Of a DNA stretch of 64,000 bases, positions 1 through 64,000 are shown one piece after another (positions within the stretch are counted from its first letter, which is position 1; each line of letters begins with the position of its first letter). The stretch is from the NCBI RefSeq assembly GCF_009914755.1, contig NC_060929.1; one strand, 5' to 3'. This stretch comes from the human T2T-CHM13v2.0 reference genome, Homo sapiens. The notes beneath the pieces were generated by a model, which saw nothing but the letters and a program-made list of their open reading frames with translations, searched no databases and had not been told where the DNA came from. The translations under genes and the position numbers were made by a program.

Positions 1-349
1 AGATAAAGAGATTAGACTCATCATATCTAAGATTCATTGCAGTTCTAAATTCTATGCTTCAGATTTTTTGACTTAATAAAATTCATTTCAACATTTGAGT
101 GCCCATCATATTAGGAACTATTCACTAGATATTTACTATGTGCCATGTACCTAAATGCTTTATATCTGTTAACTCAATAATCCTTATAAACCTACGATCT
201 AGCTAAAGAACAGAGTAAATAAGTAGCCCAAGATCATCCATTTGGTTGGAAGTGGAGAGGCTTAAATTTTAACTTGAGATTTTAGTCTAGAATTTAGTAA
301 CTGTGCCTGTAACAGTTGTATTATACTCTTTCCCATCCTGTCCAGACAC

Positions 350-799
350 CTTGCCAGGCACTAGGGAAACCTCTGAGAAAGTCATGATGATGCAGGAAGC
401 ATAGGTGGCATATTGGGAGCTTTTTATTTCTAAGTTTCTTTTTGATATATGTAGACAACCATCTATAATCTCAGATATGCTATACATAACTTGTTTTTTT
501 CAAGACTTCGATTTTACATTAAATTCTTTCTTTAGAGAGCTCATTAAGAAATATAGAAGTTCCACTGAATGCCAACTATCTTGCTCTTTTAAAATTTCCT
601 TTAAGCTTTCATTAATTTGCTTTAGATTTGCATTCAAAAATGCAATGTTCTTAGAAATATTTTCGTCGACTCACTCAACCCATGTATTCAAATCTTTCAG
701 AGATAAATAGCTTATTTTATCTACAGGGAATACTCATTGACTTTGAGAAATTACTTTCTGCATATTTTATTTTTGCTGAGAAAATACCTCCATACTTAT
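350..799 (-). pseudogene. Pseudo-exon (3'-most seen): ISMEVFSQQK*NMQKVISQSQ*VFPVDKISYLSLKDLNTWVE*VDENISKNIAFLNANLKQINESLKEIL...
   Basis: Acceptor tttttacttttAG at 800-801; one frame of 143-150 codons with no frameshift and 4 stops (3 TGA, 1 TAA); donor uncertain (exon end 371 or 350). Confidence 0.7.
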
Positions 800-1064
800 C
801 TAAAAGTAAAAATCTTTAACTCTTCTAAGTATCTGAGTATGTTAATTAGCATTAAGGTTAGTAAAATATAAATTCGTCAGTGACATAAATGATTGTGATG
901 TAAATTAGTATGAGTATATTAGAATTCAGAGAATTGGGAACATATATATGGGCCCCTGTTTTCATACTGACCAATCTGTTATGTCTTGAGTATTTATAAT
1001 CAAATCAGCTGCTATGATAATGAGCTCTAAACATGAATTTTCAAGCCAAAATCAGACAGTTTCA

Positions 1065-1490
1065 GGCCTTGGATTTGATTTTACTCTTCTTACAAGCTGA
1101 TCAATTAGCCTATTACTGTTTCATGGATGCTGGCACTAGACATGAGATTTCAGGATCAGAAACAGGACTGTGTTACCCATGGCACAGCAAGCAGCATCAA
1201 CATTAGCATATTTGCATCGATTCCCCTTGCCCCCCAAGTCCCATGGGGGTGAGGGAGTACGTGCCAGACAGATGCCATTCATGCAGTGGATTTATACTGA
1301 GCTTTCGTAGCAAGCAGTAAGCAAGCCTGCTCTTTGTCCAAAAGGAGCTGTTACTTCATCTCTCCAGGTTATCAGCTACATAAACATAAATAAAAATGCC
1401 CTGGATAAAAGTGTTCAGGGCCTTGAAGCCTTGGCACACCAGCCAGATAGGTAAGACCACAAGAAGCCCAAGGGGAAGTGTCTCCCAACA
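1065..1490 (-). mobile_element. LTR40-like solo LTR (ERVL)
   Basis: Minus strand begins TGTTGGGAGAC and contains CCCCCATGGGACTTGGGGGGCAAGGGGAA and CCAGCATCCATGAAAC, matching the recalled LTR40 consensus. Confidence 0.75.
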
Positions 1491-3541
1491 GACAGATGCA
1501 GTGTACTGTGGCGGAAAGGGCAGAGTCTGTGACAGGGTTCTGGTTCTTGTAGCTCTTGCTAGCAGCCTTCCAGAGGTCTGTCTGAGATATCTCTAAGCAT
1601 TCTCACAGAGAAAATAGAGTTGCATGAAATGACAAAAAATGTCTACCCTTTCATCTCAAGAATAAGTATTAATGTCATACTCTTCTGTAAACCTTCCTTT
1701 AAAATAAAACCTGCAGCTTGCTTAGGGCTAAAACTTGAGCCACAGAGAATTTTCACATAACCAAGTAATATAAATACAATATCGCCTACAAGTGTTAAAT
1801 GGATTTTTGGAAGAGAAAATTCATCACTGTAATTGTTCAGTGAAGGATACCATTTATAATTTTAAGAACTAATATAGAAAATGTGAACACAATTGTAAGT
1901 GCATGACTAAGAAATGTTACCTCATTTTCTTTTCAATAAAAAACAAATCAAGTGACTGGACAAGATATGAGAATGTTGTGAGCATTTTAAAAATTATTTT
2001 AGAATGTTTATTGTTTTAAATGTTAGAAATAATTTATTTTTCATGAATGAAAAGCTTATTCTCTGAAGCATATTTTATAGATTTTTATTTTGATATTGAA
2101 ATAATTTCTGTGAAAATGTGGATTTGCTAAATAGTACTATGTTTAGATCAGTTTGATTGGTCAACACTTCTCAAAATAGGTTCAAGATCTCCTCTTTACC
2201 TGTTGAAAACATTTACTCTCTTGAAAGATCCAATAAAGATATTTTAAAAAGATACTTGGGAAGGGAGGACGTTAAATGATTTCAGTGCACACTTAGTTGC
2301 AAAACCGCAAAGCATGGTTCTGGAAAAATCAAGCCTGCTATCATTATTGATAAAATTTGGATTCCACACCAATAAGCCTTATTTTGGCTAACTGGAATGT
2401 AGAAATATTTAATTCCAGGTGCATAGGGATTTATTTATATTAAAATTGTCCAACAGCACAAGATGCTGTGTCACCGATAGCCTGTAGAGGCAGAAGTTTT
2501 AAAGGACTTTAGTACACAAAAAAACATAATGCAGGCAAACTTTAGCTACCAAGAGTTCTCTAGAATGAGTATATGGATTCATTTGTTTATCCTTTCAGTA
2601 CTGCATTATTGATTACCTACATAAGGGAAGCCCTCTGCTGGAGACAGTCTGGATAAGAGAGAGCTACTGTTTCTGAAGGAACTAAGTCTAATGAGAGAGA
2701 TAAAATAAAGGCCACCTAGGGTGGTTAGTGCAAAGATGAGGAACTGGACACAATTACGGAAAGTCAGATGACAAATTCTTCTCAGATAGATTAGGGCTTT
2801 TCAGACCAGAGCCTTTTCACTTTAGCTTTTTTTTTTTTTCTTTCGGTTTTGGTTTTGGTTCATCAGTTGAATGTGTAAAGTATTTCCTGGCCTTTTCTTT
2901 AACAGGATAGGAAATCTTCCTTCAAGTTGATCATCTCTTGAAGGAGCTTACAGTCTAATTATCTAAAAACAACTGTTCTACATACACGGTTTATGCAGCT
3001 CCTATGCACAGGTGAAGAGCATACAAGATGGGTAATAAAAGCAGCTTGGCATTGATCAAACACTTTACTATGAGCCAGGCACTTTGACTAGTGCTTGACT
3101 TATGTTATCTAATTTAATTCTCAGAACTTTTTCAGATAGTTCAGAACACAGAAGTTAAGTATCTAGAGTACCCGGCTAGGAGTTGCCATATGTGAACTGT
3201 TTTATGGGCTCTGCTACTAGCTGTGTGGCCTTAAGAACGACTGAGTATCAGCCATGAAGAAGGATGGCTTGTTAATACATGTCCCAGGGCAATGTCTAAA
3301 ATTTCTGTTGAAGGGTAATGATTTATGTACAGTCACTCTTGATTAAAGATAACTATGCTGGGGAGTTTCTAGTCAGGCCAAGTGACCTGGAGTCAATGTG
3401 CAGTAGGCATTGCTTAACCCAGAGCTCTCAAACTCAATTGGCCACGGTGCAAGGCAGATAATCCAAACAAATGAAATGAGACAGGTGGGGCCTGGCACAC
3501 TGGAAAGTAAGCATGTACATATTAAACAGGCAAGTTCTACT

Positions 3542-3557
3542 CAGCGCCACCTGGTTG
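3542..3557 (-). promoter_or_regulatory. Candidate CTCF site
   Basis: Minus strand CAACCAGGTGGCGCTG, one mismatch to CCACCAGGTGGCGCTG. Confidence 0.5.
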
Positions 3558-3734
3558 CTGCCAAAGGAAAATGCAGACCCAGTGGTTACAGAGACTCCAA
3601 ATCTTCTAAAGAAAATGACAATCCTGACTTTTAGATGTTGGTCTGTAGGCCATGAGACCAGTCTGAGGTGCAGCTCATCAACTGCAAGTGGTACTCTTCT
3701 CATTCTTCCTCATTCATAGTTTAGGAATCTTTGC

Positions 3735-3787
3735 TCCTTCCTTCCTACTTCCTTCCTTCCTTCCCTTCCTCCCTTCCTTCCTTCCTT
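3735..3787. repeat. (CTTC)n microsatellite derived from the Alu tail
   Basis: Imperfect cttc/ttcc tetramer run abutting the Alu 3' end. Confidence 0.9.
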
Positions 3788-4060
3788 GTCTCCCTGTGCT
3801 GCCCAGGCTGGAGTACAGTGGCGCGATCTCAGCTCACTGCAAGCTCCGCTTCCTGGGTTCACACCACTTTCCTGCCTCGGCCTCCGGAGCGGCTGGGACT
3901 ACAGGCGCCCGCCACTACGCCCGGCAAATTTTTTGTATTTTTAGTAGAGACAGGGTTTCACCATGTTAGCCAGGATGGTCTTGATCTCCTGAAGTCGTGA
4001 TCCGCCTGCCTCAGCCTCCCAAAGTGCTGGGATTACAGGCGTGAGCCAACGCACCTGGAC
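3788..4060 (-). mobile_element. AluY-like SINE
   Basis: Alu dimer with Y-type positions (gcaagctccgc, ggactacaggcgcccgcc, ttagccaggatggtc) and many CpGs retained. Confidence 0.9.
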
Positions 4061-4351
4061 TTTTTTTTTTTTTTTTTTTGAGACAGAGTCTTGCTCCATT
4101 GCCCAGGCTGGAGTACAGTGGTGCAATCTTGGCTCCTCCTTCTCGGGTTCAAGCAATTCTCGTGCCTCAGCTTCCCAAGTAGCTGGGATTACAGGCGTCT
4201 GCCAACATGGCCGGCTGATTTTTTTATTTTTAGTAGAAATGGGATTTCACCATGTTGGCCAGGCTGGTCTCAAACTCCTGACCTCAGGTGATCCACCCGC
4301 TTCAGCCTCCCAAAGTGCTGGGATTACAGGCATGAGGGACCACGTCTGACC
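4061..4351 (-). mobile_element. AluS-type SINE
   Basis: Poly(T) at 4061-4079 followed by an Alu dimer with cctgacctcaggtgatccacc. Confidence 0.92.
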
Positions 4352-4380
4352 ACTATTTCAATCTATGTAAGCACTCTCAG

Positions 4381-4950
4381 GCAGTGGTCTCAAGATTTGC
4401 TACCTATTAGAATCAGCTGAAGAGCTTTTAAAAATCCAAAACCCAGGTCATGTTCCCTGCCAATGAAATCAGAATCTCTATAGGTAGGACCTAGATATTG
4501 TTGATCTATTTTTAAAACTCCCCAGGTGATTCCAGTATGAAGTCAAGTTTGAAAAACAGCGCTCTCAGACCTTGCTACTCAGTGTGCACCTCAAAATGAC
4601 ACCAGCACCATCATGCCTGTGGCAAATGCAGAATCTTAAGCCCAATTTCAGTACTCCTGAGATGGGACCTGTAGTTAAACAAAATTCCCAGGTGGTTCCT
4701 ATGAAGGTAAATGTTTAGGAAGCATTGCCTAATAATTATCAAGTGACTCATGGAACCTCGCTTTTAAGCCTTTGGACAGTGATTATTAACCATAGCTACA
4801 TATTAAAATCACCAGAGAGTTTAAATGTACCATTACTGGGTCTAGCCAAGGAGATTCTGATTTAATTGATCTATGGTAAGTCCTGGATATTAATGTTTTT
4901 AAAAATCGTACCAACATGAGTCTAATCTGCCACCAGGGTTGAAAACAACT
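4381..4950. mobile_element. Three adjacent MER5A/MER5B-like hAT-Charlie MITEs (about 4381-4558, 4563-4728, 4775-4950)
   Basis: Recurrent MER5 motifs: cagtgg..ctcaa, ttagaatca, aaatgcaga, cccaggtgattc, gtttgaaaa. Confidence 0.7.
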
Positions 4951-6799
4951 AATTGCCTTAGTTCAATTTTTTCCCATTTTGCAGTAACATGAACTTGTCA
5001 TCACCCAATAAATCTTTTTACTATATAGTCATCTGATAATTCATATTAGAAAAAGTCACTGGGAGAGTTGTACCTGCTACCAAAGCTATGGTAGCTCTTA
5101 TATCTGGCCGTGAATGTTTTCTGATTATTTATTCTAATTAAGTCTTCAGGTAGCACTCTTGAAGCTGGAGTTAAGAGGTTTTTCTGCCCTAGTTTTAAAA
5201 TAGGTAGTCTTCCTCTCTGTGGTTTTTAAGGCTTCTGCACAACAAAATCATCTAGGGACTCTTTCAGAAAATAAGGATGACAGGATGTATCCACATATAC
5301 AGTACTTTCACAGAGCCCAAGAGATCATTGTGATGGGGTGAAGGGCAAAATCACTGCTCCAGTCCCTTATGACGTAGGCCCATAATGAGCTATAGGAATG
5401 GCTAAATCAACCAGGTCTCTTACTTGAGGGAACTTAGAGACCACCAGGAATAAATTAAATATCAAATTACTCCCATGAACTCCAATTTCTTCATCTGTTA
5501 AAAAATAAAAATAAAAAGAGATAACACCTCTTGTGTTATTCTTTATAAGAAGAATTCATACAGTGTTATAAAGTGCTTAGCACAGTGTCAACTCCTCAAT
5601 ACTTAAAGCCTAACTTAACAGGGCAGGTTTTTTTCCTGACAGAAGACATTCATTTTAAGTAGTATAAATCAAGGATCTTGGCTCTTCTGTCTTCAACTTC
5701 TACATGTAGCAGTTTTGTTAATTTATTTAATGTTGCATGCCCTTCAATCATAAAACAGAAAAGTGACTACCTTTTCCTGTGAAGATGGCATGGCTTACAT
5801 GCAAGAATCAGAAGTAATCTCTAATAAGTCAAATGATCCTAGTTGTGATGAAAACTAAGGTGCTTTCCCCCCCAGTAAACTAAGCAATTCAATTTATTCA
5901 GCTATATGGGGCATGCTGGAAACCTAATTATGTGGATGAGCCTGACCTTGAAGTTCATACTAAGGTTCTTTGGTCAAAGTAGCCAGCAAGTCATGCCTGT
6001 TACTCAAGTTTAACCGGCTCACTTATTTGTGTGTGGAAATAAAGAAAAGCTAACATCTCCAAAGGGTACTTTGGAATAAACAGTTAAAGCTTATTTAGCA
6101 TGGACAACATGCTTCGTTACTCTGGCTGCCCAAAAAGATCCATATCTGGATACAAGTACACCTATATCCAGAGGCACTTCTATGCACAGAACACCTATGC
6201 TAGAAACTCTATGGTGTCCCCTCTGGGCCTGCCATGGTAATAACTCTAAATACTGCTTTATCCACAACAGCTTAACATTTCTGTTTTATTATTTATCTTG
6301 TACCTAAATCTTCATTTGTAGAAAAATAGACTCCCTACCTTTGTGGAACTTACATTCTGGTGATATGTCAACTCTTCTTTTATAAAAGTGGATCAGATAA
6401 CCTAGAAACCATTTGAAGAAAATGAAAATATTGGAGCTCCACTCTGAGATATTTTCAGTAGTCTGTTTGAAATCTGTTTTAATAATAGACTCTTAGGAAT
6501 TTTTCTCCTGGTTTTTAAATTCTCTTGTTTGTAGGAAGGCATATATCTTTTGTTTCTTTTAGTAAACCTTAGATGGTGAGATATATTGAGATATTGTGAA
6601 TATTTAATTAGAAATCTAAGGGTTTTACAGCAAATGCAAGCTTAGAAGTTATCCAATTTCGTTTACAGATGAGATGCTGAGATATAGAATTAAGTTCTCA
6701 GCCAGTGATCTGTTCATTTGGCTTTAGTGTCTTACTAAACAGTTTCCATCAAAGCCTTTCAGATTCCCCATAGCTTTGAGGCCATATTGTTTATTTGGG

Positions 6800-7790
6800 A
6801 GAACGTGGCATTTTTCTATGCCTGGCTTATTTCACTTAACATAATTGTCTTCCAGGTTCACCCATGTTTTCCCCAATGACAGCATGTTTTCCTTCTTTTG
6901 AGGCTGAATAGCATTCCATTGTGTATCTGTATCACAGTTTCTTTATCCACATATCCATTGATGGACACTTAGGTTGAGTTCATATCTTTGCTCTTTGCAA
7001 GTGATGTTGAAATGAACATGAGAATGCAGATATCTTTTCCCCACACTGTTTCATTTCCTTTGAATATATACCCAGTAGTAGAATTGCTGGATCATAAAGT
7101 AGATCTATTTTTAATTTTTTGAGGAACCTCTATTCTATTTCCCATAAAGCCTTACTAATTTGCATTCTAAAGTATAGTGTGCAAGGATTCCCTTTTCTCT
7201 ACATCTTCAACACTTTTGTCTTTTTAATAACAGCCATTTTAGCAGCTATGAGGTAACATCTCATTGTGGCTTTAATTTGTATTCCCCTGATTAGTGATGC
7301 TGAGCATTTTTTTCGTATATCTGTTGACTATTAGTATATCTTGTTTCAAGAAACAGCTCTTCAGGTCCTTTGCCCGTTTTTTTTACTTGCATTTTCTTGC
7401 TATTGAGTTCTTTATGTATTTTGGATATTAACTCATTATTAGACATATGCTTTACAAATACAGTCTCCCATTCTGTAGGTTGTCTCTTCACTCAATTGTT
7501 TCCTTTGCAATGCAGATGCTTTTTAGTTTGATGCAATACCATTTGTCTATTTTGCCTTTCTTGGCCTTGTTTTTGGGGTCATATTCCAAAAATCATTGCC
7601 CAGACCAATGTCATAGAAATGTATCTCTGTTTTATCCTAGTTGTTTACAGTTTCAGGCCTTATGTTTAAGTCTTTCATCTATTTTGAGTGGATTTTTGTA
7701 TATGATATGAGATAATGGGTACAATTTCATTTTTCTGCATGTGGATATATCCAGTTTTCCCAGCATCATTTGTTGAACAGATTGTCCTTT
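6800..7790 (-). mobile_element. Old L1 (L1MA/MB-type) 3' fragment
   Basis: ORF track shows KRQPTEWETVF (ORF2 C-terminus); L1M-type 3'UTR motifs. Confidence 0.85.
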
Positions 7791-7904
7791 CTTCTTTATC
7801 TTGTATTGGACCTGCTTTCTAGGTCATTTTCAAAGTGTGGAGGGGCCAATTTCTTTTTTTCTTCAAAAACAAATTATAAAACTCAGCATTCTCAAGATAG
7901 CTGA

Positions 7905-8195
7905 ATTTTTCTTTTAAGAAAGGGTCTTACTCAGTCACCCAGGCTGGAGTGCAGTGGTATGACCTTGGCTAACTGCAACCTCCGCCTCGCAGGCTCAAGT
8001 GATCCTCCCACCTCACCCTCCTGAGTAGCTGGAATTACAGGTGTGCACTACCATGCCTGGCTAACTTCTGTATTTTTTATTGGGATGGAGTTTAGCCATG
8101 TTGGGTAGGCTGGTCTCAAACTCCTGACCTCAAGTGATCCGCTTGTCTCAGCCTCCTGAAGTGCTGGGATTACAGGCCTGAGCCACCACACCTGG
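7905..8195 (-). mobile_element. Old Alu (AluJ/early S)
   Basis: Alu dimer with gctcaagtgatcctcccacctc. Confidence 0.9.
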
Positions 8196-8762
8196 GAAAT
8201 ATTAAATACAAACATGTCTAGAGCCTCTAAATATAGTATTTATATTTTTCAAGGTACCACATTCAGAGTTTAATTAACAAAGTCAACTAGGCTTAGATTT
8301 AAAGTTCACTCACAGTGACAGAAGGACAGAAATAGAGTATCCATCAACAAGGCAGATTTGGAAAGATGGCCACTGAGACCAAATAATGAATGATTAATTT
8401 CTAAGCTTATCTTATCCAATCTTAAGGACGGGAAGAATGATAATAAGATATTAGATATTTAAAGGCCACACTAAAAGATTATTCAAAATGTTCATTTATT
8501 ACTCATATTTCTTTCATTAAATGTATTAACCCACTAAATATATTAATGATAAATTTCTCATAATTTTGAAGTTATAAAATAACTGTATTCATTCATGATT
8601 TAATTTTGCAAGTTCAGCTCACATTTTCCAGAATAAAGATACCTTCAAAGTGAGCTCTAATTTAAAATAATTATCTTCCATATATGATGTGTAAATAGGT
8701 AGGCTTATCTCAGAGGTTTAAAAAAAAGTCACATAAGAAAATACTAAGAAATGTGGACACAA

Positions 8763-8844
8763 AATAATTACAATCCTATATTGTACAAAAAGTCTGTAAT
8801 TTTAAAATTACAGACTTTTTGTACAATATAGGATTGTAATTATT
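8763..8844. repeat. Perfect 82-bp palindrome with no spacer
   Basis: 41-bp arms checked base by base; centre tttt|aaaa between 8803 and 8804. Confidence 0.97.
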
Positions 8845-9749
8845 CTTCAACATTTACTTTAAAAGGACATATTCTTTTTTACTGAAAGACTTGTAACCAA
8901 TTTTAAAAATGGCATTTTTTTCCATCAAAAATATGAGGACACAGAAAATTACTAGGCATTTACCAAAAATAATGCAAATGATAATAGCATCAAAAAATGT
9001 TGTTATTCATCAAAAAATGTAAATATAATAGAAAACTGCCATTGTTCACAATACTTGCAAAAACAAGCAAACCTAAAGGCAGTTCGATACAGTATTGTAG
9101 CATATAAATTGGTACAAGCGTTCTAGAAAGCAGTTGGTGATTAAAGAAAAAACAAAATTCATGTTCTTTGAATTCTAGTTCAATGAATTTTTAGGGAATG
9201 AAATATCAAGAAATACTCATATAAATGGATTTTTTTTATGATGGAGGACTGGTTGAATATAAATGCTTTAAAGGAAATTTGCCAAAATATCAATATTGGT
9301 TATAGATTTTTCAATCACATTAAACAAATATTTATTGACTGGCCAAACTGTGGGCCGGGAACTAGTCAAATACTGTGGATGCAGCAGTGCTCAAGATGAT
9401 TCCTGCCTTACAGAGCTTACATTCCAGTTGGAGCTGAAATGTAGTCTATTTCATTCCATATGCTTTTTGCTATTTTCCAAATTTTTCCAGTGAATAAACT
9501 TTCTTGCGTTACCAGAAATGCAGGTTACTTAATTCTAATAAAAAGATAAACATTTGATCTATCTAAATGTCTATGATGTCATACTGAAATATTTGAAATA
9601 AACCATTCTCTGCTGTGGTCCTTTAGTGTTTTGACATTTTATTGAATTGGGCCACAAAGGCTCTAGTTGTATACAAAAATATGACTGAATATTTTTCTAA
9701 TTACCAGCATTATCTCATCTAGCAGATAGATTTTCTAAAAGGAAATAAC

Positions 9750-9902
9750 CTTTTCAATTTCTTTCTGACAAGCATTTTGAGAATGAGAAAACACATAAAA
9801 AGTTTCTGGAGAAATTTATTTTCCTCATCACTGATGCCACTGGATCATAAAAAAATCCTGAGTTTTACCTGAGATTTATACCATCTTCAATACACGCTAC
9901 AT
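9750..9902 (-). pseudogene. Pseudo-exon: CSVY*RWYKSQVKLRIFL*SSGISDEENKFLQKLF/FSHSQNACQKEIEK
   Basis: Pyrimidine-rich acceptor ...cccctactttcAG and donor AAG|gttatt; entry phase 2 matches the 10170 exon, exit phase 0 matches the 799 exon if one frameshift is assumed. Confidence 0.55.
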
Positions 9903-9999
9903 CTGAAAGTAGGGGTGGTGGGGAGGAAGAAATGGGGTAATTCAGGGATACATGGCACATTGTTGCATAATTACCTGTTAAAACCTGAGTGGAAGTTCT

Positions 10000-10160
10000 T
10001 AATTTCGTGTGTATCAGAATCACCTAGAAAGCTTAACTTTAAAAAGATTTTCATGACCCTGCATAAGAAATTGTGATTTAGGAGGTCTGTGGCTGGGCCA
10101 AGCCTATGTACTTTTATCAAGGTGATTCTGATGACATTGGACACATTAGAAAACACTGAG
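10000..10160. mobile_element. MER5A-like MITE in a short intron
   Basis: tcagaatcacctag ... caaggtgattctgatg ... ttagaaaacactg. Confidence 0.7.
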
Positions 10161-10169
10161 AATAAATAC

Positions 10170-10582
10170 CTTTGGGTCTTGAAGCATATATCCCAGTAAG
10201 CTTCAAGATATTAAATTATCGTTTTGAAATTAATCTCTAAAGAAACGAATCCCTTTAGTCTAGCTTTCAGATACATATCACATTTCTGCAGTGGGTTTCT
10301 AAGTCCTCTGCACAATTATATGCTGAGCCTTTCTTGAAGGTCCACTTGGGGAGCTTCACCTTTCTGGGCTCTCCTTTTCTGAGTCTAATAGATTTAGACT
10401 GAATGGAAATGACTAGGTCACCTCTAGCAGTTGTTTTCTTTGAGGGTTTTCCTATTTACTCTTTTCTCAAACTTGAGCAATCTGTGCTCAAGGGGAAAAA
10501 TCTTTCAGGCTATTTGATTTCCAAACACTCCCGTTTGACAAATACTAACCTGAGCAACTGATATTTCCAATTGGAAGACATT
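10170..10582 (-). pseudogene. Pseudo-exon: ...TQKRRAQKGEAPQVDLQERLSI*LCRGLRNPLQKCDMYLKARLKGFVSLEINFKTII*YLEAYWDICFKTQ
   Basis: Donor AAG|gtattt; weak GAG acceptor next to a local duplication; protein-like frame with several stops. Confidence 0.55.
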
Positions 10583-12379
10583 CTCAGAGAATGCAAAATA
10601 AATAAATTCAGAGAATGCAAAATAAAACAAAACAAAAACAAACAATTTTTGGCTTTTCAATTAGCAAAACAAATTTCCTTGTATTCAGCATTGAAATGAA
10701 AAGATGAAAATTAAAAACTCTCAGCATTTAGGGACCCCTAAATTAATGTATACAAATCCCTGTGGATCCTGAGATGTCAGGTTAAGGTCCATTTTAAATC
10801 TACTTCAATGTTCATGACCTAACCTTGGATACAATTATGAAAATGTTAACTCACACCTTGCTTCCCGATTCTACTCTATCTAATAAAGTGTCCCCTTCCA
10901 TCTTTCTTTGTTTGGCACCAGGTCCTATGGATGTTCTTTCTGCTTGCTAACTGCTTTCAAATCTGCCTTTCTTAGCTGCTAACAGCAACTTAGAAATAGA
11001 TGCTTTACTTTTTCCTGGGAGTTGCACATTTTGTGGATGGAAGGTTTTGTTCTATTCAAAAGGAATGTCAGATATTAGCATGAGTTCAGAAAACATTTGT
11101 GGGGGTTTTAGGGGTTTCCTCTGAACTCAACCTCCCTGAGGCTATTCTTTTTCCTGTGAAACCAATCCTGACTTTTAATATTCCTTAATATTTTGATGAT
11201 ATGGCATTCATAAAAAATGCCCATAATAGACATGAAAATCTGTCTCTAAATACATTTATTTTTATTTTCCCCTTATAGTTTCTTAAACATACAAATATGA
11301 ATTTATATGGAAAGTTAAAGTGTGTACATATTCCCATATTTTCTGTAAATTGCTGTAAAATTGAGATTACTTTCAAGTAATTTTTGCATGAACTATTTAA
11401 ATTATTGCATAATTTAATTAGCATAATTTAAATAGTTGCATAAGAATTATGCTTGTTATATCATGGAGACATAAGACAATAGAGGCATGTGTCATGTTGA
11501 AAAACTGTACTAGGATGAAAAAGTGAGAAAACGGCTGCACTAAGTAATGAAACACCAGAGATTTGGTTTGGAAACTCAGACATTGGTGCACTTAAATGTA
11601 CTTTGTGATTTTATTCCTCAAATAGCTTGCTTTTGTTTTATTTTGAACTTTTTTTATGAAAGAGCAATAGAAGAGATAAGCCACTCTTAATACGTTTTAG
11701 ATATAAATGTTTTAAATTCCAAGCTTAACCTATTGCCTGGCATATAGGTATCCTCAATAGATATCTGTTGATTGGCTTAGGAAGTATTAGGCATCTTCGA
11801 GCTATAGAAGAGGGTCAAGTGGAAAGTGAACTGGATTAAGTCTGGATTAAGTCCTGCCCCTATGTGAGAGCAGGACAGTAATTTCACCCAGATTCTCCCA
11901 ATCATTCAATTGTCCAGCTTGCAATTATTGAGTCACAAAATTTCATAGTTGATAGAGAAATCACATATTATCTATTATAGCCCCCCTTTTTACAGATGAG
12001 GGATCTGAGGCCCAGAGGGGCCAGGTAACTTGCTGTAATTAGAAGTAAAACTTTGCCACAAATCCTCATCCCGTCTCTTAATTGTATGCTTTCACTATTG
12101 CCTTTATATTTCTATAATGTGCAACACAATTCTAATACTTCTGAGCTCATGTTGTATGCCCTCAACTATGTGTGGATGGAATTTAATAACATCCCCATTT
12201 GACCAATGTGAAAACTGAGGAAGTTAGACTCATTCAAGGACCTATGCTTTGTAGGATTATAAGCACATTCCTCTTTCTTCTTTATGGTATTCCCTCTTGT
12301 TGTGTGAGCAATGCTTTTAAGTCTGTCAGTTGAACTATTGTGAAGGTTGCCATATTTGGAAATATTTAGATTTCCTGCA

Positions 12380-12797
12380 AATATGGCTTGTCCTCACCAA
12401 AACTCATGTTGATGTTTAATTGCCTGTGTGGCAGGTTTAGGAGGTGACACCTAGTGGGAGGTGTTTGGGTCATGGGGACAGATCCCTCACAAATGGATTG
12501 GTGCCATCTGGTGGGAATGAGTGAGTTCTTCCTCTCACAGGGGTGAATTAGTTTTCACAACCACAATGACTTATAAAGTGAGGTTGCTTCTTGTGTTTGG
12601 CCCTGTATACACACCTACTCACCTTTCTACTTCTCCATGTCTTGACACAGCACATGACCCTTACCAGAAGCCAAGCAGATGCTAGTGCCATGCTCTTGGC
12701 CTTTCTGTCCTTCAGAATCATGATCAACATAAACCTCTTTTCGTCATATATTACCCAACCCAAGTATTCAGTTATAGTAACAGAAAGTACTTTAAGA
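12380..12797 (+). mobile_element. MST-type MaLR solo LTR
   Basis: caccaaaactcatgttga ... gggtcatgggg.cagatccctc ... aaacctctttt ... gttatagtaacaga. Confidence 0.8.
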
Positions 12798-12864
12798 TGT
12801 TTCCCTTTTAATCTTTTGGAAAATAACATGTACTTCATCTCATTCTGAAACTTAGAGACAGTTC

Positions 12865-14390
12865 TTTACAGAATTAGAAAAAGCTATTTTAAAATTCATA
12901 TGGAATCAGAAAAGAGCCCATATAGCCAAGACAATCCTAAGCAAAAAGAACAAAGCTGGATGCATCATGCTACCCAACTTCAAACTATACTACAAGGCTA
13001 CAGTAACCAAAACAGCATGATACTGGTACAAAAACAGACACAAAGACCAATAGAACAGAATATGGAACTCAGAAATAAGAACGCACATTTACAATCATCT
13101 GATCTTTGACAAACCTGTCAAAACCAAGCAATGGGGAAAGGATTCCCTATTCAATAAATGGTGCTGAGAGAACTGGTTAGCCATATGCAGAAGATTGAAA
13201 CTGGACCGTTTTCTTACACCATATACCTCAAGATATATTAAATACTTAGATGTAAAACCCAAAACTATAATCCTAGAAGAAAATCTAGCAAATACCATAT
13301 AGGACATAGGTACAGGCAAAGATTTCATGACAAATGCCAAAAGCAATTGCAATAAAAGCGAAGATTGGCAAAGGTGATCTAATTAAACTAAAGAATGTCA
13401 GCACAGCAAAAGTATCATTTGTACCATCAGAGTGAACAGACAGCCTACAGAATGGGACAAAATTTTTGCACTCTATCCATCTGACAAAGGGCTAGTATCC
13501 AGTATCTATAAGGTACTGAAACAAATTTACAAGTAAAAAACAATTCCATTAAAAAGTGGGCAAAAGACATGAACAGACACTTCTCAAAGGAAGATATTTA
13601 TACAGCTACGACAATTACATATATAAAAAAGCTCAATATCAATTGATCGTTAGAGAAATGCAAATCAAAACCACAGTGAGATACCATCTCATGCCAGTCA
13701 GAATGGTGATTATTAAAAAGTCAAACAACAGATGCTGGCAAGGTTGCAGAAAATAGAAACACTTTTACACTGTTGGTGGGAATGTAAATTAGTTCACCCA
13801 TTGTGGAAGACAGTGTGGTGATCCCTCAAAGATCTAGAACCAGAAATACCACTTGACCCAGCAATCCCACTACTGAATATATACCCAAAGGAATATAAAT
13901 CATTCTGTTATAAAGATACATGCACATGTATGTTCACTGCAGCAAAAATATAATACCAAAGATATGGAATCAACCCAAATGCCCATCAATTATAGACTAA
14001 ATAAAGAAAATGTTGTACGTATACACCATGTAATACTATGCAGCCATAAAAAGGAATGAAATCATGTCTTTGCAAGGACATGGATGGAGCCAGAAGCCAT
14101 TATCCTCAGCAAACTAATGCAGGAATAGAAAACCAAACACCACATGTTCTCACTTATAAGTGAGAGCTGAATGATGAGAACACAGGGACACAGGGAGGGG
14201 AACAACACATACTGGGGCCTGTCAGGGGAGTGGAAGGAGGAAGAATAGCTAATGCATGCTGGGCTTAATATCTAGGTGATGGGTCGATGGGTACAGCAGA
14301 CCACCATGGCACATATTTACCTATGCAACAAACCTGTACATCCTGTACCTGTACCCCAGAACTTAAAATTTAAAAAATCAAATAAAAAAA
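12865..14390 (+). mobile_element. 5'-truncated older L1PA (about PA10-16) with A-rich tail
   Basis: ORF2 C-terminal fragments ([13 protein letters not shown]), 3'UTR and A-rich tail ending at 14390. Confidence 0.9.
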
Positions 14391-15222
14391 TCTAGATTGA
14401 AAATAAATACACATACATACCTTTCTAGTAGTTAAAATTAATAGGCTTTGCCATTCTGGAATTTAAAATATCTGACATTCTAAAATTTGTGAGTATAAAC
14501 TTGTCAGTATCTTTCTGGAGACAAAAATATGATTAGTTGACATTTTTAAAACTTAGATAGTTTGGAAGAATAAAAATTATTAAACAAAAAGATGATTCAT
14601 TGACATGATTTTTAAAACTTAGGTTGCTTGGAAGAATGAAAAAATAATTTTTTAAAAATTTAGGCCAAATTTATTCTGCTAAAGTGTTCAAAGGAAATCA
14701 GATCTTAAAGTGAAGATGATTCTCAGCTTCATGGTATATATTTTTTTGCTTCCCTTCTAAAAAGATGTATTGTGGAACCACAGATCTTAGTATAGGAAAA
14801 AAAAAGTCCAGAAGTAGCTAGATGACTTGAAGGGATAAAGGCAGTATACATTCCCCTCCAGAATATGAAGACTCCAAAATAGAATACAAATTATTTCATA
14901 ACATTTTATAAGAATGTTTTACATGAGTGGTAGGGTTTAAGCTAATGTTATTATGATATCCACACACACATTCCAAAGAAAATCATGTTTCACCATTCAT
15001 GATGAAAATATATTCTATGGAATTTAAGAAAGGGAGGTTATTGAGTCAATATTCTCAGGTTACTTCTGGACAAAGGCTTAGAGATCTAAAGTACCTTGTC
15101 CAATCTTTCACATACAGGTGCCAAGCCAGCGCTAACCCTGGCACCCTGGCTTCCTTCTTGGGACTCTTACTAAAATAAATTGTGTTTATCAATAAGATAA
15201 TTAAGAGACAGTGAACAAATAC

Positions 15223-15354
15223 CTAGAAAAGTTGTATATGGCACATGTGCAGGAAGGACAAAGCTGTGTTTCTACCGAAGATTGTGAATGTACAACAAAC
15301 CAGAACATAGATGTCATTTACAGTTGTCAGAGCGAGGTGTTATCTGACAGAAAC
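15223..15354 (-). pseudogene. Candidate pseudo-exon (132 bp, frame ambiguous)
   Basis: Acceptor gtcttcattttccAG and donor TAG|gtattt; each frame has two stops. Confidence 0.45.
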
Positions 15355-16336
15355 CTGGAAAATGAAGACAGGACTTTCAATCTAGATGGCTGGCAAATCA
15401 CTTTTAGGAACAGCAAGTGTGGTATTCAGCAAAATTCCTGCAAAAGTATTTTTCTAGATTTTTAAACCAAATAGTAGAAATTTGAGGAACAGTCTTACAC
15501 AAAAACAGAATAGAGTGTCAGTGATCTATTTATCCAAGAAAGTAGAGCCACTTTTAAACCACTGATGACAAAAAGGAATTTCTATTCTTTTAAAGATCCC
15601 CAGAGTGGAACTGCCTTTGAGAATTTGTTCCAATGTTTGACCACACATAAATCGTAGGAATTTTTAAACCCAAAATATCACATGATAAGGTTTAAGCCCA
15701 TTTGATCTATTAAATCAGGGTACGTTAGAATCATTCATTCCGTTAACCTTATGCTTTACTACCATGCCTACGTTTTCCCTCAGGTCTTTAAGTCAAATAC
15801 ATATGAGTGTTTATTTTCTAAGTGAATCATAAATACATATAGTTTTTGGTTCTGTTGAAACCTTTTCATTCTCTTCTCAGTTCTTTATTTGCAGTCTCTG
15901 ATAACACTCCGATTGCCATTTTTTCACGCATTCACTCATTGATTCCATGTATATTCAGTGCCTACTGTCTGATAGGCACAATATTTTATGCTGGAGATAC
16001 AAGAATAAACTCTAATTTCTGGCTTCAGTTTAAAACTCAAATATATGCATGTGTTTTTTTTAACATAGTATAACAGGTCTATAATAAAAAGCAAATCATG
16101 CCTGCCCTACTCCTTCCCATCCTCATTCTCACATGCCGACTTCTTAAAACACAAAACTTTCTTTAGCATATATCCAGAAAATTACACAATCCATACCTGA
16201 ACATTTCAATGGATTCACACAGTGACCAAATTCCGGTAACACATTAAGAAGTACAGTATGATCAGTTCTCCAAAGCTCCCCACTTGTGTTCTTTCCTAGT
16301 TGTATCTCCCCTCAGAGGTAAATTCTATCTTGACTT

Positions 16337-16967
16337 TTGTTTTTTTAATATTATACTTTGTTTTAGGGTACATGTGCACAACGTGCAGGTTTGTTACATA
16401 TGTATACCTGTGCCATGTTGGTGTGCTGCACCCATTAACTCATCGTTTACATTATGTATATCTCCTAATGCTATCCCTCTCCCCTCACCCCACCCAAAAA
16501 CAGGCCCCGGTGTGTGATGTTCCCCATCCTGTGTCCAAGTGTTCCCATTGTTCAATTCCCACCTGTGAGTGAGAACATGCGGTGTTTGGTTTTCTGTCCT
16601 TGTGATAGTTTGCTAAGAATGATGGTTTCCAGCCTCATCCATGTCCCTACAAAGGACATGAACTCATCCCTTTTTATGGCTGCATAGTACTCCATGGTGT
16701 ATATGTGCCTCATTTTCTTAATCCAGTCTATGATTGTTGGACATTTGGGTTGTTTCCAAGTCTTTGCTATTGTGAATAGTGCCACAGTAAACATACATGT
16801 GCATCTGTCTTTATAGCAGCATGATTTATAATCCTTTGGGTATATACCCAGTAATGGGATGGCTAGGTCAAATGGTATTTCTAGTTCTAGATCCTTGAGG
16901 AATCGCCACACTGTCTTCCACAATGGTTGAACTAGTTTACAGTCCCACCAACAGTGTAAAGGTGTTC
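16337..16967 (-). mobile_element. L1PA 3' fragment inserted in an older L1M relic
   Basis: ORF2 end (WKTVWRFLKDLELEIPFD...); TSD cttgactt at 16329-16336 and 16968-16975. Confidence 0.92.
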
Positions 16968-18652
16968 CTTGACTTCTAATACTATAGATAAGCTTTGCTG
17001 CTTTGGAACTTGAAAAAAATTTTTAGCTACTCTGCTATTCATAGACATTTGTGTAATGGTTTCAGCTTTGGGCTGTGTGAATGGTGCTGCTACAGTCAAT
17101 CTAACAGATTTCATTTTGGTGAACATGTGCACACATTTCTTTTAGGTTTATAAGAGTGCAATTACTGTGTCATAGGTTGTAAATATTAAGAGCTCTAATA
17201 GAGACTACTAAACAGATTTCTGAAGTCATCATATCACTTTATATGCCTAGCAGCAATATATAAGAAGAATCAATCACTTTGAAAAGTTTTTACTTCTGGT
17301 AGCTCACTTCTGTAAATAGTATCTGTCTATCTTAAAAAGCTTTAAAATAATAAACTTGTTCTGTTCACTTACCCTGCACCCCAGCTTATCTTTCTTCACC
17401 TTCCTCAAAAAACTAATGGTTAAATTATGTTTGCTTGGTTATATTTGTAAATTAACAATCTTTTATGTCTTCTTGCTTTGTCAACTTAATAAGCAGTTTT
17501 CCTTCTCTCTCTGTTACATGTAAATACAAGTTATTCTCTATATTCGTTTGTTAATTTCCATTGCCTATATTTTTAAATCCCTTTTTTAAATTTTGAAATA
17601 ATGTTAGATTTACAGAAACACTGCAAAGATAGTACAGTTTTCCCTATTAACATATTATATAACCATGATACCTTTGTCAAAACTAAAAACCAACATTGGT
17701 ACATTACTGTCAACTGCAGACTTTATTGTATTTCACCAGGTTTTTCTGCTATGTACCCCTTCTGTTCTCTTCCAGGTTCCAATCCAGGATACTACAATTC
17801 ACTTAGCCACCGTATTTCCTGATTTTCCTCTGGTCTATGACAGTTTCTCAGTCTTTCCTTGTTTTCAATGACCTTAATGGTTTTCAGTCCCCCAGGGTTT
17901 CCACCCCCTAATCTACTGCATATAGTCACTTCCCACTGGGTGTGGGCTGGACATGTGAATGTGATGGGATAGCCTCCAGGAGCCACTCTCACGTTATTGG
18001 CTACTCTAACCTTAGGTCATTCTGGGCTTCTACTGGGAAGGCTGGCTTTTACTTCCACTTAGGTTCCCCCATGGTATTACTTTTTCATCAACATACTTCC
18101 ATGTACTTTCAGACTTTGAGAAACGTGTGAAAGACTCTGATCTCCCCACGTACATCCACACTTCTGAGTTTATTCATTTTTGTGTTCCCTTATTGCTTCA
18201 GGAAGGAGGAGGAGAGGTAAGCATATGTGCACATTTTAAAACTAGCAACAAAGAGCTCCCTTTCAAATCATAACTTGCCACTGCCAATTCCAGGCTAACT
18301 CGTTAGCCTCATGCCTTTGTAGTTCTTTTTCTGTTATACCCATCTATAGCCAATGTTCTTATATGTGTATGTTTTGCAGTGGTAGTAGTTACAGGACCAG
18401 GTTTTAAGCCTGGCTCTGGAATTATCTGATATATTGCTTTAGGGGAGTTGCTTAAAATGTGTGCCTCGGCCAGGACATAATTAAGATTATTACTGTTGTC
18501 TACTTCACAGAGTAATCTGAGAATGACTTCATGCATTTTCACTGCCATTGCATTTCTAAAACTGTCTTATGATTTTAAAATAAGCTTCTCTGTCATAAAA
18601 ACCGTAATCAGACACAGAAGAATGCCAGAAGGCAGAGGTAAACTGAGTTCAC

Positions 18653-18737
18653 CTTCCAATGTTCCATCAACACATCTTGAAAATTCTTCATCATTCTCAC
18701 TGGTGAGTAATTCCTGTCTAACATCCAGAATGCTAGT
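18653..18737 (-). pseudogene. Pseudo-exon: TSILDVRQELLTSENDEEFSRCVDGTLE
   Basis: Acceptor ttcttccttcctggcccctaAG and donor AAG|gtgaac; open frame; entry phase 0 matches the 21410 exon. Confidence 0.65.
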
Positions 18738-21409
18738 CTTAGGGGCCAGGAAGGAAGAATATAACTTTCTAAATCCTGCCCCTTGGTATAACTTATTCTC
18801 AGTGTTGATTTCATTATGATTTCTTTTTATAATTCTGTTGACTAAATAAGAACTTGATGAATCATTGCATAATTAATTAACCGTGAAACAGCAGGGTGCA
18901 TTTTCTGGACTTTCTCAAGCAGGCAGGAAACGTTTTTATTCCATTTGTTTGATAGTAGAAAGGTGTCTCAATAGGGAGAGTTTTTCTTGCTATATCTTTT
19001 CATAGAAGAACTATATAGGGAGAAATAAATTATATCACAAATACCTCAGTTTTTATTAGTAATCTTTAAAATTTTTACAGACAATTGACCAAAGAAGAGG
19101 TATAATCTTTAAATGTTCCTTTATGTGTTTCCAAGGTTTGGATTAACTAAATGAATCATTTCCATCTTGGTCTGGGTTCTGTCTCTGGCAGAGACACTAA
19201 AGGATTATTGTGGGAGGGCTTGGTTGTTGTCCTTGCTTTTCATCTCAGAAAATTAGTTGAAGAGCCAAAATACATTGATTCCCTTAATATCCCATGTCAA
19301 TGTCAGCATATATATGTATATCTAAAACTTTCATATTAAATTTTTTTCATCGTTAATTAAGGAAAAAATAAGTTCTGTAAACCTACTACTGTTTATAAAG
19401 TAGTTCTATTTTTAAGCATTTTACAAGGCACAGACCAGGTGTTCTGTTAGTTGGAGTTTTTGTCCTTTTTCCTTTCATGTGTGTTTCCTTCTTGATTATT
19501 TTGTGCCATGAGCCCATACCCAATCCATTAAAGAGTCCTGAATTTTTAATCTGTTTTTATGTAGCAGGAAGCGTTGCTTTTATTCTTTTTCATCTTTCTG
19601 GTTGGCCCTCTATAAATCTACTAGCACCTTTTTATGGTTTTCTGTAGCAGAATAACCACAGTTGCATGTAAGTTCCAAGCTAAAGATATGCCATATCTTT
19701 AAAAGCAGAATAGGATTATATTTTCTGTTTTGTTTCTAGCACTATCTCTGAGAGATTCTGGCATTTTGTTAGCTTTTGTGACCACTGTCCTATGTTGGGT
19801 TCAGACATCAGGAAACATGGTGGCGAGCGCCCTGTCCTGGCCTCTGACTGATAATGGGTACTGTAGTTGGATTCCCTTCCCACTAATTATATTACTATGC
19901 ACACTGACTTGACCTTACCTGAAATGTTTCTGCCTGTCCCTATAGACTTTAGAACACTCCTTCTTACCCTGAAAAGTTTGATATTTCAGGGTTCAGAAAT
20001 GTTTACTATGGGCATCTGCAAACTGAAATAAATGGTAAATAACACCATTTTTGACAGATTCTGAGGAGGCTTTTCTTTGTGCTGCCTCTCCTAGAGATGT
20101 GCCTGTTTTTGTTTTTGTTTTTGTTTTTTCCTTTTAGTTTTTATCCTTGTACAAGTTATTCACAACAAAAATGTCTTCTCATTCTCTACTTTGAGTTTAT
20201 AAGGGCCATTATGGGCAGAACCGTGTTACTGATTTCTGAAAACAGATTACCACCACTGCCTCCTCACATTGCCTCCCTCCCCTGTTCTCCCAAAATTTGT
20301 TTAACTAATATGTAATATCTCTTGTTTTCCTAGAAGTTTACATTTACCAAAACTATTTGAATTCTTCATTGATCAATGAAAAGAAAGGGCTAAAAATTGG
20401 TACGATGAGAATGGAAATAGAAAATCAATCTCCTACCCAATACTCAATTTAATTTAAGACGACACTGTTTTGTTTTACAACTTAGTTTCTCCTGACCCCT
20501 TCGAAGCTAGGAACCTCAAATTGTCATTTAAATGTTCTCCCAACATTGGGTAAAGTAGTAAGGACTGTTCCATCTTATCAAGAGAATATATGCCCTTATA
20601 TACCTAAGCAAGTCATTCCAGTGCCCTGGAATATGTCTCCAAAGAGTCAAAACATATCTAATTTAATTTCTAATAGCTGCATTTTAAATCTGCTGCCAGT
20701 TAAGTTTTATGTTTAATCATAATCATCTATGTTCTTATCGTAGCTTATGTGAAAGCCTTTTAAGATAAAAAGTTATGAGCACAGATTTCAGAAGAGTACC
20801 TTTAGGAGACTACTGGTGATTGATGTTTTAGGATGACCTACGTGGACTATGTTCTTAGGCCAAGAGTCTTAAGCCCTTCGTGTAGTTTATAAATAACATT
20901 TATGTTCTGTATGTTGTTTGGTGTTTTATGATATCCAGACAAGATGCTGAAAATACTTGTTTTTTTACAATAAAGCTATTGACATTTTATTTACTTTGAA
21001 GAACTTAAACATCACTCAACCTTTTGAAAAGAACCATGGGAACATTTGATTTGGGGGCTTCTTGAGAAAGGGTTATATAAATGAATTGTATTCAATGAAT
21101 GCTTATTTACTGTCTTCTGTGTACAAAGCACTGTGTTGGCTACAAGGTTTACAGAGATAATATTATCCTTGATCTCTAAACTGCATGTAGTCTAGTAGAA
21201 GAAATAAGAATAAAGTAGAACATAAGAACTCTACGGAAGTACAAAGTTCCATGAAAACAATGAAAAAGGAGCTATTATTTCCAGTTGTAGGCTCCCCAAA
21301 GCTGTAAGAAGCCTGCATTTGCACTAAATTGTTGCCCTTTGTTGGCAGCCATCTCTATGTTGGGGAAGTAGAGAATGGAACATATCACATTTCTCTTGTC
21401 TTTTCCCAC

Positions 21410-21617
21410 CAAATCAAACTCTATTCTTTTTTCTGTCTTAAGTTTTCTGCCCTGTACAGTTAGTTCTAAAGAACTAATTTTGTACATCTGGAATTCCTCA
21501 TTAAACTGGATACAGGATATTGAGGATAAGATGGTTCTTAAACTTTTTGTACTTTGTGGACAAGCCAATAAATTTCTTTGCCAGTCAGCCAAGAGTTCAT
21601 ATTTTTTTCAAAGAATT
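21410..21617 (-). pseudogene. Pseudo-exon: IL*KKYELLADWQRNLLACPQSTKSLRTILSS...KTEKRIEFDL
   Basis: Acceptor tttatttcaAG and donor TTG|gtggga; 69 codons with a single TGA; entry phase 2 matches the 43537 exon. Confidence 0.7.
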
Positions 21618-22049
21618 CTTGAAATAAACATGAGGATAATTAAAATGCATAATTTTAGGAAAAGGGCTTAGACTTTTTTTAAACTTGAGTTCCTAAGTCA
21701 AGCTTACATTATTTACTGTGAAGTTAAGTGACAGAAGGGTGATGAACATGGGTGTGTTTCTGTGATGGAGATCACAACGATGATGTCACCTTGCTCATCA
21801 CTTTAAAAGGCACACCCTATTTGCTAGGTACATAAAACTTTGTTCTGATGTCCACTGATAATTCAGTGTCATCTGCTTCCTTTATCACATACTCACCCTC
21901 ATTCCTGTCCTATTTTTTTAATCATAATTTAGAGGGGCTAAAGAAGGGGAAATTAAAACCAAAGAAGTGTGAAGACCTGGAGTCGGGGTGAGGGTGTGTC
22001 AAACAAGGAGAAGGCCAAATGTCCAGCTGGTTCCACATGAAGATGCCAG

Positions 22050-23877
22050 GTTTTTTTTTTTTTTTAGTTGACAAACAAAACTTGAATATATTTATTGTGT
22101 ACAACATGACATTTTGAAATATGTATACATACACATTGTAGAATGGCTTAGTTGAGCTAATTAACATATATCAAATCACATATCATTTTTGTGATGAGAA
22201 CACTTAAAAATTTACTCAGTGATTTTCAAAGTACAATACATTGTTATCAACTGTAGTCACCACTTTGTACAATAGATCTCTTAAACTCATTCCATCTGTT
22301 TAACTGAAGTTTCGTATCCTTTGACCAACATCTATCTCTTTAACCTCACACTCCTACCAGTCTCTGGTAACCATCATTTTACTGTTTTTTATCAATTCAA
22401 CTTTTTTAGATTCCACATAAATGTGAGATCATGTGGTATTTGTCATTCTGTTTCTGGCTAGTTTCACTTAACATAATGTTCTCCAGGTTCATGCATATCA
22501 TTCCAAATGGCAGCATTTCCTTCTTTTTAAAGGCTGAGTAGTATTCCATTTGTATATATACCACATTTTCTTTATCCACTTAACCATTCATGGACACAGT
22601 TTGATTTCATATCTTAGCTATTATGAATAATGGTGAAATGAATATGGGAGTGCAGACATTTCTTTGACATACTGATTTTGTTTCTTTTGGTTATACACCC
22701 AGTAATGGGATGCAGAAACATTTGGTAGTTCTATTTTTAATTTTGTGCAGAACCCCCATACTCTTTTTCCATAATGACTATACTAATTTACATTCCCACC
22801 AACAGTGTGCAAGCATTCCCTTTTCTCCATATCCTCACTCTTACTTATCTTTTGTCTATTTGATAAAAACTATTCTAATGGGTGTGAGGTAATATCTAAT
22901 CGTAGTTTTAGTTTGCATTTTCTTGATTAATGATGTTAAGCATTTTTATATACCTATTGACCATTTGTATGTTGTCTTTCGAAAAATGTCTATTCAGTTC
23001 CTTTACCCATTTTTATTATGTTTTTTTTCATCTTTGAACAGCTGTATTGAGGTGTATTTGCTATACAATAATCCTTACATATATAAAGTAAATGATTTGA
23101 TAGTTTTTACGTACATACACACTTGTAAAACCACCATCACAATCAAGATAATAAACACATCTGCCACTCCCCCAAGGCTCCTGCCCTTTGTAACCTGTCC
23201 CTCCAACCATGCTCCCCCATCCTCAGGCCCACTCTGGTCTGCTTTCTGTCACTACTGACTAGTTTGCTTTTTCTAGAATGTTCTGTAAACAGAATCACAC
23301 AGTGTATATTCTATCTTGTGTTTCTTTCACTCAGTAGAATTGTTTGGAGACTTATCCGTGTTGTGAGTATCATTAGTTTGTTCCTTTTTATTCCTGAGTA
23401 GCATTCTACTGTACAGATATACCTCCATTTGTTTATCCAGTTATCTGTTTATGGACAGTTGTGTACTTTGCAATTTGGGCTACTGTGAACATTATGCATA
23501 CGTCACCGTATGGACATATGTCTTCATTCCTCTTGGTCTGTCTGAGTTCCATGCCTAGGGGTCTTTGGAATTGCTAGGCCATGTGATAAGTTCTATTCAA
23601 CATGTTAGAGAAATTGCTGAGGTGTTTCTCAAGTGACTGCACCATTTTCTATCTCCACCGTCAGCTTGTGAGGGTTCTAATTTCTTCACATCCTCACCAA
23701 CACTGTTACTGTCTGTTTTATGTTTATTATTTTTTGTGGCCATGCTAGTGGGTGCTGTGATATCTTGCTGTGGTTCTTATCTACATTTCCCTAGTAACAA
23801 TGCTGAGCATTGTTTGAAGGCCACGTTGCCATGATTACATCTTCTTTGGTGAACTGTCCACTGAAATCTCTTGCCCA
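22050..23877 (-). mobile_element. Nested old L1M (MA/MB/MC-type) 3' ends
   Basis: Poly(T) at 22050 and two successive L1M-type 3'UTRs. Confidence 0.8.
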
Positions 23878-29915
<6,038 letters not shown>

Positions 29916-31380
29916 GTGTGGATATTTGTTTTCCCAGCACTATTTGTCAGAGAGACTATTCTGTTCACATTGTATGTTCTTGGTGTCTTTGAAAATTTAT
30001 TGACTTTAAATGTGTGGATTTCTCTGTTGTCTATTGTATTCTGTTAGTCTATGTATCTGTTTTTATTCCAATGCCTTGATACTTAGTTTACTATACTTGT
30101 GAAAAAATGTCACTGGGATATTGTTAGAAATTACATTGGATCTGTAGATCACTTTGGGTAGTATGGATATTTTAACAATATTATTTATTCAAAGCTATGA
30201 ACATATGTTTTATTTATGTTCTTCTGATTGGATAATTTAATCTATTTACACCAAATTCATAGGAAAACACTGACTACTGTCATTTTGTTAATTATTTTCT
30301 GTTTTTTAGATCCTTTATTCCTGTTTTGCCGTCCTCCTTTGTGATTAGAAGATTTTCTCTAATGGTATGATTTGATTCCTTACCTTTTATCTTTTGGGTA
30401 TCTATCCGTTTTTGCTTTGTGATTACCATAGATTACATAAAACATCTATAGTTGTAATAGGCTACTTTAAGCTGATAACAACTTTGATCACATACAAAAA
30501 TTCTACACTTTCTTTCTACCCACTTGTGGTTTTTGTTTGATGTCACAATGTACATCTTTTCATATTGTTTATTTCTTAAAAATTATTGTAGCTGTTATTT
30601 TTAGCTTTGTCATTTAATCTTCATACTAAAGATTTATACACCACCATCACTATATTAGTGTGTTCTGAATTTGTATATTTTTACTAGTGAGTTTTATACT
30701 TTCAGCTGTTTTTGTATGACTAATTAGTATCCTTTCCTTTCAGCTTGAACGACTACCTTTAGAATTTCATGTAGGACAGGTCTGGTGGTGATGAAATCCC
30801 TCAGCTATTGCTTTCTGAGAAAGTATCTATCTCTTTCATTTCTGAAGAAATGGAATATATATTTCTTATTATATTGCAAATCACACACTTATACTGGTTT
30901 TTACCACTGTCTAGTAAAATAAGAAAAACTAAAGTTTATTTTAAATAAACTTTATTGAGGTAATTGCATTATGTGCATAGTTTTTAAAAATGTTATTTAC
31001 TCATATGACTATCATTCCAATCAAGACAGAATATTTCCATTACCTCTGGGAAGTTCCTGATTCCCTTTTCAGTCAATCTACCTACCATCCTGCCCCATCA
31101 TCAAGGAACCACCAATCTTAGTATTGCCAGTTCTAAATCTTCATATAACTGGAATCATAAAACATATGCTGTTTTGTATCTAGCTTCTTTTACCTAGCAT
31201 GTTTTTGAAATTTGTTCATTTGCATATATCATAGTTTAATGTTTTATTACTGAGTAGTATTTCTTTGAAATTTATCACAGTTTGTTTATTCCTCTGCTCA
31301 TGGATATCTAGATTATTTCCAGTTTGGATATATTATTAAAGATTTATGACCATTTGTATATGAATTTCAGTGTGATCATG
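29916..31380 (-). mobile_element. Old L1M fragments
   Basis: Degraded ORF2-like and 3'UTR-like motifs. Confidence 0.6.
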
Positions 31381-31654
31381 TATTCATGTTGTGTGTGCTC
31401 TCTCTCGCACGTATGCTTTCTCTCTCTCTCTCCAACTCTGTTTTCTCCAATACTCTCACCCACAAATTCTATCTTTATCTCCCTGGACTCTTATTTTTGT
31501 CTCTGTAACTCAGTAAAACTAACAGACTCTGATAGGGTTGCCCCTTTCTGTGGTGTCTCATAGAAATGACTCCAAGCTGTAAGCTCTGACAGTTATCTGA
31601 CTTACTTTGTTTGTCTTTGCTAAGGAATAATATTACTGGTAAGAAGTAACTGAG

Positions 31655-33187
31655 TTATTGGTGGCAAATTGTTGGGTCTGCAGCAACCTCAATTCTTGCT
31701 TCCTCAGAAGAAAGAATTTGACTGAGGGGCATAAGGCAGAAAAAGAGGCTAAGACAAGTTTCAGAGCAGGAGTGGAAGTTTTTTTTTTATTATTATTATA
31801 CTTTAAGTTTTAGGGTACATGTGCACAATGTGCAGGTTAGTTACATATGTATACATGTGCCATGCTGGTGTGCTGCACCCATTAACTCGTCATTTAGCAT
31901 TAGGTATATCTCCTAATGCTATCCCTCCCACCTCCCCCCACCCCACAACAGTCCCCAGAGTGTGATGTTCCCCTTCCTGTGTCCATGTGTTCTCATTTTT
32001 CAATTCCCATCTATAAGTGAGAACATGCGGTGTTTGGTTTTTTGTCCTTGCGATAGTTTACTAAGAATGATGATTTCCAATTTCATCCATGTCCCTACAA
32101 AGGACATGAACTCATCATTTTTTATGGCTGCACAGTATTCCATGGTGTATATGTGCCACATTTTCTTAATCCAGTCTATGATTGTTTGACATTTGGGTTG
32201 TTTCCAAGTCTTTTGCTATTGTGAATAGTGCCGCAATAAACATACGTGTGCATGTGTCTTTATAGCAGCATGATTTATAGTCCTTTGGGTATATACCCAG
32301 TAATAGGATAGCTGGGTCAAATGGTATTTCTAGTTCTAGATCCTTGAGGAATCGCCACACTGACTTCCACAATGGTTGAACTAGTTTACACTCTCACCAA
32401 CAGTGTAAAAGTATTCCTATTTCTCCACATTCTCTCCAGCAACTGTTGTTTCCTGACTTTTTAATGATTGCCATTCTAACTGGTGTGAGATGGTATCTCA
32501 TTGTGGTTTTGATTTGTATTTCTCTGATGGCCAGTGATGATGAGCATTTTTTCATGTGTCTTTTGGCTGCATAAATATCTTCTTTTGAGAAGTGTCTGTT
32601 CATATCCTTTGCCCACTTTTTGATGGGGTTGTTTGTTTTTTTCTTGTAAATTTGTTTGAGTTCATTGTAGATTCTGGATTTTAGAATAGGAAAGAAAGGA
32701 AAGTGTGCTTGGAAGAGACCCAAGCAGGTGACTTGAAGGACAGGCGTGATGTTTAATCATGATCCTAGGACTTTATAAGCTGGCCCCTTTCCCATGTTTC
32801 TTCCCTTAGGCTGGACTGCCTGCATGCACAGTGTCCTCCTTACCCTTGGCAGGTGAGCATGCACAGTGTGTTTAGGAAGTTGTGCACATGTCTATCTGAG
32901 GCTTTCTTCCTTTTTCCGGTCATATGCCTCTGGAAGGTCATACTCCGCCATTTTGTCTCTTAATGCACATGCCTGGGAAGTTGCTTCTCTTTGGCATCTG
33001 CATTCAATTAACACTTTAGTGCAACAGGTGTGGACCATCAGGAAATGGCCTCTCCCTGAAACCAGCTGCCAATTTATTACTTTTAGGGAGGCAATGTGAT
33101 AATTGCTGAACCATCACCCAACATTTCTAGTGGATGGGGGAAGAGCCTCCTTCTGCCCTGCTAATGCCTGTCTCACTACCTATAACA
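31655..33187 (-). mobile_element. MER50-like ERV1 solo LTR split by an L1PA insertion
   Basis: Minus strand starts TGTTATAGGTAGTGAGACAGGCATTAGCAGGGCAG; ttgactgaggggcataaggcaga motif at the other end. Confidence 0.7.
31779..32678 (-). mobile_element. Young L1PA (about PA2-4) 0.9-kb 3' fragment
   Basis: Near-consensus 3'UTR and ORF2 C-terminus, poly(T) tail. Confidence 0.93.
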
Positions 33188-33592
33188 GTAATAGTCATTT
33201 GCTATTTTATAATATCTAAGATCAATTGTTTTATGTATTTTGTGGGGTTTTCTAGTTATTGAGGAAGGGAAATTACTGTTGCCTTTAATCATCCATAGAC
33301 AGAAGTAAAATTCTCCTAGTTCATTTTTATAATTTTCATTTTTAAGCTCATATTTCCTATGTGTTTATTCATTCTATTTTTAAAAAATTTTGAGCACATT
33401 TTTCTTTCGTTCTTTGAGCATTTTTATAATACTCATCCTAAAGTCTTTGCCAAATTCACCATCTTGGCCATTTTAGGGTTGGTTTCTATGGACTGTTTTT
33501 TTTTTTTTTCATTTTCTTACACGTGTGAGACACCATGCCCAGACTTCTTCTTTAACTATATATAGCAAAATTTTGGTTTTTGTATGTGTAAT

Positions 33593-34350
33593 ATTGTGAA
33601 ATACATATTTGGTCTTCAATCCTCTTTATAAGCATACAATTCCTAAAATCCTTAGGATCTTCAAAGTGATGTCTTTTGTGTGTTAATAATTGAGTGATGG
33701 CTGGCTGCTCTGGGCTGGCTTCAGAATGCAGTCTCATCATCACAAAGCCAAGGCATGGTTAGAACATTGAGATTTTCAGCCCCATCCCTGACCTCTAGGC
33801 AGAGGAGAGGGAATGAAGGTTAAGTTAATTGCCTTCATCAAGATAGCTGAGCACATGGAGATTTCTGGAGGTGGTGTGCCCAGAAAAGCCATGGAAGCTC
33901 TACACTCCTCATTCAATACCTTGCCCTATGCATTTTCATCCATATCCTTTGTAACATTCTTTATGATTAACTGGTAATTGTAAGTGTTCCAGAGTTTCGT
34001 GAGCCACTCTAGAAAATTAAGCCCAGAAAGGGTTCTAGGGATCCCATCTTGAAGCTAGTTGGTCAGGAGTTCCAGAGTTCCAGATACCTGGGCTTGTGAC
34101 TGACATCTAGAAGGGGTGGTCTTGTGGAACTGAGTCCTCAACCAATAAGACCTGATGCTATCTCCAGGTAGACCATTTTTTAATTGAATTGAGAATATCA
34201 AGCTGGTGTCTGCTGCAGAGTTGATTGCTTGCTTGGTGTATCGGAAGAAATTCCCACATATTTGGTCACAGAACTCTTCTGTGTTGGTTGGCAATGGTTA
34301 ATGAGTGAGAAACTAGAAAATGCACTTCGTATGAATTTGTTTATTCCTCA
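33593..34350. mobile_element. MER21-like LTR
   Basis: atatttggtctt ... cctaaaatcctt ... gatgtcttttgt ... cacatatttggtcacaga. Confidence 0.7.
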
Positions 34351-34604
34351 GAATATGTCTCTATTTTTTTCCATGTGTACTGCACATTGTTGATGAAACA
34401 TTGTAGAAACTCTGGATTGTTGTTTTTTTTCTTTTAGCGTGCATGTAGATAAGTTTATCAATTGACCACATTAGGCTTGTGTAGACTTGACTTTTATGTT
34501 TTGTTAGGGAGAATCTCTGGAAAACCCAGGTGTTCTCAAGTTCCTCTTACTAGTGTAGTCAACTGTTAAATTATATCTCCTAATTGTAATTTTTAAAGGC
34601 ATGA

Positions 34605-37600
34605 TTTTTTTTAAGTTCAGTAGTATATGTACAGGTTTGTTATATAGGCAAACTTGTGTCATGAAGGTACGTTATACAGATTATTTTGTCACCCAGGTAT
34701 TAAGCCTAGTACCCACTAGTTATTTTTTCTGATCCTTTCCCTCCTTCCAGCCTCCATCCTAGGTAGCCCCCAGGGTCTCTTCTTCCCCTCTATGTGTCCA
34801 TGTGTTCTCATCATTTAGCTCCCACTTATAAGTGAGAACATGCAGTATTTGATTTTCTGTTCCTGCATTAGTTTGTTAAGGATGTTGGCCTCCAGCTCCA
34901 TCCACGTACCTGCAAAAGACATAATCTCATTCTTTTCTATGGCCACATAGTATTCCATGGTATATATTTACCACATTTTGTTTATCCATTTTACCACTAA
35001 TGGGTATTTAGGTTGATTCCATGTCTTTGCTATTGTGAATAGTGCTGCAATAAATATATTTGTGTGTGTGTCTTTATGGCAGAACAAATTGTATCTTTTG
35101 GAATATATACCCAGTAATGGAATTGCTGGATCAAATGGTAGTTTTGCATTTAGATCTTTGAGGAATTGCCACACTGTTTAACTGATTTATACCCACACCA
35201 ACAGTGTATGAGCATGCCTTTTCCTCCACAACCTCACAATTATCTTATTTCTTGACATGTTGATAATACCTATTCTGACTGGTTTTAGATGGTATCTCAT
35301 TGTGGTTTTGATTTGCATTTCTCTAATGATCAGTGATGTTGAGCTTTTTTGCATATGCTTGTTGGCCATAGGTATGTCTTATTTAGAAAAGTGTCTGTTC
35401 ATATTCTTTGCCCACTTTTTAATGGGGTTGCTTTTATCTTATAAATGTGTTTAAGTTCCCTATAGATGCTGGGTATTAGACCTTTGTCAGATGCATAGTT
35501 TGCAAATATTTTCTCCCATTCTGTAGGTTATCTGCTTACTATGTTGATAGTTTATTTTGCTGTGCAGAAACTCTTAAGTTTATTTCAATCAACTTTGTCA
35601 ACTTTTGCTTTTGTTGCAATTGCTTTTGGTGTCTTTGCCATGAAATGTTTGCCCATTCCCATGTTCAGGATTGTATGACCTAGGTTGTCTTCCAGAGTTT
35701 TCATAGTTTGGGGCTTTACGTGTATGTCTTTAATCTATCTGGAATTAATTTTCATATACAGTGTAAGGAAGAGGTCTAGTTTCAGTCTTCTGCATATGGC
35801 TAGCCATTTATCCCAGCACCATTTATTAAATAGGGCATCCTTTTCCCATGGCTTGTTTTGTAGATTTTGTCAAAGAGCAGATGGTTGTAGGTGGGTGGCC
35901 TTATTTCTAGGCTCTCTATTTTGTTCCAATGGTCTATATGCCTTCTTCTGTACAAGTATTATGCTGTTTTGGTTACTGTAGCCCTGTAGTATACTTTGAA
36001 GTTGGGTAACATGATGCCTCCAGCTTTGTTATTTTTGCTTAGGATTGCCTGTGGTATTAGGGCTCATTTTTGTTTCCACGTGAATTTTAAAATAGTTATT
36101 TTCTAGTTCTGTGAAGAATGGCACTCGTATTTTAATAGGAATAGCATTGAATGTGTATATTGCTTTGGGAAATATGACTGTTTTAATGATATTGATTCTT
36201 CCTATCCATGAACATGGAATAGTTTTCCATTTGTTTGTGTCATCATTGATTTCTTTGACCAGTGTTTTGTAGTTCTCCTTGTAGAGATCATTCACCTCCC
36301 TGGTTAGCTGCATTCCTAGATATTTTATTCTTTTTGTGGAAATTGTGAATGGGATTTGCATTCCTGATTTGGCTCTCAGCTTGGCTGTTGTTAGTTTATG
36401 AAAACATTCCTCTCCTTCCTCCTACCCTCCACCCTCAGGTAGGCTGCAGTGTCTGTTTTTTCCCTCTATGTATCCCTGTGTTCTCGTCATTTAGCTCCCA
36501 CTTATAAGTGATATTCGTGCATTGATTTTGTATCCTGAAACTTTGCTAAAGTTGTTTATCACCTTAAGGAGCTTTTGGGCTAAGACTATGGCATTTTCTA
36601 GATATAGAATTATGTCATTTGCAGAGATAGTTTGATGTCCTGTCTTCCTATTTGGATGCCATTCATTTCTTTCTCTTGCAGCAAGGACTGCAAGGTATTT
36701 GCACTACTCTGGCTAGGACTTCCAATACTATGTTGAAAAGGAGTGGTGAGAGAGGGCATCCTTGTCTTGTGCCAGTTTTCAAGAGGAATGCTTCCAATTT
36801 TTGTCCATTCAGTATGATGTTGGCTGTGGGTTTGTCATAGATGGCTCTTATTTTGAGGTATCTTCCTTCACTACCTAGTTTATTGAGAGCTTTTAACGTG
36901 AAGGGCTGTTGAATTTTATTGAAAGCCTTTTCCACATCTATTGAGATGATTGTGTGGCTTTCATCTTTAGTTCTGTTTATGTGATGACTAATGTGTATTG
37001 ATTTACATACATTGAACCAATCTTGCACCTCAGGGATAAAGCCTACTTGATCATGGTAGGTAAGCTTTTTGATATGATGCTGGATTTGATTTGCCAGTAT
37101 TTTGCTGAGGATTTTTGTGTTGATGATCATCAAGGATATTGGCCTGAAGTTGTTTTTTTTTTTTGTTTTTTGTTTTTTGTTTTTGGTATTTTTGCCAGGT
37201 TTTGGTATCAGGATGATGCTGGCCTCATAGAATGAGTAAGGGAGGACTCCCTCTTCAATTTTGGGGGAAGAGTTTCAGTAGGAATGGTACCAGTACATTG
37301 TACATCTGGTAGAATTTGGCTGTGAATCCATTGAGCACTGGGTTTTTTTTTTTTGGTTTTTTTTTTTTTTTTTTTTTTTTTTTGGTTGTTGATTGGTAGG
37401 ATATTTGTTACTGATTCAATTTCAGAGCTTGTTATTGGTCTGTTCAAAGATTCCATTTCTTCCTGGCTCAGTCTTGGGAGAATGTATGTGTCCAGGAATT
37501 TATCCCTTTTTTGCTAGATTTTCTAGTTCATGTGCATAGAGGTGTTTATAATATTCTAATGATTATTTGTATTTCTGTGGGGTCAGTGCTAATATCCCCT

Positions 37601-40600
37601 TTGTTGATTCTAATTGTGTTTACTTGGATCTTCTTTCTCTTATTTATTAATCTAGCTAGCAAACTATTAATTTTTTCAAATAAACAATGCTTGGATTTGT
37701 TTTTCTTTTGAATGGGTTTTTGTGTCTCAGTCTCCTTCAGTTCAACTCCAATTTAGGTTATTTCTTGTCTTCTGCTGGCTTTGGAGTTGGTTTGCTCTTG
37801 GTTCTCTAGTTCTTTTAGTTGTGATGTTAGGTTGTTAAATTGAGATCTTTCTACCTTTCTGGTGTGAGAATTTAGTGCTATAAATTTCCCTTTTAACATT
37901 GCCTTAGCTCTGTCGCAGAGAGTGTGGTATGCTGTATCTTTGTTCTCATTACGTTCAGAGAACTTCTCTTGATTTCTGCCTTAATTTCATTATTTACCTA
38001 AATATCATTTAGGAGAATTTTATTCAATTTCCATGCAACTGTATGATTTTGGGCAAATGTTAGTCTTCATTTCTAATGTGATTGTGCTGTGGTCCAAAAA
38101 AGTGATTTTTTATGATTTCAGTTTTTTTGCATTTGCTGAAGAGTGTTTTATGCTTGATAAAGTGATTGATTTTTAGAGTAAGTTCCATGTGACAATGCGA
38201 AGAATGTATATTCTGTTGCTTTTAGGTGGAGAGTTCTGCAGATGTCTATCAGGTCCATTTGATCCATTGATGAGTTCAGATCCTGAATATCTTTGTTAAT
38301 TTTCTCCCTTGGTGACCTGCTTAATACTCTCAGTGAGGTGTTGAAGTCTCCCACTATTATTGTGTAGAAGTCTGAGTCTCTTTGAAGGTTTCCAAAAACT
38401 TGCTTTATGAATCTGAGTGCTCCTGTGTTGGCTGCATATATATTTAGGATAGTTAGGTCTTCTTGTTGAATTGAACCTTTTACCATTATGTAATGCCCTT
38501 CTTTGTCTTTTATCTTTGTTGGTCTGAAGGCTGTTTGTCTAAAATTAGGATTGCCATCTTTGCTTTTTTCTGTTTTCTGTTTGCTTGGTAGATTTTTCCC
38601 CATTGCTTTATTTTGAGCCTATGTGTGTCACTGCATGTGAGATGGGTCTCTTGAAGACAGCATACCTATGGGTCTTGGTTCTTTATCCACATTGCCACTC
38701 TGTGCCTTTTAATTGGGGGCATTTAGCCTGTTTACATTCAAGGTTAATATTGAATGCTAACAGTATCCTATCATCACAGTGTTAGCTGGTTATTAGGCAG
38801 ACTTGTTTATGTGGCTACTTTATACTGTCACTGGTCTATGTACTTCAGTGTGTTTTTGTAGTGGTTGCTGACAGTCTTCTTTTCCCCCATATTTAGTGCT
38901 GCTTTCAGGAGCACTTGTAAGGCAGATCTGGTGGTAATGCATTCACTCAGCATTTGCTTGTCTGAAAAGAGTCTTATTTCCCTTTCACTTATGAAGCTTA
39001 GTTTGGCTAGATATGAAATTCTAGGTTGGAACTTAAGAATGTTGAATATTGACTCCCAATCTCTTCTGGCTTGTAGGGTTTCTGCTGAGAGGTCTGCTTT
39101 AAATCAGTTGGTTTGATAGGCTTTCTTTTGTGGATGACCTGACGTTTCCTTTCTGTCCAGTGGCCTTTGATTTTATTAATTTATTTATTTTTGAGATGGA
39201 GTCTCACTCTATTGCACAGGCCGGGGTGCAATGGCATGATCTTGGGTCACTGCAACTTCTGCCCCTGGGTTCAGGCAATTCTTATGCCTCAGCCTCCTCA
39301 GTAGCTGGGATTAGAGGTGCATGCTACTGCACCTGGGTAATTTTTATATTTTTAGTAGAGATGGGATTTCCCCATGTTGGCCAGACTGGTCTTGAACTCC
39401 TGGCCTCAAATGATCCACCTGCCTAGGCCTCCCAAAGTGCAGGGATTACAGGCGTGAGCCACTGTACCTGGCTTAATATTTTTTCTTTTATTTTGGCCTT
39501 GAAGAATCTGATTATGTGTCTTGGGGATGATCTTCTTATGAAGTATCTTACTTGGGTTCTCTGCATTTCCTGAATTTGAATGTTAGCCTCTCTAGCTAGG
39601 CTGGGGACGTTCTCATGGATTATATCCTGAAATAAGTTTCCCAAATTGCTTACACTGTCTTTCAGGGACACCAATGTGTCATAGAATTGGTCTCTTTACA
39701 TAATTCTGCATTTCTCAGAGGTTTTGTTCATTCGTTTTCATTACTTTTTCTCTATTCTTGTCTGATTTCAGAAAGCCTTCAAGCTCTGAGATTCTTTCCT
39801 CAGCTTAGTCTATTCTGCTATTAATACCTGTGATTGCATTATGAAATTCTTGTAGTGTGTTTTTCAGCTCTATCATATTGGTTACCATTTTTTTATACTG
39901 GCTATTTTGTCTGTCAGCTCCTGCAATGTTTTATTGTGATTCTTAGCTTCATTGAATTGGGTTTCAATGTACTCTATCTCAATGATCTTCTTTCCTATCC
40001 ATATTCTGAAATCTATTTCTGTCATTTCAACCATCTGAGCCTGGTTCAGAACCCTTGCTGGAGATGTGATGCAATTTTTTGGAGTAAAGATGGTAGTCTG
40101 GCTTTTTGAGTTGTTAGGGTTCTTGTGCTTGTTCTTTTACATCTTTGTAGGCTGATGTTCCTTCAGTCTTAGAAGTTGCTGACCTTTGGATTTTTTTCTT
40201 TTATCATATTTGGTGCCCCGTTATCCAATCAAACTTTAAGGTATAAGGCAGATTCAGCCAACTGCCTTCATTTCTGAAAGATTTTAGGAGGTCAAGGCTT
40301 GGTTCCCAACATCTGGACTGTGTGCCCTAACTCTGGACTTGTGCCCCAACTTTGTTCTCTGGTTTCTTGAGGTTAGGAATCCACTGGGCTGGGTGGGCCA
40401 GGGTGCTCTCAGACTACTGCTTACTACACTCTAATAGCTGGTGTCAGCCAAGCATTATATAGTGTAGTGACAGCAGGATCCATCTTTGTTTGCATGTGCC
40501 AGTGGCAGCACATGGAGGTGCATATTTGTTGGCTGTGACAGGGTTCTGGAGGATGTTTGGTTGCCTGCCTCTATGCCGGCATTCATCACAATAAGGGAGG

Positions 40601-41710
40601 CAGCACAGCTGGGGGTGGGGATCTTCTGCTGGTGACTGTGTGTACAGTTGCACTGGTGGATGATGTTGGCATGGGGATGGGGCACTGGCAGGTGCTAGAC
40701 TGGTTGTATTCTTTGTGCACTGCAGGCAGAGGTGGTTGCTCAAGGCAGAGGAGGGGCTGCTGTTCTTTTTGTCTAGTTTCACTCCAGCAGCAGTGTTAGC
40801 ACAAGGGTGGGGCACTAGCAGGGGCAGGGATGCTGGCTTTGTGCCCACCAAGGCTCTGACTGCAATGGTGGTTGGCATGGGCATGGTGTGGGGAGTGGAC
40901 TGCACTCCTGCTGCAGCAGTGGCAGGGCAGGGTGCACGTACATCCGTGTGCTGGTGGGGCAAGGAAGGCAAAACCAGTCTGGAAACACATTATGGCAAAG
41001 CAATGTAGGGGGTTGCTGCAGGCCTGGGGGAAGCTGCAGTGTGGGGAGGGAGCAGGCAGGCTGGTGCCTGGCCAAGGGGGCTGTCCCAGTGGAGCTCTCT
41101 GCCAGTCACAGTCTGCCAGTGCAGGAACTATGATATGGGCCCCTATGGCACTCAAGGCTGCCCTGCAAGCAGGCACAGCCAGGCTAGGGCCCTGAGAGAG
41201 GCCAGGAGGATAGGGGGTACTCAGTTCAGGCCAGCCCTATCTGATGTGCAAGACTGACCTGCAGAGTTCAGGTCTGACAGGTGTTCTAGGGCTAGCGTCT
41301 CCTATGGGAGCAAGTTCAGCCTAGGGGAATGGGCGTCCCTGTCCATGCTCCACTACAGACGCTCCTGCACCAAACCCCCTGGGCTCCACATCAGCTGGTT
41401 TGCTGCCCCTACCACTTCTTTAAGCAGCTCTCCCTGTCAACTTGAGTGTTCATGGTGGTCAAGGCCTCTTTCCAGGATTCCAGAGGCCTATGGCAAGAGT
41501 GGGTTACTCCTTGCCAGTTAAACTCACGTATTTCCCTGAAGCTTTTGGGGGCCAGGAATGAGTCCTGGTGTGTGGTAGCCCTGTGCAGGACTCCCAGCTT
41601 CTGTGTCTTCCCTCTGGACACCTGTTAGGAGTGTGCCAGTCATCTCGGCCCCTGGGTGGCAGCTATTCCACCTGGCTGTGTCTAGTGGGCCATCTTTCCC
41701 TCTCCCCTAC
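34605..41710 (-). mobile_element. Full-length older L1 (L1PA13-16/L1PB-type) with a long GC-rich 5'UTR
   Basis: ORF1, EN (QQEDLTILNIYA), RT (YHDQVGFIP), 3'UTR; GC-rich 5' region at about 40200-41710. Confidence 0.9.
39175..39473 (-). mobile_element. Old Alu inserted in L1 ORF1
   Basis: Diverged Alu dimer with a (ttta)n tail. Confidence 0.9.
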
Positions 41711-43536
41711 TGTATCTTCTTTGCAGATATTTCAGGACTTGGCTTCAATCTGTTTCAGGGTAAATTAATGTAGGCCTTAATCTAGGGCTTGGTCCTTACT
41801 CCCAAAATTGGCTTTTGGTCGGAGCTGAATGTGTATAGTATTAACGTGTTAAGGAGGTGTGCCTAAGGTCTTTCTACTGCTGAGCCATACTTCTAGAGGT
41901 TCCTAGAACTTCTTGACCTCTAGTATCTCTGTTACATTTTCTACCCTGTGGAAGCTACTCTCTGGTCAGCCTTTTGTAGTGTTGCTCTGCATGTGCATAG
42001 TACATCCTTGACCAAGAATTCGACCTCTACACAGATGGCTGTGTTTTACGTATTCTGCTTTCTATGCTTCTCGGAACTCTGATGTTTGCCTCTTCAATTC
42101 AGCAGAACTACCTCTGAACCAGAAAGCCCAAACTTTGGATTCTAGTTTATTGCATTGCAGTTAGAAAATTTTCTTCAGACAGAGCCAGCATAATGGCAGG
42201 GCTTACCTCATGAGTTTCTTTTCTGTCAAAGACTGTAGTCCTGAGCTACCAGTTATCTAAGCACTATCTGTCATCCAGCCATAACGGTTTTATGCCTCCG
42301 AACAGTCATCTCACATATGTTTTCCACTTTCATCATTATTTATAGGTGAAAGGCTGGTCTGGTACTAGTTACATAGTCACAGCTAGCAGCAGAATTTCCT
42401 CCTGCAGTGAGGTTCGTGTTACTGTGTATGTGTGTTTTTAAGCTAAATTTATTTAACTTAAAGGAATCTGTTTTATTTGGAAATTATATCTTTCCTACTT
42501 CTTATATATTATTTATTTCTTTAAATATTAAAGATAGCAGATTATAGTGTTGGCTGTGCTTGTAAGTACATGTATGTTTTAACACTTTTTCTTGGCAGTA
42601 TAAAACACTAAAGCAAAATGATGTGGACTCTAAACCTTTGCTACTCTGCTAAGTAATAAGTAGTTTTGAGTTAACCAGACCTTGGTCGTACCTAGTAGAA
42701 CAATAGCCTATACAGGATGGTTATGCCTTAGTTTATTGGGACTTATTTTCCTGGACAGAACCTCCTTTTATTTCTAGAATGCCTTTGAAGTTAGGCTAAG
42801 AAATTTATTTTTTTCTGAAATATACAAGAGACTTAGGATTTCTCTAAAGAATCTCCAAGATGGAGCTTAGAGTCCTAAATCAAATTTACTATTACTGTAT
42901 CATAATAATAAAAGATAGGAAAACTGATTTAGAAGATGAAATCCAGCCATAAGATATTTAGGTTAGATTCTGCTTATTTATAGTCAAAGTAGTATGTATC
43001 AGGGATTTAATTTTTAGAAAGGAATTTTCTGGTTAAATCTCAAGGTGAATAGTGATGTAGCACAAACACTACTTTCTTTGTAGTATTCATATAATTATAT
43101 TGAAGTTAACCACTTGCAATTTTCTTAGCAATATGTTGAATATAATCAGGTATTAAAATATTAAAAAATAGCCAGGAAGGTTACATTTTAGTTCATTATT
43201 CATTTCATCAACTCTGCCTCTCTAATATCACTCAAATGCATTCCATCCTCTCTACCTTCACTACCACTATCTCTGTCCAGGCTTTTACAATTGCTTTTTG
43301 GTTTACTGTCGTTGGCCTCCTAGTCTCTGCTCTGGACATCTATTTCATTCTCCATATAGCAGCTATATAGAGTAGAACAGCATTTTAAAAATGCAGATCT
43401 CATCACTTGGAGTGTGAAATCCTTTCTAAGTAAGAATTATTTCTAGATGAAAGAAACAAAGGAGAGAGGAGGAAGAAATGTCCTTGAAAGGGAACAAAAA
43501 AGCATAATATTCTGAACAGTTGGGTGCTGTATTTAC

Positions 43537-43851
43537 TCCTTCTTGAACTCTCAATTCCAAAGATTGCAGATTTCCTTCTAGAAGTGACTTTTTTAGTCAT
43601 ATTTCCACATTTTTCTCTACTTCAAAGCATCTTGCTCCCACCTTATTTACTCAGTGTCTTCCCTACTGACTGTCACCTTTAGATTAACAATTTCCTGTTC
43701 AGTTGCATTTATTTTCTTTCTGAGACATTGCCTTTTGGATTGCTTCCTCCTCCCTAACTGTTCAAGCAACTGTCTGAATACATCTTTTCACTACACTCAG
43801 CCTGGGTTTCCAAAACTAGGTTTCTTGGAAGTTGAAAAAATACAAAATTTC
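43537..43851 (-). pseudogene. Pseudo-exon, coiled-coil-like: NFVFFQLPRNLVLETQAECSE/KDVFRQLLEQLGRRKQSKRQCLRKKINATEQEIVNLK...EFKK
   Basis: Strong acceptor tttttttttcctgccactatgcAG and donor GGA|gtaaat; probable 1-nt frameshift and several stops. Confidence 0.65.
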
Positions 43852-44349
43852 CTGCATAGTGGCAGGAAAAAAAAATTAACTAGGTAATTGGGTATTTTTC
43901 CCCCTTATTCATTATATAAGTATTTATTGTGCACTTAATATGTGTGATTTCTTTTGTGTTGTATATGCAACAACAGACAAAACTGCTATTTCTAGAATAC
44001 TTAGTCTTTTGGAAGATACAGACAATTACAATAGTGTGAGAAGTTGTATAATAGATTAGGGTGTCATTAAAGTACCTAGTTGAAACACCTATCTCAGTCT
44101 ACTAGGGGAATTTCTTAGGAGAATAAAGAATGAGTAGGGATTAGCAAGGAAGAAGTTGGGGTGGTGGCTTGGGGGACAGTGTTCAGGAAAAGAAATAGAC
44201 ATTTGCAAACCTAAATGGAAGGAAGCATCATGGTAAATTGGATAGATGAGAGTTGCTAAGAGAGGCAACAGGAAAGGTAAGTGGGGGCTAGTTTGTGAAG
44301 GTCTTTGTCAGCCATGTAAGGGAATTGGGAATTTGGATTTTACCCTAAT

Positions 44350-47033
44350 GTAGTGGTTCTTTGACTTTAATGTGCATTCAAACTCACTAGGAATATTTTT
44401 ACAATGCAGATTAGATTCTAATTCAGGAGGTTTGGAATGAAGCTTAATATTCTGCTTTTTTTTTTCTGTTTGCTGTTTTAAAACTGCTAGTTCAGAAAGT
44501 TTTACATGTCCTATTTCCTAATTTGTTCATTGGTATATACCAGAGTTTTGTTAGCTCAAATGAAAAATCTTCTTTCCCATCATGACATATGCATGAATCA
44601 AGTCTTCCTTGTAGGTGGAACTCAGCAATTTGTCTCCTGTCTATCTACTGGGTATTTCTTAAATTTCCTCAGTGTCTAGGCCAAATCTTTGCTTATTTAT
44701 TAGCTTTCCAGGCACCTTGCTTTTAGACCTCTCACAATTACATTGCAGTGATTTGGGAGAGACTGTCTCAGACTGCAAGCCCTCCTGTTTGGCCATGGTG
44801 AGTTCCTTCTGGAGGCTGCCATGAGTGATTTCACAGCAGTCCTTCACCAGTTCATCTCTTAAACCATATAGATACTCTCATATGCACTATTATTCAACTT
44901 GCTCTTCTTTCTGGCATGCCTGATGATGTATCAGGGAGGGAGAGAGTTCTTGGGACACTTTAGTTTATCACCCTGCTAATCTCTGGATAAAGACTACCCT
45001 AGTGAAGAATCACAGAACTCTGTGCATTAACTTCTTCAAAATGGCATACTCTGTCATCTTCAGCATTCCCTTCCACATCACAGTCTTCTAAATCCTCAGG
45101 AAACAACATGTTCAGTGTAGGACTTTTCCACCCATATATTGTCTTTTGAATTGGGGAGATGACAAAAGCTTCCAGCTTCTTGGTTTTCACAGTCTTTTAA
45201 ATCTTTGTAAAGTTTATGAAATTCTCATCCTTGACTTCCTCAATTTCTTCTTTCATGATCATTTCTTCTTCCTCTATACTGTGTTTCCCACTCTTGATTG
45301 CCTTTTGAACTGAGCCCTTTTTACTATTCTGTGTCTGCCCTGTTACAGGGCTGTCTAGCATTGAATCTTCTTCAACCACAGTGATCACTGAGATGCTATT
45401 ATGAGATGGTCCTTCTCAGAGGCACTCATATCACATTGGATCACTTTTACAACTTTATTGGCCTGAGCCAGCTGGGAAGGCAAGGGACAGATGTTCTCAG
45501 GGCAGATAACACCATTTGCCATTATTTCTTTATTATCTATGGCATGCTTTTCATGTGCATCATACTCTTTATCCACATGACACATTTCAACTACATGGGG
45601 CTCCTCATCTTCACAGAGTTCCTCATCTTCATCACCCTTTTCAGATTTGCATAAACACAAGGCTCTATTAGATGTGGCTTCTCAGTCCAGCTCATATCAC
45701 ATTCAATCACTTTAGTCCAATAAAGTCAACTTTTTTGGACTGCACCAGCTGGATTGGTGAGGGACAGGGTTTCTCTGGGGAGCCTGGCTTTCTCCCATCA
45801 CTGAGGTGCTTCTGGGCATTGAATGGTAGGCTCAGGTCGCTTCCATGCTGAAGGGGAGTTACCTCTCCTGCTGGAACTGCTTGACATTCATAGACTTGCA
45901 CACTTTTAACTTCATGCTCTTTTGGGCTTTTTACCAACTGAACCTCATCCCTGGCTTTTTTACTGAGAGGATTTGGGGGGCAGCCTTATATCTATTTTTT
46001 TTCTTAACCATGTTCATTTCTATGCCAGCACCTGACTTCAAGATCTCTTTGTCTTCTTCAACTTTAAGACACTGCCTTAAACCATAGTATCTCTTTGCTC
46101 ATATTTATTTATAATGTTATCTTCATCCTCAGAAGGGTTTTAGAGCATACTCTTGCTTTTACAGTAACTCTGTGAAAGCAAAGGTGTGCTCTGAAATCCT
46201 CCTGAGGGTTTGTGCTGTGCCACTTTCCCTTGCAGGTCTTTACCGTAGGCCACATCATACAAATTGATGTTTTCCTTAAAAGTCCCATAATTTTACTGTA
46301 GGGGAATCTATTCTTTTATTCACACTTTCTCCTTCTCAGAGGTGCATTGCTTCTGAAAGGTGTGTTTCTATATGAAGGGTTATTAGAAGGGCTCTTACCA
46401 TGTCATCTCCTCTTATGAGTAACATAAAATAAAGCCTATCTCTTTTGTCAGGAATGTTGTCAGCTTCTGTGTAAATAGCAGTAGTGAGGAAACTGGCCAT
46501 ACCAGCTATGTTATGGCTATTGACTTCTGCAGGGATGTTTTGTTTTTCACATGTGTTTTCAGCCTGCTTAAAATCAGATTGAGTCTTTTTGATTTTCTTT
46601 CTTTCTCCAAAGGCATTTTAGTGCTGGAACTGTGCTGTATGATAAGACACTGGGAACATGGTTAGGTGTGGTAGGAAATGGAGATTGTGGCACTAGAAAG
46701 GCAGAATACTTTCTGAGTGCAAATAAATATAGAACACAGACTTAAATTTATTAAACCTGCCCCAGTAACATGGAGATGATCATAGATGGGATTCTGGTAC
46801 CACAGACCCAGGAAAGGATGGGCCATAGCCTGTATTTAATAGGGTCTGGGGTTGCTGCCTACAATATTGTGCACTGCTTTTTGAATAGTAGTTCATTTTC
46901 TAGTTCATTCCTGCATGACGAAAACCTACAGCTCCTCCCCCATCCCCTCCACTCCACCCATATTCTGCATTTCTAATAAGCTCCTAGATGAGGCTGACAC
47001 TGCCTGTCCATGGACCACACTTTGAATAGCAAA
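44350..47033. mobile_element. MER5A split in two (44350-44455 and 46960-47033) by the retrocopy, itself within L2 relics
   Basis: Left half ends ...aatattctgc; right half resumes atattctgcatttctaataagctcc...ggaccacactttgaatagc. Confidence 0.8.
44456..46959 (-). pseudogene. Processed pseudogene/retrocopy (2.5 kb): Glu/Lys-rich protein with a C-terminal SETD2-type SRI-like domain
   Basis: Poly(A) remnant 44456-44465; TSD atattctgc (44447-44455 and 46960-46968); G-rich 5' end; chain of minus-strand ORF fragments ending ITHGSLQKEL...LQCN...QRFGLDTEEI*. Confidence 0.8.
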
Positions 47034-47492
47034 CTCCTAAGGAAGATAGCAAGGACTTTAAGGATTTCAATTGGAGCAGAAAATATTATAAACATATATC
47101 TAGCATTCTAGAAAGAATGTTGTGGTTTTAGAATAGAAGATTAACTGGAGAGGGGCAAGATTGGAAGCAGGAAAAAATTTAGCTGACTATTTTAGTAAAC
47201 TTGGTTAGATATGACAGAGATTTCAGCTACTAGATTGCACTGGGCATGGAGAAAACTGAACAGATTCAAATATACTTGGAAGTAAAACTTAGAATCTTAG
47301 AGAACTTTGGAAGCGAGAGCAAGAACAGAAGAATAGAGACAGATTCTTAGGTATCTGGCTTGGTCAAATTTAATGCTACTCAAGGTGAGACAGCAGATCT
47401 GTGGAACGATTTAAAAATAGGCATTATATAATCAGATGTTATTTTCTTCACTCAATTAGAAATACCTATGTATCATCTCTGAATTCAGATAC

Positions 47493-47931
47493 CTGTCATA
47501 TAATCAGCAGAGAAATGAAAAAAGATACTTTTCCCTTCTTTGTACAAATGGAGAGATTTTTTTTCTTGCATTGTAGTACTTTGGACCAAATAATTAAAGT
47601 AACTCCCTTGAGTTTGATGTGATGCACACCCAGGGAACTACTCTCATCCAGGACTCCCAGGGCACCGCTCCCACCCAGATAGGGAAGCAGTTTGATGTTC
47701 CGAGTGAACACAGCCTGGTTTCAAAGTATATTGTACTCTATTGCCACTTTACTTAGAGCAGTTCAGTGGAGTCCTTCAGTCAACTGGAAAAAATAATCAG
47801 TTTACCTGCCCTGTGAAACTCTCAGTTTCAGCTTTGCTATTTTATCATGGTTTACATTCTCTCATAGGTAAAATCTAGTTAGACTAAAGGACATCTTTAA
47901 AATTGTACAACAGTGGCCAGAGATGTCTAGC
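47493..47931 (-). pseudogene. Pseudo-exon: LDISGHCCTILKMSFSLTRFYL*ENVNHDKIAKLKLRVSQGR*TDYFFQLTEGLH*TALSKVAIEYNIL*NQAVFTRNIKLLPYLGG...
   Basis: Acceptor catcatctctttataAG and donor CAG|gtatct; one frame over more than 120 codons with 4 stops (3 TGA). Confidence 0.7.
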
Positions 47932-48211
47932 CTTATAAAGAGATGATGAGGATTTTTAATGACCATGTGAAGGCATATCTATGAAACAAAAAAATTTTCA
48001 GCACTAAGTGGCATAGTCAATTCCAGCCTAACTGCCTCAGACCTGAGCAGCCTGTTCCTGAGGGCCTGCCTATTTCCCACATGGAAGGCTTAGCTCTCCA
48101 TGTGCTATTAAGTGCTGGTGAGTCTGAGGACAAAGGAGTGGGAAGTAGAATTCACAGAGTTTGTGTATTCTCGTCCTTTATTTTTACTGAGTTGCAGATG
48201 GTTTCACTCAC

Positions 48212-48532
48212 CAGAAGGATCTTTTATGTTGCCAGCATTGGCTTTACAAGTTAAAGATGGGATAGAGAATAGGTCAGCAAGACACCTTAATTGCTTCATC
48301 TTTTTCCTCAGGTCAGCCTGTTCTGAATCAGACTCCATTCCCTTCTAACATAACTCATTTACGCACCCAACACTCTCCCAAGTAAGGCTAATCTTTTACT
48401 GGTTTTTCTTCTTACAACTGTGGGACACTGGATTTCAGCATCTGGAGGCTGTTAACTATTGGAATTATAGCCAGGAATATCTTACAGTTTCTAGTGGTTG
48501 TTATCTTTCTGCTCTGACATTGTTCAATTAGA
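48212..48532 (-). pseudogene. Pseudo-exon: LIEQCQSRK...GMESDSEQADLRKKMKQLRCLADLF...
   Basis: Consensus donor CTG|gtgagt; weak GAG acceptor; at least one frameshift. Confidence 0.55.
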
Positions 48533-48659
48533 CTCAGAGTGGATAAAGGATTATGAGAAAACATGTAGTGTGAAAATGCCTTAATTCTTATGTTCCCAAA
48601 TCACTGATGTTGGCAATTGTTTTTCCCTTTATTTTAATTTTTTTTAATAACTCTTTCAC

Positions 48660-48732
48660 CATACAGGGATGCTAGATTGAAAGTGCAACATTGCTGAGTC
48701 AATAAAACAGTTTTTTTTTCCAATTATCTCAT
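48660..48732 (-). pseudogene. Candidate small pseudo-exon: EIIGKKNCFIDSAMLHFQSSIPV
   Basis: Acceptor aattttcacAG and donor ATG|gtgaaa; exit phase 2 matches the 48532 exon. Confidence 0.45.
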
Positions 48733-49447
48733 CTGTGAAAATTCAGTTATCATAAATGTATTTGTCTTCTATAGATTAATTTTATGGATATTCAAAAAAT
48801 GTTTTTATTTGGAAAGAGTATGCCCAGAATGGAAAGTTCTTAGACAATATATAGTGATTGGATTCTGCTACAATACATGCATTTTTCTCACAAAGAACTG
48901 AATTTTGGAAGAGTTCTTTGATCAAACTCATAGAGCCAACTAAGGGTAGAGCCAAGACAAATTGTTTAAGTCAGAATTTTGTAACTTTCCTTATTATGAG
49001 AAAAACTTGGGGTTCTCATTAAAAAGAACTTTTTTTTTTTTCTGACTCCACGTCCACAGTGAGAGAATGTTCAGGAGAGAAAATCAGAAATCTACATTTG
49101 AAAAGTATCCCACTAACAGGTAGGTGATTCTTATGTGCACGCAAGTTTCAGGATTAATGGTTGATTTAAAAATCAGTAAAATGCATTCCAAGATATATAC
49201 ATTCTAGAAAGCAGACAAAATTAATTACAATTTCTTGAGAGGAGATATAAATGTTTGGACACTTAATCTGGCAAGATTAATTTGGCTACTTCATAAAGGT
49301 GTCTAAGCAGATACAATAAGCACAGTAGGAATGACAATTAGATAATGCAGTGGGTAAGTGTAGTTGTAATAAATTTTATTTCTTGTCTTATTTATTTATA
49401 TTTGCTATTTTGGAATTTACTATAATGTGTATTGTTGGAAAACTTAC

Positions 49448-49521
49448 CAGCAGGTGGTAGCACTGTTTAACAAATATACCCCAGATCACAAAGCAAGCCA
49501 TTGTGAATAATTTATTGGCTA
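49448..49521 (-). pseudogene. Candidate small pseudo-exon (74 bp)
   Basis: Consensus donor CTG|gtaagt and acceptor ctgctctAG; frame ambiguous. Confidence 0.5.
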
Positions 49522-49969
49522 CTAGAGCAGTAACATTCAAATATGTCAGAATATTGGATTGGGATTCAGAAAGCCTGACTCCTGGTCCCAGCTGTATTAC
49601 TTACTGGCCCAATCACTTTGGAAAGATAATTTAATCTTAGTGTTTAGATAACATTGTAAGTAAAATTGGGATAATAACTCTCTTGGCTTTTGTTGTTTAG
49701 GGTAGAAAAAGAAAATGATTTTGAAATCATGGGAGGGGTAGAATGCTAGGTAAATGCAAGCTATCATCTCTCCTTTTTCCCCCGCTACGTTTCTTGTTAT
49801 TCAGGCATATATTTTAAAATGTGACCCTATTAGCAGTAAAGGTGGCCATCACAGTGGAACTTAAAAGGACAGCACTCATAAATGTCAAATGACTTCCTGT
49901 TGCTCATGTGTTCAACTAATTTTTGACTTTTTTTTCAGTTTTGTTTTTTTCCCATGTATTCTAAGATAC

Positions 49970-50052
49970 CAAAACTTCGCATTTGTGGGGTCTGAGGAAA
50001 AGTAGTTCCAGCCTCTGAATGCATTTTCATACGCAAACATTGCTTGTCTAAC
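49970..50052 (-). pseudogene. Candidate small pseudo-exon: VRQAMFAYENAFRGWNYFSSDPTNAKF
   Basis: Acceptor gtgcacAG and donor TTG|gtatct; two frames are open. Confidence 0.45.
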
Positions 50053-50191
50053 CTGTGCACATTCGTGAATTAAAGAGGAAAACTCCAAGAGAACCCAAAT
50101 GGTAACTTCAAGGTGTTTTTACAGAAAAAAATAGCATCTATGTGCAGTAGCACATTTAAAATACAAAGAGCATAGTGAACTATTAGTTTAC

Positions 50192-50267
50192 CTTTACTGA
50201 ATCTTTGTTGTGTACAGAGAAGTATACAACCACTTAGAAGATTCAAAGATATAGAACCCAGGGGCTC
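50192..50267 (-). pseudogene. Candidate small pseudo-exon (76 bp)
   Basis: Acceptor tttttcatttttAG and donor AAG|gtaaac. Confidence 0.55.
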
Positions 50268-50309
50268 CTAAAAATGAAAAACTTTTCATTCTTTGCTGTA
50301 TTTTCATAT

Positions 50310-51370
50310 TTCATTCAGTAGATATTTATTGATAATGTTCAATACTCCAGGGACTTTGCTAGGTGCTGGGGATATAGGCTATGTAAGACATGCATAATTC
50401 TCAAAGTTGCAATTTTTCAGATCATCTATAAAAGCAAACAGATGTGGTATATAAGGCTAAAAATAAGAACCACGAATATCACTGGGTGACTATTTCAATT
50501 AAAGCCAACCTGGAGAAAGTTAACATGTGAGATGTGAATGGAAAGAAGAGAGATTCTAGTGGAGGATATGGTACCCACAGAGTGAGATGTATGATGTGGA
50601 GACAGTACAGCTTAATAGTTAAGAGTATGGGCTTTGGAGTCAAAATGATCTGGAATAAAGTAGTAACTCTGCTACTTGTAAATTGCATAATCTTTGGCAA
50701 GTTACTCTGATTTTTTTGTTTCTTAGTTTCCTCATCTGTAAAATGGATATGATAGTAGTTTCTATTTTATAGTTATTCTAAGAACTAAATCTGACAATTA
50801 GTGCACAGTAAATTCTAAATGTGGAAAAGCAAACAAATTTTCTTGAAACATAAGATATATAGAGAAGTTTTTATAAGGCACTGAATGTTAAACACGGAGG
50901 TTTGAATTTATTATAGCAGAAAATGGGAAGTATAGATGTTTACATAGAATAGAGGTGTCAGTGAAAAGATATTTAAAGGTGTTATAGCAGTTGTATAAAG
51001 GGTGTTTTAGAACAGACGGTGGATAAGGGTACGAAAAGGAGGGTCATCTTAAGAGTACAGATATGAGGAAATGTGAGCTTATACTTGGGTAAGGGATTTG
51101 GAAAGACTTGATGATGAATTGGATAGGAGATCAAGAGGGAGACAGGATTAAAAATTTATTCCAATAATGTGAGCCTGGGGAATTAAAGGGGATGGTTGTA
51201 TCTTTGGCAAAAATAAGAAGCAGTGTTTTATATGTGTGAAGAAAGCAAATATATTTATTCTCATGAGAAAGAGCCAGTAAAAGACACAAAGCACCAGGCA
51301 GAAGAGTCCAAAATCAAGACTGGATATTTCAGTTGAGAATAATCTGCCGAGTTTCAACATGGTCATTGAA
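50310..51370. mobile_element. L2 relics with an embedded MIR (about 50600-50815)
   Basis: cattcagtagatatttattg (L2 3' end); agtttcctcatctgtaaaatgg (MIR core). Confidence 0.7.
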
Positions 51371-51492
51371 ACCAGCTGCTATTGCGTGTTTGAAGGTAAT
51401 AGGGGAAAAATGGGAAAAAAAATCACATAAGTATATTCCAAGAAAGAATATCCTTGGGGCTGACAGAACATTTGAGAGAGTGATAAACTTAC

Positions 51493-51591
51493 AAGCTTAA
51501 TTCTGTTTTCATGAACTTGGAAGAGCAACTTCCTCTTGCTGTGCAGGGTTTTTCCCACATTCTTAAAGTCCCATCCTCCTTTAACAATGTC
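51493..51591 (-). pseudogene. Pseudo-exon (99 bp): DIVKGGWDFKNVGKTLHSKRKLLFQVHENRIKL (an alternative frame is also open)
   Basis: Acceptor ttcattcatttcaacacAG and donor CTT|gtaagt. Confidence 0.6.
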
Positions 51592-51679
51592 CTGTGTTGA
51601 AATGAATGAAAATTTCTGATGCTAACACATAACTAATTTCTGGCTGAGGTCACGTATAGTAATGTAAAATACCAGGTAC

Positions 51680-51875
51680 CTCATATTCTATTAAAGTAGG
51701 TTTGTCACGTAAAGAGAACAGAACTTCTTTCAGGAATAAGTTGGCCACCCATGAAACATGCGAAAACATGGGACAATAAAATTCCTGTCAGAGTCTCTGG
51801 GAAGATTTCCCTGAGATTCCATTCCCACAATTGTGTCAGGAAACTACTTCAATATTGTAATGATATGTCACACTT
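51680..51875 (-). pseudogene. Pseudo-exon (5'-most seen): ...FLTQLWEWNLREIFPETLTGILLSH/VSWVANLFLKEVLFSLRDKPTLIEYE
   Basis: Donor GAG|gtacct; frame restored by removing a 10-bp tandem duplication at 51751-51770; acceptor weak. Confidence 0.55.
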
Positions 51876-52002
51876 CTATTAGCATGCTTACCACATTGTG
51901 TTGATACTATCTTTTGAGATGGGGCTGTGAAACTGACTAAATGCTAAGGGGCCTAAAGACAATGGAAGTTACTTTTTATTTTTTTTGAAAAATTTGTTCT
52001 TT

Positions 52003-52308
52003 TTATTTTTTATTTATTTATTTATTTTTGAGATGGAGTCTCGCTCTGTTGCCCAGGCTGGAGTGCAGTGGCATGATCTTGGCTCGCTGCCACCTTCGCC
52101 TCCTGGGTTCAAGCGATTCTCCTGCCTCAGCCTCCTGAGTACCTGAGATTACAGGCACACGCCACCATGCCTGGCTAATTTTTCATTTTTGGTAGCGACA
52201 GGGTTTCACCATGTTGGCCAGGCTGGTCTTGGACTCCTGACTTGAAGTGATCTGCCCGTCTCAGCCTCCCAAAGTGCTGGGACTGCAGGCATGAGCCACC
52301 ATGCCAGC
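52003..52308 (-). mobile_element. AluS-type SINE
   Basis: Alu dimer with a (ttta)n tail. Confidence 0.92.
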
Positions 52309-53083
52309 CAAAGAAGTTATTTTTAAAATAGCATTATTGAGTTCTAATTTACATTCAAATATCACCAATTTTGACAAATATGCAGGCTAGTAACTGCTAT
52401 CATAATAATGATGTAGAACATTTCTATGACTAAAAAGTCATCTAGTGTGCCCCTTGGCAGTCAATCCCTACTCCCCAACTCTGGCCCCTAGCAATCCTTA
52501 TTCTATTTTCTGTTCCTGCGGTTACAACTTTTCTAGAGTTTCAGATAAGACACATCTATGTTGAATGTATTAGTAGTTTGTTACTTTTTCCTTTATTGAT
52601 TAAGCTGTATACTTTATTTGTAATTCATTAGTTTTTGCTAAATTCATTTGCCCAGGATCCAATACAGGATATCACATTATATTTAGTTGCTATGTCTTTT
52701 TATATTACTCCAGGCTATGACTGTTTCTCAATTTTTTTTTTATGACATTGACAGGAGGCATACTGGTCAAGTATTTTGGAGAAGGTCCTTCATTTTGTTT
52801 TCCTGATGATTTTCATATGGTTACACTGGGGATAAGGATTTTTTTTAGAATACAATCACAGAGATAAGGTACCATTCTCAACCTTGCTTATAAAGGGAAG
52901 ATCCCTATCAATGTGAATTCCCACTGATGGTGTTTACCTGATTGCCTGGCTAAGAGTGTTTGTCAGTTTTTGCCACTGAAAAGTCACATTTTCCCCCATT
53001 TCTACATTGTACTTTAGAAGCAAGTCACTAAGTGTAGCCCATATTTAAGGGTGGGGAATTATATCTCTTTTAAAAAGGAAGTA

Positions 53084-53666
53084 TGAAAGGAAAATAAATC
53101 TCAAAACCCCAAAATCAGTAAGCCAAAGGGAAAAGTCAAGCTGGGAACTGTGTCAGGCAAACCTACCTCCCATTTTATTACTAAATAAGATAGCTACAAT
53201 GATTAAAAAAAAGCTCCCTCACAATTTGCCCATGGGATATTCCTTGTGGAAAAAGGACAGAGAACTCAGTTATCCCTCTGCTCCCCTGAGACAAATGCAT
53301 CTCTGATTGCTTCCTCTGCCCTTCTGTTTCACTAAGACAGACTAAGGCATAAGTGACTATTTTTCTACCTCTCACATGTGAATTGTGTATTCAGTGAAAG
53401 GGTAATCAGAGGATCAAAAGGATGCAACCAATTGTCTTTTATCTACTTATGACCTGGAAGCCCTCTCCCCCACTTCAAGTTGTCCCACATTTCCAGACTG
53501 AATAAATGTACATCTTACATATATTGATCAATGCCTCATGTCTCCTTAAAACGTATAAAACCAATGTTAGGGCTTTTTGAGGCTGTGTCACGAGCATATT
53601 CTTAACCTTGGCAAAATAAACTTTCTAAACTGATTGAGCTCTGTCTCAGATACTTTTGGGTTCACA
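53084..53666 (+). mobile_element. MER4A-like solo LTR
   Basis: TG...CA ends, tgaaaggaaaataaatct start, AATAAA near the 3' end, flanked by gaagta on both sides. Confidence 0.85.
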
Positions 53667-54059
53667 GAAGTATAAGTAAATTGAGTTCTTGTGTACAGGA
53701 GATTTGTCTCTTCTCTCCTATTTGTTTAATCATTTCTTTGTATCAGAATGTATTCACACATATTTATATTTTGGGTTATCATCCAATACTATGTTATGTA
53801 TTTAATTGCTCAAATTTTTCCAGCTTTGGCAATTGAGAACTCTTTTTTTTTGATGAGAATGTGTTCAGTCTTTCACCAGTAATCAAGATATGAGTTGTAG
53901 ATATTTTGTAGATGTGCTTTATCATGTTGTAAAGGCTCTCTTCTATTTCTAATTTGCTGAGATATTTTATTTGGAGTAGATGTTAAGTTTTGTCAGATGC
54001 TTTTTGTGCATCAATTGAGATAGTCACGTGGCTTTTCTTTTTTAGTTTGCAAATATTAC

Positions 54060-54481
54060 TGATGCAGGATTTTTTACTCCATAGCTCAGCTAAAACCCAG
54101 GTTCTTGTCTCACAACCAGGAAAAACTAGGCACATGGACACATTGAAAGGTGAGGAGAGCAGAATTTATTAAAAAGAAGCTCTCAGCAAAAAAGAGGGGG
54201 TCAAAAAAAGGGGGTCCTGCCAACAGGCTCCCACCTCACAGATTTAATACTAGGCCACCACACATGAGCTGAAGAGGACTGGCTCCTCCCCACTGCATAA
54301 GATGCAAATTCCTGGTGGCTCCACCTCATTCTCCCAGTATGCAGGTGGGCCCTTAGTCTGAGCCACTCCATGTTGATTTACTTCCCTTACTGCAAATGTG
54401 TTAAGGGATGGAATTTTTCCCCATGGGCATGTTTAGGCTAGACCCTGTGCAGGTACCCTTATCTGCCTCCTGCATCTATCA
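54060..54481 (-). mobile_element. ERV1-class solo LTR (subfamily uncertain)
   Basis: TGAT...ATCA termini, near-TSD ttac/ttat, GC-richer block within an old L1M. Confidence 0.75.
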
Positions 54482-55219
54482 TTATGAATTACATTGACTT
54501 TTGAATGTTAAATCAGCCTGACATTACTGGGAACTGCACTTGGTTATGATTGTTATCTTTTTTTAAATATTGTTTGACTTTAAAGGCCAAAGTTGAAATT
54601 AGGATTTTTGGCATCTATGTTGGTGAGAGAGATTGGTCTGCCATTTTCTTATACTGCTTATCTGATGTTGGTATTGTGGCATCATAGAACAGGTTGGAAA
54701 GTATTTGCTTTTTTTACTTATTAAAAAAGATTTTGTGTATGATTGGTATTTATTCTTAACTGTTTAATAAGAGTTTACCCTTGAAGCAACCTAGGTATGG
54801 AATTTTCATTGTGGGAAGATTTTAAATTATAAGTTTTCATGTATGTATATGGCTATTCATGTAATCTCTTCATTTTTCTGAGCCTTTCTTGTATATATTT
54901 GTATATATTGTATATATCTTGTATATATTGAGTTAGATGAAACTCAAGAACATTTTCAGTTTCACATAACTTTTGTATTCATTTCCATGAAGATTTTTGT
55001 AACATTTCTTTATCCTTTTAATATCTGTAGCATCTGTATTGATGCCACATCTCTCCTTTCTGAATATTGGTAAATGTCTTTTTTTTCTTGTTCAGTCTGG
55101 CCAAATATTTATCATTTTCATTGAAATGTCAAAGAACTAGCTTTTGGTCTACTTGATTTTACTCTATTTTTTCTTTTGATTTCTATTCTATCAATTTTCT
55201 TAACTTCTGATCTTCATTT

Positions 55220-55900
55220 TGTAACTGCCCAATGGGTTCTCTTTGCCCGATGCCTAGACAGCAGGCAAGCTGTGTGGGAGATCAGATTTATTATTACTCA
55301 GATCAGTCTCCCTGGGCATTCAGGGATCCAGCATTTGGGGATTGGAGTTTGTAAAGTTAATTTGGTGGGTAGGGGCTCGGGGAGTGCTTGGTCAGGTTGG
55401 AGACAGACTCATAGGGGGTCGAAGTGAGGTTTTCTTGCTGTCTTCTGTTCCTGGGTGGGTTTGCAAACTGGTTGACCCAGATTACCAGTCTGGGTAGTGT
55501 CAGTTGATCCACTGAGTGTGGGGTCTGCAAAATACCTCAAGCACTGATCTTAGGTTTTACAATAGTGATATTATCCCAAAGAGCAATTTGGGGAGGTTCA
55601 GACTCTTGAAGCCAGAGATGGTATGACCTCTAAACCATAATTTCTAATCTTGTAGCTAATTTGTTAGTTCTGCAAAGGCAGACTGGTCCCCAGGCAAGAA
55701 GTGGGTCTTTTCAGGAAGGGGCTATTAGCATTTTGTTTTAGAGTTTAACCAGAAACTGAATTCCTTCCCAAGGTTAGTTCCACCTATGCCCAGGAATGAA
55801 CAAGGACCGCTTAAAGGTTAGAAGCAAGATGGAGTCAGTTAGGTCTGATCTCTTACACTGCCATAATTTCCTCAGTTACAATTTTTGCAAAGGTGGTTAC
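55220..55900 (-). mobile_element. LTR8-like solo LTR
   Basis: Minus strand starts TGTAACCACCTTTGCAAAAATT and contains GACTCCATCTTGCTTCTAACC. Confidence 0.85.
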
Positions 55901-57060
55901 AACTTTATAATCTTCCTAATTTCAACTTTATAATCTTCCTAATTTGCACTTAAGTGATTTTCTTTAGTGATTTCTGAAGTGATTTTTTAGCTTTCAGCTA
56001 AAGTCACTGATTTCAGATCTTCTTCTTTTCTAATATAGGCATTTAGTTCTATAAAATTTTCCTTAAGTAAAGCTTCAGCAGTATGTTACAAATTATGATA
56101 TGTTGTCTTTTCATTTTCATTAAGAGAAAAATACTTTCTAATCACCTTTTCGATTCCTTCTCTGATCTCTGAATTATTTATAAGTGTAATGTACTATATT
56201 GTTTACATACCATATGGCTTACCTACTATAAAATTATCATGTTTTTAAGTATAATTCCATGATTTTTAGCAAGTTTTCATAGGTATGAAACCATCACCAC
56301 CATTTAGATAACAACATTTCCATCACCACACAAAAAAAAATCCCAGATGTCCATTTGTAGCGGGTCCTGGTTCTCACTCCAAGCAGTTACTAGTGCATCT
56401 TGTCTCTATATAGTTGCATTTTCTGGGTTTTTCTTATCAATTAAAAACATATAATGTGTTATTTAGACATATTAATTTTTAAGATTTGTGGATTCCCAAA
56501 ATATCCTCTGTTGATTTGTAATTATGTGCTTTGTATGACAATGTTAATCCTTTTAAAGTTATTGAGGCATGTTTTATGGCCTACTATATGGTTTATTTTG
56601 GATTATGTTCCATATGCAACTGGAAGAATGTGCGTTTTGCTGTGTGATGGGTGGAGTGTTCTAGAGATATCAGTTAGGTCAGTGGGGTTGATACTGTTTT
56701 TCAAGTTTCTATATCCCCACTAATTTTCTGCCTAGTTTCTCTTTCTGTTATTAAGAGTGCAATATTGAAATAGCCAATCATTATTGTTGAGTACTTTATA
56801 TTTTCCTTCAATTCTGTCATATTTTTACTTCATGTATTTTGAGACTATGTTGTTACCTCCATATATGTTTGTATATTTTATATTTTCCTGTTGAATCAAT
56901 CATTTTATTATTATCAAATTTTCTTCTTTCTCCTAGGAGCAATTTTTTGGTCTGAAAGTGTGTTTCTTTTTTCTGTTATTGGTGTAGCCAGTCCATCTCT
57001 CTTTTGGATACTGCCTGCATGGTACAGTTTTCCTATTCTTTTACTTTTAGCCTCCTTGGT

Positions 57061-57427
57061 TGATATGGTTAGGCTTTGTGTCCATACCCCAATCTCATCT
57101 TGAATTGTAATCCCCATGTGTCAAGGCTGGGAACAGGTGGAGGTAATTAAATCATGGAGGGCATTTTATCCCATACTGTTCTAGTAATAGTGAGTTATTG
57201 CAAGATCTGATGGTTTTATAAGCATCTGGCATTTCTCCTGCTTGCATTCACTCTGTCCTGCCACCCTATGAAAAAGGTGCCTGCTTCTCCTTTGCTTTCT
57301 GCCATGATGTTAAGTTTCCTGAGGCCTCCTCAGCAATGCAGAACTGTAAGTCAATGAAACCCCTTTCCTTTATAAATTACCCAGTCTCAGGTATTTCTCC
57401 ATAGCAGTGTGAGAAAAGACTAATACA
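57061..57427 (+). mobile_element. THE1-type MaLR solo LTR
   Basis: tgatatggttaggctttgtgtcc ... ataaattacccagtctcagg ... gactaataca. Confidence 0.9.
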
Positions 57428-57783
57428 GTGTCATTTAAACTAAAGTTTATCTCTTGTGAATAGAATAGGATTGTATCATGGAGTGTTTTTTGTTGTTGTT
57501 GGTTGGTTGGTTAGGTTTTTTTTTAATGTCTATTTTGCCAGTCTCTACCTTTGGATTGGAGTATATGAACCATATTATATATAATGTAAATATTGATATG
57601 GTTAGATTTATATCAGCCATTTTGTTATTTGCAGTTTCTCTTTTATTCCTTTCTTTTGCTTTAAGTTTATCTATTTTAGAGTATCACATTAATTCTTTTT
57701 GTTTTCATTTTTAAAGTTATCTTCTCCATAGTTTTTTAAGGATTACTATATGTGTCTTATTTTTAAACAATCTGCTTAAGATT

Positions 57784-63500
<5,717 letters not shown>

Positions 63501-63518
63501 CTTAAGATTAATGCTAAT

Positions 63519-64000
63519 GAGGGAGGTAGAACAAAATGGCCAGATAGACTCCTCCAGTAATGTTTTTTCTCACAGGAACACCAGTTGAACAACTATTCAC
63601 ACAAGAAAGCTCCTTCACAAAAACCAAAAATCAGATGAGAGATCACAGTACCTGGCTTTATTATCAAGGAAAGAGGCAAAGAAGGGGGTAGAAAAGACAG
63701 TCTTCAATTAATGACACCCGACATCATCCCTCCACACCATGCAATCACTGCCACTGTCCCCCGGCAGTGGCTGCATGGTTTGGAGAGAGAATCTGTGTGC
63801 CTTGGGGAGGGAGAGTTCAGCAGTTGTGGAACTTTGCATTGGAACTCAGTGCTACCCATCAGAGCAGAAAACAACATGGACCAGAATTCTGCCTGTGCTC
63901 ATGGAGGAAGCATTTTAGACCAGCCCTAGCTAGAGAAGAATTGCCTAACCCAGTGGTCAGAACTTGATTTCTAGCTAGCCCCACCACCATGGGCTAAAGC
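63519..64000 (+). mobile_element. 5' end of an older L1 (L1M/L1PB-type 5'UTR) running off the window
   Basis: gggaggtagaacaaaatggcc start; caggaacacca..aacaactat..accaaaaatcagatgag motifs. Confidence 0.7.

What the first reader, a model, noticed from the sequence alone, without database searches (positions are those of the whole stretch)
350..51875. Hidden multi-exon fossil gene on the minus strand, largely invisible to the ORF track
Seen: about 15 non-repeat segments with AG/GT boundaries, totalling about 3.1 kb. The largest keep one frame for 69-150 codons with only 1-4 stops. Junctions 43537->21617 (GA|A across a 22-kb L1-filled intron), 21410->18737, 10170->9902 and 48660->48532 join in frame. 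The product reads as helical/coiled-coil. Inference: a spliced gene inactivated in this lineage (unitary or duplicated pseudogene) that may be intact in other vertebrates. I do not recognise the protein. Frames of the small 5' exons are ambiguous, and some junctions need an assumed frameshift.
Basis: partly seen in the sequence, partly recalled or inferred. Interest (0 to 1): 0.85.

Follow-up and report, generated by a model that had tools for sequence, protein, structure and literature searches.

The report
Dead human bucky ball gene copy

Summary
Window 44447-46974 (minus strand) is the human bucky ball (BUC/Velo1) pseudogene. An exhaustive HMMER search found mammalian Buc proteins of 417-920 aa (E 7e-18 to 1e-7). 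One 723-aa protein maps colinearly, residues 12-708, onto 46859-44671, with nothing significant elsewhere in the window. Window 46780-46896 matches 117 of 117 bases of the 'Human' buc pseudogene printed by Skugor et al. 2016, so the core finding is already known.

The copy is contiguous with no introns. It has at least 12 stops and 6 frame changes, an A10 run at its 3' end, and a candidate 15-bp target-site duplication. Three more copies exist in the genome: chrX full length inside an old L1, and chr15 and chr12 5'-truncated. The chr5, chrX and chr15 copies share one nonsense codon.

They show no Buc or other protein homology and no strand-specific ORF excess. Still open is whether chr5 is a dead-on-arrival retrocopy (my preferred reading) or the lineage's own BUC locus.

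The parts
46960..46974 (-). Candidate 5' target-site duplication (AGAAATGCAGAATAT)
   Evidence: It matches 13 of 15 bases with 44447-44461. A 15-mer with at most 2 mismatches turned up in 34 of 1500 random window pairs of the same geometry. Suggestive only.
46897..46959 (-). 5' leader (UTR-like) of the BUC copy
   Evidence: Homology to the chrX copy is reliable only from about 46926. Upstream of that point it is weak.
44623..46896 (-). Disabled BUC (bucky ball/Velo1) coding sequence, contiguous and without introns
   Evidence: - Identity: phmmer hits P0004-P0008, E 6.7e-18 to 1e-7.
- Colinearity: tblastn places P0005 residues 12-708 of 723 at 46859-44671 in at least 3 frames.
- Published sequence: 46780-46896 is a 117 of 117 base match to the published human buc pseudogene start.
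- Damage: 12 stop positions inside the HSPs to P0005 and at least 6 frame changes.
- The 3' limit of about 44623 is extrapolated from the last HSP.
46438..46859 (-). Remnant of the N-terminal BUVE region
   Evidence: Three HSPs to P0005 residues 12-149 at 36-54% identity. One example is YLFALRKYSAFLVPQSPFPTTPNHVP against YSVVLSEYPGFLVPQSPLPITLNRRP. The name BUVE comes from PMC6219760 and PMC5080839.
45400..45800 (-). Two copies of the family's internal repeat unit (PSP..LAQ.NKV..IQCDMS)
   Evidence: The second unit, CPENICPLPSQLAQANKVVKVIQCDMS at 45504-45424, aligns to P0005 377-403 and P0007 337-364. The chrX copy lacks about 270 bp here. The 98-aa ORF 45385-45681 lies in this unit.
45197..45199 (-). 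TAA nonsense codon shared with the chrX and chr15 copies (Lys538 in P0005)
   Evidence: Of 33 stop positions in P0005 coordinates, only this one is shared by all three copies. The DNA reads AAGATTTAAAAGACTGT in all three. The intact proteins read AKIKKTVK at this place.
44466..44622 (-). 3' UTR-like tail
   Evidence: It aligns with the chrX and chr15 copies up to their AGTAAATAAATG (AATAAA) motif. The window reads AGCAAACAG at that place.
44456..44465 (-). A10 run at the 3' end of the homology
   Evidence: Read directly from the sequence. The flanks of the three copies are unrelated beyond this point.
44447..44461 (-). Candidate 3' target-site duplication (AAAAAAGCAGAATAT)
   Evidence: It abuts the A-run.

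Best explanation
Window 44447-46974 (minus strand) is the human pseudogene of bucky ball (BUC, Velo1 in Xenopus). According to the papers read, BUC encodes the intrinsically disordered protein that nucleates the Balbiani body and germ plasm in fish and frog oocytes.

Shown:
- It is one contiguous, intron-free copy made of a leader, the whole coding sequence, a 3' UTR-like tail and an A-run.
- It is riddled with stops and frameshifts.
- It is identical to the published 'primate buc pseudogene'.
- It is not part of any 51-kb spliced gene.

Inferred, and my preferred mechanism:
- It is a processed pseudogene. A BUC mRNA was reverse-transcribed and inserted by L1 machinery between ISOC1 and ADAMTS19 in an early placental or early primate ancestor.
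- At least three sister copies were made the same way: chrX (full length, inside an L1), chr15 and chr12 (both 5'-truncated).
- The source transcript already carried a nonsense codon at Lys538.
- The source locus, expected beside AVL9/LSM5/KBTBD2 on chr7, is no longer detectable.

Sub-odds:
- Identity as BUC, in a single block: about 0.97.
- Block made by retroposition at some time: about 0.8.
- Dead-on-arrival retrocopy rather than the lineage's own BUC locus: about 0.55. This last figure is the confidence given below.
For: Identity:
- 11 proteins reached E of 0.001 or better. Five long ones are P0004-P0008, 417-920 aa, 33-44% identical.
- P0007 is near-identical to 'Cow_BucL1' of PMC5080839 Additional file 1.
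- the hits are colinear.
- exact 117-base match to the paper's human row.

Single block:
- The gaps between HSPs are at most about 150 bp, so there are no introns.
- Zebrafish buc has introns (PMC6049948 introduction).

Retroposition in the family:
- Own-genome searches find copies on C23, C15 and C12 at 65-76% identity.
- These share one 3' end. Their lengths are about 2.3 kb, 0.95 kb and 0.35-0.44 kb.
- The chrX copy lies between L1 endonuclease-like and L1 ORF2-like sequence in the same orientation.
- The chrX and chr15 copies have AATAAA followed by an A-rich stretch.

Retroposition of the chr5 copy itself:
- It has an A10 run and a flanking 13 of 15 base direct repeat.
- AVL9 is on C7, not C5, whereas buc is reported next to kbtbd2/avl9/lsm5 (PMC5080839).
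- The chr5 branch is longer than the chrX and chr15 branches: 0.25 against 0.18 and 0.175 K2P, computed by me from the pairwise distances. That is unexpected for a constrained parent.

Shared stop.
Against: - No other BUC locus was found in the genome. None was found in 200 kb around LSM5 and the 5' part of AVL9 either. A parent lost later than the retrocopies should be easier to see than they are, so this favours chr5 being the lineage's own locus.
- The long Buc proteins in the library may be plain ORF calls on contiguous DNA. P0004 and P0007 start at an internal Met, and P0004 and P0009 carry out-of-frame stretches. If so, intact mammalian BUC is itself intron-free, and lack of introns says nothing about chr5.
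- The duplication is only 13 of 15 bases, and comparable matches occur by chance in 2.3% of controls.
- The A-run sits directly at the place where the other copies have AATAAA. That is too close for a normal cleavage site.
- An unbroken A10 run and a well-kept duplication are unexpected after roughly 100 million years.
- The branch-length difference is only about 2 standard errors (my estimate).
- The chr5 copy is no less similar to intact proteins than the chrX copy: sum bits 164-241 against 158-237.
Confidence: 0.55

Rival explanations
1. The identity is the same (BUC), but the chr5 block is the human lineage's own BUC locus, a unitary pseudogene. It may descend from an old functional retrogene that replaced the intron-bearing ancestral gene in early mammals. 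After it acquired the Lys538 stop it was still transcribed in the germ line and gave rise to the chrX, chr15 and chr12 retrocopies.
For: - It is the only full-length autosomal copy.
- No other locus was found.
- It needs one locus fewer than the preferred reading to explain the shared stop.
- The published paper treats it as 'the single primate buc'.
- Library proteins suggest intact BUC may be intron-free.
- The duplication and A-run would also fit an ancient functional retrogene.
Against: - The paper reports buc next to kbtbd2/avl9/lsm5 in 'most tetrapods', and AVL9 is on C7.
- The chr5 branch is longer than those of its supposed offspring.
- The chr5 copy has more frame changes than the chrX copy: 4-6 HSPs against 2-4 per protein.
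Confidence: 0.38
2. One reading: a spliced gene of about 15 exons spread over 350-51875 on the minus strand, joined at 48660>48532, 43537>21617, 21410>18737 and 10170>9902.
For: - GT/AG is present at all 4 named junctions.
- The segments at 21200-21700 and 18500-18900 are unique in the genome.
- The 18.6-18.8 kb segment is conserved in other species' DNA.
Against:
- The block has its own 3' end.
- No Pfam hit for 10 ORF pieces, or for read-through frames of 40000-57200.
- The only database relatives of the 21.3-21.6 kb ORF are 91-97% identical short ORFs on contigs of at most 2.7 kb. These are most likely primate DNA.
- At 18.55-18.81 kb, the other-species ORF calls P0015 and P0016 keep an 18-residue core, but the frame differs from human on both sides. 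That is the pattern of a conserved non-coding element.
- There is no strand-specific ORF excess outside the block.
Confidence: 0.03
3. There is no gene remnant at all, only chance ORFs on an A-rich strand.
For: ORFs of 90-110 aa are common in this window on both strands: 28 on the plus strand and 42 on the minus strand, many of them in L1.
Against: Searches give significant colinear homology and an exact match to a published pseudogene.
Confidence: 0.005

Closest known systems
The primate buc pseudogene of Skugor, Tveiten, Johnsen & Andersen 2016 (BMC Evol Biol 16:232, PMC5080839; passages and Additional files 1-3 read)
   Same: The 'Human' row of their Figure S2, with alignment gaps removed, equals window 46780-46896 at 117 of 117 bases. 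Their premature stop after about 20 residues is the RPY* seen.
   Different: - They give no coordinates and call it 'the single primate buc'.
- They place buc in a conserved block with kbtbd2/avl9/lsm5.
- The main text contains no word beginning with 'exon', 'intron' or 'retro'.
- Here the copy lies on chr5 between ISOC1 and ADAMTS19 and has no introns.
- It has three sister copies (chrX, chr15, chr12) and shares a nonsense codon with two of them.
Intact mammalian Buc proteins (library proteins P0005 723 aa, P0006 920 aa, P0007 598 aa, which is close to cow BucL1)
   Same: - Colinear from the N-terminal BUVE region to the C-terminal CNCER.K.KVP motif.
- 35-42% identity within HSPs.
- The same internal PSP..LAQ..IQCD repeat.
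   Different: - The window copy has 12 stop positions and at least 6 frame changes.
- The intact proteins are themselves only 40-56% identical to each other.
- The species of the library proteins are not given.
Zebrafish Buc / Xenopus Velo1, germ-plasm and Balbiani-body organisers
   Same: The family assignment comes through the mammalian orthologues and the papers' alignments.
   Different: No fish or frog sequence was compared here. Function is taken from paper passages. The human copy cannot make the protein.
L1-mediated processed pseudogenes
   Same: - No introns.
- 5'-truncated sister copies sharing one 3' end.
- AATAAA plus an A-rich tail in the chrX and chr15 copies.
- The chrX copy is inserted in an L1.
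- A candidate 15-bp direct repeat and an A-run at chr5.
   Different: - The parent locus was not found.
- The intron positions of the parent are not known.
- The duplication is not statistically secure.

Membership tests
BUC / Velo1 (bucky ball) gene family | Significant, colinear sequence similarity to vertebrate Buc proteins along the whole length | tested here: met
   - E 6.7e-18, 2.0e-17, 6.9e-17, 2.6e-11 and 1.0e-7 to P0004-P0008.
- P0005 residues 12-708 of 723 map in order to 46859-44671.
BUC / Velo1 (bucky ball) gene family | Conserved N-terminal BUVE region | tested here: met
   HSPs to P0005 residues 12-149 at 36-54% identity. The region is present as a remnant broken by 2 stops and 2 frame changes.
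BUC / Velo1 (bucky ball) gene family | Position in the conserved block next to kbtbd2, avl9 and lsm5 (PMC5080839) | tested here: not met
   The window is on C5. The Avl9 domain (PF09794) hits lie on C7:32682440-32712815. No Buc match was found in C7:32560001-32760000 (best E 0.9). The remainder of the interval, from the AVL9 3' end to KBTBD2, was not examined.
BUC / Velo1 (bucky ball) gene family | Open reading frame able to give the protein | tested here: not met
   There are 12 stop positions inside HSPs to P0005 and at least 6 frame changes. The longest open stretch is 98 codons.
Published human buc pseudogene | Sequence identity with the printed human sequence | tested here: met
   117 of 117 bases at 46780-46896, minus strand.
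Processed (retroposed) pseudogene | Lacks the introns of the parent gene | tested here: inconclusive
   The copy has no introns, and zebrafish buc has introns. The exon structure of intact mammalian BUC could not be examined.
Processed (retroposed) pseudogene | Poly(A) tract at the 3' end | tested here: inconclusive
   An A10 run at 44456-44465 ends the homology. It lies where the sister copies have AATAAA, which is too close for a normal cleavage site.
Processed (retroposed) pseudogene | Flanking target-site duplication | tested here: inconclusive
   13 of 15 bases match between 46960-46974 and 44447-44461. Chance matches of this quality appeared in 34 of 1500 controls.
Processed (retroposed) pseudogene | Sister copies with the hallmarks of L1-mediated insertion | tested here: met
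   The chr15 copy (about 0.95 kb) and the chr12 copy (about 0.35-0.44 kb) are 5'-truncated and share the 3' end. The chrX copy interrupts an L1.
   All Buc-matching sequence is contiguous. Every hit outside the block has E of 0.095 or more.

The most novel reading that the evidence does not exclude
The sequence cited in the literature as 'the single primate buc pseudogene' may not be the orthologue of fish, bird and mammal BUC. It would instead be one of at least four L1-made retrocopies (chr5, chrX, chr15, chr12) of a BUC transcript that already carried a nonsense codon at Lys538.

That would mean BUC was already broken in the human lineage when the copies were made. By their 0.18-0.25 substitutions per site, this was around or before the primate-rodent split. 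It would also mean the true locus beside AVL9/KBTBD2 has since vanished. On this reading human oocytes have built Balbiani bodies without BUC for far longer than 'loss in primates' implies.
Probability: 0.45. Interest if true: 0.5.

Novelty: already known. Interest (0 to 1): 0.3.

Why it matters
- BUC/Velo1 is the only vertebrate gene reported as required for Balbiani-body formation (PMC6049948 introduction).
- Reviews disagree on its human status. [quoted passage not shown] Another paper calls it a pseudogene (PMC5080839).
- The window settles the human state. The copy is heavily disabled, and it is absent from the RefSeq gene table given with the finding.
- The details that I did not find in print bear on when and how the germ-plasm organiser was lost in the lineage leading to humans. 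These are the chr5 position outside the reported synteny block, the lack of introns, the three sister copies and the shared nonsense codon. They are modest additions to a known story.

Tried and rejected
Searches that gave nothing useful:
- Pfam on ORF pieces, on read-through frames and on the Buc proteins themselves: no family. No Pfam model matched any Buc protein.
- PDB sequence search with the 98-aa ORF: nothing.
- Rfam over the whole window: nothing.
- Word-index protein search with the 138-aa C-terminal piece against longer proteins: none of 247 candidates scored.
- Own-genome protein searches with three window pieces found only the chrX and chr15 copies and no intact paralogue.

Ideas considered and dropped:
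- The block as an L1 part or other interspersed repeat. Dropped.
- The 270 bp absent from the chrX copy as an intron kept in chr5. Rejected, because it is one unit of the family's internal repeat.
- The sequence upstream of the chrX copy as an upstream BUC exon matching window 56390-57048. Rejected, because both are old L1 endonuclease remnants and the window's old L1 runs on into RT-like text.
- Similarity to intact proteins as a way to separate 'orthologue' from 'retrocopy'. It did not separate them.

Not available or not completed:
- One paper was not held.
As a result, C7:32.76-33.16 Mb was not examined.


Full report
**Observation.** The minus strand also holds runs of 65-98 open codons separated by single stops or frame changes. 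These cluster at 44659-46617. In the block 44357-46919 the minus strand has 7 ORFs of at least 60 aa and 3 of at least 90 aa. Two hundred dinucleotide-preserving shuffles averaged 2.3 and 0.22; 1 of 200 reached 7, and 0 of 200 reached 3. In the other unique regions tested, the minus strand is not richer in long ORFs than the plus strand. In 17100-22300 the plus strand has 12 and 2 such ORFs and the minus strand 7 and 2. In 41300-44356 the plus strand has 7 and 1 and the minus strand 5 and 0. So the only coding-like signal is in the block.

**First leads.** Pfam, PDB and own-genome protein searches with single ORFs gave nothing. A DNA search of the window's own genome then showed the block is not unique. 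Copies lie on C23 (chrX) 140619781-140622123, on C15 46486864-46487786 and on C12 115261364-115261704, at 65-76% identity.
- The chrX copy is full length (about 2.3 kb).
- The chr15 copy holds only the last 0.95 kb or so, and the chr12 copy the last 0.35-0.44 kb. All share one 3' end.
- In the chrX and chr15 copies that end reads AGTAAATAAATG followed by an A-rich stretch.
- The chrX copy sits between L1 endonuclease-like sequence upstream and L1 ORF2-like sequence downstream, in the same orientation. Text such as NAIPIK appears; compare the window's own L1 ORFs.

This is the pattern of L1-mediated retroposition of one RNA.

**Identity.** I read frame 0 of 44400-46950 (minus strand) through with X at stops and scored it with phmmer against 1.84 billion representative proteins. 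Eleven reached E of 0.001 or better.
- Four are short ORFs 79-100% identical to the window.
- Five are long proteins: P0004 (417 aa, E 6.7e-18), P0005 (723 aa, 2.0e-17), P0006 (920 aa, 6.9e-17), P0007 (598 aa, 2.6e-11) and P0008 (435 aa, 1.0e-7).
- Two, P0009 and P0010, are C-terminal fragments.

Their N-termini (…ARPFFYVHAMGQQPY…) reminded me of the BUVE motif of bucky ball. That was a recollection, which I then tested.
- A paper search led to Skugor et al. 2016 (PMC5080839). Its Additional file 1 prints cow and dog Buc proteins, and P0007 is near-identical to their 'Cow_BucL1'.
- Its Additional file 2 prints the start of the 'Human' buc pseudogene. With gap marks removed, that row matches window 46780-46896 (minus strand) at 117 of 117 bases.

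The block is therefore the published human BUC pseudogene.

**Anatomy.** A local tblastn of the Buc proteins against the whole window places P0005 residues 12-708 of 723 in order on 46859-44671. All hits are on the minus strand, in three frames, with gaps of at most about 150 bp between HSPs.
- Of the 15 HSPs listed for P0005 at E up to 10, 8 lie in the block. The 7 outside have E from 0.23 to 9.4.
- Over the five proteins printed, the best hit outside the block has E 0.095.
- The start codon of the paper's alignment is at 46896-46894.
- The last HSP ends 15 residues before the C-terminus, which puts the ancestral stop near 44623.
- Inside the HSPs to P0005 there are 12 stop positions in the chr5 copy and at least 6 frame changes.
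- The family's internal repeat (PSP..LAQ.NKV..IQCD) is present twice in the window. It is present once in the chrX copy, which explains the 270 bp or so 'extra' in the window.
- The homology among copies ends at an A10 run, 44456-44465.
- A 15-mer just upstream of the leader (46960-46974) matches 13 of 15 bases with the 15-mer that begins in the A-run (44447-44461). Matches of that quality occurred in 34 of 1500 random window pairs of the same geometry. I call this a candidate target-site duplication.

The whole protein is accounted for in one contiguous block with its own 3' end. No protein is left to be encoded at 43537, 21617-21410, 18737, 10170/9902 or 48660/48532.
- These pieces have no Pfam hit.
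- The 110-aa ORF at 21278-21607 has only 91-97% identical short relatives on contigs of at most 2.7 kb. These are most likely primate DNA.
- The DNA at 21200-21700 and at 18500-18900 is unique in the genome.
- The ORF at 18570-18872 has more distant relatives (P0015, P0016). They keep an 18-residue core, LTSENDEEFSRCVDGTLE, but the reading frame differs from human both upstream and downstream of it. That is the signature of a conserved non-coding element, not an exon.
That is the rate expected by chance (my inference).

**How the chr5 copy arose.** Two readings remain, and I cannot separate them with the tools at hand.

Evidence for a dead-on-arrival processed pseudogene:
- The copy has no introns, whereas zebrafish buc has introns (PMC6049948 introduction).
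- It has the A-run and the candidate duplication.
- Buc is reported next to kbtbd2/avl9/lsm5 from shark to 'most tetrapods' (PMC5080839). AVL9 is on C7 in this genome, and the window is on C5.
- Over about 830 shared sites the K2P distances are 0.433 (chr5-chrX), 0.425 (chr5-chr15) and 0.358 (chrX-chr15). By my arithmetic these give branches of 0.25, 0.18 and 0.175. A constrained parent should not have the longest branch.

Evidence for chr5 being the lineage's own BUC locus:
- Genome-wide searches with P0005 (strict first look) and P0008 find only the chr5, chrX and chr15 copies.
- The 200 kb at C7:32560001-32760000 around LSM5 and the 5' part of AVL9 hold no Buc match. The best E was 0.9.
- Several library proteins look like plain ORF calls on contiguous DNA. 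If so, intact mammalian BUC may itself be intron-free.

The remaining 400 kb towards KBTBD2 could not be fetched.

**A shared lesion.** Of 33 stop positions in P0005 coordinates (12 in chr5, 16 in chrX, 7 in chr15), exactly one is shared by all three copies. It is a TAA where intact proteins have Lys538, in AKIKKTVK. By a rough calculation of my own, three independent hits on one codon within the 190 or so shared codons have a probability of about 0.004. The RNA that gave rise to these copies therefore probably already carried this stop. Either the parent was a transcribed pseudogene, or chr5 is the parent.

The branch lengths of 0.18-0.25 substitutions per site suggest an age of the order of 80-110 million years. 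This uses a neutral rate recalled from memory, not computed here. It would place the inactivation earlier than 'loss in primates'.

**Comparison with what is known.**
- The pseudogene itself is in print (2016), so the core finding is not new.
- I did not find in print the chr5 position, the lack of introns, the chrX/chr15/chr12 copies or the shared stop.
- The searches behind that statement were made, and the term look-ups in PMC5080839.
- In PMC5080839, 'isoc1', 'adamts19' and 'chromosome 5' occur 0 times, and no word begins with 'retro', 'exon' or 'intron'.
- Panel A of the paper's Additional file 1 is an image that I could not see. It may show the cow and dog loci and so bear on the synteny question.

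**Verdict.** It is a single intron-free block, it is already described, and it is most likely retro-derived. The 51-kb multi-exon model is not supported.

Noticed in passing
window 18550-18812: A conserved, apparently non-coding element, unique in the human genome. ORF calls from other species' DNA (P0015, P0016) keep an identical 18-residue core, but with different frames on both sides. It straddles the 3' end (18702) of exon 1 of the plus-strand lncRNA LOC102723654 listed in the hub's table.
   Followed up: partly
L002 3282-5624 (C23:140619781-140622123): A full-length BUC retrocopy on chrX, inserted into an old L1 between its endonuclease-like and ORF2-like parts. It has 16 stop positions against P0005 and fewer frame changes than the chr5 copy. 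It is not mentioned in the paper, which speaks of a single primate buc.
   Followed up: partly
L003 4365-5287 (C15:46486864-46487786) and L004 about 4365-4705 (C12:115261364-115261704): Two 5'-truncated BUC retrocopies that share the 3' end of the family.
   Followed up: partly
window 53500-57073 (minus strand): An old, heavily decayed L1 with endonuclease-like and RT-like text. It lies just downstream of the younger near full-length L1 at 57753-63336. Pfam did not recognise it.
   Followed up: partly
window 40444-41236: A GC-rich island (GC 0.52 in 40001-42000) with overlapping ORFs of 96-181 aa on both strands. It coincides with the RefSeq enhancer 40987-41486 in the hub's table.
   Followed up: no
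library proteins P0001-P0003, P0011-P0014: The large protein libraries contain short 'proteins' 79-100% identical to window ORFs, on contigs of a few kb. These are evidently ORF calls on primate DNA in public assemblies. They can mimic homologues if only E-values are read.
   Followed up: partly

What the first reader, a model, noticed from the sequence alone, without database searches (positions are those of the whole stretch)
44456..46959. Retrocopy of an unrecognised short transcript ending in a SETD2-like SRI domain, nested in a MER5A
Seen: poly(A), TSD, a TT|AGAA L1-endonuclease-type site on the minus strand, a split MER5A, and an intronless ORF chain. Its end reads DTSS...S*IIVH...ITHGSLQKEL...PKSLQCN...KSK...QRFGLDTEEI*. 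Knowledge (from memory): SETD2 ends ADTSS...SQFIVQ...LTHGVMNKEL...PEDLECN...KHK...QKFG...EDTELE*, the Set2-Rpb1-interacting domain that binds the phosphorylated Pol II CTD. The upstream 2 kb is Glu-rich, shows no SET domain and does not match SETD2 as I recall it. Inference: the parent may be a SET-less, fast-evolving SRI-domain gene rather than SETD2 itself.
Basis: partly seen in the sequence, partly recalled or inferred. Interest (0 to 1): 0.72.

Follow-up and report, generated by a model that had tools for sequence, protein, structure and literature searches.

The report
Dead retrocopy of germ-plasm gene BUC
This stretch is an old, broken, intron-less copy of the messenger RNA of Bucky ball (BUC), the gene that organises germ plasm in fish and frog eggs; it is not a new SETD2-like gene, and it is already in print as "the primate buc pseudogene".

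Summary
The structural observation holds. Window 44456-46959 (minus strand) is an L1-type retrocopy with a 10-A tail and a 13-nt target-site duplication (12/13). It split one copy of a ~180-bp interspersed repeat.

No SRI signal appears by Pfam, a genome-wide SRI HMM scan or PDB searches. The SETD2 likeness is peculiar to the chr5 copy and is absent from its sister copies. Two of the quoted motifs lie outside the true reading frame.

A search of 1.84 billion proteins identified the parent as mammalian Bucky ball (Buc/Velo1 family). All 39 placental Buc proteins tested align colinearly from about residue 12 to the C-terminus, across frameshifts and stops.

The first 59 nt of the "Human" line in Additional file 2 of Skugor et al. 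2016 (PMC5080839) match window 46896-46838 exactly. The locus is therefore already known as the primate buc pseudogene.

What that paper does not say:
- The locus is a processed copy, away from the conserved AVL9/KBTBD2 neighbourhood.
- Sister retrocopies lie on chrX, chr15 and chr19.
- At the syntenic chr7 site only a terminal, non-coding exon fragment was found.

It is an ordinary relic with a modest correction to the literature. Interest is low to moderate.

The parts
44456..46959 (-). Whole insert: full-length processed pseudogene (retrocopy) of BUC mRNA, including the A tail
   Evidence: Bounded by the target-site duplication and a split repeat. All 39 Buc proteins tested hit it, with 196 HSPs at E<=1e-3.
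46960..46972 (.). Upstream copy of the target-site duplication (sense orientation)
   Evidence: family D14: 12/13 identical to 44447-44459.
44447..44459 (.). Downstream copy of the target-site duplication; its A-rich start overlaps the end of the A tail
   Evidence: family D14.
46962..47047 (-). 5' half of the interspersed repeat that the insertion split (MER5A by recall)
   Evidence: Aligns to positions 5-91 of a consensus of 11 genomic copies; score 112 against a shuffle maximum of 25.
44352..44459 (-). 3' half of the same repeat
   Evidence: Aligns to consensus positions 81-182; score 61 against a shuffle maximum of 27. The overlap 81-91 is the duplicated target.
46897..46959 (-). 5' untranslated part of the copied mRNA (63 nt)
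   Evidence: Lies upstream of the ATG that Skugor et al. align to the ferret Buc start. The chrX copy is homologous from about 46903.
44659..46896 (-). Decayed BUC coding sequence: ATG at 46896-46894, terminal TAA at 44661-44659
   Evidence: tblastn tiling to horse, camel and clouded-leopard Buc runs from residue 12-13 (40 in camel Buc, whose model starts earlier) to the C-terminus. In the camel tiling there are at least 7 frame changes and 10 in-frame stops. The start matches the published human line.
46631..46859 (-). N-terminal conserved region, the part that holds the BUVE motif in Buc proteins
   Evidence: Aligns to camel Buc residues 40-119 at 43-54% identity across two frames. This is the most conserved block of alignment A1. 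That it is 'BUVE' is taken from the papers.
45666..45782 (-). First unit of the internal repeat (family motif ...VPSP.WLAQ.NKVDEGIQCDMSWW...)
   Evidence: Direct repeats D1 and D2, 75-77% identical, 266-277 nt apart. The motif occurs twice or more in Buc proteins.
45400..45505 (-). Second unit of the internal repeat
44686..44844 (-).
   Evidence: 58% identical over 53 residues to horse Buc 791-843 and 57% to camel Buc. No SRI hit.
44466..44658 (-). 3' untranslated part. The position of the parent's last intron is 44637|44636; no intron is present here
   Evidence: Homology of the chr7 genomic fragment starts exactly at this point, behind a splice-acceptor-like ...TTATTTCCTAG|G. chr5, chrX and chr15 run straight across it.
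44456..44465 (-). Poly(A) tail, 10 A

Best explanation
The insert is a full-length processed pseudogene of Bucky ball (BUC, the mammalian member of the Buc/Velo1 germ-plasm and Balbiani-body organiser family).

Inferred mechanism: a spliced, polyadenylated BUC mRNA was reverse-transcribed by the L1 machinery at a nick in a MER5-type repeat. This is inferred from the hallmarks, not observed. BUC is a maternal oocyte message in other vertebrates, and only germline transcripts leave heritable copies.

The result is 63 nt of 5' UTR, about 2.24 kb of coding sequence, about 190 nt of 3' UTR, a short A tail and a 13-15-nt target duplication. The copy has since decayed without detectable constraint. 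It now holds many stops and frameshifts and has no function that I can see.

It is the same locus that Skugor et al. 2016 printed as the 'single primate buc pseudogene'.

Sister retrocopies of the same mRNA lie on chrX (near full length), chr15 (5'-truncated) and chr19 (internally shortened). The likely parent site on chr7, between AVL9 and NT5C3A, keeps only a fragment of the last, non-coding exon. That last step is inferred from position, the splice acceptor and the missing tail.
For: Hallmarks of retroposition.

Identity:
- phmmer of one frame of the insert against 1.84 billion proteins gave 10 hits at E<=0.001. Four are short fragments 79-100% identical to the query. Six are mammalian proteins, with multi-stretch colinear matches (P0005, 723 aa, E 1e-11).
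- Their relatives are 37 and 42 proteins; all those that carry a species name are placental. Two are named 'Bucky ball' by UniRef (pig, gray whale). None of the named ones is from a primate or a rodent.
- In A1 ferret P0016 begins with the same residues as the ferret Buc line of Additional file 2; ferret, camel, sheep and pig proteins are listed as Buc in Table S1.
- All 39 family proteins tested hit the insert (196 HSPs). The tiling is colinear from residue 12-13 (40 in camel Buc, whose model starts earlier) to the end.
- The published human line matches window 46896-46838 exactly over its first 59 nt. The only 100% genomic match is this locus.

Family in the genome and the chr7 site:
- Five related places exist in T2T.
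- chr5, chrX and chr15 are continuous across the point where the chr7 homology starts behind a splice acceptor.
- The chr7 fragment lies between Avl9-domain exons at 32.68-32.71 Mb and UMPH-1 exons at 33.154-33.161 Mb. The paper places buc next to kbtbd2/avl9/lsm5.

Tree: the three human copies fall outside an 18-protein laurasiatherian clade (SH-aLRT 95) whose internal order follows the species tree.

Neutral decay: chr5-chrX mismatches are even over codon positions (0.341, 0.323, 0.339; P=0.80).
Against: - The link from the mammalian family to zebrafish Buc and Xenopus Velo1 was not tested here. It rests on two UniRef names and on the paper's table and tree; my profile search found placentals only.
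- I could not see a genomic BUC gene of another mammal. 'No introns' is therefore shown only for the last intron position and by colinearity with proteins.
That the CpG-rich stretch at chr7 33.0305-33.0319 Mb is its promoter is recall plus inference.
- The whole-protein genome search used a stricter first look and may miss weak exons.
- The pseudo-translations in the tree were tiled on four reference proteins and have very long branches (0.77-0.95), so their place is rough.
Confidence: 0.93

Rival explanations
1. One reading: a retrocopy of an unrecognised, fast-evolving, SET-less gene that ends in a SETD2-like SRI domain binding the phosphorylated Pol II CTD.
For: - Short colinear matches to the SETD2 C-terminus exist in the chr5 translation (THG, KEL, L.CN, K.K, FG).
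- Restricted post hoc to the terminal 347 nt, a frameshift-tolerant alignment scores 49 against 31.2 +/- 5.2 for 500 shuffled proteins (P=0.006).
- 'LECN' is conserved in the Buc family.
Against: - Pfam finds no SRI in the terminal frame or in 6 other frames at E<=1.
- The SRI HMM run over the whole genome in six frames, reading through stops, finds 5 places (chr3 twice = SETD2, chr17 twice, chr8). None is a BUC copy.
- phmmer against PDB finds only Bye1, at E 0.098 and 2.4.
- Over the whole insert P=0.067. chrX scores 23 (P=0.93), chr15 24 (P=1.0) and the consensus 37 (P=0.38).
- Five full-length Buc proteins give no SRI in Pfam. A 19-protein profile gives 0 PDB hits at E<=10.
- 'DTSS' and 'IIVH' are out-of-frame readings of ...SLPPQL.VWPTRNK....
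Confidence: 0.02
2. [quoted passage not shown]
For: - The paper presents it as the single primate buc and mentions neither retroposition nor a chromosome. In the main text 'retro', 'chromosome 5' and 'ISOC1' each occur 0 times.
- The start codon and the N-terminus align with ferret Buc.
Against: - The A tail, the target duplication and the split repeat mark an insertion.
- The sequence is continuous across a parental intron position.
- The window is on chr5 beside ISOC1 (hub note), not beside AVL9/KBTBD2 on chr7.
- Three further intron-less copies exist.
Confidence: 0.03
3. The chr5 copy was for a time a working retrogene, perhaps standing in for the lost parent, and died only later.
For: - The copy is full length with its start codon.
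- The ATG is kept in 7 of 8 catarrhines in the published alignment; gorilla has ACG.
- There is an excess of long open frames on the sense strand (P 0.004-0.011).
Against: - All 8 catarrhine sequences share the same early frame disruption and stop.
- There is no codon-position bias in the differences from chrX.
- The chr5 branch is the longest of the three copies (100 odd sites against 76 and 68, of 624).
- The open-frame excess is what a decayed coding sequence leaves anyway.
Confidence: 0.06
4. The chr7 fragment is not the parent's last exon but one more severely 5'-truncated retrocopy, and the parent has vanished completely.
For: - No Buc coding exon was found in the 33 kb upstream: blastn with the retrocopy, and tblastn with 39 proteins giving a best E of 0.025 and no colinear hits.
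- Only about 160 nt plus a short piece behind an Alu are homologous.
Against: - It lies in the AVL9-NT5C3A interval where the paper places buc. A random landing there is very unlikely.
- Homology begins exactly behind a pyrimidine tract plus TAG|G. The 400 nt upstream are unrelated to the mRNA (score 22 against a shuffle mean of 22.2).
- It has no A tail and runs on past the chr5 and chr19 poly(A) sites.
Confidence: 0.12

Closest known systems
The 'primate buc pseudogene' of Skugor, Tveiten, Johnsen and Andersen 2016 (BMC Evol Biol 16:232, PMC5080839), Additional file 2
   Same: It is the same locus. The first 59 nt of their human line match window 46896-46838 exactly, and the rest agrees by eye. 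Both show the early stop. The sequence is shared by human, chimpanzee, gorilla, orangutan, gibbon, baboon, macaque and vervet.
   Different: - The paper treats it as the single primate buc and does not mention retroposition, chromosome 5 or other copies. I saw passages by term search, section 5 in full and supplements 1-3 in full.
- Here it is shown to be an L1-type processed copy outside the conserved neighbourhood, with sisters on X, 15 and 19 and a remnant on chr7.
Placental Bucky ball proteins (for example horse A0A5F5PJG3, pig A0A8D1LYM6 'Bucky ball', camel LOC105081767, ferret LOC101694066)
   Same: There is colinear similarity over the whole coding length: the N-terminal block, the repeated ...LAQ.NKVDEGIQCDMSWW... 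motif, the acidic stretch and the C-terminal ...MAKQEGL.S..AS.KSLECNCER.K.KVPYK block.
   Different: The human copy has no open reading frame. Its best protein identity is 41% over 487 columns. It has no introns and sits in another chromosomal context.
Orphan retrocopies (processed pseudogenes whose parent gene has been lost from the genome)
   Same: Several retrocopies exist with no intact parent in the same genome.
   Different: A terminal-exon remnant of the probable parent seems to survive on chr7.
SETD2 SRI domain (Pfam PF08236)
   Same: Only a few short residue matches in the chr5 copy, plus a shared 'LECN'.
   Different: There is no HMM, PDB or profile hit. The likeness is absent from the sister copies and from intact Buc proteins, and two of the motifs are out of frame.

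Membership tests
L1-mediated processed pseudogene | Poly(A) tail at the 3' end of the sense strand | tested here: met
   10 A at 44456-44465.
L1-mediated processed pseudogene | Target-site duplication flanking the insert | tested here: met
   13 nt, 12/13 identical. The duplicated bases are positions 81-91 of the split repeat's consensus.
L1-mediated processed pseudogene | Colinear with the spliced mRNA, with no introns | tested here: inconclusive
   Colinear with full-length Buc proteins and continuous over the one parental intron position that could be located. No genomic BUC of another mammal was available to check the other junctions.
L1-mediated processed pseudogene | Insertion at a T-rich / A-rich endonuclease-type site | tested here: inconclusive
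   TT|AGAAAT if the duplication is read as 15 nt; AG|AAAT if read as 13 nt. The consensus is from recall.
L1-mediated processed pseudogene | Lies away from the parent locus | tested here: met
   The window is on chr5 (hub note). The conserved buc neighbourhood (AVL9 and others) is on chr7.
Buc/Velo1 (Bucky ball) family | Significant, colinear sequence similarity to recognised family members | tested here: met
   In A1 ferret P0016 begins with the same residues as the ferret Buc line of the paper's Additional file 2; ferret, camel, sheep and pig proteins are listed as Buc in Table S1. Two relatives are named Bucky ball by UniRef.
Buc/Velo1 (Bucky ball) family | N-terminal BUVE motif | tested here: inconclusive
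   The N-terminal block (...RPFFYV...PWYQNP...YFPY...EYPGFLVPQ... in intact mammals) is recognisable in chr5 at 43-54% identity, but broken by a stop and frameshifts. That this block is the BUVE motif is taken from the papers; it was not compared with fish or frog sequences here.
Buc/Velo1 (Bucky ball) family | Direct homology to zebrafish Buc or Xenopus Velo1 | not tested
   The profile search reached placentals only. The link rests on the phylogeny and table in PMC5080839.
Buc/Velo1 (Bucky ball) family | Position in the conserved kbtbd2-avl9-lsm5 neighbourhood (orthologue criterion) | tested here: not met
   Not met for the chr5 locus, so it is a copy and not the orthologue. The chr7 fragment does lie between AVL9 and NT5C3A.
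SRI domain (PF08236) | Match to the Pfam SRI model | tested here: not met
   No hit at E<=1 on the terminal frame. The genome-wide scan finds SETD2 and four other places, none of them a BUC copy. There is no SRI in five intact Buc proteins.
SRI domain (PF08236) | Similarity to solved SRI structures by sequence | tested here: not met
   phmmer of the terminal frame finds only Bye1 at E 0.098. The Buc profile gives 0 hits at E<=10.
MER5A (hAT-type non-autonomous DNA transposon) | Match to the family consensus | not testable with these tools
   No repeat library is on hand. The flanks do belong to one high-copy ~180-bp repeat. The family name is recall.

The most novel reading that the evidence does not exclude
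The sequence that the literature uses as 'the primate buc gene, inactivated by a stop after 20 codons' is not the orthologue. It is an old processed retrocopy on chr5.

The true BUC locus at 7p14.3 has lost all its coding exons in the human lineage and survives only as a terminal-exon fragment.

Four retrocopies (chr5, X, 15, 19), one possibly from an exon-skipped isoform, are a fossil record of BUC mRNA in the germline of our ancestors. The time and manner of BUC loss in primates would then need to be worked out anew from the chr7 site.
Probability: 0.6. Interest if true: 0.4.

Novelty: already known. Interest (0 to 1): 0.3.

Why it matters
Buc/Velo1 is the only known vertebrate organiser of the Balbiani body and germ plasm. 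Its absence from primates and rodents is cited in arguments about how germ-cell specification switched from inheritance to induction.

If the published primate 'buc pseudogene' is a retrocopy, its early stop codon says nothing about when or how the real gene died. That question has to be asked at the chr7 site.

Otherwise the locus is an ordinary dead processed pseudogene in an intron of a lncRNA, with no sign of function. For the scan, the useful lesson is that a chain of short remembered motifs can imitate a domain. Sister copies and intact orthologues exposed it.

Tried and rejected
1. L1 3' transduction from the L1 next to the chrX copy. The adjoining L1 piece is an internal ORF2 part, not a 3' end (by eye). 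Rejected.
2. A high-copy repeat such as an old L1 3' end or HAL1. Only 5 places in the genome match, even with the 311-nt 3' end alone, and Pfam finds nothing in the frames. Rejected.
3. A non-coding source transcript. I favoured this for a while, because the 3-4-copy consensus keeps stops and chr5-chrX differences show no codon bias. The protein hits overturned it.
4. The weak Bye1 TFIIS-like hit (E 0.098). It is not supported by Pfam or by the Buc profile. Chance.
5. Tandem Repeats Finder finds nothing. The internal duplication appears only as diverged direct repeats.
6. The chr19 junction as a canonical splice. No AG is seen at the acceptor in any copy, so it was left open as a side note.
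7. Search for upstream BUC exons on chr7 and for an N-terminal exon genome-wide. Nothing was found. The whole-protein search ran with a stricter first look.
8. Locating KBTBD2 directly. I placed AVL9 and NT5C3A by Pfam scans instead.
10. Bontems et al. 2009 is not held. [quoted passage not shown]
11. Literature check for a retrocopy reading:
- One search (bucky ball + pseudogene + human) gave 4 papers.
- One search (bucky ball + retro + primate) gave 6 papers. I checked passages in two of them and found no such statement.
- One search was badly framed and says nothing.
Full report
**1. What is in the sequence**

Read on the minus strand, window 46959-44456 is an insert. It ends in ten A (44465-44456). 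It is flanked by direct repeats at 46960-46972 and 44447-44459, identical at 12 of 13 positions (family D14).

The 5' flank belongs to a high-copy interspersed repeat. There were 181 first-look candidates; 40 were scored and 39 lie elsewhere, at 78-87% identity. I built a consensus from 11 of those copies.
- The 5' flank aligns to consensus positions 5-91 (score 112; best of 300 shuffles 25).
- The 3' flank aligns to positions 81-182 (score 61; best shuffle 27).
- The overlap, 81-91, is the duplicated target.

So one repeat copy was split by an insertion that duplicated its target. That the repeat is MER5A is recall, not a test. A plain BLAST of the 3' flank against those 11 loci found nothing at E<=1e-3; only the consensus showed the match.

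The sense strand carries 7 stop-free stretches of 60 or more codons. Shuffles give 2.4-2.7 (P 0.004-0.011 for that count; P 0 to 0.005 for the summed top seven). The antisense strand shows no excess.

**2. The SRI idea**

The domain call nevertheless fails every test.
- Pfam finds no SRI in the 72-residue terminal frame, nor in six other frames, at E<=1.
- The SRI model was run over the whole T2T genome in six frames, reading through stops. It finds two SETD2 exons on chr3, two places on chr17 and one on chr8. It finds nothing at this locus or at its sister copies (8 candidates, all scored).
- phmmer against PDB gives only yeast Bye1, at E 0.098 and 2.4.
- A frameshift-tolerant alignment of the last 114 SETD2 residues scores 49 against the insert. 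Shuffled proteins give 40.9 +/- 5.2 (P=0.067).
- Restricted post hoc to the terminal 347 nt, the same alignment gives P=0.006. The homologous stretches of the chrX and chr15 copies score 23 (P=0.93) and 24 (P=1.0). A 3-4-copy majority consensus scores 37 (P=0.38).

A real inherited domain should be at least as visible in the sister copies and the consensus. Instead 'THG' and 'KEL' are changes private to chr5. The other copies, and horse Buc, read TYG and KK there.

**3. Relatives in the human genome**

DNA searches with the whole insert and with its last 311 nt find the same five places.

| Place (T2T) | Extent | Identity to chr5 |
|---|---|---|
| chr5 (this locus) | full length | 100% |
| chrX 140,619,797-140,622,007 | near full length, no long frame | 65-67% |
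| chr15 46,486,883-46,487,657 | begins about 1650 nt into the insert | 67% |
| chr19 about 8.237 Mb | internally shortened, three Alu inserted | 71% |
| chr7 33,047,873-33,048,026 | last ~160 nt only, an Alu inserted | 79% |

The 3' ends coincide within about 25 nt. chr5 and chr19 carry A runs there.

Among chr5, chrX and chr15, the odd-one-out sites number 100, 76 and 68 of 624. Each copy therefore lies very roughly 11-16% (uncorrected) from their common point, and chr5 is not the freshest. chr5-chrX differences are spread evenly over codon positions (P=0.80), as expected for neutral decay.

**4. Identity**

I read one frame of the insert through its stops with X and scored it against 1.84 billion proteins. 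There were ten hits at E<=0.001.
- Four are short fragments 79-100% identical to the query.
- Six are mammalian proteins, several with colinear multi-stretch matches: P0005 (723 aa, clouded leopard), P0006 (manatee), P0007 (pangolin) and P0008 (yak), plus the shorter P0009 and P0010, for which I saw no species name.

Their relatives number 37 proteins and, with a 19-sequence profile, 42 proteins. All those that carry a species name are placental. Two are named 'Bucky ball' by UniRef (pig, gray whale). None of the named ones is from a primate or a rodent.

All 39 family proteins I held hit the insert, with 196 HSPs at E<=1e-3. The tiling runs colinearly from residue 12-13 (40 in camel Buc, whose model starts earlier) to the C-terminus, through at least 7 frame changes and 10 in-frame stops in the camel tiling.

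The cow pseudogene in the paper's Figure S1 shows a similar off-frame string.

Intact Buc proteins have no SRI in Pfam (5 proteins). Their profile gives no PDB hit at E<=10.

**5. It is in print**

Skugor et al. [quoted passage not shown]

Their Additional file 2 prints the human sequence. Its first 59 nt occur once in the window, at 46896-46838 on the minus strand, with no mismatch. The only 100% genomic match of the insert is this locus.

The same sequence, with the same early disruption, is shown for chimpanzee, gorilla, orangutan, gibbon, baboon, macaque and vervet. The copy therefore predates the split of apes and Old World monkeys.

In A1 ferret P0016 begins with the same residues as the ferret line of that figure. 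Table S1 lists ferret, camel, sheep and pig proteins as Buc, beside zebrafish Buc and the Xenopus protein.

The paper's main text holds no word beginning 'retro', no 'chromosome 5' and no 'ISOC1'. Supplements 1-3 give no location.

**6. The parent site**

The paper places buc next to kbtbd2, avl9 and lsm5.

In T2T, Avl9-domain exons lie at chr7 32,682,440-32,712,815. The multi-exon UMPH-1 gene lies at 33,154,342-33,160,966; that it is NT5C3A is by recall. The chr7 fragment sits between them.

Three features set this fragment apart.
- Its homology to the mRNA copies starts exactly behind ...TTATTTCCTAG|G.
- The 400 nt upstream match nothing in the retrocopy (score 22; shuffle mean 22.2).
- It has no A tail and continues past the chr5 and chr19 tail sites.

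chr5, chrX and chr15 run straight across that point, at 44637|44636 in the window.

I read the chr7 piece as the last, non-coding exon of the ancestral BUC gene, and the other four places as processed copies.

No Buc coding exon was found in chr7 33,015,001-33,051,000 or elsewhere in the genome. One search ran with a stricter first look.

That the CpG-rich stretch at 33.0305-33.0319 Mb is the KBTBD2 promoter is inference from recalled coordinates. I could not fetch the region.

**7. Age and placement**

chr5 and the chr7 exon fragment differ at 21.6% of 162 sites (Jukes-Cantor 0.255). With recalled neutral rates of 1-2.2e-9 per site per year, this suggests very roughly 60-130 million years. 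This is only an order of magnitude.

In a quick maximum-likelihood tree (609 columns), the 18 laurasiatherian proteins form a clade (SH-aLRT 95) whose inner order follows the species tree. The three human pseudo-translations attach outside it, unresolved, on branches of 0.77-0.95. The pseudo-translations were tiled on four reference proteins, so this placement is rough.

**8. Mechanism and verdict**

Shown: the hallmarks of target-primed reverse transcription, the identity of the copied message, and decay without detectable constraint.

Inferred: that the message came from the germline, and that the chr7 fragment is the parent.

The locus lies antisense in an intron of lncRNA LOC102723654 (hub note), and I see no sign of function. 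It is an ordinary processed pseudogene that is already described, though described as if it were the gene itself.

In the open library I searched (passages) nobody states that it is a retrocopy or mentions the other copies. Bontems et al. 2009 could not be read.

Noticed in passing
L030 (T2T chr19:8,234,001-8,241,000), minus strand, about 4565-2814: The chr19 BUC copy joins the N-terminal coding part (ending ...CCTGGGGCAG) directly to the C-terminal ...NCER... part, skipping about 2 kb. The second breakpoint falls at 'LEC|NCER'. This is where several predicted Buc proteins end differently (...LECK), which hints at an exon boundary and a retrocopy of an exon-skipped isoform. No AG acceptor is visible in the copies. 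Three Alu elements were inserted later.
   Followed up: partly
L027 (T2T chrX:140,616,001-140,626,000), 3740-6040: The chrX copy is near full length and keeps the ancestral N-terminal reading better than chr5, but its start codon reads ATA. It has one repeat unit fewer than chr5. It abuts L1 ORF2 fragments and a younger L1 3' end upstream.
   Followed up: partly
T2T chr7:33,030,500-33,031,900 (within L053): A CpG-rich stretch is open in all frames, about 16 kb from the BUC exon remnant. It is probably the KBTBD2 promoter, from recalled coordinates. I could not check, because no more genome letters could be fetched.
   Followed up: no
Alignment A1, columns about 440-800: The motif ...SYPE..VPSP.WLAQ.NKVDEGIQCDMSWW... 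varies in number among placental Buc proteins: two in most, more in horse, five or six in pangolins. The two units in chr5 (45400-45505 and 45666-45782) are 75-77% identical to each other.
   Followed up: partly
Database proteins P0002, P0003, P0004, P0011: Short 'proteins' of 45-74 residues, 79-100% identical to the query frame, sit in the public protein library. They are presumably gene-prediction artefacts from primate DNA.
   Followed up: no
P0007 and P0036: Two Manis pentadactyla Buc-family proteins carry unrelated names in their NCBI records ('Sodium-Dependent Proline Transporter', '2-Aminomuconic Semialdehyde Dehydrogenase'). This looks like a naming error in that annotation.
   Followed up: no
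L029 (T2T chr7:33,045,001-33,051,000), about 3026-3335: An Alu sits inside the remnant of the last BUC exon, just before the shared 3' end motif. The exon sequence resumes behind it with the Alu's own target duplication.
   Followed up: no
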